NCBI GenBank assembly: GCA_905178155.1 | Contig: CAJINV010000005.1 | Location: forward strand, 8,344,556 to 8,408,555 | Reading direction: 5' to 3' | DNA from: Amoebophrya sp. A120 | Lineage: Eukaryota; Protista; Dinoflagellata | Length of the DNA: 64,000 bases | Shown: positions 1-64,000 of the stretch, piece by piece | Layout: each line of letters opens with the position of its first letter | Position numbering within the stretch: position 1 is the stretch's first letter | The notes under the pieces: model-generated | The model's database searches: none | What the model saw: only the letters and a program-made list of their open reading frames with translations | Told to the model about the DNA's origin: nothing | Position numbers and translations under genes: made by a program

Positions 1-2094
1 TTGGTTTCCTGTTCGTGTCCGCGGTGGCGCGCCACTTTCTCGAGCCGACGCGGGAGCGGGGAAGCACAACCTCTGACGAAAATACGGCCGCGGGAAATGA
101 GAGGATTCTAACGGCGGTGACCATCGGCGCAGATAGCGAGACGGAACCTGCTCCGGCGCAGTCTACTACTTTTGTCGACCACGAAGAGGCGACGCCCGCG
201 GCGAAGGGCGAAATCGATGCAGCTGTGGACACGACTGCAAGCAGCGCAGCGAGCGAAACGGCGCCACCCGGCGAGGTCGTGGTTGCGCGAGAAACTGCGC
301 CTGCAGCCGGGGACGGCGCGACGGGCACTCTGTTTCTTGAACGAGAAGCAGCAGCTGTGGACCGGCGGGGAGAACAGTCTTCACGTGAATTCGCCGAAGA
401 CCCCCGTTTCGGATCGATCGCACACGGTAAGGCACTTGTGGAAAAAGCTATGGACAAGCAAAATGGAAAATGGGTATCTCGATTTGACGTCAACCCCGTC
501 CTTGATGAATACCGGGTTGCTTTCCGGCTCGTGCTCCAGAAGAACGCGCTCAAACAGGACGCGTGCCCAATCCAGATGACCAGCGCTGAGATTCAATCTT
601 CTGACCCCGCCACGAGTTCTGAGGCACAGGTTGAACACGCCACGAGGTCTGCGCCTGAGGCTTCTTCTCCGCATGATTCTTGTGCGGAAGAAGTGTTGCA
701 GTGGGTACGCGGAAGATTTTTGGTTGAAGATGATAATGCGGTTGGTGTCCATGAGAATCCATTCTTGACCTTGCACTCGCACCTCCTCGTCGATTTGAAC
801 GGAAGTGAAACTTCATCGAATTTGCGGACCGTGTGCCAGGGGGAAATCACAAAGCTCAAGAAGGCAGCAACGGAGTCTGGTCCGTAGGCACTGCAAATAT
901 GTCTTGGTCTGGAAACTTGCGATGCTGGTTGATCGCAGTGATCGAGCATCGTCTCCAGTGCGGCCAAGCATGGCAAATTTCTGTGACGCCTTCTCATGCG
1001 TAGCGCTCATTAGAGACTGCTTATTTTTTGCCAAAAAATAAAAGAAGTCGCGCTTTTGTTAGTCACGCAACACAGATTTCGCAGTCATGTACGCCAGGCA
1101 ATACACAAGGGACAGGCTCCACTTTTCCAGACCCAGGAGACATATTTGCACTTAATACTGTGTCGTGGTGGGCAAATTTTAAGGCCAGAACGCACTTTCG
1201 TCTTTTTCCAGTGTATGCCAAGAAAAAAGTGTTAGAGTACTAGATGTGCACATACGTTGATTGTGTATTGTAGTTTCTGGCCAAGCACGTGCACGACTGC
1301 AGCGAAGGTCTGCAATGCAAGACATGCTCAAGAACACGAGTCTAGGTTCAGCATCCGTGCTGTTTTCCCTCATGATCATCTCTGCATTGAAAATTTGCTC
1401 GGTGATGAGGTAGGAGGAAACCTGTGTTGCTGGAGTTACAGCAAATCTGTGAAGAAGACTGTAGGTCCTAACACTTTTGTTTTCTTGGCATACAGAATAC
1501 GCGACCAAGCGGTATGTGGTGCTGCCGTTGCTGAAAAAGGCACTGCATCGCTGCGAGGAATTTGCCTCCGAGGAGCTTGCGCGGTCGAAGGCTGCAGATG
1601 AACGAACTGGAGCTGAAAAGCGCTTTTCTACAGAAGGCCCACCGGCAGGTGCACCAGGACCGGCACGTGCACCAGGCGAGGCAGGAGCTGGACGGGGAGT
1701 CGCGTCAGGGCCCGCGGTCGAGCTGCGTCAGGGCGCCACTGCCGCAGCCGCGTCACGCATCGAACCCGCCGCACCCGCCGCAGCCGCGTCACGCATCGAA
1801 TTCGCCGCACCCGGCGCAGCTGCGTCACCGATCGCACCGGCAGCAGCCGCCGACCGGCCCGCAGTCAAAGGCGCACCAGCGGGTGCTTCTCCAGCTCACA
1901 GTGGGCCTGCGAGGCCCTCGGGTGTGGGCGTGAGCGAGCCGAGCCGGCCCGGGTCTGCTTCCCCCGCACCCGGCGGGCATCAACGTGCGAATCCCTCGGA
2001 TCCGGGAGCAGGTAAGCGCACGCCTATAGCAGCCCATGAATGCATACGCATGTTGACAAACCGCATGACACAATACGCCACCAACCCAAAATAA
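1..2094 (+). CDS. 5'-truncated repeat-module protein, paralog of 12020-15720; interrupted by introners at 885 and 1214; probably continues past the in-frame TAA at 2092
   Basis: The FLFVSAVARHFLEPTRERG module is near-identical to the copies at 12085 and 14077. Removing the two elements joins KKAATES..SWWANFKARTHFRLFP..YATKRYVVLPLLK, colinear with the paralog. Confidence 0.75.
885..1157. mobile_element. Introner, family A (TIR core TGCAAATATGTCTGGGTCTGGAA)
   Basis: TAGGCACTGCAAATATGTC...GACATATTTGCACTTAATA. TSD is decayed (gtccg/ctgtg). The site is empty in the paralog at ~15185. Confidence 0.85.
1214..1492. mobile_element. Introner, family E (TATGCCAAGAAAA...TTTTCTTGGCATA)
   Basis: TIR seen; TSD cagtg/cagaa; same position as the element at 15240 in the paralog. 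Confidence 0.9.
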
Positions 2095-3118
2095 AAAAAA
2101 AAAACAACAGCGCCACCAGGAGCGGCGGGAGCTGCCGCAGCTGCGCCACCGGTCGCACCGATCGCACCGTTCTGGCAAGAACAAGAGGACCTACCCAATC
2201 CGCAGCCAGGTACCTTGCAAGTTTTTTTCTTTCCGTCAGCATGATTGGAGGAGGAGGTCCCAGTGCACTGACTTCTTGCTTGCGACAAACCCAAGGATTT
2301 GGCGCACGCTCGCATCTTCCCAAAGAGATGCAACAGGCGCGGCGCCGTTGTAAAGCCTGAACTGACAATTTCTATAACTCAACTATACGATTAGATGTTG
2401 TAGTCGAGACAATGAGGTGCAGGTGGAGTACTAAGATTAGCATGAAGAAAGAAGCCAAGTAGCGCTTGTCCACGACTTCTACTCGAATGCCTGCTCAAGG
2501 GATCGATGGGGCGACTAATTGGACTACTAGCAAATTAATGTTGCTCACAGGAAATTTCGATGTTCCGTATGCATACTCGTAGAAATGTGGTTTCTGAATG
2601 AAAAAAGGTTCTTTCGATCCTATTTATTGAGCAGCAGCGTCCTCACGAGTGGCATGCTCTATGTACGAAAAAAACTTGACGACATTTATTCTTGTGATGC
2701 ATTTATATGCGAAATTACTATCTCTTCCCTCGCAGGAGTCGACGAGCAAGGTGCGACCCCCTCGGATAAGGGTGTTCGCGAGCCGAACCAGCGCGGGAAG
2801 TGGATGGGCTACGACGTGAACGATGCCATGGATCCCGGGCAAGATAGAGGCAGTGGCTTCGTTTTTGCTGCCAGATTCAAGGACGACTTGGAAACCGGGG
2901 CAAAGGGGGTGGCGCTCGCGTATCCAAGGCAAGACGGGGTGGAAAAGGGAAAAGTAAAGGTGTTGATCGTGCCATTCAAGCCCGGGGGGGAGGAGTCTCC
3001 CGTGCGGATCGAAATGGTCTCGGCGGACGACCTCGTTCTCTCGCTCGCGTTGCCGCAGCTCGGATATGGACGCGGAAGTAAAGCGACACTGGAAAACGCT
3101 TTGCTCGGCCCGGATTCC

Positions 3119-3380
3119 TATGCAATGTAAAAATGTCTGTGTCTGGAAGGTTGCAACCTGTAATGCTAATTCTGGATCGTGCAAAAATCTGTGTTGCATG
3201 AATGCCAAAAGCTGTCCACTTTTGACCAAGTTGAGAGGAAGTTTCTCATGCAGGATAGGCACGGTACGGATCTCACAGAATCTGTCATGCTAGGTCTCGC
3301 ATTCCAGACCTCATGGCTTATGCAAAACGTGCATGACAAGTCTCAGAACCTTCCAGACCCAGACATTTTTGCATTTCATA
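3119..3380. mobile_element. Introner, family A
   Basis: TATGCAATGTAAAAATGTC...GACATTTTTGCATTTCATA; perfect TSD attcc; removal restores frame. Confidence 0.93.
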
Positions 3381-3511
3381 ATTCCATGGTGCGCGGGGTG
3401 TCGGTGAAATTTTCGGACCACGGACAAGACGCAAAAGAGATTTTTTTCTCCGCGGCCGCGTGCGCCAGGTCCTTCGGGTGGACAGCGGGGTTTTACGTGC
3501 AACAGCCTGAC

Positions 3512-3831
3512 TATGGGAGTGTAGTCAGGATTGAAATCGACAAAGTTGAAATAACTTATAATGCATAAAGCCGATACCAGTTGGAGGCCTAATTTTAAAG
3601 CGGTGCATGACAAATTTCGGCACCGTCTAAAGTCAGTTTGTTACGCTGTTTGGGCACAGAAGACGGCTTTTGTCATGCTAGTTTAGTAGCTCTATTTCAA
3701 ACCCTAAACAGGCTCACAATCGCCCTCACTTGCCATCCCGGCAAGACAGGCACTTCATGCCTTGCATTTTCTGCATGACAAGTTATTTTTTCAACTTTGT
3801 CGATTTCAAGATCAAGCCTGACGCTTCCATA
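3512..3831. mobile_element. Introner, family B (TATGGRAG..GTCAGG..TTGAAATCGACAAAGTTGAAA)
   Basis: ~45-bp imperfect TIR; perfect TSD ctgac; removal restores frame. Confidence 0.9.
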
Positions 3832-4335
3832 CTGACGCCGGTGGCGCGGCACCAGCCACGGAGAAGCCGAAGTTCGCCGCCGCAGATGTTGTGCTGCGTG
3901 ATCCTGCGACAAGCACTGATTTGGAAGTCCACGTTTTGGAGGCTGTCGGATGGCCTTACGGACGCGGCGGGGACGGACTCGATTATGCGCTCAATAAGTT
4001 GCCTTTGCCACTAACGATCGGCGATGCTGACGGTCTCGACACCAAACCCAGGACGACTCTGTTCGCACAAAACGCGTTTTTCTACATCTTGCAGCAGACA
4101 GAAGACGCATCCATGGTAAATATGCAACTGCGGAGCTTTCGGCGTATGTGTCCTGGCAACTTTGAGAAAGAGGTGTGCCGTATCCTCAATGAAAACGTCT
4201 TAGACCAACCAGTTTCAGCTTGGGAACTCTGCAACACAAATCCAGAAGTTTTGGAAGTCACGAGTGTGTGGCCGCAACTTCGTCTCTGTATTGTGGCGCA
4301 GCTGGCTAGCAAGGACAGTCGGGCCATGATATCCA

Positions 4336-4484
4336 TATCCTGTGTAGTGCTCACAGCATTACAAATGCCAAGGCACGATTGAAAATGGCACTCATGAGAA
4401 TGCGCATTACGAGAAGGGTGCCTGTGATTGCGTGAAATCTACTGCATTACAAGTCTGGGGTGGGGACGTTTTTTGCGCAGGATA
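4336..4484. mobile_element. Internally deleted introner, family C
   Basis: Right end GTGGGGACGTTTTTTGCGCAGGATA matches family C; left end is only TATCCTG; TSD atcca/tgcca. Confidence 0.55.
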
Positions 4485-5076
4485 TGCCAGGGTGATCAAA
4501 GCAAAGCAAAACATGAAAAGCACAAAGGCTCCAGCTGCAGCGCGGGCTGGAGTGGGATTCCAGACTTCGGGCAGTTCTCCGTCATGACGCATTGGCGGGA
4601 CAGATTCTTGACGGGGCTGATTATCAATCCAGATGTATCATGTGCATTTGGCATCCCAACATGCCGCCACATCTTTATGGGTCTCCAAGGCCGCGGCTAT
4701 TGCATGCGCTTGAGGTCCTGTTGCAATATGACGCGCCGCGGCTCGTCAAGCTTTTGCCCAATTACTCCAAAATGCTCATAACTCACGATGCAGGTAAGCG
4801 CTTCACACTGGTACAACTTTTAGTATACAAATAAGAGGATCTGGGCCGGGCTGTGCGTCATGTCTTTTATGTGCAGCTCGAGGGCTTGTGCGGTGCGAGC
4901 TTGGCTTGTTTTATACGTCGGAAAACCGGCTCAAGGAGGTGGTAGCATTCGCTTGCAGCCTGAACACAAGCCGAGCACTCGCATCACAATAGCCCTCCTT
5001 CGAGTATACCTTACAACTTCTTCGCGCTAGTAAATAAGTTTTCAGAAAAATCTTTGACGTTCGCTGTGGCCTGAAG

Positions 5077-5406
5077 TATCAAAACAAAAATGCCTTCCTC
5101 CTCATAATTTTAAACACCATGGGAGTAAGAAAAATGGTTTACGAGGGCAATCGAGAGCGCTTGGTTCTATTTTGTAGACGATTTGTTTCTGTTCTTGTCT
5201 AGTTTGCAGACGATTTCTACTGAGCCAGCATCTGTCTTCATGCCGCATAACCAGAATTCGACTCGCCGCACAGGCTAGAAATCCGAGGGCCTGCTCGTCG
5301 CTGCAACACGACAAACTAATTTGTGTACTACACAAATTATTTGATCATGCTTGATCAGAAATTTCTTTTTGAGCAGTATGAGGAGGGGGGCATCTTCCTC
5401 ACAATA
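5077..5406. mobile_element. Degenerate introner, family F-like
   Basis: TATC..ATGCCTTCCTCCTCATA and TATGAGGAGGGGGGCAT..CACAATA are inverted ends; TSD not recognisable. Confidence 0.55.
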
Positions 5407-5634
5407 ATTCGGATGATATTGGCACATCATACACTATGGTACATGCCGCGTATGCTATGCGCGATCACGTACACTCGGCTAGTTTGTTAGAATGGGGCTG
5501 CGAAAGCCGTGAAATGACCAAGACTACCTCGATACAAGAGCAAACCCAGCAGGGAACGTACTACGGTCGAAAAAATCATTACGGTCACCTCAAGGGCAGC
5601 ACGAAGATTGAGGCCGACTACTCGAAGTACGATT

Positions 5635-5902
5635 TATCCACAGCAAAGAGATCTGGGTCTGGAAGATTGCCAGGTTTCTCGTGCATATTTTGCATGATCC
5701 ATGATGCCTGTCGTGCATGGCCGAGCTTCCCACATTTGTGGAGTGCTTTCTGATGCCTATGCCGCATGTGTAGAAATGCCGTACCCGCGTAGCACAAACT
5801 AGACTTCTGTAACTTGGTGGTCATGCTACACAGATTTTTTTAGAATTGAAAGACAGGCAGCGTCACACCAGGCCTAGACATAATAAGTATTTGCATTGCA
5901 TA
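5635..5902. mobile_element. Introner, family A (reverse orientation)
   Basis: TSD cgatt; removal joins DYSKYD to LLKDEW. Confidence 0.9.
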
Positions 5903-6568
5903 CGATTTGTTGAAAGACGAATGGAGGGGTCCTCTGAAAACGAAAGAGATCGGTAGCCTTGATCGTTTCGCGAGGAGTAGTGCTGACGAGCAAGCGAAAA
6001 CGACGAATGAGGCCATTGTGTGCCAACGTAGCGAGGCCGACAACCCGGTCGAGGGTCTCCTGCTCCTCCTCCCGAAGCCCGATCAGCAACTGGTGGGAGG
6101 AACCTCGGCACCGTTTGCGAAGCCCAACGAGGCGATGAAGTTTCGGGACTTCCTAGAAAAGTACAAACATCTGCGACTTTTCCTGCGCGGGCCGGACAAC
6201 GAACCCTTCAACATGCGTGTGTTCGACAACGCAGAGGGGAAAAAACTCTTGAACAAGCTGGCAACGGAGGACGAGCAGGCGAAGATTACGTGGGAGGCGC
6301 TGGTTGGTGGAAAAGTTGGCGGTAATCAAGGAAAAAGGAGCCAGTCACGATGTGCCTTTCGCGTTTTTTATTTTTTGCCACGGCATTGGTATTTGAATTT
6401 CGTTTGTCATCAAGATATGCATTTGTTGTGTCTGTGTGTATAGGAAGTCGATGAAAACAACATTATATATAATTGTCTTTGTCGATGTTTTGTACCATGA
6501 CGCCTTGATGCAGTCGCTTCTGTAGAAGTGAGATGGCAAGCCGCGAAAAGCGTTTCCTCAGCACGGGA

Positions 6569-6851
6569 TATCCTGAGTAAAAACATCCCCACACCAGGGT
6601 CAAGATGGGGATTTTGCAACACAAACCTAGAACTTTTGGGGGTCACGCATCACAAGTTGCAGTCCGTAGTGTAGCGCAGGTTCGCAAGGCCAGCTGCATC
6701 AGAAATCCATCTGCTCATCCTGTTTACAGCATTACAAATTCCAAAACACGACTAAAATAAAATGCCTCTCCTGGCGATGCGCATTACAAATGTTCCTGTC
6801 ATTGCAAATCTGCATGACAACTCTGGTGTGGGGACGTTTTTACTCAGGATA
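6569..6851. mobile_element. Introner, family C (TATCCTGAGTAAAAAC...GTTTTTACTCAGGATA)
   Basis: ~30-bp TIR; TSD cggga. A solo family-C end also lies at ~7210. Confidence 0.92.
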
Positions 6852-6910
6852 CGGGAACTGGCGTGCTTATATAGCATGAGCGATCCTCGTGATGAAGTTT
6901 CTTTCTTGCA

Positions 6911-7135
6911 TATGAGAGTGCACAACTCACCCTCCCCCTCATTTGTAGGGCATGAGGAGCAATACAAGCGTCGGCAAGAGTGCAGGCTTTGCATGACGAA
7001 TTCGCCCCGGATGGTAGGGTTGTTTGGGCTGCCAGAATCTGTCATGCAAAGAAGTGCCACGAGGCAAACGGAAAGGCGCGTTTGGTATTCAACATGACAA
7101 ATGAAGAGGGGGAGGGGGAGTTGTGCACCCTCATA
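6911..7135. mobile_element. Introner, family D (TATGAGAGTGCACAACTC...)
   Basis: TIR seen; TSD ttgca. Confidence 0.92.
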
Positions 7136-8918
7136 TTGCATACCTGGCATCGAGAAGCCTCGGGTCTGGAGGGGAGAGATGCGCCCGCCAACAGGGAATG
7201 GGGATTAGGTATCCTGGGTAAAAACGTCTCCATCTTCCGGTAGTTGTCATGCGAACTTCTTTTTTTCGTAGGCGTACTATCTAGTTTGTTTTCATGGCTG
7301 CACTTTGATTTTTTCTTTCTGTTTTTGAGTAAGTGTAAGTGACTGCTTTTTTCGATTAAGTACCTGAGGTTGCTCGGCTTTCACTTTGACATGATAATCT
7401 TGAGTTTTTTTGAACATAGTTCCTTCTGACGTAATTTTTTCACCACGATCGATTCGCTATTAGCTTTTCTCTTTTGTTTTTGTCGATGTATGTCATCCTA
7501 CTTTCTCCAAGCGTTTCGGTTTGACTTTCAAGACTCCCAACTTACTCATAAGCCTACTTTCATTCGTGCTTCCCCTTTCCAAGTAAGTACTGCGCGAGAC
7601 ACTGTTCTTCACTTCCACAGCATGTAGCAAATCGATAAAATAAAAAATCCACAAACATGATCAAGAGAGCACGAATAAAAGCAGAAGAAACCGCTCTTCC
7701 CTCTCAAGCTCTACGGCATTCCTTCTTTTTTTCGCACACTTTCGAAAACAGAAACTCAAAAAAGAATAGAGCTTTTCTAAATTTTTCAAACATTTTTTTC
7801 GCTAACAACCAACATTCATATCAGTTTTAATACGTTTTTTGCAGATGCAAACGCCGCCCTATTCATTTTGTCACTGCAAGGTGGAAGCAGCTTCGTGTCA
7901 CAGCCCCCGTCGCAGTTCGCAGGTGAAAAATCTATCACCGAAGCGCCACGATAAGCTAGTCTACTACCGCAGTAGTTGCAGTTTCTATTATTTTTATTCT
8001 ATTTGAAATACTAGGCCTGTTGTTCCTGTTGTAGCAGGCGTATTTTTGATTATGTTGTCAGAAGTTGAGCGAGGTTTGACTTGATACTCCTGTATGATTT
8101 TCAACATGATCTTTACACTTCTGTTCAAAAAGCGCCGAACGGGAAAAAGAACGCACGAACCTTTTCAATAGCAAATTGTTGGTGTAAGAATGAACGTTAA
8201 GAGGCTGCATCAAGAGAGCCGAAAATGGCATATCGTGGCGGGACCGGAGAAAGAGGAACTGTTCCACCCTCGTCGTTCAGGTGCCGCTAAGTAGCAAACA
8301 CGACCTTCGGATGAGCTGTATCCTCTTTTTGCTTGATGTTTGTACGTAGCATCTTCACTTCACCTCGGATGTCTTTTTGCTTGATGTGTAGTCTTCGCGC
8401 TCCGGCGGAAGGCGGTAACCACGTAGAGAAGTTTGTTTACTGTTGACAAAGGTAAGAACGTCCTCGGTAGAAGTTCCGCACATACGTATTAATTTCGTCC
8501 GCAACATCAAGAAGGATCGGTTTGTTTCGTGTGCAACTACGCTTCGATCGGTAGTTTTATTCGTACTTCTGACACGAGAATCTTCTCGGTGGACGATGGT
8601 CTATCTTCGATTTCTTGACGTCCGTCGAAGAATTCGCTCTCGCTTCGTCCATAGTTCATCAAAACCGTGCAAATAAGAATGTCGTTGTGCTTTTGCTTAG
8701 TGCTATTTTCACGCATTTGCGTGTAGAAGATGTCGCTCGTCATGCTTGGAAAGGATTGAGATCATTGTGAAAAAAATACGCTTCAGTGGACAACTCTTTT
8801 TTCCACTTCTTCCCCCTAGTTCCCCGCGAAAAAGAATTTTTGTCGTCTTTAACGTGTTCCTCAAGTTTTGACAAAGACTCCAGGCTTAGAAAAAAAAGAA
8901 CACAAGCGAATTTTTAAT

Positions 8919-8972
8919 CAAACGAATATTTTTCGAACCAAAAATATATTTTTGATAAAAAATATTCGTTTG
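8919..8972. repeat. AT-rich imperfect palindrome; its left arm recurs as a direct repeat at 11857-11876
   Basis: CAAACGAATATTTTT ... AAAAATATTCGTTTG with a central CAAAAATATATTTTTG palindrome. Confidence 0.7.
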
Positions 8973-9259
8973 GTAACGCATTGAGTGGTGTCGCGAACGA
9001 CATTGGATACCGTGCAGCGTTTGCGCCCTGCGGGCGATCTAGGACAAGAGATCGGCCGGTGTCGTAGTCGTTCGGAAATCTACACATAACTTTTTTGCAG
9101 TTGCAGTTCCTTTCTGCAGTTGCGCACTCGCACGTGTTTCCGCTGAGAAATTCGCCTTCGTTATTTCTTTCGGCGGAATTGTCGTACCTGGGGCGGTTTA
9201 CTTTTTTCCTTTTGCGCACGTTAGGAAGATGCGTAGTGCTTTGCGATCCGGCCGCGAAA

Positions 9260-10930
9260 ATGTTTGACGCACGCAGCGCGCGCTTGCTTGCGTCAGTAGT
9301 GGCGATGGTGTGCGCGTGGTGTTTTGTGCTCCGAGATCAGGAAAAAAATTTGGCGCGCTGCGCGCGCACAGGTGTCTTTGTTTTGGCAGTTGCTTGCGAT
9401 GCCCATGTCGCGTTCGGCAATCGGGGGCCGCAGGCGGCCGAGAAAAAAAATAATGCGCGCTGCGCGCGCACAGACGCCCTGACCTGCTTCGGTCATTGCG
9501 TCTGGCCGAAAAAATTTTCTTGCAAACCTGGCGCTGGCGCGACGGACCGAAGCTTTTTTTTCGCGCCCAGCAGCCGGAAGCTGGCCGACGAGAGAGCTTT
9601 CGAGCGCTGCGTGCGCGCAGGCGCCTCCCTTGGCCTTGGAGCGGGGAAAATTTTTTGCAGCGCGCCCGGCAGTCGGGGGCTAAGAGGAAAAAAATTTTCG
9701 CGCGCTGCGCGCGCGCAGACACCTGAGTTGGCTCTCGCGCGGGGTGAGGGCGCGGAAAGCTTTATTCGCGTTCGGGAGCCAGCGGCCTACCGGGGAAAAA
9801 ATGCTCGCGCGCGCGCTGCGTGCGTCCAGACCCCTTGGACTGAGGGCGCGGAGGGTTTTTGTCGCATGCGGGCGCGGGCGGTTGGTCGGAAAAAAAAATT
9901 CCGCTCGTTGCGCGCGCGCAGACATCTCGGCGAAGGGGCGTCAAGCTAACCCCGGGGGCTGGCCGGATAGACTGGCGGGCAGGCACGGTGGGTCGCACTT
10001 TGTTTTTTCGCGCCTGGCAGTCGCAGCTCGGCTGGAATGCAAGTTTGCGCGCGCGCAGGCGCGTCGGCTTGAAAACGCGGACAGCTTTGCTCGCGTCCGG
10101 CAGCCGGGGGAGCGATGGTCGTGAAAAAAAATCTGGCGCGCTGCGCGCGCGCAGTCGCCTCGGCCTTATAGCGGGATGTGTTTTCCTCTTCGAGATCTGT
10201 ACGTGCGGGCCTGCCTTAAAAAAGTGCGCGCCTCGCGCACTCGCTGCCGCCTTCGCCTAGAATCGCGGAAAGTTTTCTCTTGCCCGGCAGTCGGAAAGTG
10301 GCACGCAAAAAAAATTTCGCGCGCTGCGCGCGCGGGGATGCCGTGGCCTGCGAGTGCGGAGAGCTAGCAGCTTGCTCTTACCCGGAGCCCGGGGCTTTGC
10401 CGGGAAAAAATGTTGCGCGCGCGCAAGCGCCCCGATTTGGTAGCGCGAATAATTTTTTTGCGAGGTGTGCGCGGAGGCCTGCCTGAAGCACAATGCTCGC
10501 GCGCTGCGCGCGCTCGCTGGCGGACGCCTTGGCAGGGGGGCGCGGAATTCTTTTCACGCCCGGCAGTCGGTAGCCGGCAGAGTGGGCGCGCGGAAAGCGC
10601 GCAGAGTGGGCGCGTGGAGTTGTTTCTTTTGTCACGTTCGGCATTAGTAGTTGGCTTGGAAAAAGATTGCCTTTGCGCCGTGCGCGCGCAGAGGCCTTAG
10701 CCTGAAGGCGCCGTAGGTATGTCTTTACCTCGCCACGAGGCGGTCCGGGGCTGGTCGGATAAAGAAAAGGTCTTCGCCCGCTGGGCGCGTGCAGAGGCTG
10801 CCCGGGCCTGAGGGTGTGGGGCGTTAGCGCCGTGTTCCGCGACGACTGAGGGCGCGGAGCGTTTTTCTCGTGACCCCTGACCGGGCGCCGCCCGGGTTCG
10901 TTTTTTTCTCTTCGCGCACTGCCCGCGCCC
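9260..10930. repeat. Degenerate ~95-100-bp tandem repeat (A-tract followed by GCGCGCTGCGCGCGCA)
   Basis: Motif seen at ~9341, 9441, 9600, 9691, 9800, 9891, 10041, 10125, 10311, 10405, 10491, 10671 and 10771. Confidence 0.8.
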
Positions 10931-11550
10931 AGACAGTCTCCTGTGAGTGTTGTAAACGAAATGGCGCTCGGGCCGTGCCATTCAATGAATGTAGTTTTTT
11001 TTCACTCCCCGCGCAGCGTGGCGAGCATGCCACCCTAAAGGCCCCGCGCATGCTCGCCCTGTCTCCGAGGTATAGTAGCTACGAAAGCCGCACGCTCGCC
11101 CGAGTAGCAGTCGTTTTAAGAATGACAAATAGCCCGCGAAAAGGGTGGGTCTTTGTTGGCCGTCTTTTTTGTGAGGGCCAAACCACTGCGCAAATAGCTC
11201 GGGTCTCTATCCCGCCCGCGTTTTTGCGGTTCGCATGGGGAATCTTGGAAACCCGGGGAAGCCATGGGGCACAGAAGGGCGGGAAGAAGACTAAAGAAGT
11301 GGGCACCAACGCAACCCCAACCTGAAGGATCGGGAAACAAAGAGGCTTCGGGGGTTTGGGCTTCGAGAATGACGGGGTAGGCCCGTGGATGCAGATGCAG
11401 TCGTCCAGGCCGTCGCTGTCTGGCAGTCGCTCAGGTCGCGCCTGCAGACACCTATCTGCAGGCTAGAGCCATTGCTTCTTCCCGACGAAGCAGTGTTTCA
11501 GGTTTCTGCCTGAAGGAGATAGACGCCTTCATTTTGGGTCCATCTTCAAT

Positions 11551-11630
11551 CTTGGCCCTTCTGCGGCCGCCCTGGCCCTCCTTGGCCTTCTGAGGCCGCC
11601 GTGGCCCTTCTTGGCCTTCTGAGGCCAAGA
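11551..11630. repeat. ~29-30-bp tandem minisatellite, about 2.7 copies (CTTGGCCTTCTGAGGCCGCC...)
   Basis: Seen directly in the sequence. Confidence 0.7.
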
Positions 11631-12019
11631 AGGGTGCAGGGGTCCGGGCAATCGGCCAAAAGGATATATCTTTTCAAAAGCATATTTTTTTCAAAGGGAT
11701 ATTTTTGCGATATTTTCGCCAATTCCTTGCCTTTTTATGCTTTTGGTTTCTCTTTTTCTTTTTCTTTTCTGTCTTTTTTCTTTTCTCTTCTTTTCCTTTG
11801 TGTTTCTCCTTATCTTTGTCATTTTCTCATCCTCTCGTATTCAAATGAATATTTTCAATCAAACGAATATTTTTCGTGTTCTTTCTCTCCGAGCTCAGAC
11901 TCCGAGCTCAGACTGTTTTCCTTATTTTCATGAACTTCATTTTCATCTTCCATTCGAGGACCCCGACATATTTTTATTTGCACTTGATAGCGAAGCAGAG
12001 GCAGTAGCGGAACAAGGCG

Positions 12020-24389: not shown

Positions 24390-26452
24390 GTGGGTGGAGA
24401 TTTACTTGGGTAGTAATCGGGAAAAAAAAATTTTGCGCTTCTTCGTTTTCCGGGGTGATTTTTCGATAAACTATCAGTTCGAGTTCGTCGTTTCAGTTTT
24501 ATTTCACCGCACGAGAGTTTCGTTATCAGCCTCTGTTTATGCCGCGTTGTGTTCGTCGTTGCAGACTTTGATTTCTGTCAACGCCGGCGGGTCTTGCGCA
24601 AGAACTAAGATGATTTCACAACTTGGTCGTGCCGAAAGTAATGTTTCAGTTTCAAAATGTAAGCACAGCTGCAGGATGAATGTTTCCGCCTCATCGCGAA
24701 GAGGAGGATGGCAAGAACGTGCTGCGCAACTTGCCGCGCCTTTGTGGAGAAATAGATCAAGCAGGAGAAAGATTTGAGTATGCATTTTTTGTACGCGAAG
24801 CGAACGACTTGATCTTGAAGCCGTTGTCGTTCTTGACTTTGAATTTGAAACACCAAAGACGAAGGAGTGCAGCACATCTACTTACTGTGTGGGGCTCGAG
24901 AAGTGGCTTCTGCACCAGCGAAACAGTCATGTTCAATAAAATGCAAGTATACTACAACACGGAAGATAATGAACATCAGGAAGTTGCTGTGATACGACTC
25001 GCGCAAGGAAAACAAGATCCTGAATCCACCGCTATAGAAAAGAGCGCGCAGTGATTGTCATTGTGATTGACCTGTTTGTTTGCTAGAGGCTTTTTGTTGA
25101 TGTTGCTCCTTTTAGTCCGAGACGAACAATATTAAAGCGAGATGAAGCAGCGAACGACAACCACTGTAGAGACGTTTTTTACGCTGTCGAGAACGAAGTT
25201 GTACATTTAAAGCTGTGATTAACGTTCTGGCTTCTATTTTCTACGTGTGATAATTCTTCTATTCAAGAGACGAGTTGCGTGATTGACTCTTTTGCTCAAG
25301 GACCTCCTTTTTGACAAACATAAGCATAAATCAGTAGTATAGTCTTACATCATCCTATCACGGCAACTGATCTCATCTCTTTTGCTAGGTAAAACTCATA
25401 TTTAAAGTCTGAATTCAAATCGAAACGAAAAACTTCTGCCAACATTTTTTTCTTTTTAACATTCATAGGATTGCACAAACCACTTAGCCGGTGGTTGCAA
25501 GCACATAGATGTACGTAGTCGGGTGAAAAGCCATTGCCAATTTTAAGTCGTTTTTTTCATATAGGTTTACATCGCGACTACATCTGCTTTTTTTGAAACG
25601 TGCTGGCAAATTATGCACTACCTTCACGGGCAGCAGCTTCTCTTCCTTCCCACGACATCAAGCCGGAGGGGAACAACTGTCTCGACGTTGTGCGACGCTT
25701 GTCCGACGTGCCGCTCGATGCAGAACGGCCTGTCGTGCTTCGTAGCAGTGTCAGGAGGGCTTCTTCTTGTCACAAACAATAGCGAAGGACAGTAAAACCG
25801 ACAAAATGGTGGTCGATTATTTTCTGTGTGGTGAGCAGAAGGGCAACAACGTCGGCTGCACCAACTGCCGTGGAGATGAAGGACCATTTGACTTTCTTCA
25901 CATGTGTTCCTGGGACAAGGCTTCTTCGATAGGCGGGCATGAAGTAGATCATGACGCAGCATCTTCAAGAACTACGATCAGCAGAGGGACAATAAGAAGT
26001 GGTGGTCGCATAACGATACCGGCACCAATTTTGCAAGAACTAGTCAACGACAAGGAAGAAGAGCGAGATGTACAAAAACGACCCTGTGGTGCTGGTGCAT
26101 TCCTGGACGAGGATATTCTGGTGCGCCATCAACATGCCGGCAGTCTTTATTCGGCGTCGACTCCGCTGGGCAGACCCAATCTTCACGCTGCGACGCGAAC
26201 AGCACTCAGCCCCGCGAGTTGTGTAGTGAGCTGGCACTGCTAGTATTAACCTTAAGCAACCAGGACGAACGTTCAACGACGGATACTAGAAGCCAGCAGT
26301 TATGTATTGCACTAGTTCTTGCCCCATTACGACCTCATTACATCACACCACTTGACGAGAGCAGCCTTTTCTTCACCTCATTTTGCCAGTAAGTACGCGA
26401 CGAACCGTAAAGTTATAGACCGAAGCAGCAGCAATTATCCAGGGCCGCGACC

Positions 26453-29400
26453 ATGTCTTCTAATACGCCACTTGACGAAAATATTGGGAGCGATGCCCTG
26501 CTCGCCCCCGTTTCTTCGCCTGCGGACGTCGACCCAGAAAATGGTGAGGACATGATCATGACACCGCAAGGCGCGCAATTTTCCAGCCCCTTGGAAACAA
26601 GCATGGTGGAAGTAGATGAGAATGATGAACAAGAAGAGCACCTGTTCCAGGAGGAAGACGGGGAGCAAGAAGAACTTCCCGCACTTGATGTTGGTGCTGA
26701 AGGTATTCCTACCCAAGAAGACGACACAGCACGTCCAGAGCCAGGTCCTGTTGTCGAAGAGGAGGAGGGGCAAGTTTATGAAGATGAAGATGACAATGCA
26801 CATGCACATCAACCACAAGCATCACACGCCCAGCTACCGTCCAGTAGTAACCTCGAAGAGCTTGACGGCCAAGCTCCGACGCAAAGCGTGGAGCCTAAAA
26901 CTGGCTCGTCTTACCCCAGAACCCATCGGAAAGTCCGTTCTCGGCCCGCCGAAAATGAAGATTCAGCAACCGACGCAGCAGCTGAGGATGTGTTTGATGT
27001 GGAGCAAAGTGAAGTAGCACAACAAGGCGAAAATCAAATAAGCGAAGGTAAGCCAGTCAAATCTTCGACTTCGTCGTCGAGTTCAAAGCTGAAAAAAACC
27101 GCGTCGGCGCCGGTGAACACGACGACCAAAAGTGCTGGCACCTCTACAGGAAGCAAGAAGGAGCGCTTGATACAGGTGCAAACCGAGAACATTACCGGAT
27201 CATCATCTGCTTCTGCAAATCATAGCTCGTCTTCCGCGGCAAGTAACGACGGTGAGGCGGGGTTGAATGGGGACGGGGACGACGACGACACGGTAGAGCA
27301 GGTTCCTCCTCATCCCCAAGACTCTGCGCCCGCCTCTTCACGTGCTCCACGGTCCCGACCCAATACACCTGCAGAAAATAATCTTCCAGGAGACAGCGCA
27401 TCATCTTCAACCGGTGCAACTACGTATCTGGTCCGTCCCTCCGCAGCAGCCTCGGCGCCGTCAGCGACGTCTACGGGAAGTGCGAGTAAACAAGAAAAAT
27501 CGATGAAATCCGGCATAGCTTCCTCGAAGCAGTCACCCGCGGCAGGTACAACCAGTACTACTGCTGCCGCTTCGCCCGGTGGGGTGATAATGGCCGCGAC
27601 TCCAGGGCCAGCAGGGTCAGCTTCCTCTACAACAGTTTCTGTCGCTCCACTGTCCAAAAAACACCGCATTTCATCCCGGAGTTCGCCGACAGAAAAGCAA
27701 GCTTCTAGCACGTCGAGCACAGCAGCAGGACCCCAAGCCGCTTCGTCTTCTTCTAAATCTGCACAGCAGCCTGCTGTAACTACAACAGCGGTAGATAACA
27801 GCAAGACCAGCTCTACTGGTGCGTCGTTTACCTCTTTTGCTTTCAAGCCGGAGAGACGAAAAAGCTCGAAGGAAAGGGTTGTCGTTGTGACGCAAAATTT
27901 AAATTATAACCCACCGCTGCAGCATCACAGCACGAATTCCGAACTTGAAGATGACGAAGGGTTCACAAAAGTGGTGAAGAAAAAGAAGCAAAAGAAGGAA
28001 CAGAAGGATAGGGAACAAAATACCATTCAGGGTAACGAGGATAGAAGCAATAAAGTACTAGCTCCTCACGCAGGAACTGCAACTGCAGGAGAAGCGGAAG
28101 ATGAAGAGGAGGAACAAGAGCAAGAGCGGTTAATAACCCCCGAGCCTTCTACTTCCAGCAGTAAGAGCAAGAAAGCTGGTTCTGAAAAAGCTCAAGATAT
28201 ATTGAACAAGCCGGGCGTGGTTAATATGAAGTCCTCTGCAATGAAGTCAAGTGCAACGAAACAAAACTCGGCTTCCGCTTCCAGTCTGGATCAAAGGGCC
28301 GCGACTTCATCTGCCCCCGCTGGAGGATCTTCTGCTTCGAAATTGTCCAGCGCGTCTACTCCGAATGTATTGAAAGCCGTCGCCTCAGATGGGAACGTGG
28401 TTAAGAAGTCAAAGTCCTCTAAATCGTCAAGTGCGAATGCGAATCCGCCCCCCAGTCCGGCGCAGATGAATGTTCTTCCGCTATTAGCGCCTGTGCAGGA
28501 ACACCAACAGCCGTCGAACGAGATAAGTTCAAAGTCCAAATCTTCTACTTCGAAACGCGGAAAGATTGATCGCCAGACGAGCAGGGAGGAGGTGGTGGTG
28601 GAACATGTAGATAGCACGACCACTTCCCGCGTTGAGACGGGTAGTACTAACAAAAAGGTGGTCAACGTAGTTGTGCAGCAGAAGGAGACGAACTACAGCA
28701 GAACAAAAGCAGGCAGCTCGAGCGCGAGGGAACAGAGGGAACTACAAGCGGCCCAGAACTTCTCTAGCAAGAGCAAAGCCGGTCCGTCAGCATCATCATC
28801 GTCTGCGACTAGTACTTCCAAAGCGACGAGTTCGAAAATGAGCAAGCGTACCAAAATTGCTATGCAACAACGAGAACATCAACAAGCTCCGGAGGAGTTG
28901 GAAGACCACGAAGACTTTCAATCTGCAAGCAGCTCCTCCTCCGTAGAAGAAGATGAAATCGAAAACCGAAAGGACGACCAAGACCACCACTCCAGCCAGG
29001 AACCTAGTTCTGGCCCGGAGGATCGTGTCGACGATGGAGATGAATCGTCAGCACATCACGACGACGAACACCAGGAAACCAGCAGTCACTTCGCCTCTGA
29101 GGCGGACCACGACCTCGATTCGCAATCCCACTCCCTATCCCACTCCCCGAGGTCACTGCACGGTGCAACGGCGGATCTGTCGCAGATTTCGGAAGAAGAC
29201 TCTGCAGGTCACCAGGAGGAGGACAGTGAGGACGGGACAACGAGGAATGATATGAGTGCGCGACAAGATCAAGATGACCGAGACAGCACAAGATTTGTTG
29301 CACAACAAGAGCAGCACTACAATTCCTCCCGTCACACCTCCACCTCCCCCGCTGCATCCTCCGCCAGGACCAGCGAAGAAGAGGACTCCACCCCCGTTGC

Positions 29401-32400
29401 GGTGGCAGTGGTGACAGGTACAGCATTGAAGCCGCGACGGGAAAGACTCGCTGCGCCGGCAGCTGTTGTCCAGACTGGGACCACAGGAGCAGCCGCAGCT
29501 TCTTCTTCGTCAAAAAGCTCAAGGCAGCAGAGAGACAACGTCAACTCGAAAGCTAGTGCTAGTACAACTTCCGCGATAATAAAGACGCCAAAGGACCAAC
29601 TTACAACCATAACGGGGGGTCTACTCATCGGCTTCAGAACTTTTTGAAAACTTTTCGAAAACTTTTGAAAACAGAGAAAAGCGATGACGCGAAACCACCA
29701 AGGTCCGACGCCCTTTTTTGGCGGCGTGCCGTCGTGTTTCGTGGTCATATATGCTGACCGATAAAAGGCGCGCGCGCTGCCGTCGGTCACACGTGAACCA
29801 CGGGCGGAATACTCTCCGCAGACTTGTAATCTCTTGCGCGCTTGAACAGCGTCGCGCGCCGCCCAAACTGGGCCGCGTCCTTGATATATGTAGTCACGCA
29901 TGACAAGGCTTTGATCCACCCCTTCGCGTTTCGCCTAGGGACAAACGCACTCGGTTGGCCGTGCTGTTTATTTGACCGCGGGACAAACGCACTTGGGTGG
30001 CCACCCCCCCACCCGGGGCCAGCCCTCCTCCTTTTCGCCTGGCAGGGTCTAGGGTTTAGGGCTTGGCCCTCCTCCTTTTCGCAGGGCTTGGGTTTTGGTT
30101 TAGGGTTTGGGGCTTAGGGCCTAGGGCCTCGGTTCTCAGGCGCAGCGCGCCGGCCTTGAGAGGCGTGTCTGGAGAGGTCCAGGGGGTGCGCCCCTGCGCC
30201 GCGTTGCGTACGTTTGTAAACTCCACAAGAAAAAGCGGCGCAGCCGAAGAAGCAAGCTCTGACTTCTGTTACCTTTTTGGCGCCTGTGCTGACCCCAGGC
30301 ACGGCGGCACGCCGCCAGAAAGGAGCGAGAATGCTGAGTCTTCAAAAAGTACAAAAGAAGCGCTACCCAGACACGAAGCAGGGTGGCACTGCCTGCGAAA
30401 TAGGCAAAGCTCACGGCTCAGGTTTTGTAGTCTTTTTGGCGCCGTGCCGTCGCGTTTCGTGGTCATATACGCTGACCGATAAAAGGCGCGCGCGCTGCCG
30501 TCGGTCACACGTGAATCGCGGGCGGAATCCCCTCAGCAGATTTTTAATTTATTACGCGTTTGAACGGCGTGCCGTCCTGTTTCGTGATAGGTTTGGACCC
30601 CGGAGCCGGGGCGAAAAGTTGTATACTTTACATGCGACGAATAACGTGGGCGGTAACGTTATCCACGGCGGCACCGCGTAGGCAAAAAAGCGCGCTTTTT
30701 CAACTTTTGCTCGAATTCTGAGGCAAAACACGACCTGAGCGCCCATTTTGAAAAGTTTTTTTTTTGCACTTTTGGGCTATATGTGAAAAACCAAAACCGA
30801 TGGCATGATGCCGCTTTTCTGGTCCTCGAAAAAACGAATCCCGAGCTAATTCCCGAAAAAAAAAACTTTTAAAAAACTTTTTAAAAACTTTCTTTTGGGG
30901 CACCAAAATCGTGCCGGTTTCAAGCAGAATCCGCCGCGGGGAGCTTCAAGAAGGGAGGCCAGAAAAAAAGTTTTTTCGGGGTTTTTTCGGGCTCGTTTCG
31001 GGCTCACCGAAATAGCACAGCAAAAAAGTCGCACTTTTTGGCCTCCGCCGTACCACCGTGCCAAAGTCAGCATTGCTCCAGCGCCGATGGTATGCTGGTG
31101 GTGTTTTTTTGTTATGTTTTGCCAATGCCGGCGCTTTTGCGTCTGAGTCAAGCTTTTGGGTTTTTTGGTAGTGCAAATAGCTTGGGCGATGACGGAAAAG
31201 CTAGAAGTTGAGTTTAGTGCTAGACTCTGGAAGAGCTGGAGTCGGAGTATGATACTGGATCACGGGGCATCGCTACACTTATTTCTCGGCTTGATTTCGT
31301 GATCATAGGTTTGGACCCGGAGCCGGGGTGGGCAACTGTATACTTTTTTACATGCGAAGAATACCGCTGGCGGTAGCATTATCTATGCACGGCGGCGCGG
31401 CGTAGGGTAAAACGCGCGAGCTCTCGACTTTTGCTCAAATTCTGAGGCAAGGCGCGACCTTTGCGCCCATTTCAAAAAGTTTGCTTTGCGCTTTTTCGCT
31501 ATATCTGGAAAATCAGAAGAAACCGACAGCATGGCGCCACTTTCCTGACCTTCAAAAAAAAACTCCCGAGCTGATTCTGGAAAAAAAAACTGCTGGAAAA
31601 CTTTCCAAAAGCTTGCACATGGGGCACCAAAACGGTGCCGGATTCAAGCAGAAGCAGCAGCGGGGAGCTTCGGGAAGGGCGGCCAGATAAAAAGTTTTTT
31701 CGGGTTCGTTTCGGGCTCACCGAGGTAGCACTGTAAGAGCTTGCATTTTTTGGCCTCCACCATACCGCCGTGCCAAAATCAGCACTGTTCCGGCGCCGCT
31801 GTTAATTATGTTGGTGGTGTTTTTTGTTATGTTTCGCCAATGCCGGCACTTTTGCGATGGAGGGGGTTCGCTGAGTCAAGCTGTTGGGGTTTTTGATGTT
31901 TGGTCTCCCTCTTTGATACTACGAACAGAAAGCAAACCTTTTCGGTCTTTTGCCTTGACCAGGAAGCCCGCCGGTGTTGCAGGCTGAGCCACCAAGCTCG
32001 GCGCTGCCTCAACCTTCTCAGGTTCGGGCGTTTTTCACTGTGGCGGAGTGCGCAAACTGGGCACCCACGAAAAGCGCGGGACCCCATCGGTCACACTGGA
32101 ACCGCGATGGCATGCTGGGGCTCGATCTCGTGTTGGCCGTGCAGTCATTGGCCACGAAGTTGCGCGGCAGCTTCTTTGACGAGCAGGCCGGCGGGAAATT
32201 CAAAGTCTTCGAAAAGTTTTTGAAAAGTTCTGCAAAGTTTAGCACAGACCCCCCGTTATGGTTGTAACCAACAGCAAACAGACACAGTAGCAACGACCCT
32301 TGCTGACGGTGCATCAAGTAGGCAACGGAGTAAGAAGAGCGAGAAAGAAAACAAAACTGATCTTCGCGACTTGGGTGTAGCTGCTCCAAGCACGGAAAAG

Positions 32401-35400
32401 AGAAAAAAGTCGGAGATAGCAGCTGCCGTGTCCGCGAGCGCGACTACTACAGCCGGGAGCAGGCGCACAAAGGACTCTGCAGCGCCAAGCGCTGCTGGTG
32501 TGCAAGTAGATCCGGCGAGTAGTTCTACTTCTCGTAGGAAATCAAAACCGCAAGAGCAGGTGATTCAAGAGGAAAGCAGCAGTAGCTCGTCCTCCGAGTC
32601 GGAGTCGGAGGAGGATGTGATCGATGCTGATGACCAGATTGATGTTGATGAAGAAACTTCGTCTGATTCGGTCGAGGAAGTAGAACCCAGAGTTGTGGTA
32701 CAACAACAGCAGGCCGTATCGAAGAAAAAAACTATGTGACTGTAGGTCTTGCGAAAAGTGCTGAGATTTTTGATAGCAAAAGTTCAACAATTTTTTTAAT
32801 GCAAGGGAGCATCTTTATCGCGCTGCCTTATTTGTTGCCATGCTTGGGCAGTATGTCGCCAGGGGCTGCTTCCGTAGTATGTATTTTTAGCAAGCTAAGA
32901 AGGCAGGGCCCGCTATGGTGCTCCGGAACCGGACGGACCACACGGGAGCCTGTCTTCATATCAGCACTTGGCCCCACCCGTAACAGCAGGGGGCGATGGT
33001 CGAAGGCCTCGACTAGGTCGGTTGTGTGTCATCCTGGTACTTTCGGCTGTGCGCCCAACAGGAACACGACGGCCCGCATTTCCGCCAGCCATCGGGCTTC
33101 TGCCATCGACTGAAGGCCGGCTTCTGAGGAGCTGAGATGAGCACACGCTGAACCCAAGGAGAAGAAACTTGCATGAGTGTAAATTGTAGAAGATTTCGCA
33201 GCGAGTGCGGGATGAAAATTGTTCGTCAGATTTTCTTCAAAGTGGGCAAATTTCCGACCCTCTTTGGAGGGGTCCGCCGACGTTTTCGATTTCGCTACAC
33301 AAGTTTTTTTCTCTTCTCGAGTCCCCACCTAAGAGAAGATTTCCGATGTAATGTAAATTTTTTAGTGTAACGAAAATTTTCGCGTTTCCTACCCTTGCTC
33401 GAGAGGGTCCTAAGGACCCCCCCGGACGAATAATTTTTTTGAACCTACACAAACCGAGAATCCTTCTCCGAGCTACACAAGTCTCGTTTTCTTCTATCGC
33501 GTGCCACATTTGCCGGCAGCGGCAAAGCTGACAGCACGTCCAGAAGCAGAGGGGCAAAGAGGAGAAGAAGCTGCTCAAAAAGAAAACGAGACCTGCGCGC
33601 AGACCATGCGCGCAAAGTCTCGAGCCTGTATATGCTTGACACGGTTGGCGACCTCCGCCCGTGGTCGCGTGTCGCGTCTCAGGCGAACTAATGGCGCCAG
33701 GGGCAAGATCCGTGGGCAGGGAAAAGACGGGGGTCGCGAGATTTTCTTGAAAGCTTCTCCCCGCCCTAGCCATTAGCCTACACCGAAGCAACCGCTGCCA
33801 GCTTTGAATAGATAAACCGAGCGCATGAACAGCAGCACTCACCAGGTGAGGGACCGTGGCGGGGGTTGAGAGTTTTTGACTTTTGCATATGAAAAAAATC
33901 ACTACTTTTTGGAAGACCTACAGTCACATAGTTTTTTTTTTGGATAGGCCGTCGCTGCCGCCTCGAGTTCCAGCCGAACAGGAGGCAGTAGATTTTCTCG
34001 ACGGGATATTGTGAGGAAAAATCCCCCCTCCCCATATCGAAAGCGAAATTTGTGTTGCTGTATTTGAGTACACAAATCGCATTTGTCTTGCTGGAGAGGA
34101 CTGCAGACCCATATCAAGCCTGAGTAGAGAGGCTTTGACTTAGGCGCTTAGCATGAAAAGCGTCCGTGATGTTGGCTCAACAGCATGACAAACCGCCTCC
34201 ATAATGGGACGGAAGCTGCTGCCCTTGTCTTCTTGCAACACAAACGTGATTTGTGACCTCAAATCAGCAACACAAATTTTCGAAAACCTACCTCTTCAAT
34301 ATGGGGAGGGGGGATTTTTCCTTGCGATACGGGATGTGAAGGAGAAAGAGGCAAAGCAAAAACGAAGCAAAAACAAAGGGCGGAGAGGACAGCAGGAAAC
34401 TAGGCAGGACCACGCCGAAACAGATTCTTCGCAAGAACAACAAGTTCATCGGCAACTACAGGAGGACGGTCGTGTCGGTTTAGCTGCGACGTCCGAATCG
34501 GACGAGGAGATCATCGTGAATCAAGAGCAGGTCGTTTCTGCTAGTACCGCTGCAGCTACGAGTTCGAAAGAGAAAAGAAGGCGACCAAGCAACGCGGTTG
34601 GGAACATTCAGCAACCGGCAGCTTCGTCGACGCAGCTCGCTGTTCTTCCGGAGAAGAAGAAATCTAGGACTTCGAATTTGCAAGTAGAACAACAACAGGT
34701 GGAAGTGGTTGACAAAAAGAAAAGGAAAAAGTCCTCGTCTTCCAAGCCACAGGCGGCTGCTCTCGAGAAAAAACGGTCCTCCTCGGCGAACGTTGCTAGA
34801 AAAGAGCAAATAAAGGAAAGCAGAACAAATGTTGATCGAGATAATTATGCTGGGGCAACTAGAGATAGACTCGTAGAAAAGGAAAGCAGTAAGAAACTGG
34901 AGAAGAAGACCAGCAGAACAGGACTAGGGGTACTAGAGGGAGCAGTAATTCCGGCACAGCAGTCCGCAATGGGCACCAAGAAATCCAGCCGAGCGCAGCT
35001 GGCGGCCACGTCGCAGCAGAAAGAGATGTCGACTACGCGGGACAGTAGAGAACCGATGGCGAATAAAGACACGGCGATGTCCTCGAGTAGGAAGAAGAAA
35101 AAGAAGAAGCGGGTTGTTCAAGAGTCGACTTCCGAATACTCTTCTGTTGTGTCAGACGACGAAGCTGTTTCGGATGATTATGCGTCCTCTCGTCGACAAG
35201 GTACAACTACTGCGGTTGTGCAACAGACGAGCAGAACTAAGCTAGTCGCCAGCTCGAGTTCAACATCTCGCAGTTCAACGGACCAGTCAGAGCAGGATAG
35301 AGTTCAGCAGTCGTCTGACAGATTGTCTAGCTCTTCCTCTGGCGCAGCGAGCTCCACTTCCGAAGAAGAAATTATCGAGCAGCAACTACCGAGTACCAGC

Positions 35401-38400
35401 TCCAAGACAAAAGCTGGGCACGACAGACGCGGAGCAGGAGACCACACCAGGGGCGATAGAACGTACAAACAAGTTGTAGAACAGCAATCCACTGCGGGTG
35501 GAGCGACTAGTAGTACAACAACGACACGGGCCGATCGGGAGAGCAAGAGGAGTGCAGCTGCCCAGACGATGAGAGACAATGATAAAGCAACTTCCGAGCA
35601 GCAGACGAACATGATATCGAAAGAAAAGCTCACCCCACGGAAAACTGCTCGGTCGGAACAAGCTACGAGTTCGAAGATCAAAGACTCCTCCGCGACAAAA
35701 TCTACAAGTGAGAAAAAACGGAAAAATAAACCGGTCACGAAGGTAAAGTTCGCGCCGGAAGAAAGGACTGGTGCCGGAGCATCTTCTTCAAGTAGAGCTG
35801 TATGGGGTTCTCAAACGTTACATTCTCAACTGTTACATGATTTGTCATGCAAAATGACCATGAGCATGACCCGCCAGACGATCAAGCTCCTGCGCATGAC
35901 AAATTCTGGGAGGGCTAAGCAGCGCTATAATCCGCACCAAACCTGTAATGCAAGACGCGCAAGGTTCTCCCTCTCATCTGTGCTAGTCTTGCATTACAAG
36001 TTCATGGAGCAGTTGAGAATGTAACGTTTGAGAACGCCATAAGCTGCAGGAGATCGTCAACAGCTTGTTCAACATCCAGGTAGCAGTTCCAGCGCGGCCT
36101 CGTCTAGTGACGTATGCATTGCAAAAGCATCGTACTAGTATAAATTGCATCACAAATTTTTTCAAAAGGAACAATTCAATTTGTAATGCTAATTTAGCTA
36201 AGAGTCTAGATTTGTCATGCATAGCTGCAATTACTACGAGTGCGATACTTTTGCACAGGATATGACGACGGTAACTACAATAATGAAGACATCGCCCGAG
36301 TGCAGGTTCGCGATGAGAACAACTTCGAAGACGAAGAGCCAGCGGGACAACTTCAAAACCGGAACAACCAACAAACCAACCAAAATGCGATTGTCCGGCA
36401 GCGTGCCCCGAGTTTAGAGAACGCGGAAGATGAGGTAGTGGAGCAGAGTATGAACTGCAAAAGTATCGTACTCGTATAAATGCATTACAAATTTTCTCAG
36501 CATGAAAAATGAAATTTGTAATGCCGATTTGCGTTGAAAAAGAAATTTGTAATGCAAGACCTGCATTTACCCGAGTACGATACTTTTGCACAGGATACAG
36601 AGTCCGAAGGGACGATTTTCCCGGTTTAACCGCAGACTCGGCGCGGGGTCGTATAAACAGGTCTACCTCGGCTTTGACAACGACACCGGTCGGGAGGTGG
36701 CGTGGAATGTCATCCCCTTCATGCGAATGACGGAGACCGAAAAGAAGCGGATTCAGGACGAGATTAACATCACGAAATCGCTGGACCACCCGAGAATCAT
36801 CCACTGCATGAACGCCTGGAAGAATAGCGTATTTTTTGTATGATTTTTTTCTTTAACGATCCGCGATCATCTTCATATTTATCTCCCCACGCTTCGACCC
36901 AGTTCCGCGGCCAACGCAGTTAGGGTTTCAGGATTTAGCAAGTTCTTTACTAGGCTTTATGGTTCTTTTAGTTTCCCTTCACGTTGGCGTTCTTCACTTG
37001 CTGTCCTTTGTGCATGGGTACTTCTAGCGTTTTTGCTCTTGCTACTGTTCTCGCAACACACAGCGTCAACATCGATTTCATCAAAACAGCAACGCGAGGA
37101 GGTGATTTTCATCACGGAGCGTGTGACCGGTGGTTCCCTCCGGAACTACGTGAACCGGCTTGGTGGGCCGTTGAAGCTAAAGGTGATCCGCAACTGGGCG
37201 CACCAGATTCTAGAGGGCTTGCAGTACCTGCACAGCACCAAGCCGAATCCGGTGATCCACCGGGATTTGAAGTGCGACAACATTTTCATCAACGGCAACG
37301 TCGGGCAAATTCTGATCGGCGACCTGGGATTGAGTTCCTGGCTGAAGAAGGACAATAGTAGGTCTCACTCCGGGTATATCAAAGAAAAAAAGTTCGTCAC
37401 GATCACTCATGCGCATTCTTGCAATACAAAATTGTTTGTCATGCGTAAAAATGCACCACAGCCAAACTTCATTAGGGATTTTCCTAGTGTTTCTGCAATA
37501 CAAGGAACGTTTGTGATGCTGAGAAAATTTGTAATGCAAAGCCTGCAAGTTAGTGACTGTGATAAACTTTTTTCTCTCCATAGGGTACGTTGCGCAATCC
37601 ATTGTCGGGACTCCGGAGTTTATGGCGCCGGAATTGTACGATGAGAGATACGGCACCCCGGTGGATATCTACGCCTTCGGGATGTGTTTGGTGGAACTGA
37701 CAAGCCGGCAATTTCCCTTCGTCGAGTGCCAGACGACGATGCAGGTCTACAACAAGGTGATGAAGGGGGAGCAGCCCAGAGTTGTCGAGCTGATCAAAGA
37801 CCCGAATCTGAAGGACTTGATCCAAAAATGCCTGCAGAAGGACCCCAATTTGCGACCCAGTGCGGAGGAAGCGACCAACCACCCCTTCATCCATCTGGAC
37901 TCCTATCAGCTGCAAAAATGTCTGGGTCTGGAAGGATGCGAACTTGTGATGCGTGTTGCGGATCATACAAAAATCTGTGTTGCGTGACTTGAAAAAGGTC
38001 CCCATTTCTGGCCATTCTGAGAGGGCATTTCTCATGCAGAATAGGCATCACCAAGGGGCTCCAGAACCTGTGATGCCAGGCCCTGCATTACAGGAGACTT
38101 GGCGGAGCTTGGAAAAACTGCATGACAAGTCTCGGAATCTTCGAGACCCAGACATTTTTGCAATGCATAACTCCGCGGCTGACGCCAGTTATCTCGACGC
38201 GCTGTGCGAATTGTTGGACGAGCAGGAGTATGAAATGCAAGAATGTCTGGGTCTGGAAGGTGGCAACTTGTGATGCTGTCGTTGGAAGGTAAAAGAAATC
38301 TGTATTGCATGACCAGCAAGAGGAGTTCAGTTTGTGCTACGCGGAGTGGGCGTTTCTCATGCGGAATACGCATCAGAAGGCCCTTTAAAAATCTGTGATG

Positions 38401-41400
38401 CTAGGGCATGCATTACAGGCATCACGGGTTATGCAAAATATGCATGACAAACCTGGCAATCTTCCAGACCCAGACATTTTTGCATTTGATGAGGAGGTTT
38501 TCGGGGACAGGCAGGTCTCGCAATCCGAGGAGGAACTCGCGGACGGGATGTACCCCGCGGGGCACATATTGCAAGGAAAATTCCTCCCTCCCCATATAAT
38601 TGAAAGCGCATCCGGCTGAAAATTTGTGATGCAGATTTGTGACCACAAATCTTGCAAGAAGGCACGTTCAGGCTGTCCGCTACGTTATGCAGGCCATTCG
38701 TAATGCTGTAAGGCCTACAGGGTTCTTGCCGTCTACCATGCTAGGCGCCTACACCAAAAGGCCGCTGCCGCGGCTCAGGATCTGCGTGCCGTTCTCTACT
38801 GCAGCACAGATTTGATTTGTGTATCCAAATCCAGCATGAGAAGTTTCGCTTTGATATGGGGAGGGGGGATTTTTCCTTTTGATAGCACAGCATGATCGAC
38901 CGGTCCAGGGTGAATGTCGACGAAGACGATATCGGGACGGAGGCGAGGCTGCTGCCGAGCCAGGAGTTTGACGAGAATGAGATGAATCAATTGACGAACC
39001 AGCAGATGAATAAAGGTGCAGTTGTTCCTGGAGCAGGAGGTGCTGCGGGGCCCTCGCAAGGTTTGCAATTCAACGAATACAAGACAGGACAGAAGGTTCA
39101 ATTCGAGTACGTGCCTACAGGGCAGTCGATCGAGTTACCGCCTCTGGACATCCCCGGCCGCTCGCAGGAACGGGACCAGTACTTCAAAGACTTGGCTGCA
39201 ACGGGCGCTACTGCTTTGCAGTCGGCGGAACAGGAGGAGGAAGTAGGGGATAATACCAGAACCGGTGGCGGCGGCGAACATGTTCTGGCGCCACTGGTTG
39301 GTGCGGCGCTGGATCCTTTGCTGCAAATGCCACAGAATCAGCAGAGCCAACCGCTCATGGTCGTTGAAGAGTCACCGATTGATCTAAACAACCCCGCAGC
39401 TAAAGCCACTTCTCTCGTCGTGGATCCGAGTAAACAACCGGCTGCGGTTCCGATGGGTAAGCAGCCGATGGTGGTAGGGCAGAACACCAATCTACAGCAA
39501 GATTTGTCCTCGCAACCCCAGATGTTGACTACTGATGGTACTACCGCGGCAGGTGTTCTTGAAGCGGCGGTCGGGGGTTCAACTTTCAAACCGCAAAGCT
39601 CCTCTTTGGCAACCAGGCAGCCACCGCCACCACCCTTATCGCAGCCACGGAATATCATCGCGGGAGGAGGAGGTGGCGCTCCTGTGCAGCAGCAACAAAT
39701 TGGCGCAACTGGTGGTGGTGCACAACAACAACAGCCACAAGGGGACCAACAGCTACAAGCTACGGGCAAGGCAGGAATTGCGGTTTCGACCTTCACGACA
39801 CCACAAACCCAGCTCCCGCAACTGCACCATCCCATCCCGGAAAGACTTTCTCACCAGCTGCATCTCCCAACTGCAGCGGCGCAGATGATGCAGTTTGCAC
39901 AGCAACACAGTAATCAGCAGTACAGCCTGCATGTGCATCCGGATACGAATGCGAAGACCCTGCCAGTGGGTACTAGTATCGCGGGCGGCCTCGGACTGAA
40001 GGGCGGTGGTAGAACAACTTCTATAGGCCAACAACCCTTGTTGCACCAAGCGCAGCAGAACAGGTCTACCATCATCTCCGCGTCCTCGCCGGAGTTGTAT
40101 GCGAGTATCAACCAAAAGGGCTCCGAAACGCCGCGGTTGGGGAAGAACGACAGTCACTTCGGGATGCGGAGTCCGGTGGACAGGTTGATGGAAGTGTCGG
40201 AAGAGCAGGGCTACGCGCAGGACGACTCGATCTTACTGTCTCCTTTAAGGCAGTACCGCGAGCCCGTGACCTTGGCCGGTGCAGCTGCTGGGGGTTTGGC
40301 GGCGAGTGCCAACATGGGCGTTTCGATGAGTTCGGGCGCGGGCGGGGGGAAGGGTGGATTCGACCTACCACCCTCGCAACAGCTCCAACAGCTGCAGCAG
40401 CAGCCTGGTCAGCCTGTGCCGCAGTTCACTGTTGCGCACCAGGGACTACAGCAGGGCCACCTACAGCAGGGGTTAGCACCAGCACCGCAGCAACAACAGC
40501 AATTCTCTTCACCCTTGCAGCAGCCCCAGCAAACGCAGCAGCAAATGGCCTCACCAGTTGCAGTTCCAGTTGGTTCCTCGCAGCAGCAGGCTTCCCCGCC
40601 CGCAAGTCAGCCTCCAGGTTCTGGTCCGCCAGATCAGGCTAACATCAGTGCAGCTTCGCCCCCTTTGAGCGCGCAGCAACAGCAGCAACAATCAACGACC
40701 CAGCAAACGGCATCGACTCTACTAGTACCCCCGCTGGCGCTGCATCAGGCCGCGCTGCAACAGAACAGTGACGGCTCGAGCGCGCTCCCTTCGACGCCTG
40801 ATTTCCATCGCGCGGTTGCTGGGATTGAGCAACAGCAACAGTTTGTGCAGGATGCGTACGCGCAACAGCAACAGGGTATGAGCGGGTCTTATGGTGGGCA
40901 GCATCACCACCACATTGCAAATCAACAGCTCGGCGGGATCACTTTCAGCGCACCGGCGCAAATATCGAAGCAGGGAAGTGCAGCTACATCCGCCTCCGCG
41001 CATCATCAGCAGATGGTCACGTTGCAACAAGCGAGCGGAGGGGGAAATTATCAAAATGCGGGGCCGGTGGAATTTTCCATGAATGTGGTAGAGCAGGATT
41101 GGAACACTAGCAGTGCTTCCGGTGCTCCTGTGCAGCAGCAACAATTCGTGCAGCAGCAGTACAATGCTCAACAACCTGGTGTTGACCAAACTGGTTCCTA
41201 CGCCAGTGGTCCTGTGGCTACGCAACAGCAGGTGCCGTCTCAGCAGCTGCAAGCGGGGGCTCCCCAGTGGACCACATCTTCACAGCAAGTGCAGCAACAG
41301 CAACAAGCACAGCCGCAAGTTCAACCGCAACAGCTCGCCCCCGCTATCCACATTCCGCAACCGCCGCAGCAGCAGCAGCAACCCCAGATAAACTCGCAAC

Positions 41401-44400
41401 AACACACCACCCCAACGGCAACCACTCCGGTCGTCGTGATCACGCCTCCGTTATGCAGTGCAAAAATGTTTGGGTCTGGAAGGATGCAAGCTTTGTCATG
41501 CTTGTCTGGCATGACTGAAGAGTTTTTGATGCGTGTCCAAGAAGAGACCCTTTTACTTGTCATGCAAAAACGCAGTTTGTCATGCGGAAAGCGCAACACT
41601 AAGCAGCGCATATATTTCTCATGCTTGGCTGCGCATTACAGAGCGTTCATTATTCCCAACCCAGCATTAAAAGTTTGCAGACCCAGACATATTTGCTATT
41701 GATACCCGTCAAATTCGAATCAATCGAGTTCGAATAATTCTGTTGTGACGCCGAGTGGAATATGCATTGCAGATATGTCTGGATCTGGAAGAATGCAACT
41801 TGTGATGCTGCGTTTGGATTCCAAAAAGATCTGTATTGCATGAGCAGCAAACGGCATGTGAATTTTGCTACACGGAGAGGGAATTTGTCATGCGGAATAG
41901 GCATCAACAAGCCCTCAAAAAATCTGTGATGCTAAGTAAGTAGGGCATGCGTCACAGCCATCGCGGCTCATGCAAAACGTGCATGACAGGTCTCAGAATC
42001 TTCCATGCCCAGACATGTTTGCATTTGATATGGAAGTGTCTCTGTGGCTGCGGTGACGCCAGGAACTGTGGGAGGAGGTGGAACAAATAACAACCAAGGT
42101 GCAGGAGCGGCTGTTCTACCTGGTGGTAGTGTCAGTGGCGCGTCCAGTGTTGCGGGCAGCAGCACAGTGAATGCGCCGGCGACACCTTATACACCGGTCG
42201 AACAAGGTCAGCTTGGGCAGCAGCAGGAGTTGCAGCAGCACCAGCCGGGTAGTGGTGTTGGTGGTCCACAACTTGCGAGCGCGGAACAGCAGCAGGCTCA
42301 TCTCGTGTTCCGGCAACAAAACCTAAACCAGCGCCGTCCGCCGACGCCCACGAAGCTACAAGAATCTTCTGCTCCGCAGAACAACCTCCAGCTGCTAGGA
42401 GATATTAAACAGCCCGAAGCGAGCGCGAACAACAAAATCCCCGCCGAATCGGTCATTTCGATCCGCCGAGTCCCGAACGGGGAGAAGAGAGTGTTGAAAA
42501 CAAAAATTCAACAGGACAGAGACTCCGAATCGCAGCGGTTGCAAGACAGTACCGATCCGAATTTCAACATCAAGAAGGAGATTTTCACCCGGATGGAAAA
42601 CCGGTTTAAACAGATCTTCAGCAGTTGCAAAAAACAGCTGCACGAACTGCGGTTGAAAATCGGGACGACGAGGTTTGAAATCGAGATTTCCAACCACAAC
42701 GAGAACTTTTTCCAGAAGTACTACTGCGACTACATTCACGCAGACGGGTATCCGAAGCAATTCGCGTGTGAATTGTTTGACAAGGCGGGATTGGATTTTC
42801 ACTCTACTACGGGCAGTGACAGCAGTACACCGGAAAATAGTGACGGGGTTGCTACTGGTGGTGCAGCTTCTGCTACAAGTCCGGAAAATGTGAACCATCT
42901 GGGCGGACGAAATTCGTCCTCCTCATCCTCTTTTCCGACGTTCCGGTCAATTACAAAAAAAATCACAAAGGAATTGCTATGAAATGCGAATATGTCTGGG
43001 TCTTGAAGATTGCCAGGTTTGTGATGCATATTTTTCATGACCCATGATGTCTGTAATGCATGACCTAGCATCGCAGACTTTTAGAGGGCTTCCTGATGCA
43101 CCTTCCGCATGAGAAATGCCCTGTCTGTGTAGCACAAATTGTGCCCCTCTTGCTGGTCATGCAATACGAATTTTTAGAGTCCAATAACAGCATGACAAGT
43201 TGCAATCTTCCAGACCCAGACATATTTGCATTTGATAATTGCTCGAGCACTGCAAGATCATCGTCGACGAAGAGATCGCTAGGGTAGAGGTCGAGCTGGT
43301 TGGCATCGAGCTCTTCGAGTGGGAAAACACGAATATGGACAAGGAACTCATGGAATCCCTCATCGGACTTGCGCGGGAGACGGTGAAGGAAGTTTTACTA
43401 GAAGTGAAAGACCGGGAAAACGGGGCGAATCTAGTCGAATTGCTGGAGGGGCATGGCAGGTATTTGGACGATGCGGATTTGGAGGAACTGACGGTCGCGG
43501 AAACCAATACGGCTTCGGTTGTGGAGGAAAGGACGGTTGTCGAAGTAGAAGGGAGAGGAGGACTGCATAGACAACCGGGACTGCCGCAGGAGCAAGAGCA
43601 GCGACTCGCAGCTCCACTTTCTCCCCAGCCACATGCAGCAACCTCTGCAACCCCACCCCCACTAGCTTCGCAAGTGGACCCGGCGACGACTTATCAGCCT
43701 GGATACAACGAGGGGCAACCAGTGACGAACCTGGACAACACAAACTCGAATATCAGCACGACGACACGAACGCGGAGTCAGCAGAATGTCGGGCAAAGCA
43801 GTTCGACGCAGACCACACCAAACGACACGACAATTCCACGGTACGCAGATCTGAGCAGCTATTTGAGGGACCAGGGAGGCGGGGTGCCAGTTGGGCCTGC
43901 AGCTGGGACAACCACCGTCATTGCTCCTCCAGCACCGGGGCAATTACAAGCTGCACAGCCGAGTGCTTTGTATGCTGCAGACGTCAGCAACTACACTGGC
44001 ACGGGCACTTCAGGGGGTTCTGTAGTGATCCCAGTGAGAGGAGAGTCGATTGTAGCTCCTCCTGCGACCATGTTGACTACAGCACAAGATACAACTGGAG
44101 GTCAGCAACAACAGCAGCATCCACAGCAACTTCCGTCCACTCCACCAGAAAACTTCACATCTGGAACGACTTTTTCCGCCGGGAGTGCGACGATTCCGCA
44201 GCTTGCGCATGCGTCGCAAAGTGTCGTCGGACAAGGTGGGTTATTTATTTCCGCGACCACGGCAACTGCGACGACCGCCAGTACTAATCAAACGCAAACG
44301 CAGCAGGCCGCTTTGGCAACTACCGGAATTAATTTCAGTAGCAGTGGTGCACCAGCTGGAGCAGCTCCCGGCGCATTGAATCAACAGCAAGTCCTGGCCG

Positions 44401-45994
44401 CACAGCATCAGCAGACAACTGCGAGCGCCAATGCAAGTGGAAACACGAACAACATGACTAACACGAGCACTTGGTCGCCGGAAATGATGCCGCAATTGCC
44501 ACCAATGGGTCTGTATGCATTGCAAAAGTAACGTACTAGTATAAATTGCATTACAAATTTGGTCAAGAAGAAAGTGGGATTTGTAATGCTGTTTTACCTT
44601 TGGAGGAAGATTTGTCGTGCATATCTGAAATTACTACGAGTGCGATAATTTTGCATTTCATAGTCTGATCCCTACCTCCGCCACGGCGCCGCAAATTCCC
44701 ACTTCTGGGATCTCCGAACGAAGAGACAGCACAACCTGGGACCTACAAAACCAGTCGCAGAGTCAGGTGCTGCGGGAGATGAACGATGTCACGACGTATC
44801 CGCAAGAGATGCTGCAAAACAATGCGGGCACGATTCCCCCGAACAATGGAGGTGCAGCTGGGAAGGGCCGGGCGGGACTGAGTGAGGTTCTGTTCAGTGT
44901 TCAAGGGCAGCAGCAGCTGCAACCCCAACAACCGCAACAACCGCACCAGGCTCCTCTAATCCAACCAGCGCCGGCTCCGAGGGACACACAAGCTACTCAT
45001 ACGATGAGCGACGGTACTTCGGTTCGTATCAACTGCAAAAATGTCTGGGTCTGGAAACTTGTAATGCTGCGTTGGGAATAGTGAATGCTCTGTAATGCAG
45101 CGGCAAGCATGAGAAATATCTGCGCTTCTTTTTGTTGCGTTTTTCGCATGACAAACTGCGTTTTTGCATGACAGGCAAAAGGGCCTCGTCTTGGACACGC
45201 ATCACAAACTTTTTGGTCATGCCAGACAAGCATGACAAGTCTCGAAATCTTTCAGACCCAGAGATTTTTGCAATCCATAGTTCGTAACACGACTCCAGCG
45301 GGCAGTCCGGCGATTCATGCGCAGGATGTCCCGGTAGATGTCCACGTTCTGCAGCAGGTCGCGTCTTATGCGTTGCAAATATGTTTGGGTCTGGAAGAAT
45401 GCAGGAGTTTGTCATGCAGATTTTGCATGACCCATAGGATCTGTGATGCATGCCTTAGCACCAGAGATTCTGCGACGGCTTTCTGATGCTCTTACCGCAT
45501 GAGAAATGCCCTCTCCGCATAGCAAAAATTGGACCTCTTTTGCTGTTCATGCAATACAGATTTATTGTACAAGCCAAAGCCAGCATCACAAGCTGCATCC
45601 TATCAGACCCAGACATATTTGCAGTTGATACGTCCGCGGGGTCTTTATCCTGGTCGGTCAGTTCCCCTGGTTTGCCACCGCTGAGCGGGGGAGGTGGTCC
45701 TTCGGGAGGGTACGGTTCGGGCGGTGCTGTGGGCGAGCTGTATGGAGGACAAGCGGGGGGATCGTCGTCTTTGGGCAGCTTGGGAACTACAAATAACGCA
45801 GGAGGAAGTTCTTTTGCGGGAATGCAGCAGCAGCAGCAGCAGGGTGCTAGTTTTGGTTCTGCGCAGCAGCAACATCTGCAGGTTCCGCAACAGCAGTACG
45901 GGGCCGGTGTGCAGCCACAGCAGCAGATTACTACACCGCAGCAGCAGCAACAAGGGCAACAAGTGGTGCAGCAGTCCTCACAGGCGGTAGCTGT

Positions 45995-46033
<39 letters not shown>

Positions 46034-49000
46034 GGACTACACGTCACAGATTCAGTACCAGCAGCCCCCGGGGCAGCCGCAGCAGCAGCAGCAGCTGGAG
46101 CAGCGTCAGCAGGAGACCGTACAGTCAAGGCAGGTTACGCCCGAGCAAGTGGTCCAAGGACGGCAAATCACGCCAGAGCAGCAGCAGCAAAATGTTCAGT
46201 CGAGGCAGGTTACGCCAGAACAAGGTACTACTACGGAGCCGACGAGAGAACAAACGCAGCAGATGGCTGCATTGGCGGCTCAGCAGCAACAGCAAGTTGT
46301 GCAGCCGTTTGTTTATCAGCAGCAGGGGCAGCAGCAGCAGCAGCAAGCCCAAGCACAGCAGCAACAGATCGGGGGGCAACTGCAGCAGGAGCAGCAGTAC
46401 GTGCAGCAGCAAAACGTGGGTCAGCAGCAGTATGCACCGCAACAGCAGGGACAACAGCAGCAGCAGCAGGGGCAGTCTGCCCCGCCCATGCAGCAGCAAG
46501 TCCAATACCAATCGGCTGTTCAGGCACAACAGCATCAGCAACAGGCGCAGGTTCCGCAGCAGCCACTGTATGCTCAGCAACATGCTCAGGAGCAATTGCA
46601 GCGGAAGCAGCAGGCACAAGCTTCCGCTCAACAACAAGCGTATGATTCTGCGTTGCAGCAGCAACAACAGCAGCAAACGCAAGCTGCGCCGCAGCACCAG
46701 GTGCAACAGCAAGCACAGCAGCAACAGATTTATGCGCAGCAGCAGCAGCCATTTGACCAGCAGATGCAAATGCAGCAACAGGAACATCAGCTTCGGGCAT
46801 CTATGCATGGTCAAGCACACCACCCCGCACAAGGAGGTTCACAGCCACCACAGTTTGTGCAATCCCAATACCAGGAGCAGCAGCAGCAGTATGCGCAGGC
46901 ACAGCAGGCACTTCAGGCAGCTCCGCAGCAAGTGCAGTACGCGCCGCCGGGGCAGGAACAGCAGACTCCCGCGCAATCCCAGCAGCAATACACACCGCAG
47001 CAGGCACAGCAACAGCAATATGCTCAGCCGCAGCAACAGTTACAGTATACACTGCCGCAGCAGCAGCAGGTGCAATATGCACAGCCGCAGCAATATGCGC
47101 CGCCCCAGCCGCAGCAGTATGTCGCACAGCCGCACCAGCAGCAATACCAAGCACCTCCGTCCTCGCAGACACAGCAACAGTACGTTGCTCCAGCGCAGCA
47201 GCAACAGCAGTTGTACGCGCAACAAGGAGAACAAGCGGCGTATCAGCCGCAGAAAGTTGTTGCGGCACAGCAGGAGATTCCTGTTTCGCAACAGCCAGCG
47301 CAGTTGCAGCAACAACTACCCGCTGGCGGGCAGCCGCGTCAGGAGCTGCAGGGAACTAGTACAACTTCTTCCCAAATGTCGCAACCGTTGCAGTTGCCGC
47401 AGCAGGGTGGATTAGGACAGGCTTCTCAACAACCGCAGTATCAGCAGGGGGTCTACATGTCACCCGCGCACCAGGGACACCAGCAACAGATGGTCTCGCC
47501 CGGGCCTGGTACAACGCAGCAGGGAATTCAGCAGCAAGGAATGGCGCAACAGCAGCAAGCGCAGCAACCAGGGGTGATGTCTCCCGGGCCGCCGGTTCAG
47601 CAGCAGGCAAGTAGCGCGCAACAGAAGCTCGAGGTATTAACGGCTCAGCAGCAGCAGCAGCAGCCGGCTGCTCCGCAACACGACCCTGTGCAGCTGCAGG
47701 CCCAGCAACGGCAGTATCTGCAGCAACAGGAGCAGCAAGCCGCGGGAATTCTGTCACCGGGCCCGCCAACGGCCTCTCCCGTGCAGCCGCAATCAGAACA
47801 AATGATGCAGCAGTTGTCGCAGAAGCAGGTCTCGCAGCAGCAACAGCCACAGCCCGCGCCGCAGCCAACGCAAGTGCAGCAGTCGCAGCAGCAGCAAGCA
47901 CAGGTCTATCAACAGCAATATCACCAGCCGCCGCAGCAGCAGCAGGCCGCGGCGTACAATCAGCAGCAGCAGCAGTCGCAGCAACAGCAGCCCTCTCCCG
48001 CGCCCGCTGCGCAGCAACAGCAGCAGTTCGCTTCCTCGCCGGCAGTCGTTCCAGTGCAGCAGCTGCAAGCGACGCACAGCTACCACAGTACCGAAACCAT
48101 GAGCCCCGCGCACGACCACAGCTTTTCGGAAGTTCTGCCTCAGCAGGGCAGCGTGGATGTAGTGCAGCAGCAGCAGCAGCAGCAGGAGCAGCAACCATTG
48201 AGTAGACAACATGCGTCGTCCCAAATGTCTGTTGGCAGCAACGCCCAGGAACAAGCTACCAGTAGATTAACGCAGCAGTCGACATCCGCTCCGCAGATAC
48301 AACAACAGCCGGGTACTGGGGGTCATGCGGTAGTCGCGGACAGCACGTCTACTTCAACATCTGCTGCTCCTGCGCCGGAGATTCGTGTGTCGCCACCAAG
48401 TCCAACGACAGGCGCCGGGCCAATCGGCGGGACGAGTGCACCTGGAGCTGCTGCTGCTGGTATGAGTCAACAGGAGCAGCAGCAGCAGCAAATACCAGGT
48501 CTGCCAGGTGGACCTCCTGTGCAACAAGCTACTGTTTCAACATCGCAAAATATCAACCAGAACAATCAGAATCTGAACCAGGCGCCCCAAAATCTCTCCG
48601 TTTCCCTATCCAACACTTTTCTCGCTTCCACTTCCTCCCTGTCCTCGATAGCCAGCGCAAATTCACCGCAGATCATCCTGCATGGTAGCAGTAGCAGTAT
48701 TTTGGGTGTGGGGGTGCAGCAGCAGCAGCAAGCGCAGCAGCAGCAAGTCGCTTCGCAGGACCACCAGCAACCTACAACGGGTCAAGCACACGGATCTATT
48801 GCTGGTAGCACCTCCTCCGGTGTGGGCGCGTTTGGTGCTGTTGTGTCAACCTCTGCCGTTTCGTCGGGAACCACTGCTCCCGGCGCACCCTCACCCCAAC
48901 AAGAACAGCCGTTCCATCAAGCAGCTTCTTATCCACCCAATCAGCAGCACCAAAATCTGCAAAGTCAGATCCAGCACCCTTCTCAACTTGACCCACAAAC

Positions 49001-52000
49001 GGACAACTTTACGTATCCCGCAGTCCAGCAAACACAGCAAGCACTACTACCCCAACAGCAGCAACCACAGCAGCCTTTACCCCCCCAACAAGCGACACCA
49101 GCGACGCAGCCAGCAGTATCTTCACAACAAGAGCAACCTTTGCAGCAAACTGTGCAACAGGGCGGTGGTCAACATCAGCAGCAGCAATTTGTTGAAGACC
49201 AAACAGCTGCCCCGCAGCAGCCCCAGCCCCGGCGACCGCCGCCGGCCTTTGCGAACCGGCTATCGGCCGTGCCGGAGGTGGAGACGCCGTGTGAGACACC
49301 GGTCCCCAGTTCGACGCTTTCGGGGAGGGATTCGGCGTATACGGAATTAGCAGGAGTACCAAATGGGCAACTACAACAACCGCAGGGAACCACAATGATG
49401 AACAGCACGACCTCCAGCATGATTCCGCATTACGCACACGACCCCAGCCAGACGCTTGATGCAAATCTACCGAGCATGACCGGTAGCCTGCAGTTCAGCA
49501 GTAGCACGAGTTCAATAGCAGAACAGCATCAGACTGTTGCTGTGCCTGCACCTGCTCAAGGTCAAGTGCAGCAGCATTCCACGGCAGGCGTTGGTCACCA
49601 ATCATCGGCGCCGCAGGAGGCTCCTTCCTTTGCCCAGCAGCAGAGTGGCGATGCGTTTTCATCTGGACTTATTCCCGCAGGAGCTCCGCAGAGTGGCGGG
49701 GCGAGTTCGTCAGCAAGCGTTGTTCCTCAGCAACCGAACGCCTCGTCTTCTGGGTCGATTTTGACGACGCCGCCCCTCTCTGGTACAACTACTATTAGCT
49801 GCCAAGTAGGTGGCACAGCTTCGGTGCCGCAATCACAGCAACAGCCGCAATCCTCTAGTGTCCAGCTCTCTACTTCCAGCGCAGACGTACAAGCGTCGTC
49901 ACAGCCCATATCGGCGACTGCAGGAAGAGCAGCTCAAGGGACGATGTTGGGCCAGAATGTGAATAACAGCCAAGGGTCCTCGTTGGCAGTAGTACAGGTT
50001 CCACAGCCAACATCTACCTTCGACCAAACGCCTCTTTCGACACCGCAGGTGCAGGCGATTGAGGGAACGTCGAATAGCAACACGCTGAACAACACAACGC
50101 CCTTGTCTGCGACGACGATTTCTCCGATGGTACCCGTGGACCGAACGTTGTCAGCGCAGTCCGGGTCGAGCTCGCGGCAGGGTGGAACTTTTACCGGAGT
50201 TGCGGGGGCGCAACCGCCGCAACAGCAGCAACTGCAGCAGCAGCCCGGTGGTCCGCAGCCGCCGCAGAACATCAGCCCAGCTCCGATGGTCACCAGTAGT
50301 ACAACTAGGGCCACTCTTAATACCGGAACCCCCGTTGGCCAGAGCCGCCCAGCTTTGGTCGGGAGTGTGGTGACGGGCAGCACTATGGAAGTTGTAGAGC
50401 AAGAGACGACTGGAAGCACTCCTAGTTTGGTTCCGATGGCGACGTATCACCAGCAGCAGCAGCAACAAGGTACGCCACAGACGCCACCGGTCCAGCCGCA
50501 ACAGCAGCATCTGCAGCAAGGCGGTGCTATGCAGCAACACCAGCAGCATGATCCTGCGCAGGTCATGCAGCATTCTCCAGTGTTGCAGCAGCAGTCTGTG
50601 CCTTTTGATAGTGTTCCACCTCGTCCTCTCGTGGCGGAAGTGCAGCAACAAATGGGTGTGGTCGCACCTCCACTGCAGATGACGCAGACAGGATCTACAG
50701 CGCAATTTGTTCCAGGACCATCGGAAGTGCAACAGCACCAGCAGCAATCGCAGCGCCAGCACCTGCAACCGGCTGTTCCTATAACAGCTCAGCAACAGCC
50801 GGGGGCGGGTTCTGTGCATGCAGCTGATGCGTCAGCAGGTCCGCCGCCGCCACAGTGGCAGCAGCAGACAGCAAACAGTGCGCCGCCGCATAGCTTCATA
50901 AATAATGTGGATGCAGTCCCGCGGCAAACCTCTACTTCAACACCTCCAAAACCACCCGTGCCACCAATAGTACAACAGAAGCCGATGTCGATCGGGGGAC
51001 ATCAAATGCAAACACAGGCCGGGCAACAAGGCACCCCAAAATCTGCCACCGGCACACCGCCGCTCCCTGGACAAGAACCCGCACTGTCCCTGTTGCAGCG
51101 GCAAGCACAACTAGACCAGCAGCGGGGGCAACACACGGTATTCCCTCACCCCTTTTCGACGCAGCCGATCGTCTCTACGCCGCCGCCGCGGATGGACAAA
51201 ATTTCCACTACCTCGCCACTGCCGGGACAACAACAACAGCAACAGGGTGGTTCTGGGGATGCTGATGCAGTGCCGCAACCTGGTGTTCTTGCACCTGGTC
51301 CGCAACTATTGCCCACCGGGACCGACTCTGCAGATCGAAATCTAGCAAACCACGCATTACGACACCAGTATGCCAGTATGTCCTCGGTGTCCAGTTCTTC
51401 CTCCATCGTTGGAGGCGGAGCGGCCTCGAACCGGCCAAGTGGTGTGATGGATGGGAATGTTGTTCCTGTGCCGGCACCAACAACTGGAGTAGACCACAGC
51501 AGTGCAAATTTGGTCGCGGGGAGTACTACACACTTGAACACCGCTAATACCAACCTCTACACCTTCCAGCCATCCTTTGCGGACAGGAATTTAGCGGAGC
51601 ACCTGCTTACCGCCGGGGGAGGTGCAGCAGGCTCTGTTCCTCCAGACACGATCAATACAATGCCCCTCCAGCGCGAAACGAGCATGACCAACAGAAGCAA
51701 TATCCCTTCCCAATCCAACTCCGCTTCTGCGTCTGCCCAAGCGTCAGAGAATGAGAAAAACATAGAAAACCGCATGTACTTGAATAAAACTTCCTTGCAG
51801 CGGGAAAAAACTTCGGAGGAGATTTCCGGCGAGATGTTGAGCAACATGTTCGAATCCGCTTTACGACAGCACGCACAAAACGGGAATTCGGTGTACAAAA
51901 ATGTCACGACCACACCGCCGCCGGCGCAAAGTAGTAGTTCATCTTCGACGCAGGGAGTTCTTGCAGTGGCTTCGGGGGGTGGTGGTGCTACTTCTAGTAA

Positions 52001-53166
52001 TGGTGCTGGGAACAACTACAACAATCTCCCGTCATCTTCTGCGTCGGGACAAAATCTGAATCACCAAGCCGCTGCCGCACAAGGTGCAGCTACTACAACT
52101 CTTCAACCTGGGATGTTGAACCAGCAACCCGGGGCGGGGCACCCGCAGGGGTCGCAGACGCAGATGAGCGCCGCTATAAGCAGCTCGGATTTCATTTTCC
52201 CCGACTCGCCAGATTTCAATACGAGCAGCAATAACAACACCATTACCGCAAAGGGGGCTGCAACAATGCCGAATTCCAACACAAGGAAAGAATCTCTGGA
52301 CGATGTGTTTTTTAACATACCGTCCGCCTTTTCAGCGCCGCAGCAGATGGTATATATAATTGCGAATTTTATTGTTATTCGCTCGGTTTTGCATTTTGCT
52401 ATTGCTTGTATGTTGTAGTTGATCTTGATTCGTCTTGATGCACGACCAAGGATGTTGACCATTGTTTCCTGTAAGAACTACAGGTGGTCGATTTTACTTT
52501 TAGCATGACCACGACGAAATCAAGAAGTGGACTTTCGTTGTTGTGTTGTTATCCAGAATTGAATTCTGTTCTTTCGTATGATGAAAAACTGAAAATTTTT
52601 TTTCTCAGGTCAACAAGCTTCAAGCCCCCGGACAACAACTGAAGCCGAGCTCTAGTTCGAGCGATGTGGAGCATTTGAACCTGCTGGAATTTGACGACAC
52701 GCCGCGAACTTCAGGCGTTAATAACGTGACAGCAGTACCACCTGTACCTCCTCCTCCGCCCGCTACAGCAGCTGGAGGGGTGCAGCAACTACAGCAGCCA
52801 CAGATCATTCCAATGCCGCCAAGCACTGCCACAGCCACGACAAACAACATCAAACTGCCAACGATACCGAATGCACAGACCTCCACGAATTTTCTTCCAA
52901 TGCCAGCGGCTACTTCATCACAAAGTACTACTGCTACCGCTGGGACCGCCCTTGTAACTTCTGCCCAGCAACAAGCGTTGCAAATGCAAATGCAACTACC
53001 TCCCCAATCGCAATCCAGCGATCCGAATGTGTGCAAGGTGAAAGAAAAACTGCAGTCGGAGAAAGAAGAAAGACGGAAGCACCAGGCGCAGGAATCGCAG
53101 AGCAATTTGGATTTGCTGTTGAAAAACGCAGATGCAGATTTGTTCGGCGACTTGGAACCAAAATAG
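26453..53166 (+). CDS. WNK: Giant WNK-family Ser/Thr kinase, ~6,283 aa; 16 TIR-element introns plus 2 GT-AG introns (36829-37089, 52350-52608); kinase domain at ~36600-37890; S/E/K-rich N-terminus and Q-rich C-terminus
   Basis: Motifs GAGSYKQVY (Lys in subdomain I), EVAWN (no Lys in subdomain II), IHRDLKCDNIFING, IGDLGL and SIVGTPEFMAPELYDE are WNK hallmarks. 26714 nt minus 7862 nt of introns = 18852 nt, and every junction checked stays in frame. Confidence 0.88.
30045..30127 (+). repeat. Degenerate telomere-like (TTTAGGG-type) tract inside the 2.67-kb element
   Basis: GGGTCTAGGGTTTAGGGCTTGG...GGTTTAGGGTTTGGGGCTTAGGGCCTAGGG. Confidence 0.6.
30581..31898. repeat. Diverged ~590-bp direct duplication (30581-31168 and 31296-31898); a second pair lies at 29714-29820 and 30433-30540
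   Basis: Colinear shared blocks, for example ATAGGTTTGGACCC..GGAGCCGGGG and TTCGGGCTCACCGA. Confidence 0.8.
32717..33946. mobile_element. 1.23-kb TIR element acting as an intron in WNK
   Basis: TATCGAAGAAAAAAACTATGTGACTGTAGGTCTT and AAGACCTACAGTCACATAGTTTTTTTTTTGGATA; TSD ggccg; frame restored. Confidence 0.92.
34007..34329. mobile_element. Introner, family F
   Basis: TIR; TSD cggga. Confidence 0.95.
35801..36041. mobile_element. Introner, family K (TATGGSGTTCTCAAACGTTACATTCTCAACTG)
   Basis: 32-bp TIR; TSD agctg. Confidence 0.95.
36113..36262. mobile_element. Introner, family G
   Basis: TIR; TSD tgacg. Confidence 0.94.
36449..36597. mobile_element. Introner, family G
   Basis: TIR; TSD cagag; removal gives VVEQSPKGRF at the start of the kinase domain. 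Confidence 0.95.
37377..37582. mobile_element. Introner, family L, in the kinase activation segment
   Basis: Imperfect TIR; TSD gggta; removal gives HSGYVAQSIVGTPEF. Confidence 0.92.
37904..38169. mobile_element. Introner, family A
   Basis: TIR; TSD actcc. Confidence 0.94.
38229..38491. mobile_element. Introner, family A (ends ATG)
   Basis: TIR; TSD aggag. Confidence 0.93.
38567..38884. mobile_element. Introner, family F
   Basis: TIR; TSD gcaca. Confidence 0.93.
41452..41704. mobile_element. Introner, family A2 (reverse orientation)
   Basis: TIR; TSD tccgt/cccgt. Confidence 0.92.
41761..42030. mobile_element. Introner, family A
   Basis: TIR; TSD tggaa. Confidence 0.94.
42978..43237. mobile_element. 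Introner, family A (reverse orientation)
   Basis: TIR; TSD attgc. Confidence 0.94.
44514..44662. mobile_element. Introner, family G
   Basis: TIR; TSD gtctg. Confidence 0.93.
45027..45279. mobile_element. Introner, family A2
   Basis: TIR; TSD gttcg. Confidence 0.94.
45367..45630. mobile_element. Introner, family A (reverse orientation)
   Basis: TIR; TSD cgtct/cgtcc. Confidence 0.93.
45996..46031 (+). repeat. (CAG)12 polyglutamine tract within an extended Q-rich coding region
   Basis: Seen directly in the sequence. Confidence 0.9.
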
Positions 53167-53404
53167 GACGAAGAATTCCCAAGAGGTGGACCAAGCAGTT
53201 GTGTGTAAAGTGCTTCCAGCGATGAAACAGATTCTGACTCTGTGGCCTCCGCCTCGAATCGGCGCTGATTTTTACCGCGGGTCAACTAGTGTGACGAATG
53301 AAGATCGCGAAGTTTTTACAGCAAACTGTCAAAGGCAGAAGGATTAAAGTATTTCGTGTCAAGGTAGGTGTATACTATCGAGATTTTCCGAGCAGAAGTG
53401 CGCT

Positions 53405-54469
53405 TCCTATATACTATACGGCAAGAAAATCGATTGACGCCTAACCCGATTTCTACTAGTAAAATCTTACTAGTAAGGAAAGTCCGAGAACTTTATTAGT
53501 AAACAACGTTGCTAGTAATCTTATCCGGACAAGCAAGCAAAAAAACTACTAGTAAGCGTACTAGTAGAGAGTTTACTAGGAGCAAGCTTACTAGTAGAAA
53601 ACTGCCTCGCGGGCCGGTTCGCCCCGAGCTTCCGCCACAGAGCTCGCCCGCGCTGCTTGCTTCCCTTGCCCCCTGTGGAGGACCTAGCGCCGAGCAACCC
53701 GTGCCTGTGTGGTAGCGCGGGGCGTGGCGCGTGTTCCCGGGAAAAGGGGGCGCAGCCGTGGGAGGGCGAGTCCTTATTTATCTGCCCGAGGGTGGCGCGG
53801 CGCGCGCTGCTGGGCCCGCAAGTGCAGGCGATCTAGCAGCTCCGGCCCCGCCACGGTGCCGGGGATGGCTTTGCGCTTTGTTTGGGTCGCCACATTTTGC
53901 CCCGCGGGGGCGGCCCCCTCTTGGTGTGGATGCTCCCGCCGCCCTGCACAAAGAAAAAAGCGCCTTTTCTCGATGCCTTAAATGGTTATCACACACAGCG
54001 GGCCCAGTCCCACTGTGCTGGCTGCACCTGCCTGGCAGGCCAGGTTCTCTGTCGCGCACGCAGTTTCCACAGCTGCGCCCCTATGTGCCCCGTCAAAAGC
54101 AGCCCTGCCGCCTTGGAGGCGTAACTAGCATGACGAGCAGCCGCCCGCAAGTCTCGCAGCCTGAGGGGGTGCTCGCAAATTTATTGGGAACCCGCGGAGC
54201 TTCTCCTCCGGAGATCGCAAATTTATTGTTCTTTCTTTCTCCTGGACCCGGAGCTTCTCCTGCTCCTGGGGCCTGGGGCGGGCCCCTGTCACACCTATTG
54301 TCTTTCTCCGGGGGGCTCAGGCGCACGGAAAAGCCCTGCGACTGCAGGGTTTTCGTCCCCCCTCCACTCCTTCCGCGCCCCTGCAGACGTCTTACAGGGA
54401 GATCGGGCCCATCGTTTCTTTGTCTGCTCCATACCTCTCCGGCGGTCGCGGAGCGACCGCCCGTGCTAG
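53405..54469 (+). mobile_element. Putative non-autonomous Helitron-like element
   Basis: 5' TCCTATATACTATA; 3' perfect hairpin GGCGGTCGC-GGA-GCGACCGCC (54441-54461) followed by CTAG; no TIR. The flanks are not the canonical A|T. Confidence 0.6.
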
Positions 54470-54496
54470 ATAATACTATCGAGATGTTCCGAGCAG

Positions 54497-55512
54497 AAGT
54501 GAATCACTTTCAAAAGAATCATAGGGCCGAAAAAAAAAAAAAATTTGCGTCCCCAACTGCCGTAGCGCCTGCAGCTTTTTTCCCCGCGCCAGAAACAGCT
54601 GGTCGGTAGATTGCAGTGGGCGAATGCTTGAGAAGGCTGCGACCAAAAGCCCCAGGCGTCGCATTTTAGTAAGGATGTAGTGCGCAGAAGATGCCATAGA
54701 AGTTACCACAAGACCAGCCCCAAAGCATCACACCGTGGCGCATAATGCTACCCCGCATGGTGCTACTGGCGCACTATTCTTACTCTTGCCCTACTCTACT
54801 GTTACCAAGTGGCGAAAGAAGAACAGTGGAGGTGTAATCACTTGAGATGCTCAGCCTGTTTCAGACGAAAAAAAAGTCAAGCCCACTTGATATCTGCTTG
54901 GGTGATTTGACGCGAAAAAGACGCGCTTCGGGCATCAGTTTGATGCCAAAAGTCGCGCTTTTTTGCAGGGGTGATTCAAGCAGATACTAAGCGGGAGGAG
55001 TCAAATGAATCATAGGGCTAATTGATAGCTACAAAACGCAAGGTGATTACACCTCTTTTTTCGCTTCGAAAAAGATGAATTTTTGGCAAAAGTTGTCACT
55101 TTTTCACAAAATGCGACACCCTCGGAACGCTACGCCCGACGGTATGGAGGTGTAATCACTTCAGTTTTGTGGTGTCGCTTTTCCTATCTTTAGCAATGGG
55201 CTTTTGCTTGGTATTTTGGGTTGCGAATGCTTCCCCCGAGTTGTTTGCAAGCTATTCAGGCGCGATGGCCCCAGCATCCACCCATGGCCATTGCGTTCGT
55301 CCCCCGACCGTAGCCACCAACCAAATAGCGCAAACCTTATCGAGAAAGGCGCGACTTTCCTGAGAAGCGTCGCTGTGTCTCAGGTTATTTGGTTGTATAT
55401 GTTGGGCGCTACTTTATGCGTGCGAGCCGTGCCATGCACTGCGGTACACGGAAATTTTTTTTTTTTCCGTATGGTGATTCATTTGTAATGTGATTCATTT
55501 GCCCCTGTGATA
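54497..55512. mobile_element. ~1-kb TIR element of the ...GATA type with a damaged left end
   Basis: Left AAGTGAATCACTTTCAAAAGAATCA is inverse to right TGATTCATTTGTAATGTGATTCATTT..GTGATA; internal GTAATCAC/GTGATT motifs recur. Confidence 0.55.
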
Positions 55513-57264
55513 GTCAAGGTAGGTGTACATTACCGAGATTTTCCGAAAAGAAGTGCGCTTAGAAAATCCTTTTTTCAAGAAATGCTTTCTGTACATTTTC
55601 AATTGATGACGTTTCTCTATTAAAACTCGTAATCTTCCAGGGAGATCTAGATCTTGATCTAAAGTCGTGTCGCAGCCAAAAAAAAGAAAGCATGATAGGC
55701 TTGATCTAAACAGGAACAGGAACTCCTACTTTTCATGATACAAGCACATCCTCGAAGCAAAATTGAAGTCACAATGTCTGAGATCGTATTCTCAGTTTTA
55801 AGGGTATAGTAGAGTCAATGTCAACAAGGTCGGGAAAGCTGTCCCGATTGAAACCAGATTGGGCAGTTTCTATGGCTGTGGTCGCAGCAAAAAACCTGAA
55901 TGTTATATTTTTTTTCAAAACTGACGCGAAGAAGGTCAGCGCGATAAAGATCGCGATCGCGTAGCAGTAAAGATTTTTCGCAATTTTACCATATTATGAG
56001 AATACTACTTTATCGCAGTACGTTGGATTCTTGGCATTGGTGCGTATAAAAATCAGGAAATAAAGCAAGTAGGCGCCGTACAGAAGAGACTCTTTCTTAT
56101 TAAGAGCCTTCGCTTGGTGAAAATATTAAGCTTCTTGTGCTTTTTTACCTAGGAAGAAGGCAAAGGCGACGTGCTAGCTGTGGCACGACCTGTAGCATTA
56201 GGTGAGGAGTCGTGGTTTGTTTGAAGAACTGCGCTTGTTGCAGCTCCGTCCGTAGCTTATTAGACTCCTATTATTGGGCTCGGATGACAATTATATTTGT
56301 GTGATAAAAACGAAAACGATCGCGATCGCGATCACCAGAGGGGCGCTGTGGCGTAGTTAGAGGGCAAAGCAAAGGAACGGAACGTAGATGCGGAATAGGA
56401 TGGAAAAGCGCTTGGAAAAACAGAGCGAGAAAAGAAAAAAAAGTATCTCAAAAAAGGGAAGATAAAAGAAAATTCACGAAGAATGACTTCCGGGCTTGCC
56501 CAGCTTCGTCGAGAAGTGGCCTAGATGGGCGGACTGATGTTCTTCAAGTAGGTCAAAGGTCCCATAAAAATCGGGTATGATTTACACGAGAATCTCCTCC
56601 TCGTTCCGTGTGAGAGCGAGGCCTTGCCGTCTTCGTTGCTATGTATAGTTCAAATGAGAATTATCTTGAGATCGTTCCTTGATCTTGTCGGGACCACTTG
56701 ATTTTGATAAGTGAGTGATCAAATGAAAGAGACTTTTGGCATCGAATGGCTCTGTGCACGTGGTCTCGAATACAATGTAAAATTTTGATTGGAAAATAAT
56801 CGGATCGAAAACGTACTTCCGATCATATGACAATATCGCACTGAATCTTCGAAAAATATAACTTTCGATCCGTGCCCGTCATCTCATTGGTATTCTATTT
56901 TTCTAAAAGAAGGAAACTCCGAATCGAAATGAAAATTGTGATCTCTTGGAGTAGAAGCGAGGCCCGAGAGGGTCGCTCGGATTATCTTCCTATGTATTTC
57001 GCTAAAATTGTGATTGTGGTTGAAGTTGTTGTGTGTAATGTTGGCAGGTCGCTGTCTGGCTTTCTACCAGGAAGGAGTAGTGGATATAGCACGACGTCGA
57101 TATCATGTTGAAGAGGAGCGTCGCTACCGCTAGATATCTTTTCATCTGCCGCTAAGAGATACAACAACTCACCCGCATTGGACTAATTTAGCGACCACCT
57201 TGTTTTTAGCGAGGTTGGTAAAAGTCTGTGTAGTGAACGAGAAGTCATAGCACTAGAAAAAAAG

Positions 57265-59077
57265 ATGTTCCGCAACACCACCACTCCCTTCGGCACAACT
57301 ACTAACCGCGACCGCCTCCCCTCCAGCAACCCGAGTTCGAACAAAAACTACCAGTCCGCGCTCCCAGACGAGCATGATGAGCAACTCGCTTCCGATTTTG
57401 TCGGTGGTTTAGCCGGACTCGGCCAGTCGAGCCGGTTTAATTCGCAGTATGGGGGAGGTAGTTCTTCCTCCAGCAGGGGAACTGCGGCGTCAAGTGCTTT
57501 GTTTAGTAAACCCAGAACACCGCAGACCCCAATCAAAACGTCGAAAGAGGTAGTGGAGGACATTGTGATGGGCGATGCGTCGTCGAACCATAATTACAAC
57601 AGCTCCCGAGGACATCAATCGTCGTCAAACTGCGGCCTCTTCCAGCGTTCCGCACGGGACCTGGGACAGCTCTTCGCCCGGATAGATGCGGCGGATGGAG
57701 ATGAGCACGACAATAATCACCACCCGATAAGCTCGGATCAAGATGAGGAAATGCTGGATCAGAATGGGAAAAACGCATCACAGAAGTCCTCCGCGTCCTC
57801 GTCACACACCGTGGAACCAGTCCCGGAGTACGAGTTGGATACAAGTACACTAAATAACAGCTTCAGCAGCATGCTGCCAGGTGGAACAATGTTGAATAGC
57901 CGGCAAAATGGAGCAGGGGTAGTACCATCCACGAACATCATGAACATAGCGAAAGGCGCGTTTTTCTTCCAGGGAAATCCGCCCGAGGGCATGATGTTTC
58001 CGGCGGGTGGTGCGTCGAACAACGGTCAGGTGGTATCAACATCTTCCCCTTCCAGTAGCGACAGCGCCACCAGCAACCCAAATCGAATACCGTTGCAGCA
58101 AATCCCCGTTTTCGTCAGTTCTATCGCCCAGACGATTTTTAACAGCTGTGTTCTAGCGCTCGGGTTTTGGGCTTTGTACAGCTTTTACGCGATGATCCGG
58201 GATGACATTCAGACGAAGGTGGAAAAATACTCGCAAGAGATTTTGGACCAGATAGAGAAATGCAGCCACGACTACACCGTGAACAAGTATTGAAATGGGT
58301 TACGTTTTTTTTTACAACAAGATTCGTCGACTCGCTGAACACCTTTTTTCGTGCTGTTTGCATCATCACTAGTACAACACCACCTACACCCGCTAGTACC
58401 GGGATGAACAAATTCAAATTTTACTACAAGGTTGAGCTGCAGCATCACATGATCTTCACACCATATTATCAAAATCAAACTTTCTCAATTAATACCAAAC
58501 TATCAGGTGCGGCATCGACGTCCGTCCGGCTCTGGAACAGCCCTGCCGGCAGTGGCAGGCCTGTATGGACCAAGATCCTTTGCAGGTTGCGTACAAAACG
58601 AAATTTTCCGCCGCGACCTTTGGCGAGGCCTTGAACGGCTTTTTTTCCGAATTGGAATGGAAAACCATTGTCGGGTTTCCGCTGTTGATGGTGGTGGTGT
58701 TGATCGGGTTCAATATGCTGTTTGGGATGATGAACAGAACGGGTGGTGGGGGTGGGAGAAGTGGTACGACGGGAGGAGTTGAGCAGCAGCAATATCATGC
58801 GCAGCAGATGCAGCAGTATAACAACCAAAATCTTCCCGGCTCTTGGGGCGCATCATCATCCTCCTCCTACCACCAGCTTCCTTATCCGCAGCCACAGCAG
58901 TTTCTGGAAGATAATTTCGATTTCAGCGGGATGAAGGGAGACAATGACTATCGGAGTAATCGTCCTGGGTGTCATTCTACTTCTTCTATGATGCCAGCAA
59001 GCATCACAGATATGGACCACAGCGCTAGTACAACCGGGCGCGGTAGCAATTTACACCATCGAGGAAGGTTTTACTGA
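57265..59077 (+). CDS. Brr6/Brl1-family nuclear envelope protein, ~530 aa; GT-AG intron 58287-58506
   Basis: Two TM segments flank the four-Cys loop CSHDYTVNK|CGIDVRPALEQPCRQWQACMDQDP..KFSAATFGEALNGFF, typical of the Brr6-like C-C domain. Confidence 0.88.
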
Positions 59078-60047
59078 TTATGGAATTGTTTGTGAAGAAG
59101 ATGCCACGCACGCACAAAGCGGAACGCGACGACAAAGAGAACTCAACTTAGCAGAACTACTAGACGAGGAACTTTTTTACTTCGATCGTGTGTACGCAAG
59201 AATTGGCTCCTCGAAATAGTGAGTACTTTGGGTTTTGACAGAACAAGCGACTGATAATTGAAGATTCACAATGTAATTCTAGACTTTCACTTCCAGAAGC
59301 CAGGTGGGAAAAATGGAGACTCGACCTTAATGGCCGCTTGTTCCACCCTGGTGCGTTGTTCGTACGGATTTGAAGTGTGTCGCTCTTTGTGCCGTTGCCG
59401 TTACAACACTAAAATTTGTTAATGCCGTCACCGTTCATTTACTTGCACTATCGTTCTCGTTCTCGTGCATCGTTCCAATAACTAGAATTTTGAGCATTCA
59501 TCGTAAAGATCTCCTGCAGTAGATCCATAGTTGGTTTTGAAATTCTTGGTTCGTGAACGTCGAGAACAGACAAAATTAATTTGCGTCTCTCTCGTGATTT
59601 ATCTTGCGGCCCCGTCCACAGATGTTGTAGCTGTAGGTGCTCGTCGTGCGAAACTATGTATAAGGCAACGATGATCACTGTCGTCCTACTCGTTCGTCCA
59701 CCGTATCCGTGTGATGTCAGAACGCCTTGTCGTGCTGCAGTGGCCGGATGATCAAGTGCAAATTATCTTCTTCCTATTACAGGTAAAAGGAACATCAAAA
59801 AATTTCCCCATCTAGTAAGATCCAGTGGGTCCTGTTGCGCCCCGGATGGGGCGTCATGATACATAAGTAGGGCATTGTTCTCTATCGAGTTACTAGTGCG
59901 CACTCGCTGCAATGTTTTTCCGACTTTGATACGCCCAAAAATAACATGTTTTGCTTCTCCGCAGCACTAGCTAGACGTTTCTAGTTTGATGTCACTTGTT
60001 TTAGCAGCATGGAATCAAAACCCCTAGTAGGAAAGTAAAAATCCATC

Positions 60048-61246
60048 ATGCCACGGCACGAGCGCGCCGCTGCCGGCGGAGGTGGGCGGAGGCGGCAACG
60101 GAAAGGGGATCTTGCCGCTGGTGCAGGAGAAGAAGATAACTCCACGGCGATCCAGATAGAACAAGAACCCGAAGTAGCCCCACCGCCCCCACCGCCCCCT
60201 CCACCACCACAAATAGCGCCATATACTTCTCCTCCGCCGAAGTCAAACGCCAGTCTCCCAGACACGGCGGCCGAAGTCCTCTCGCCGAGTAGTAAAGCAC
60301 AACCATCCTCTTTATCCCTCGCCGCCGCCATGGCGGGGGGGAGCAAGGGACCGCAGTCGATGAACAGGCCCAGTGCGAGACACTCCAGGTTTCAATCGTT
60401 GGCGGCGCAAGATTTAGACGTGAGAAAAGACCGGCATTTGGACACGATGCAGTGCGTGCAACTGCCGAAGAACCAGAAGAAGCCCATTATGGATTGCAAA
60501 TATGTCTGGGTCTGGAGGAATGCGAACTTGTGATGCAAATTTCACAACACATGAAAATCTCTCATGCATAGGCAACAAAAGCTGCCCACTTTCTGTCACC
60601 AAAATGTGGCATTTGTGATGCGGATTCGGCATTGCGGAAGCTTCTCGAAATCTGTGATGCTAGAGCTTCCATGCCAGACCTTATGCGTCATGCAAAAGCA
60701 GCATGACTCTTCCAGACCCAGACATTTTTGCAGTTGATACCCATGATTGCGGTACAACACACCTTCTGGCTGGTGTTCGGCGGCATGCCGTTGGTGATAT
60801 TGTGGGCGGTGTTCGGCTGCTTAATGATCTTCCCCGGGGCTTTGCTTGGTGCTTACAGTCACGCCTGGAACTGTTGGGGCATTGCGGCGATCATATTATA
60901 TCCGTGGAAGAAGGATAAAAACATCTGGCAGAAACCAAACCAACGCGCAGCGGCGGGTGGAGTGGGCAATATTCTGTGGTTTCCCTTTGGATTAGTCCTG
61001 TTCTTGCTCCACTTACTCGGGGCGTTTTTGTGTTTACTGTCCGTCGTCTGCATCCCCGTGGCGTGTAATCACATGCGACTCGCGAATATTGCTTTAACCC
61101 CGTTCGGGTTGGCGTTTACGCGGGACGACGCGAAGGAGGCAATAGTTCTGAAACCCAGAGAAACCGTGGCGAGTCAGATGCATTCAAGGATATCGACGCG
61201 GGGGAATTTCTGGAACTCGAAATCCAAAGCGAGTCAGATAATGTAG
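60048..61246 (+). CDS. YccF-domain (inner membrane component domain) protein, ~313 aa, with a Pro-rich N-terminus
   Basis: FWLVFGG...ILYPW and GNILWFPFG..LHLLGA..CIPVA..MRLANIALTPFG are two YccF-like repeats. One introner removed gives 942 nt in frame. Confidence 0.8.
60488..60739. mobile_element. Introner, family A
   Basis: TIR; TSD cccat. Confidence 0.94.
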
Positions 61247-62056
61247 TATTTATTCACAGTATCTACTACAAAACGAGATAGATTAGGTTGATTTTCATGT
61301 TTTTTTTTCCTTGTATCCCCAGAATCTGCCCTTGAAGCCCGTAACCTAAAAACCCACCTATCCTTTAAAAAAAGTAGATCCTAAGTTCTCTAATCTGCCA
61401 CCTTGAAAACATGAGGCGAATTTGTCCTTGAGTTTAGAAGAAGACGACAGCAACCGGATCGGACCCCACTAGTGATACACAAGAACCCACAGCACTGCTA
61501 GTAACAGTGCATTCGAGTTTTATCTTCTTTTATTTCAACCTCTGACGTCAACTGTATCTACTTCCGTCGTACTTTCTTGTGTTTGTTTCGAATTATTTCT
61601 CTTTGTTGCAAAAAATAAACCGCCGCTGTAAGGAAGCAGAGGGGAGCTGCAACCTGGCACGCCACGCTGACCTAGTGTGTGCATGGAAATTGTTCTTTAC
61701 TTATCCTTCCAGCGTTCTTTGAGAGAAAATTGCGCACTACGAAAGAACGTACCACGATCAGGCAGGGTACAGGATGCTGAGTGCAGGTGCAGCTGCCCTT
61801 CTTTACAACCCTGTATTCGCGCTTTCAGTCACGAAACGCAACAGCAATCTGTGGACTTGAGAGCGGAGAGAGAGAGACAGACGTGAGGGAGAGCCGGCGC
61901 ATTGGCAACTACACAGCTTCCCGCGAGTGTAGCTCCTTCTGAACCAGGACGACAGACAGCTATTTTCATAGGCACCTATTGGAGTCAGGAGATGAAAAGA
62001 AGCTGGTGAAAATAGTAGACAAGAACTTCAGCACAGCATCCGACTACATACTAAAG

Positions 62057-64000
62057 ATGTGTCAAATCGGTCTCGGAGGGTTAAAATCCCTCTTTCTGCT
62101 CTGCGCGACCGTGACCTGGCTTGCGGGACTCGGGCTCTTCGTGCTATCTCATCTCGCCACCAAGTCCCAGGGCTTAAAACGGGCCGATGACATGGTCTAT
62201 GCATTGCAAGTATGTCTGGGTCTGGAAGGATGCGGGGTTTGTTATGCTTGTCTGGCATGACTGAGGAGTTTGTGATGCGTGTCCGAGAAGAGACCCTTTT
62301 GCTTGTCATGCACAACGCAGCTTGTCATGCGGAAAGCGCAACACGAAGCCGCGCAAATATTTCCCATGCTTGGCTGTGCATCACAGAGAATTCACTCTTC
62401 ACAGCTCAGCATTACAAGTTTCCAGACCGAGACATGTTTGCATTTGATATGGTCAAAGCAGATACGATGGACGGAGACGGAGTTCCGATTTCGTTGCACC
62501 TGTTTTTCCTCTCCTTACTGACTGTCGGGGTTCTGTCCCTCTTTTTCTCCGTGTGCGCGTGTGTATGAAAGTGGAGGGACAACTCCCCTCCTTCTCATTT
62601 GTATGGCATGAACAGCAACACAAGCAACCGCAGATATTTGGCTTCCGCATGACAAATCTGTGCACGCATGGTTGTACTGCTTGAGGTTCCAAAATTTGGC
62701 ATGCAGATAGTGCCTAAAGACAGGATGTAGATTTGGTATTTTGCATTACAAATGAGGGGAAGGGGGAGTTGTGCACTCTCATACTGTACCGGAGTGGCGT
62801 TGAAGAAGCGGACCTTTATTGTCGCGTACGTGTTCGTATGGATTGCAAATATGTCGGCCTCTGGAGAAGTGGAACTTGTCATGCTGCCTCTGGATTCGAA
62901 AAAAATCTGCATTGTATGAGCAGCAGGAGGAGTCTAGTTCTTGCTGCGCGGAGAGGGCATTATTTCTCATGCGGGGTAGGCATCAACAAGCCTTGAAAAA
63001 GTCTGGGATGCTAGGACATGCATCACAGCCGTCATGGGTCATGCAAAACGTGCATGACAAAGTAGCGCACTCTTGCAGACCCAGACATATTTGCAATGTA
63101 TAGTTCGGCTGCATGTTTCTCGGCGTCGCTGCGCTCACAATCACGATGTTGATGGGGGATGTGTACGCGGTGTTGCTCCCCACGATGCGCCGGCAAATCA
63201 CAGAGTTTTGTCTTCCGGATGCGTATGCTACGTTTAGCTACGAGTTGCGGACAAAGGAGCCGCGGGACCTGACGTGTGTGGTAAGTACAGTTGTTTTTTT
63301 GCATGCCTTGATGAGTAGAAGATTCAAGCATGCTAACCTGTACCTGCCTCTTCGAGTGCGATTGCTCTCATGCATGACAAGTGCCTCTACTTTCCCATTC
63401 CCTTTACCCTCCTCAACAATCCCACATCCAGGCCACCGCGACCCGACCAAAGGAGGCCCCGGACGGCGCCGTAATTGCCTTGCGCAGGTCGCTGGAAGGG
63501 GAAACAGATTTGCAGCGTGCATTGATGACAAGCCCACAGCATGACGAGGTACGTGCCCTGTCCACCGCGATTTCATCAGCAGCAGTTCCAGCAAGGAAAA
63601 ATGATGTACAGGAACTACGTCTGGCAGAGGTGGAGCATCAACCACAAAGGACCAAAGCGACCATGTTTCTCCCCCGCATCACCAATTTCGCAAAAACAGT
63701 CGGGCTGTTGAAAGGCGGGGAAAAACTGGAGCTGATCACCGACGCGGAGACCGAGTGGGATGAAGACGAGAAGATGTTGCCGAAAAGAATAGAGGAAATA
63801 TCCAGAAGGGGACACAGTGTAACTACTACGGTCTGGAAAGTTGGAACTTGTGATGCTAACTTTGGACTCGAAAAAAATCTGTATTGCATGACAAGCAAGA
63901 CGAGCCACATTTGTGCTACGCGAGGAGGGCATTTGTCATGCGGAAATGGCATCAGGAAGCTTTCCAAAAATCTGTGATGCTGGGTCATGCATTACAAGCA
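62057..64000 (+). CDS. 3'-truncated multi-pass membrane protein with tetraspanin-like topology; introners at 62198, 62564, 62837 and 63799; GT-AG intron 63281-63431
   Basis: Joined: LKSLFLLCATVTWLAGLGLFV..LTVGVLSLFFSVCACTGVALKKRTFIVAYVFGCMFLGV.. gives three TM segments followed by a large loop. Start codon uncertain. Confidence 0.65.
62198..62449. mobile_element. Introner, family A2 (reverse orientation)
   Basis: TIR; TSD tggtc. Confidence 0.94.
62564..62783. mobile_element. Introner, family D
   Basis: Imperfect TIR; TSD gtgtg/ctgta; frame restored. Confidence 0.88.
62837..63102. mobile_element. Introner, family A
   Basis: TIR; TSD gttcg. Confidence 0.94.
63799..64000. mobile_element. Introner, family A, cut by the window end; left terminus uncertain
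   Basis: The internal sequence from GGTCTGGAA (~63830) is colinear with the element at 13039. Confidence 0.75.

Follow-up and report, generated by a model that had tools for sequence, protein, structure and literature searches.

Here we show that 47 complete TAT…ATA inverted-repeat elements, spanning positions 885 to 63102 of a 64,000-nt window (the whole stretch analysed), are short terminal inverted repeat (TIR) transposons with 5-bp target duplications situated inside Amoebophrya reading frames. We propose, with a probability of roughly 0.55, that they are removed from RNA as non-canonical introns, the cuts lying at a likely fixed distance from a predicted hairpin and a U2-type spliceosome in rewired form being the probable agent. 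That removal takes place on RNA is very likely, and spliceosomal catalysis is somewhat favoured.

The elements are those of the already known A120 introner system of Farhat et al. (2021), a link that the first-pass annotation had drawn and that identity of organism and motif makes more than an analogy. The excerpted text of that paper (PMC7789003) gives TAT-N7-AAA ends, 29,850 copies, direct repeats of 3-5 nt, a mean length of ~240 nt and no internal transposase. Two deposited proteins that NCBI names Amoebophrya sp. A120, P0001 and P0121, are 100% identical to window exons; the ends read TAT, seven looser bases and AAA, with a border repeat of 5 bp; the elements are repeated in the genome and mixed with GT-AG introns in co-oriented genes; and deposited proteins already omit them. 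We see no difference in kind. A duplication that is always 5 bp and an apparently fixed cut of 1 nt and 4 nt appear to be additions to the published account, and complete decay of the duplication, both orientations within a gene and nesting are further ones, although its figures may show part of each set.

Genes of the window and their inserts

All genes modelled lie on the + strand. Below, elements are named by their start, a single pentamer denotes a perfect duplication and a pair its two diverged copies. Gene 1 (3..6443, beginning before the window) contains seven element introns, one nested element and two GT-AG introns (2012-2110 and 2210-2735) taken from deposited protein P0122, whose 1113 aa map exon by exon on the gene. 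Its elements are 885..1157 (TAG..ATA; decayed duplication GTCCG/CTGTG), 1214..1492 (CAGTG/CAGAA), 3119..3380 (main family; ATTCC), 3512..3831 (singleton family; CTGAC), 4181..4484 (TGCCG/TGCCA), 4636..5431 (AGATG/CACTA) and 5635..5902 (CGATT), with 5077..5406 nested inside 4636..5431. Downstream lie 6569..6851 (CGGGA), 6911..7135 (TTGCA) and a solitary left end belonging to the 6569 family (7210..7252), for which a right end was looked for and not found.

Gene 2 (12020..15720), a paralogue of gene 1, has 858 stop-free codons once its four elements are removed: 13039..13300 (TAG..ATA; GACAC/GGCAC), 13554..13840 (GGAGC/GCAGC), 14711..14990 (CTGCG; inverted relative to 6569) and 15240..15526 (CAGCG/CAAAG), the last sharing its site with 1214 of gene 1. 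Gene 3 (16564..19095) ends in a C-terminal C3HC4 RING finger and carries 16634..16907 (GTTTT), 16975..17227 (CGGCG), 17307..17569 (GGACA) and 18704..19027 (GAGCA), which splits the RING finger ahead of its last CxxC.

Gene 4 (20081..24389; 708 aa), for which no protein family was found, holds nine elements, and P0121 fits all nine joins: 20283..20543 (CGCAC), 20629..20939 (CGAAA), 21017..21267 (CCTAC), 21444..21633 (TCAAT/TCAAA), 22092..22359 (TGGAG), 22632..22787 (ACACC/ACACA, synonymous and so uninformative on register), 23227..23504 (TAC..ATA; TTGCC), 23563..23774 (AGGTA/AGCAA) and 23854..24063 (CCAGC/CCTGC).

Gene 5 (26453..53166) is predicted to encode a WNK-type kinase of ~6,280 aa, with a Pfam Pkinase match and identity to P0001 over 1,294 aa, and combines 16 elements with two GT-AG introns (36829-37089 and 52350-52608). 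The elements are 29601..32267 (2,667 bp, TTA..TAA, internal tandem duplications of ~720 bp; CCAAC), 32717..33946 (1,230 bp; GGCCG), 34007..34329 (CGGGA; inverted relative to 18704 and 38567), 35801..36041 (AGCTG), 36113..36262 (TGACG), 36449..36597 (CAGAG; directly 5' of kinase subdomain I, with homologues aligning gap-free over the join), 37377..37582 (GGGTA), 37904..38169 (ACTCC), 38229..38491 (TAT..ATG; AGGAG), 38567..38884 (GCACA), 41452..41704 (TCCGT/CCCGT), 41761..42030 (TGGAA), 42978..43237 (ATTGC; inverted relative to 38229), 44514..44662 (GTCTG), 45027..45279 (GTTCG; inverted relative to 41452) and 45367..45630 (CGTCT/CGTCC). Element 37377 sits in the activation segment, between DLG and GTPEFMAPE, so that the positions first described within the WNK activation segment and the RING finger were both borne out.

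Gene 6 (60048..61246), a YccF-domain membrane protein, has one element, 60488..60739 (CCCAT). Gene 7 (62057..64000), a hydrophobic protein covered by P0123 with no Pfam match in the two exons tested, has one GT-AG intron and three complete elements, 62198..62449 (TGGTC), 62564..62783 (GTGTG/CTGTA; the Thr-Gly here is also in the homologue P0124) and 62837..63102 (GTTCG), followed by one cut off by the window end (63799..64000), where the P0123 exon stops one base before TAT.

Anatomy of the elements

The first-pass annotation had estimated about 47 TIR elements with TAT...ATA ends and TAC, TAG, TTA and ATG variants, which agrees with our 47 complete and two partial ones (7210 and 63799); its figure of some ten families was low, since we count 14 at a permissive threshold and 17-21 at stricter ones; seven families have several members in the window. 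Its 5-bp duplications are perfect in 32/47 elements, and an intact duplication proved unnecessary, as the wholly decayed 4636..5431 is still removed. Lengths run from 149 to 330 bp, with exceptions of 796, 1230 and 2667 bp, and the elements cover 15,629 bases. As a chance control, three locally shuffled windows gave 0, 2 and 2 passing pairs vs 45 in the real one; of these 45, 29 were kept and 16 discarded, being cross-pairings or matches of low complexity. Other scans supplied the remaining 18 elements of the catalogue.

Several tallies (ends, frame, GT-AG, folding) use the first 44 elements and others all 47. Among the 44, 40 start with TAT and 42 finish with ATA, the variants TAG, TAC, TTA/TAA and ...ATG being real; TAT occupies positions 1-3, and A stands at positions 11-13 in 36-42/44. 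A TA-N8-AA-type end is common to all elements seen. Target 5-mers are essentially random, elements are present in the DNA in either orientation, and same-family copies face opposite ways inside one gene. Relatives of 39/47 elements occur in a second assembly, and the summed depth of contigs over the repeats exceeds that of their flanks by a factor of thousands. By eye, no transposase-like ORF was recognised in the two long elements (2,667 bp and 1,230 bp) or in four long candidates elsewhere.

Removal of element plus five nucleotides restores reading frames

When each element is removed with 5 nt, 42/44 fall in + strand stop-free runs of at least 100 codons, such as one of 4,340 codons with ten elements and one of 739 with nine; gene 5 reaches 6,098 stop-free codons up to 52349, plus 185 more. 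Removal at +0, +4 or +6 breaks the long runs. The exceptions, 6569 and 6911, share a common shorter open frame after removal. The earlier statement that excision restores the frame at every junction holds for length + 5, except that the nested 5077..5406 needs no excision of its own. Among 228 elements tested in the second assembly, the longest frame came with +5 at 110, +3 at 19 and +4 at 10, with seven ties and 82 lacking a frame of 60 codons.

Four deposited proteins match the joined models at 25/25 covered non-nested junctions, and contigs of X3, a run guessed to be RNA, skip three elements directly, in keeping with the predicted loss of exactly length + 5 nt. X3 contig 12 skips 41452, where the left copy supplies the first duplication base, and 41761; X3 contig 13 skips 265 = 260 + 5 nt at 42978. 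Direct skips are limited to these three junctions, with none for 36449 or for 18704, which has frame evidence only, and X9 and X10 matched element ends only. According to the excerpted text of PMC7789003, transcripts aligned with BLAT were the basis of the A120 gene models.

Retention of an element brings an in-frame stop at 40/42 junctions and a frameshift at the other two. Template-switch artefacts classically arise where a hairpin lies between short direct repeats, and the elements have that setting, which would allow the joins to be reverse-transcriptase switches across hairpins and the genes to be broken or to keep their inserts. This is highly improbable: 4636..5431 is joined without any repeat left, retention is disruptive at 42/42 junctions, the 6,098-codon frame is open, and the kinase region is conserved (67% identity to an A25 protein, 47-64% to Saprolegnia, Polarella and Perkinsus proteins).

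A probable single cut register

Eight junctions with differing duplication copies can be read from deposited proteins, and one register, 4, is allowed at 8/8. Elements 885 and 1214 allow registers 4-5, 4636 allows 3-4, 23563 and 23854 allow 3-5, and 4181, 21444 and 62564 allow 0-4, so that register 3 fits at six, 5 at four and 0-2 at three. The intron would thus be N+TAT…ATA+NNNN, with the 5' cut 1 nt upstream of the hairpin and the 3' cut 4 nt downstream; the reading comes from annotated proteins at eight junctions rather than from reads, and a cut varying over 3-5 also fits. It is likely that this register is fixed genome-wide. Removal on RNA with a cut sliding over duplication positions 3-5 from junction to junction would accord with the at least two registers allowed at each single junction, only two of the eight excluding register 3, and with the Fig. 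3 legend of Farhat et al., which describes the position of splice sites with respect to the hairpin as 'variable', in a text whose excerpts leave the borders unsettled (PMC7789003). We consider it unlikely, since a single register explains 8/8 and alignments sliding across perfect repeats would themselves give apparent variability; the mix of splice sites tallied in the PNAS 2025 dataset for families of A120 is compatible with that effect.

Standard dinucleotides (GT-, GC-, GA-AG or AT-AC) are available in any of six registers in 6/44 elements, and GT-AG in one, 23563, at register 2, which differs from the register in the deposited protein. A canonical GT-AG, GC-AG or AT-AC introner was rejected on these counts, in line with the original view of a non-canonical intron system. 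Judged from the sequences, removal requires neither GT-AG nor an intact duplication. In register 4, +2 is T in 47/47 and a terminal AG occurs in 1/47; no G preference is seen at +1 and no AG preference at the intron end, and in the second assembly G stands at duplication position 5 in 38/118 vs position 1 in 37/118. A YTNAY-like pentamer is present in 19/47, its end on the A that lies 7 nt 5' of the 3' cut; as it forms part of the TIR, it is a lead at most towards a U2-type intron. Conservation of N|TA would also be expected simply of a transposase end.

Removal probably from RNA rather than DNA

Ciliate IESs are TA-bounded, transposon-derived coding inserts that are precisely removed from somatic-nucleus DNA, leaving TA. 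A similar developmental DNA excision, in the transcribing stage, would suit the transposon anatomy, and on its side the RNA nature of X3 is a guess and rare variants are lost when contigs are assembled. Unlike in ciliates, DNA-like contigs keep the inserts here: eight listed X1 contigs pass from flank into element at 38-48x, unbranched and at flat depth, and one DNA-like contig spans 32717..33946. The register also follows the transcript strand. A process blind to transcription should produce registers 1 (the mirror) and 4 equally often, whereas 1 is excluded at 5/5 junctions able to test it (~1 in 32), all five on one strand of one region; this favours removal from RNA. No second nucleus is known in this group. 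DNA excision, which the first-pass annotation held less likely, is disfavoured further and is now very improbable.

Discussion

In the mechanism that we propose, the two element ends would form a stem capped by 3 bp of UAU/AUA, with weak pairing over positions 4-7 and a firm helix beginning at position 8. The ends pair with mean probability >0.5 in 36/44 folded elements and fold poorly in 8/44; 37377 has z = -2.98. Cuts would fall 1 nt before UAU and 4 nt after AUA, as the proteins indicate at 8 junctions and as we infer elsewhere, so that removal would take out exactly length + 5 nt and give back the pre-insertion sequence. The stem, rather than GU-AG or the duplication, would position both cuts, which is why both orientations would work. 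Most speculatively, the catalyst may be the retained U2/U4/U5/U6 machinery with U1 replaced, N|UA being read for the canonical G|UA. The elements themselves would be inserted by a transposase encoded elsewhere, none being seen in the window.

The absence of a G+1 or AG preference does not sit easily with what is known of the chemistry of the second splicing step. A spliceosome-independent endonuclease and ligase could instead cut across the stem base, leaving a 1-nt 5' and a 4-nt 3' overhang, a route like the one proposed for the nonconventional introns of Euglena. This is possible, though doubtful; it would account for the missing preferences, and the asymmetric offset resembles Euglena N3-CDG...CH'G-N5-6, whose authors, in the excerpted text, suggest non-spliceosomal proteins (PMC12501133), while euglenid introns are described in part of a second source as leaving as full-length circles (PMC11282704). 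Against it, 15% of the A120 introns of canonical type share the IR/DR layout. In A25 and A120 nearly all spliceosomal proteins were detected but U1 was not; U1 was identified in ex Karlodinium, a strain with GT-AG introns. That U1 is apparently lost in precisely those two strains that carry the introns described here points to a change in the spliceosome itself. For a rewired spliceosome there is a tunicate precedent, as far as the excerpts of PMC13326754 describe it.

Those excerpts and PMC11282704 present the Fritillaria borealis introns as MITE-derived, with TIRs and TSDs, without GT-AG and beside some canonical introns; they prefer AG-AC and AG-AT ends, whereas terminal dinucleotides are free here, and U1 is kept there, a duplicated U2AF explaining the introns (PMC13326754), whereas U1 was not detected here. 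Classical introners (Micromonas, Aureococcus, Polarella) likewise derive from non-autonomous TIR transposons that turn into introns whose splicing removes one copy of the duplication, but they carry or co-opt recognisable splice dinucleotides, in contrast to GT-AG in 1/44 here (excerpts of PMC12130899 and PMC7789003).

Euglena nonconventional introns, in the portions of PMC12501133 and PMC11282704 consulted, share the lack of GT-AG, pairing terminal inverted repeats, cuts whose spacing from the paired motif is set, the 3' overhang being the longer, and a probable MITE origin. They differ in having CDG/CH'G at +4 and -8/-9, vs TAT/ATA at +2 and -7 here, in preferring a purine after the 3' cut (A or G in 30/47 here) and in belonging to an unrelated lineage; circles are reported for them. 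Membership by N3-CDG...CH'G-N5-6 was rejected, the ends being N-TAT...ATA-N4: the A120 introns work alike without being members. If A120 did possess a separate, spliceosome-independent RNA machine recognising paired TAT/ATA ends and cutting 1 nt before and 4 nt after them, which we hold to be possible but doubtful, it would reverse every insertion of this superfamily whatever its orientation and would converge on the Euglena system; ~30,000 coding insertions would be made harmless by a general antidote, acting on RNA, against a transposon superfamily.

Results

We find that the A120 window carries a dense population of inverted-repeat elements which interrupt reading frames and are precisely absent from the predicted products. 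A scan for 5-bp direct repeats around inverted ends gave 45 pairs, compared with 0, 2 and 2 when the window was shuffled three times; once 16 cross-pairings or low-complexity matches had been discarded, 29 remained. After further scans the catalogue holds 47 complete elements, in agreement with the first-pass annotation (about 47 elements with TAT…ATA ends and 5-bp target duplications), with a perfect duplication in 32 of them, in addition to a lone left end at 7210 and an element at 63799 truncated by the window edge. A relaxed scan added 61 pairs, three of which (1214, 4636 and 15240) were retained on the backing of a deposited protein (P0122) or of paralogy, the others being chance matches or cross-pairings. 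The element ends follow the consensus TAT(C/G)-N6-AAA, and no particular sequence characterises the duplicated 5-mers. That several families are present was also borne out, their number being 14-21 depending on the threshold and not about ten. Within one gene, a family can occur in both orientations (38229 versus 42978; 41452 versus 45027). The element at 1214-1492 occupies the same site as the same element at 15240-15526 in a paralogous gene, and is therefore older than the gene duplication. Gene 2 has an N-terminal block repeated internally (about 12090 and 14070).

The ends are predicted to pair: of 44 elements folded, 36 have a mean pairing probability above 0.5. When mirrored positions are compared over the 47 elements, positions 1-3 can pair in 44-47 and positions 8-13 in 43-45, but positions 4-7 in only 23-35. 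In all families, positions 4-7 are often mismatched (TATC versus TATG ends), so that a loop separates a short cap helix from a long one, a modelled arrangement that could serve recognition by a transposase or a splicing factor. Rfam returned nothing at gathering thresholds.

The accessible sections of Farhat et al. 2021 (PMC7789003) describe A120 inverted repeats with a TAT start, seven looser bases and then As, introns with 3-5-nt direct repeats, 29,850 repeated introns, and gene models derived from BLAT-aligned transcripts. Repeats, motif and direct repeats all match; the first-pass annotation had already linked the elements to this paper. Since these are exactly the elements described there, the system was already known: the observation is real, was correctly read and is already published.

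Removal of each element together with 5 nt, i.e. one duplication copy, places 42 of the first 44 elements in long plus-strand frames, and removal with +0, +4 or +6 fails. When the element is retained, a stop arises at 40 of the 42 junctions and a frameshift at the other two. The claimed insertions within conserved domains were found as well: element 18704 splits a C3HC4 RING, and 37377 sits in the activation segment of a WNK-type kinase. Relative to most homologues among the matches listed, this segment has 4-8 additional residues, so that homology alone does not fix the length removed at 37377. Once a single GT-AG intron is taken out as well, 26453-52349 gives 6,098 stop-free codons including the kinase. 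The region 26453-53166 is predicted to encode a single WNK-type kinase of ~6,280 aa, largely low-complexity Ser/Gln tracts. The best match of the kinase exon, P0001 (named Amoebophrya sp. A120), is identical to our model at 1,294/1,294 residues across six element joins; as a 1,294-aa partial, it suggests that the public kinase model may be fragmentary. P0121 (also named A120), P0122 and P0123 cover three further genes. The deposited proteins agree with the model at all 25 non-nested junctions inside them, with 21 elements lying outside the proteins and one nested. Because the proteins were annotated on this genome or on one identical to it, they are independent of the present reading but share its DNA. 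Of the three junctions singled out for RT-PCR in the first-pass annotation (36449, 37377 and 18704), 37377 alone is backed by a deposited protein. An artefact as the source of these joins is extremely unlikely. A Brr6-like gene at 57266-59077 contains no element and a single GT-AG intron, and would be a natural internal control where splicing is to be inhibited.

Read mapping covered positions 29300-46000. In X1, a DNA-like run of unrecorded kind, depth is flat at 38-48x and, among the pieces listed, at least eight contigs continue from flank into element and one crosses a whole 1,230-bp element. Contig evidence comprises the best 16 of 20,711 contig pieces, and the 15 listed of 1,221 junction rows were all X1 repeat cross-matches. 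None of the runs found to carry the region is catalogued as RNA. In X3, a run guessed to be RNA, one contig among the pieces listed omits 42972-43236 (265 = 260 + 5 nt), and a second has two listed pieces 50 nt apart, exactly as predicted for the loss of 41452 and 41761. The anticipated loss of element length plus 5 nt from transcripts was thus seen directly at three junctions (41452, 41761 and 42978), neither 18704 nor 36449 being among them. Developmental excision of the elements from DNA is very improbable, if marginally less so than artefactual joins. Two raw-read RNA runs gave 112 (X9) and 11 (X10) reads matching element ends only; these probably come from another strain and are uninformative for the genes of the window.

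With a perfect duplication the cut may slide over six positions, whereas differing copies reveal in the product the register, that is, the number of duplication bases kept from the upstream copy. Ten decayed-duplication junctions lie inside deposited proteins, and eight are informative (22632 and 41452 are uninformative at the protein level). Register 4, in which the upstream copy supplies the first four bases and the downstream copy the last one, fits 8/8; register 3 fits six, register 5 four, and registers 0-2 three. The residue at 62564 is backed by the homologue P0124; at 41452 the X3 contig is consistent with register 4; and at 63799 the P0123 exon stops one base before TAT. Taken together, these fits point to an intron of the form N-TAT…ATA-NNNN, based on small, annotation-derived numbers from one strand of one region, to which a cut drifting between 3 and 5 could also be fitted. 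At all five junctions that can discriminate it, the mirror register is ruled out, which is what a strand-aware process would produce. At 4636-5431, where a second element is nested inside, the duplication is lost (AGATG/CACTA) and the join still equals length + 5.

Canonical GT-AG use with an altered protein had been named as evidence against precise removal. Canonical or near-canonical sites hidden in sliding registers are rejected: GT-AG occurs in 1/44 elements, and at 23563 the available GT-AG register yields the wrong residue. Selection for a GT donor at +1, hinted at in the window (left copy G in 4/7 position-5 mismatches), is unsupported in a second assembly, JACKZZ01 (left G 3, right G 4, of 12).

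Extrapolation from 15 of the 64 parts of a metagenome collection gives ~520 stretches that match the main inverted-repeat motif, and the 147 loci among the matches listed (L001-L147) all share the prefix JACKZZ01. These loci contain 344 elements, of which 266 are flanked by a perfect 5-bp duplication; the elements reach 97.5% identity to window copies and follow the same +5 rule. None of the fetched loci matches the window's exons, and the masked window found no match, hence no empty orthologous site, in the 147 loci. The proposed search for an autonomous transposase found none among 257 elements in these loci (544 kb), the longest candidates being cross-pairings or devoid of a telling ORF; inspection by eye of the ORFs in window elements 29601 and 32717 revealed none resembling a transposase. 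Copia/Gypsy-like integrases make 4-6-bp duplications. A family with such an ORF is thus a lead to the transposase, and Gozashti 2025 reports one, a TIR family, most A120 families being TIR DNA of unknown superfamily (PMC12130899; among 21 of 58 A120 rows).

Other repeats were also seen. The 2,667-bp element at 29601-32267 carries 11-bp repeats in subterminal position, two sets of duplications of ~720 bp in its interior and, around 30050-30125, a patch resembling TTAGGG; it is covered in X1 at several times the depth of the flank, which points to a few copies. Its TTA start is the motif given for strain A25 in the accessible part of Farhat et al. (PMC7789003). A degenerate GC-rich tandem array at 9330-10900 (~12 copies of a ~92-100-bp unit), enclosed by an imperfect 36-nt inverted pair (8937-8972 / 11842-11877), may be a satellite or a further mobile element. 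Past the kinase gene, intergenic 53358-55560 contains three copies of a 48-nt motif ~1.1 kb apart, with no Rfam match, beside short repeats rich in TACTAGTA (53450-53600).

Discussion

The elements show no preference for G at +1 and AG ends in only 1/47, which makes distance from the stem the simplest guide; the paired ends probably guide removal. As catalyst we favour a rewired spliceosome, at a probability of roughly 55%. By the sections available, U1 was undetected in both strains with such introns (Farhat et al. 2021, which also found no transposase in A120; PMC7789003) and detected in a GT-AG strain (PMC12005148), and tunicates offer a precedent for a modified spliceosome (PMC13326754). 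A serious, if clearly less probable, rival is a Euglena-like nuclease/ligase route: the Euglena offset is likewise longer on the 3' side (PMC12501133), and circles are reported in that system (PMC11282704, section 6), as far as the parts available go; the U1 pattern and the tunicate precedent lead us to prefer the rewired spliceosome.

The Fig. 3 legend of Farhat et al. states that the border "remains unknown", and the remarks of that paper about four upstream nucleotides in A120 may touch on the cut register (PMC7789003, in part). Within the freely accessible literature, to which Roy 2023 does not belong, no title or abstract found by the searches announces the register. A fixed 1/4 register would be a modest, testable addition to the published introner system. 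If true, the strand-aware form N|UAU…AUA-NNNN| would replace "variable borders" by a single rule, allow roughly 30,000 A120 introner borders to be re-annotated, indicate where circle junctions or branch points should be sought, and provide a minimal substrate for tests. It would also separate two roles, that of the duplication, which keeps the protein intact at insertion, and that of the paired ends, the probable guide for removal.

Follow-up and report, generated by a model that had tools for sequence, protein, structure and literature searches.

Orientation-independent removal and a probable fixed cut register of introner elements in Amoebophrya sp. A120

Introner elements and related introns

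Our window, a 64,000-nt stretch of DNA from the marine parasite Amoebophrya sp. A120, contains TAT…ATA elements bounded by TSDs of 5 bp. They are the MITE-like introner elements already described by Farhat et al. (2021; PMC7789003) in the same organism. In the excerpts of the cited papers on which our comparisons draw, the inverted repeats (IRs) of A120 begin with TAT, seven variable bases and AAA, are accompanied by direct repeats of 3–5 nt, and form hairpins. The introns have non-canonical ends and a mean length of ~240 nt. Their splice sites are termed variable and the border unknown, whereas our mismatched TSDs allow just one common register (k=4, a cut 1 nt before the TIR and 4 nt after it). 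A hairpin joining the exon borders and an alternate splicing mechanism were already proposed there (PMC7789003). Neither an orientation test nor a register analysis from mismatched TSDs was found in the excerpts of that paper, and this register analysis with its common k=4 is the new contribution here. The introner elements of strain A25 are likewise non-canonical introns bounded by inverted and direct repeats, with T at +2 in the predominant motifs, but their IRs begin with TTA and two purines and their predominant ends are TT-NN (PMC7789003). One window element, at 29601, has this TTA end type.

Nonconventional introns of euglenids and diplonemids share TIR-paired ends, TSD-like repeats, slidable borders and a stem with more unpaired sequence 3' of it than 5' (PMC12501133, PMC12621601, PMC11282704). 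Those of Euglena differ in their CAG/CTG-type motifs (+4 to +6 and -8 to -6), their exonic purine and their release as circles (PMC12501133, PMC12621601, PMC11282704), whereas in A120 UAU occupies +2 to +4 and AUA -7 to -5. The MITE-derived introns of Fritillaria borealis combine TIRs, TSDs and non-GT/AG ends with an altered U2 spliceosome; they differ in having specific ends (AG-AC, AG-AT) and a duplicated U2AF (PMC13326754, PMC11282704), whereas positions +1, -2 and -1 are unconstrained in A120. Introners of Micromonas, Aureococcus and Polarella are also non-autonomous TIR elements that turn into introns on insertion. Those of Micromonas bring with them or recruit canonical GT/GC and AG sites supplied by element and TSD, and those of Aureococcus have canonical motifs (PMC11282704, PMC12130899), but A120 elements need no such sites.

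Elements and host genes in the window

A scan at IR>=17/26 and DR>=4/5 returned 30 elements in the window and 0 in each of 5 shuffles. The elements are listed below with their TSDs (both copies where they differ), the range of k inferred from mismatched TSD copies, and the evidence for removal in contigs (X1–X4) or database proteins (P0001–P0003).

885..1157, +, TAG…ATA element, decayed TSD GTCCG/CTGTG, k>=4; removed as element+5, P0002
1214..1492, +, element, TSD CAGTG/CAGAA, k>=4; P0002
3119..3380, +, family A forward, G-less TSD ATTCC; removed in P0002
3512..3831, +, element, TSD CTGAC; P0002
4181..4484, +, element, TSD TGCCG/TGCCA, k<=4; P0002
4636..5431, +, 796-bp element, decayed TSD AGATG/CACTA, k=3 or 4; P0002
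5635..5902, +, family A reversed, TSD CGATT; removed in P0002
6569..6851, +, element opposite to 14711, TSD CGGGA, 3' of P0002 stop; sequence only
6911..7135, +, element, TSD TTGCA, 3' of P0002 stop; sequence only
13039..13300, +, family A forward, starts TAG, TSD GACAC/GGCAC, k>=2, AC..AG register excluded; joint 13035-13303, X1-X3
13554..13840, +, element, TSD GGAGC/GCAGC, k=2-5, GA..AG register excluded; joint 13550-13843, X1-X3
14711..14990, +, element, TSD CTGCG; repeat scan, ORF test
15240..15526, +, element, TSD CAGCG/CAAAG, k>=4 inferred; contig piece starting at 15531
16634..16907, +, family A forward, TSD GTTTT; joint, X1-X4
16975..17227, +, family A2 forward, TSD CGGCG; joint, X1-X4
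17307..17569, +, family A forward, TSD GGACA; joint, X1-X4
18704..19027, +, element within RING finger, opposite to 34007, TSD GAGCA; joint, X1-X4; Pfam
20283..20543, +, family A2 reversed, TSD CGCAC; joint, X1-X4; P0001
20629..20939, +, element, TSD CGAAA; joint, X1-X4; P0001
21017..21267, +, family A2 forward, G-less TSD CCTAC; joint, X1-X4; P0001
21444..21633, +, element, G-less TSD TCAAT/TCAAA, k<=4; joint 21438-21634, both=4; P0001 FKK
22092..22359, +, family A forward, TSD TGGAG; joint, X1-X4
22632..22787, +, family G reversed, G-less TSD ACACC/ACACA, k<=4; joint 22625-22787, both=5
23227..23504, +, family A forward, starts TAC, TSD TTGCC; joint, X1-X4
23563..23774, +, element, TSD AGGTA/AGCAA, k=4-5; joint 23561-23779, both=1, X1-X4; P0001 reads PGSSS
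23854..24063, +, element, TSD CCAGC/CCTGC, k=3-5; joint 23851-24067
29601..32267, +, 2,667-bp element, TTA…TAA ends, 22-bp perfect TIR, G-less TSD CCAAC; ORF continuity only
32717..33946, +, 1,230-bp element, TSD GGCCG, GC..AG register exists at k=1; repeat search, ORF test
34007..34329, +, element, TSD CGGGA; repeat scan, ORF test
35801..36041, +, element, TSD AGCTG; repeat scan, ORF test
36113..36262, +, family G forward, TSD TGACG; interior alignment, ORF test
36449..36597, +, family G forward, TSD CAGAG; interior alignment, ORF test
37377..37582, +, element within kinase domain, TSD GGGTA; removed in P0003
37904..38169, +, family A forward, G-less TSD ACTCC; removed in P0003
38229..38491, +, family A forward, ends ATG, TSD AGGAG; removed in P0003
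38567..38884, +, element, TSD GCACA; removed in P0003
41452..41704, +, family A2 reversed, TSD TCCGT/CCCGT, k>=1; X1 contig; P0003
41761..42030, +, family A forward, TSD TGGAA; X1 contig; P0003
42978..43237, +, family A reversed, TSD ATTGC; X1 contig skips 265 = 260+5
44514..44662, +, family G forward, TSD GTCTG, unused GT..AG at -3 nt; X4 contig skips 154
45027..45279, +, family A2 forward, TSD GTTCG; contig pieces end at TSD, ORF continuity
45367..45630, +, family A reversed, TSD CGTCT/CGTCC; interior alignment, ORF test, no junction seen
60488..60739, +, family A forward in YccF-domain gene, G-less TSD CCCAT; ORF continuity only
62198..62449, +, family A2 reversed, TSD TGGTC; interior alignment
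62837..63102, +, family A forward, TSD GTTCG; interior alignment

Two of the host genes are as follows.

20081..24389, +, gene encoding P0001 (708 aa); its nine elements are all missing from single contigs
26411..53166, +, very large protein-kinase gene, presumably WNK-like by its motifs, 16 elements and 2 canonical introns (36829-37089, 52350-52608)

The original prediction started from seven G-less TSDs. All 7 pentamers are in place, each 5' of its element (3119-3380, 21017-21267, 21444-21633, 22632-22787, 29601-32267, 37904-38169, 60488-60739), and GT, GC or AG ends are absent from every seamless register of these 7/7 elements, registers extended past the TSD included. Two right-hand copies are imperfect (TCAAT/TCAAA at 21444, ACACC/ACACA at 22632), and the TSD at 29596 is that of the 2,667-bp element with TTA…TAA rather than TAT…ATA ends. 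G-less TSDs are as frequent as expected by chance (7/45 vs 8.0), so there is no selection against them.

Each predicted pairing of opposite orientations was upheld by interior alignment: 13039/38229/41761 against 5635/42978/45367 in family A, 16975/21017/45027 against 20283/41452/62198 in A2, and 36113 against 22632 in G. The host genes lie on the + strand: once an element and one TSD copy are taken out, ORFs are fused (642, 858, 470, 1880 and 4340 aa). Of three offsets compared, the exact one gave the best result for 34/40 elements. In a second assembly the strand could be called for 43/136 elements (A, 14 forward and 13 reverse; A2, 4 and 11; 1 unassigned). There, 7/43 TSDs are G-less and just 2/43 elements have any GT/GC/GA-AG register.

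Exact removal and the cut register

The element-free contigs X1-X4, which come from one study, were classed as RNA by an automatic guess and reveal the major path only, are likely spliced transcripts. The element and one TSD (element+5) are skipped exactly in 15/15 of their listed joints, G-less and reversed copies included, and contig records show the same for 42978 and 44514. Exact removal in probable RNA contigs extends to the G-less copies 21017, 21444 and 22632 and to the reversed copies 20283, 22632 and 42978, which supports the predicted independence from orientation. In-frame canonical alternative sites lie within ~35-40 nt of 44/45 elements, and a canonical offset site was used in 0/17 joints checked. 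Next to 23563, a frame-neutral perfect GT–AG pair at 23560–23776, 2 nt away, is ignored; its 5' end GTATAT is like that of the canonical intron at 52350. The contrary outcomes named in advance, G-less or reversed copies left unspliced or cut at offset canonical sites, did not occur.

An empty DNA site and a seamless splice product are identical in sequence and the RNA class is a tool's guess, so that X1-X4 could in principle represent DNA empty sites or a somatic genome (cf. ciliate IES removal). We consider this very improbable. Nine elements of one gene are jointly missing in single contigs with other letters unchanged, contig depth differs between neighbouring genes (~138, 32 and 26 in X1), and the intergenic bin 19479-19865 has zero depth in all four runs. 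Elements are retained in the DNA-like run X5, their ends still joined to the flanks, and RNA-seq-supported introns of this kind were reported in the excerpts of Farhat et al. (PMC7789003).

The check proposed earlier, fixing the register with mismatched TSD pairs, could be run on 12 informative introns, 8 from RNA contigs and 4 from translated database proteins, with 2 of the 12 resting on contig piece boundaries. Register k=4 is compatible with 12/12 and is the only one common to all; k=3 and k=5 fit 8 of 12 each, and the remaining k fit 6 or fewer. The cuts thus placed would make the introns read N-U-A-U…A-U-A-N-N-N-N, and they probably lie at a constant offset from the terminal repeats, as if set by a ruler. 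The narrowest single-intron ranges are k=4-5 and k=3-4, with 0 introns fixed to k=4 alone, and under random per-intron registers the chance of any shared register is 0.06 for the 8 RNA cases alone. Both observations, and the Fig. 3 legend that calls the sites variable (PMC7789003), would suit TIR-guided removal in a register that varies within the TSD between introns or molecules, for example through exon-TSD pairing. Such removal is unlikely: the same chance falls to 0.0016 once the protein-based cases complete the 12, and T stands at +2 in all motifs of Table S4 (PMC7789003). Moreover, 885 and 4636 still lose the length of element+5 (P0002) with their TSDs almost erased, and therefore cuts are set by position and not by TSD identity.

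Terminal signals, pairing and mechanism

In the k=4 register, +2 is U in 45/45 elements and +3 is A in 44/45, as in canonical GUA; 5/5 canonical introns checked begin GTA. A preference for other canonical bases is absent, with G at +1 in 16/45 (p=0.33) and a 3'-end AG in 1/45. Step II of the normal spliceosome requires G+1, A-2 and G-1. The predicted independence of splice dinucleotides thus stands for GT, GC and AG but not for +2U/+3A, a conservation that may reflect just the transposase's need for TAT. A U-rich run occupies -19 to -15 (T in 35, 26, 42, 43 and 40 of 45). Deviations in 5' vs 3' arms are nearly symmetric (0/1/3 vs 1/2/0 of 87), and +5 G has no transcript-direction bias (35 vs 37 of 87).

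At most arm positions from 8 to 30, the TIR core is paired in >=90% of 136 elements, and arm positions 4, 5 and 7 pair in 42%, 44% and 26%. Predicted duplex energies are -13 to -54 kcal/mol. The UAU/AUA cap forms a 3-bp helix outside a frequent internal loop, and its first pair has a predicted probability of 0.06 at 22632, 0.09 at 23227 and 0.02 at 45027. Since 22632 and 23227 are removed exactly in listed joints despite a cap predicted mostly open, the UAU/AUA hairpin end is not supported as the definer of the junctions. Removal is anchored to the TIR, as predicted, but guidance by hairpin structure does not follow: both arms carry the same TIR, so orientation cannot separate structure from sequence. 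Whichever way an element is inserted, the transcript shows the terminal UAU/AUA and the U-rich run, and therefore only element-interior branch-point or polypyrimidine signals are excluded, whereas TIR-borne ones remain.

A separate, non-spliceosomal endonuclease might recognise the TIR duplex and make a staggered cut (1 nt 5', 4 nt 3'), an RNA ligase then joining the exons, as proposed for the nonconventional introns of euglenids; this was the structure-guided option of the original prediction. The missing preference for G+1 or terminal AG, the good GT..AG ignored 2 nt from 23563 and the strongly paired TIR core are in its favour, as are Euglena introns of similar asymmetric geometry, 5'-N3CDG…CH'GN5-6|R (PMC12501133), that leave as circles without lariats (PMC11282704, PMC12621601). 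We find it possible but doubtful. With the terminal helix predicted mostly open in 22632 and 23227, the cut must depend on more than the stem end, and the register places UA at +2/+3, the positions that it holds in canonical introns. Should TT-NN mark the true A25 border, the A25 cut would lie at the IR start and not 1 nt before, yet still with UA at +2/+3.

We give an even chance to removal by an altered major spliceosome that measures from the TIR ends in a fixed register. In place of U1/U2AF scanning, the ends would be brought together by pairing within the TIR core (arm positions ~8-30) or by a protein that binds it. The spliceosome core would recognise +2U/+3A, shared with canonical GUA, and accept any base at +1, and the 3' cut would be placed by distance from the terminal AUA, not by AG. 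The first A of this AUA, at -7, is a candidate branch point. Fritillaria provides a precedent for an altered U2 spliceosome (PMC13326754). According to excerpts of Farhat et al., both strains keep 83/89 spliceosomal proteins, and A120 has U2, U4, U5 and U6, with U1 not found (PMC7789003).

The 1+4 ruler equals the 5-bp TSD, and therefore any element inserted into an exon, whichever way it points, would leave no trace after removal. If the ruler is true, this would explain element invasion and would make the unsolved splicing mechanism of these introns testable. The predominant non-canonical motifs in Table S4 are 9/9 NT-NN in A120 and 9/9 TT-NN in A25 (PMC7789003), and the A25 IR start, TTA and two purines, resembles in its letters GUARG with a changed +1.

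Element class and removal from probable transcripts

The window is eukaryotic coding DNA broken up by short repeats, and exon 21639-22091 matches, at 100% identity, a 708-aa protein (P0001) that NCBI lists under Amoebophrya sp. A120. The text of Farhat 2021 describes the introner elements of A120 as carrying 8-20-nt inverted repeats that start with TAT, 3-5-nt direct repeats, predicted hairpins and non-canonical ends, and proposes an alternate splicing mechanism for them (PMC7789003). It also reports a nearly complete spliceosome in which U1 was undetected, and no cognate transposase in A120. Some A120 introners are ascribed to terminal inverted repeat (TIR) transposons in a further source (PMC12130899). 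Because Farhat 2021 describes both the elements and an alternate mechanism in the A120 strain, the subject and the general interpretation are published, and the class is already known. More than 60% of Amoebophrya introns are removed without GT-AG, a question that dates from 2021. Added here are junction evidence that orientation and the letters of the 5-bp flanking repeat (TSD) do not matter, one perfect canonical site that is passed over (element 23563, elements being named by start coordinate) and a likely fixed register of cutting, 1 nt before the TIR and 4 nt after it (1+4).

The scan looked for TAT-like...ATA-like ends with a 5-bp repeat, at a cut-off of IR>=17/26 and DR>=4/5. Thirty elements passed, compared with 0 in each of 5 shuffles, and the addition of long and decayed copies brought the total to 45. 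They are like Farhat's A120 elements (TAT, 7 variable nt, A-run), with a TAT start in 41/45 and in 262 of the 272 arms from a second assembly. The published 3-5-nt direct repeats at exon/intron borders correspond to a perfect 5-bp TSD in 32/45, and the genome-wide repeat families to the window's families A, A2 and G and to high element depth in the DNA-like run X5. Miniature or other non-autonomous TIR DNA transposons (MITEs) are alike in TIRs, fixed-length TSD, lack of coding capacity and insertion in either orientation; eight ORFs overlapping the two longest elements had no Pfam match. The window had no Rfam match. The elements do not follow the pattern of canonical U2-type introns, with a GT or GC (or dinoflagellate GA) 5' end and an AG 3' end in one register.

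The original prediction had singled out seven TSDs without G (3114, 21012, 21439, 22627, 29596, 37899 and 60483) as offering no GT, GC or AG end. All seven are present, and none offers such an end in any seamless register. The right-hand copy is imperfect at two of them, and the one at 29596 flanks a 2,667-bp TTA...TAA element that is not of the TAT...ATA type. The number of G-less TSDs is in line with chance (7/45, with 8.0 expected). Interior alignment bore out every claim that the same families lie in both orientations in + strand genes. Taking out each element together with a single TSD copy fuses + strand ORFs of 642, 858, 470, 1880 and 4340 aa, and in this ORF test exact removal was better than +1 and +2 offsets in 34/40 elements. 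A GT/GC..AG register is available in 2/40 elements and GA..AG in 3 more. The same families were found by pattern scan at 151 loci, all from one other assembly and with flanks lacking a long match to the window exons. There, 43 of 136 distinct elements could be strand-called (A, 14 forward and 13 reverse; A2, 4 and 11; 1 unassigned); a G-less TSD flanks 7 of the 43, and any GT/GC/GA-AG register exists in 2.

Four contig sets from one study (X1-X4), assigned to RNA by guess, were aligned to 12900-24500. All 15 listed joints of 20 skip the element plus 5 nt exactly, like Farhat's elements with non-GT-AG ends that are spliced out. Among them are the joints of 21017, 21444 and 22632 (G-less) and of 20283 and 22632 (reversed). 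Within 33900-45800, reversed 42978 is skipped exactly in X1 record 5 and 44514 in X4 record 13, and in X1 record 4 positions 41447 and 42031 are separated by 50 nt, matching joint removal of 41452 and 41761. Database proteins lack 3119, 5635, 37377, 37904, 38229 and 38567. Removal at the G-less sites is thus supported by contigs at 3/7, by proteins at 2/7 and by ORF continuity only at 2/7 (29601, 60488). For 44/45 elements an in-frame GT/GC..AG alternative exists no further than about 35-40 nt away, and none of these offset canonical sites was used in the 17 joints checked. G-less or reversed copies left unspliced, or cut at offset canonical sites, were named beforehand as the outcome that would speak against the prediction; this did not occur in the contigs, which represent the major splice path only.

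If the guessed RNA nature of X1-X4 were wrong, element-free contigs could reflect absence at the DNA level. Three observations support RNA: depth differs from gene to gene, it falls to zero between genes, and single contigs of one gene lack all of its nine elements. In X5 the element ends are still joined to their flanks; we regard DNA-level absence as highly improbable. Raw RNA reads labelled as the same species (X9) gave 112 matches on 33900-45800, all partial, on elements and with foreign flanks, at mostly 90-95% identity. Their source is a different strain or relative, so related elements are transcribed in another strain.

The cut register

Mismatched TSDs were used to bound k, which counts the left-TSD bases that stay with the upstream exon. 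Twelve introns were informative, 8 of them from RNA contigs.

Bounds on k at informative introns
41452: at least 1 (contig)
13039 and 13554: at least 2 (contig joints)
23854: at least 3 (contig joint)
23563: 4-5 (contig joint)
15240: at least 4 (contig piece boundary)
21444 and 22632: at most 4 (contig joints)
885 and 1214: at least 4 (protein P0002)
4181: at most 4 (protein P0002)
4636: 3-4 (protein P0002)

The bounds at 13039 and 13554 therefore exclude AG-ending registers there. The check by mismatched TSDs that accompanied the original prediction thus returned, from contigs and proteins together, a single common value: k=4 alone fits 12/12, while k=3 and k=5 each fit 8. A fixed 1+4 register, equal to the TSD length, is likely. 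A register that varies between introns or molecules would produce a shared value by chance with a probability of 0.0016 for all 12 introns and 0.06 for the 8 RNA cases, and we consider such variation improbable. Both this explanation and absence at the DNA level are weaker than the spliceosome and nuclease-ligase readings discussed below.

At 23563, a frame-neutral GT..AG at 23560-23776 is passed over, and the TIR-anchored cut appears in X1-X4 and in P0001, which reads PGSSS at the joint, not PASSS. The unused 5' end at 23560 is GTATAT, as in the canonical intron at 52350. Canonical registers are excluded by the RNA contigs at 23563 and 13554, where testable. Cuts are set by position and not by repeat identity, because at 885 and 4636 the TSD is almost erased and the removed length is still the element plus 5.

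At k=4 the intron has the form N-T-A-T...A-T-A-N-N-N-N, with T at +2 in 45/45 window elements and A at +3 in 44/45. Neither G at +1 (only 16/45, p=0.33) nor terminal AG (1/45) is enriched in these elements. Table S4 of Farhat 2021 gives NT-NN as the predominant motif in A120 (9/9) and TT-NN in A25 (9/9), and its text states that A25 inverted repeats begin with TTA and two purines, that splice sites are variable and that the border is unknown (PMC7789003). No statement of a fixed register or of an orientation test for A120 was found in the portions of the literature searched, which lay outside Farhat's figures; those figures may already favour k=4. Both the register and the passed-over canonical site are of use because they make the mechanism testable. 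A fixed register gives exact predictions (5' site N/UAU, candidate branch A at -7, defined ends) and points to specific U6/U5/Prp8 contacts.

Orientation, TIR pairing and the removing machinery

The TIR is common to both arms, so orientation rules out signals in the element interior only. Whatever the last ~30 nt encode, such as the U-rich stretch at -19 to -15 or the closing AUA, is available in either orientation. The claim that strand-specific signals cannot be required thus stands for interior signals and does not extend to TIR-encoded sequence signals. The proposal that the hairpin ending UAU/AUA defines the junctions likewise survives in part. Cuts are TIR-anchored and the TIR core duplex is predicted to be stable. 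Among 136 elements of the second assembly, arm positions 1-3 are complementary in 96-99%, and positions 4, 5 and 7 in only 42%, 44% and 26%, so that a 3-bp A-U cap sits beyond an internal loop. The first cap pair has a predicted probability of 0.06 in 22632 and 0.09 in 23227, and both elements are removed exactly. Structure alone is a poor ruler.

TIR positions 4-7 use a small palette (CAAA 110, GCAT 40, GGAT 28, CAAG 26 and CAAC 22 of 272 arms), and in the window and the 151 loci the two ends of an element often differ. In family A, position 4 tends to be G in the left arm and C in the right. The pattern is suggestive of imperfect TIRs or of exchange between arms.

The main rival mechanism, possible and on balance doubtful, is a nuclease-ligase that works on the TIR duplex, of the kind considered for euglenids and diplonemids. 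In those organisms the introns likewise have a longer 3' overhang and are released as circles, according to the portions consulted (PMC12501133, PMC12621601, PMC11282704). The CAG/CTG-type euglenid signature N3CDG...CH'GN5-6/R is absent here, +4 at k=4 being T in 41/45, and the first downstream exon base is a purine in 28/45.

Removal by an altered major spliceosome is the favoured mechanism and has, in our judgement, about an even chance of being correct. In the likeliest reading, the paired TIR core, or a protein bound there, would bring the intron ends together and the terminal letters would set the register, with the first A of the terminal AUA (-7) as candidate branch point. More tentatively, the major spliceosome core may read only N-U-A at the 5' end, having dropped G+1, A-2 and G-1, and cut 4 nt past AUA at the 3' end. 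Such a ruler would override even perfect GT-AG sites and, since it matches the 5-bp TSD, would make any insertion silent in either orientation. UA at +2/+3, as in 5/5 canonical introns checked (GTA), favours the spliceosome, as does the nearly complete set of spliceosome parts with U1 undetected, and the A25 motif resembles GUARG with a changed +1. Fritillaria offers a precedent for an altered U2 spliceosome, as far as the source was covered (PMC13326754). Against the spliceosome, there is no residual preference for G+1 or AG, although G+1, A-2 and G-1 have a known role in splicing step II, and the symmetric conservation of the two arms could be explained by a transposase. No transcript-direction bias was found at +5 G (22 vs 24 discordant, p=0.88), and deviations at arm position 3 (3 vs 0 of 87) are too weak for a direction asymmetry. 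If the spliceosome is responsible, conserved end-nucleotide contacts can be lost altogether.

Host genes and neighbouring loci

The intronic element at 29601-32267 (2,667 bp) has A25-type TTA...TAA ends and a perfect 22-bp TIR. Internally, a stretch of ~720 bp is duplicated, and AGGGTTT repeats of telomere-like type lie at 30022-30110; the element's ORFs had no Pfam match and its removal is backed only by ORF continuity. The single gene around it, at 26411-53166, encodes a protein kinase. Its summed ORFs come to ~6,300 codons, it holds 16 elements and 2 canonical introns, and the C-terminal region of the protein is long and Gln-rich. By its motifs the kinase may be WNK-like; the full protein had no match among 3918-5000-aa candidates.

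Two units lie between genes. The first, at 8937-11877 (2.9 kb), is flanked at both ends by the arms of an 81% inverted repeat, contains a GCGCGCTGCGCGCGC-type motif 12 times at spacings of ~90-110 bp, and is possibly another TIR element or a satellite. The second, at 53358-55560, has a 48-nt repeat present three times, ~1.1 kb apart, and includes a TACTAGTA-rich array at 53545-53600.

P0002 stops at 6443, upstream of the elements at 6569 and 6911, which may therefore belong to a 3' UTR or fall outside the transcript. The paralogous genes at 1-6440 and 12008-15720 share the 1214/15240 element. The 885 element is found in 1-6440 only (compared with about 15190) and the 14711 element in 12008-15720 only, differences that are apparently gains or losses after duplication.
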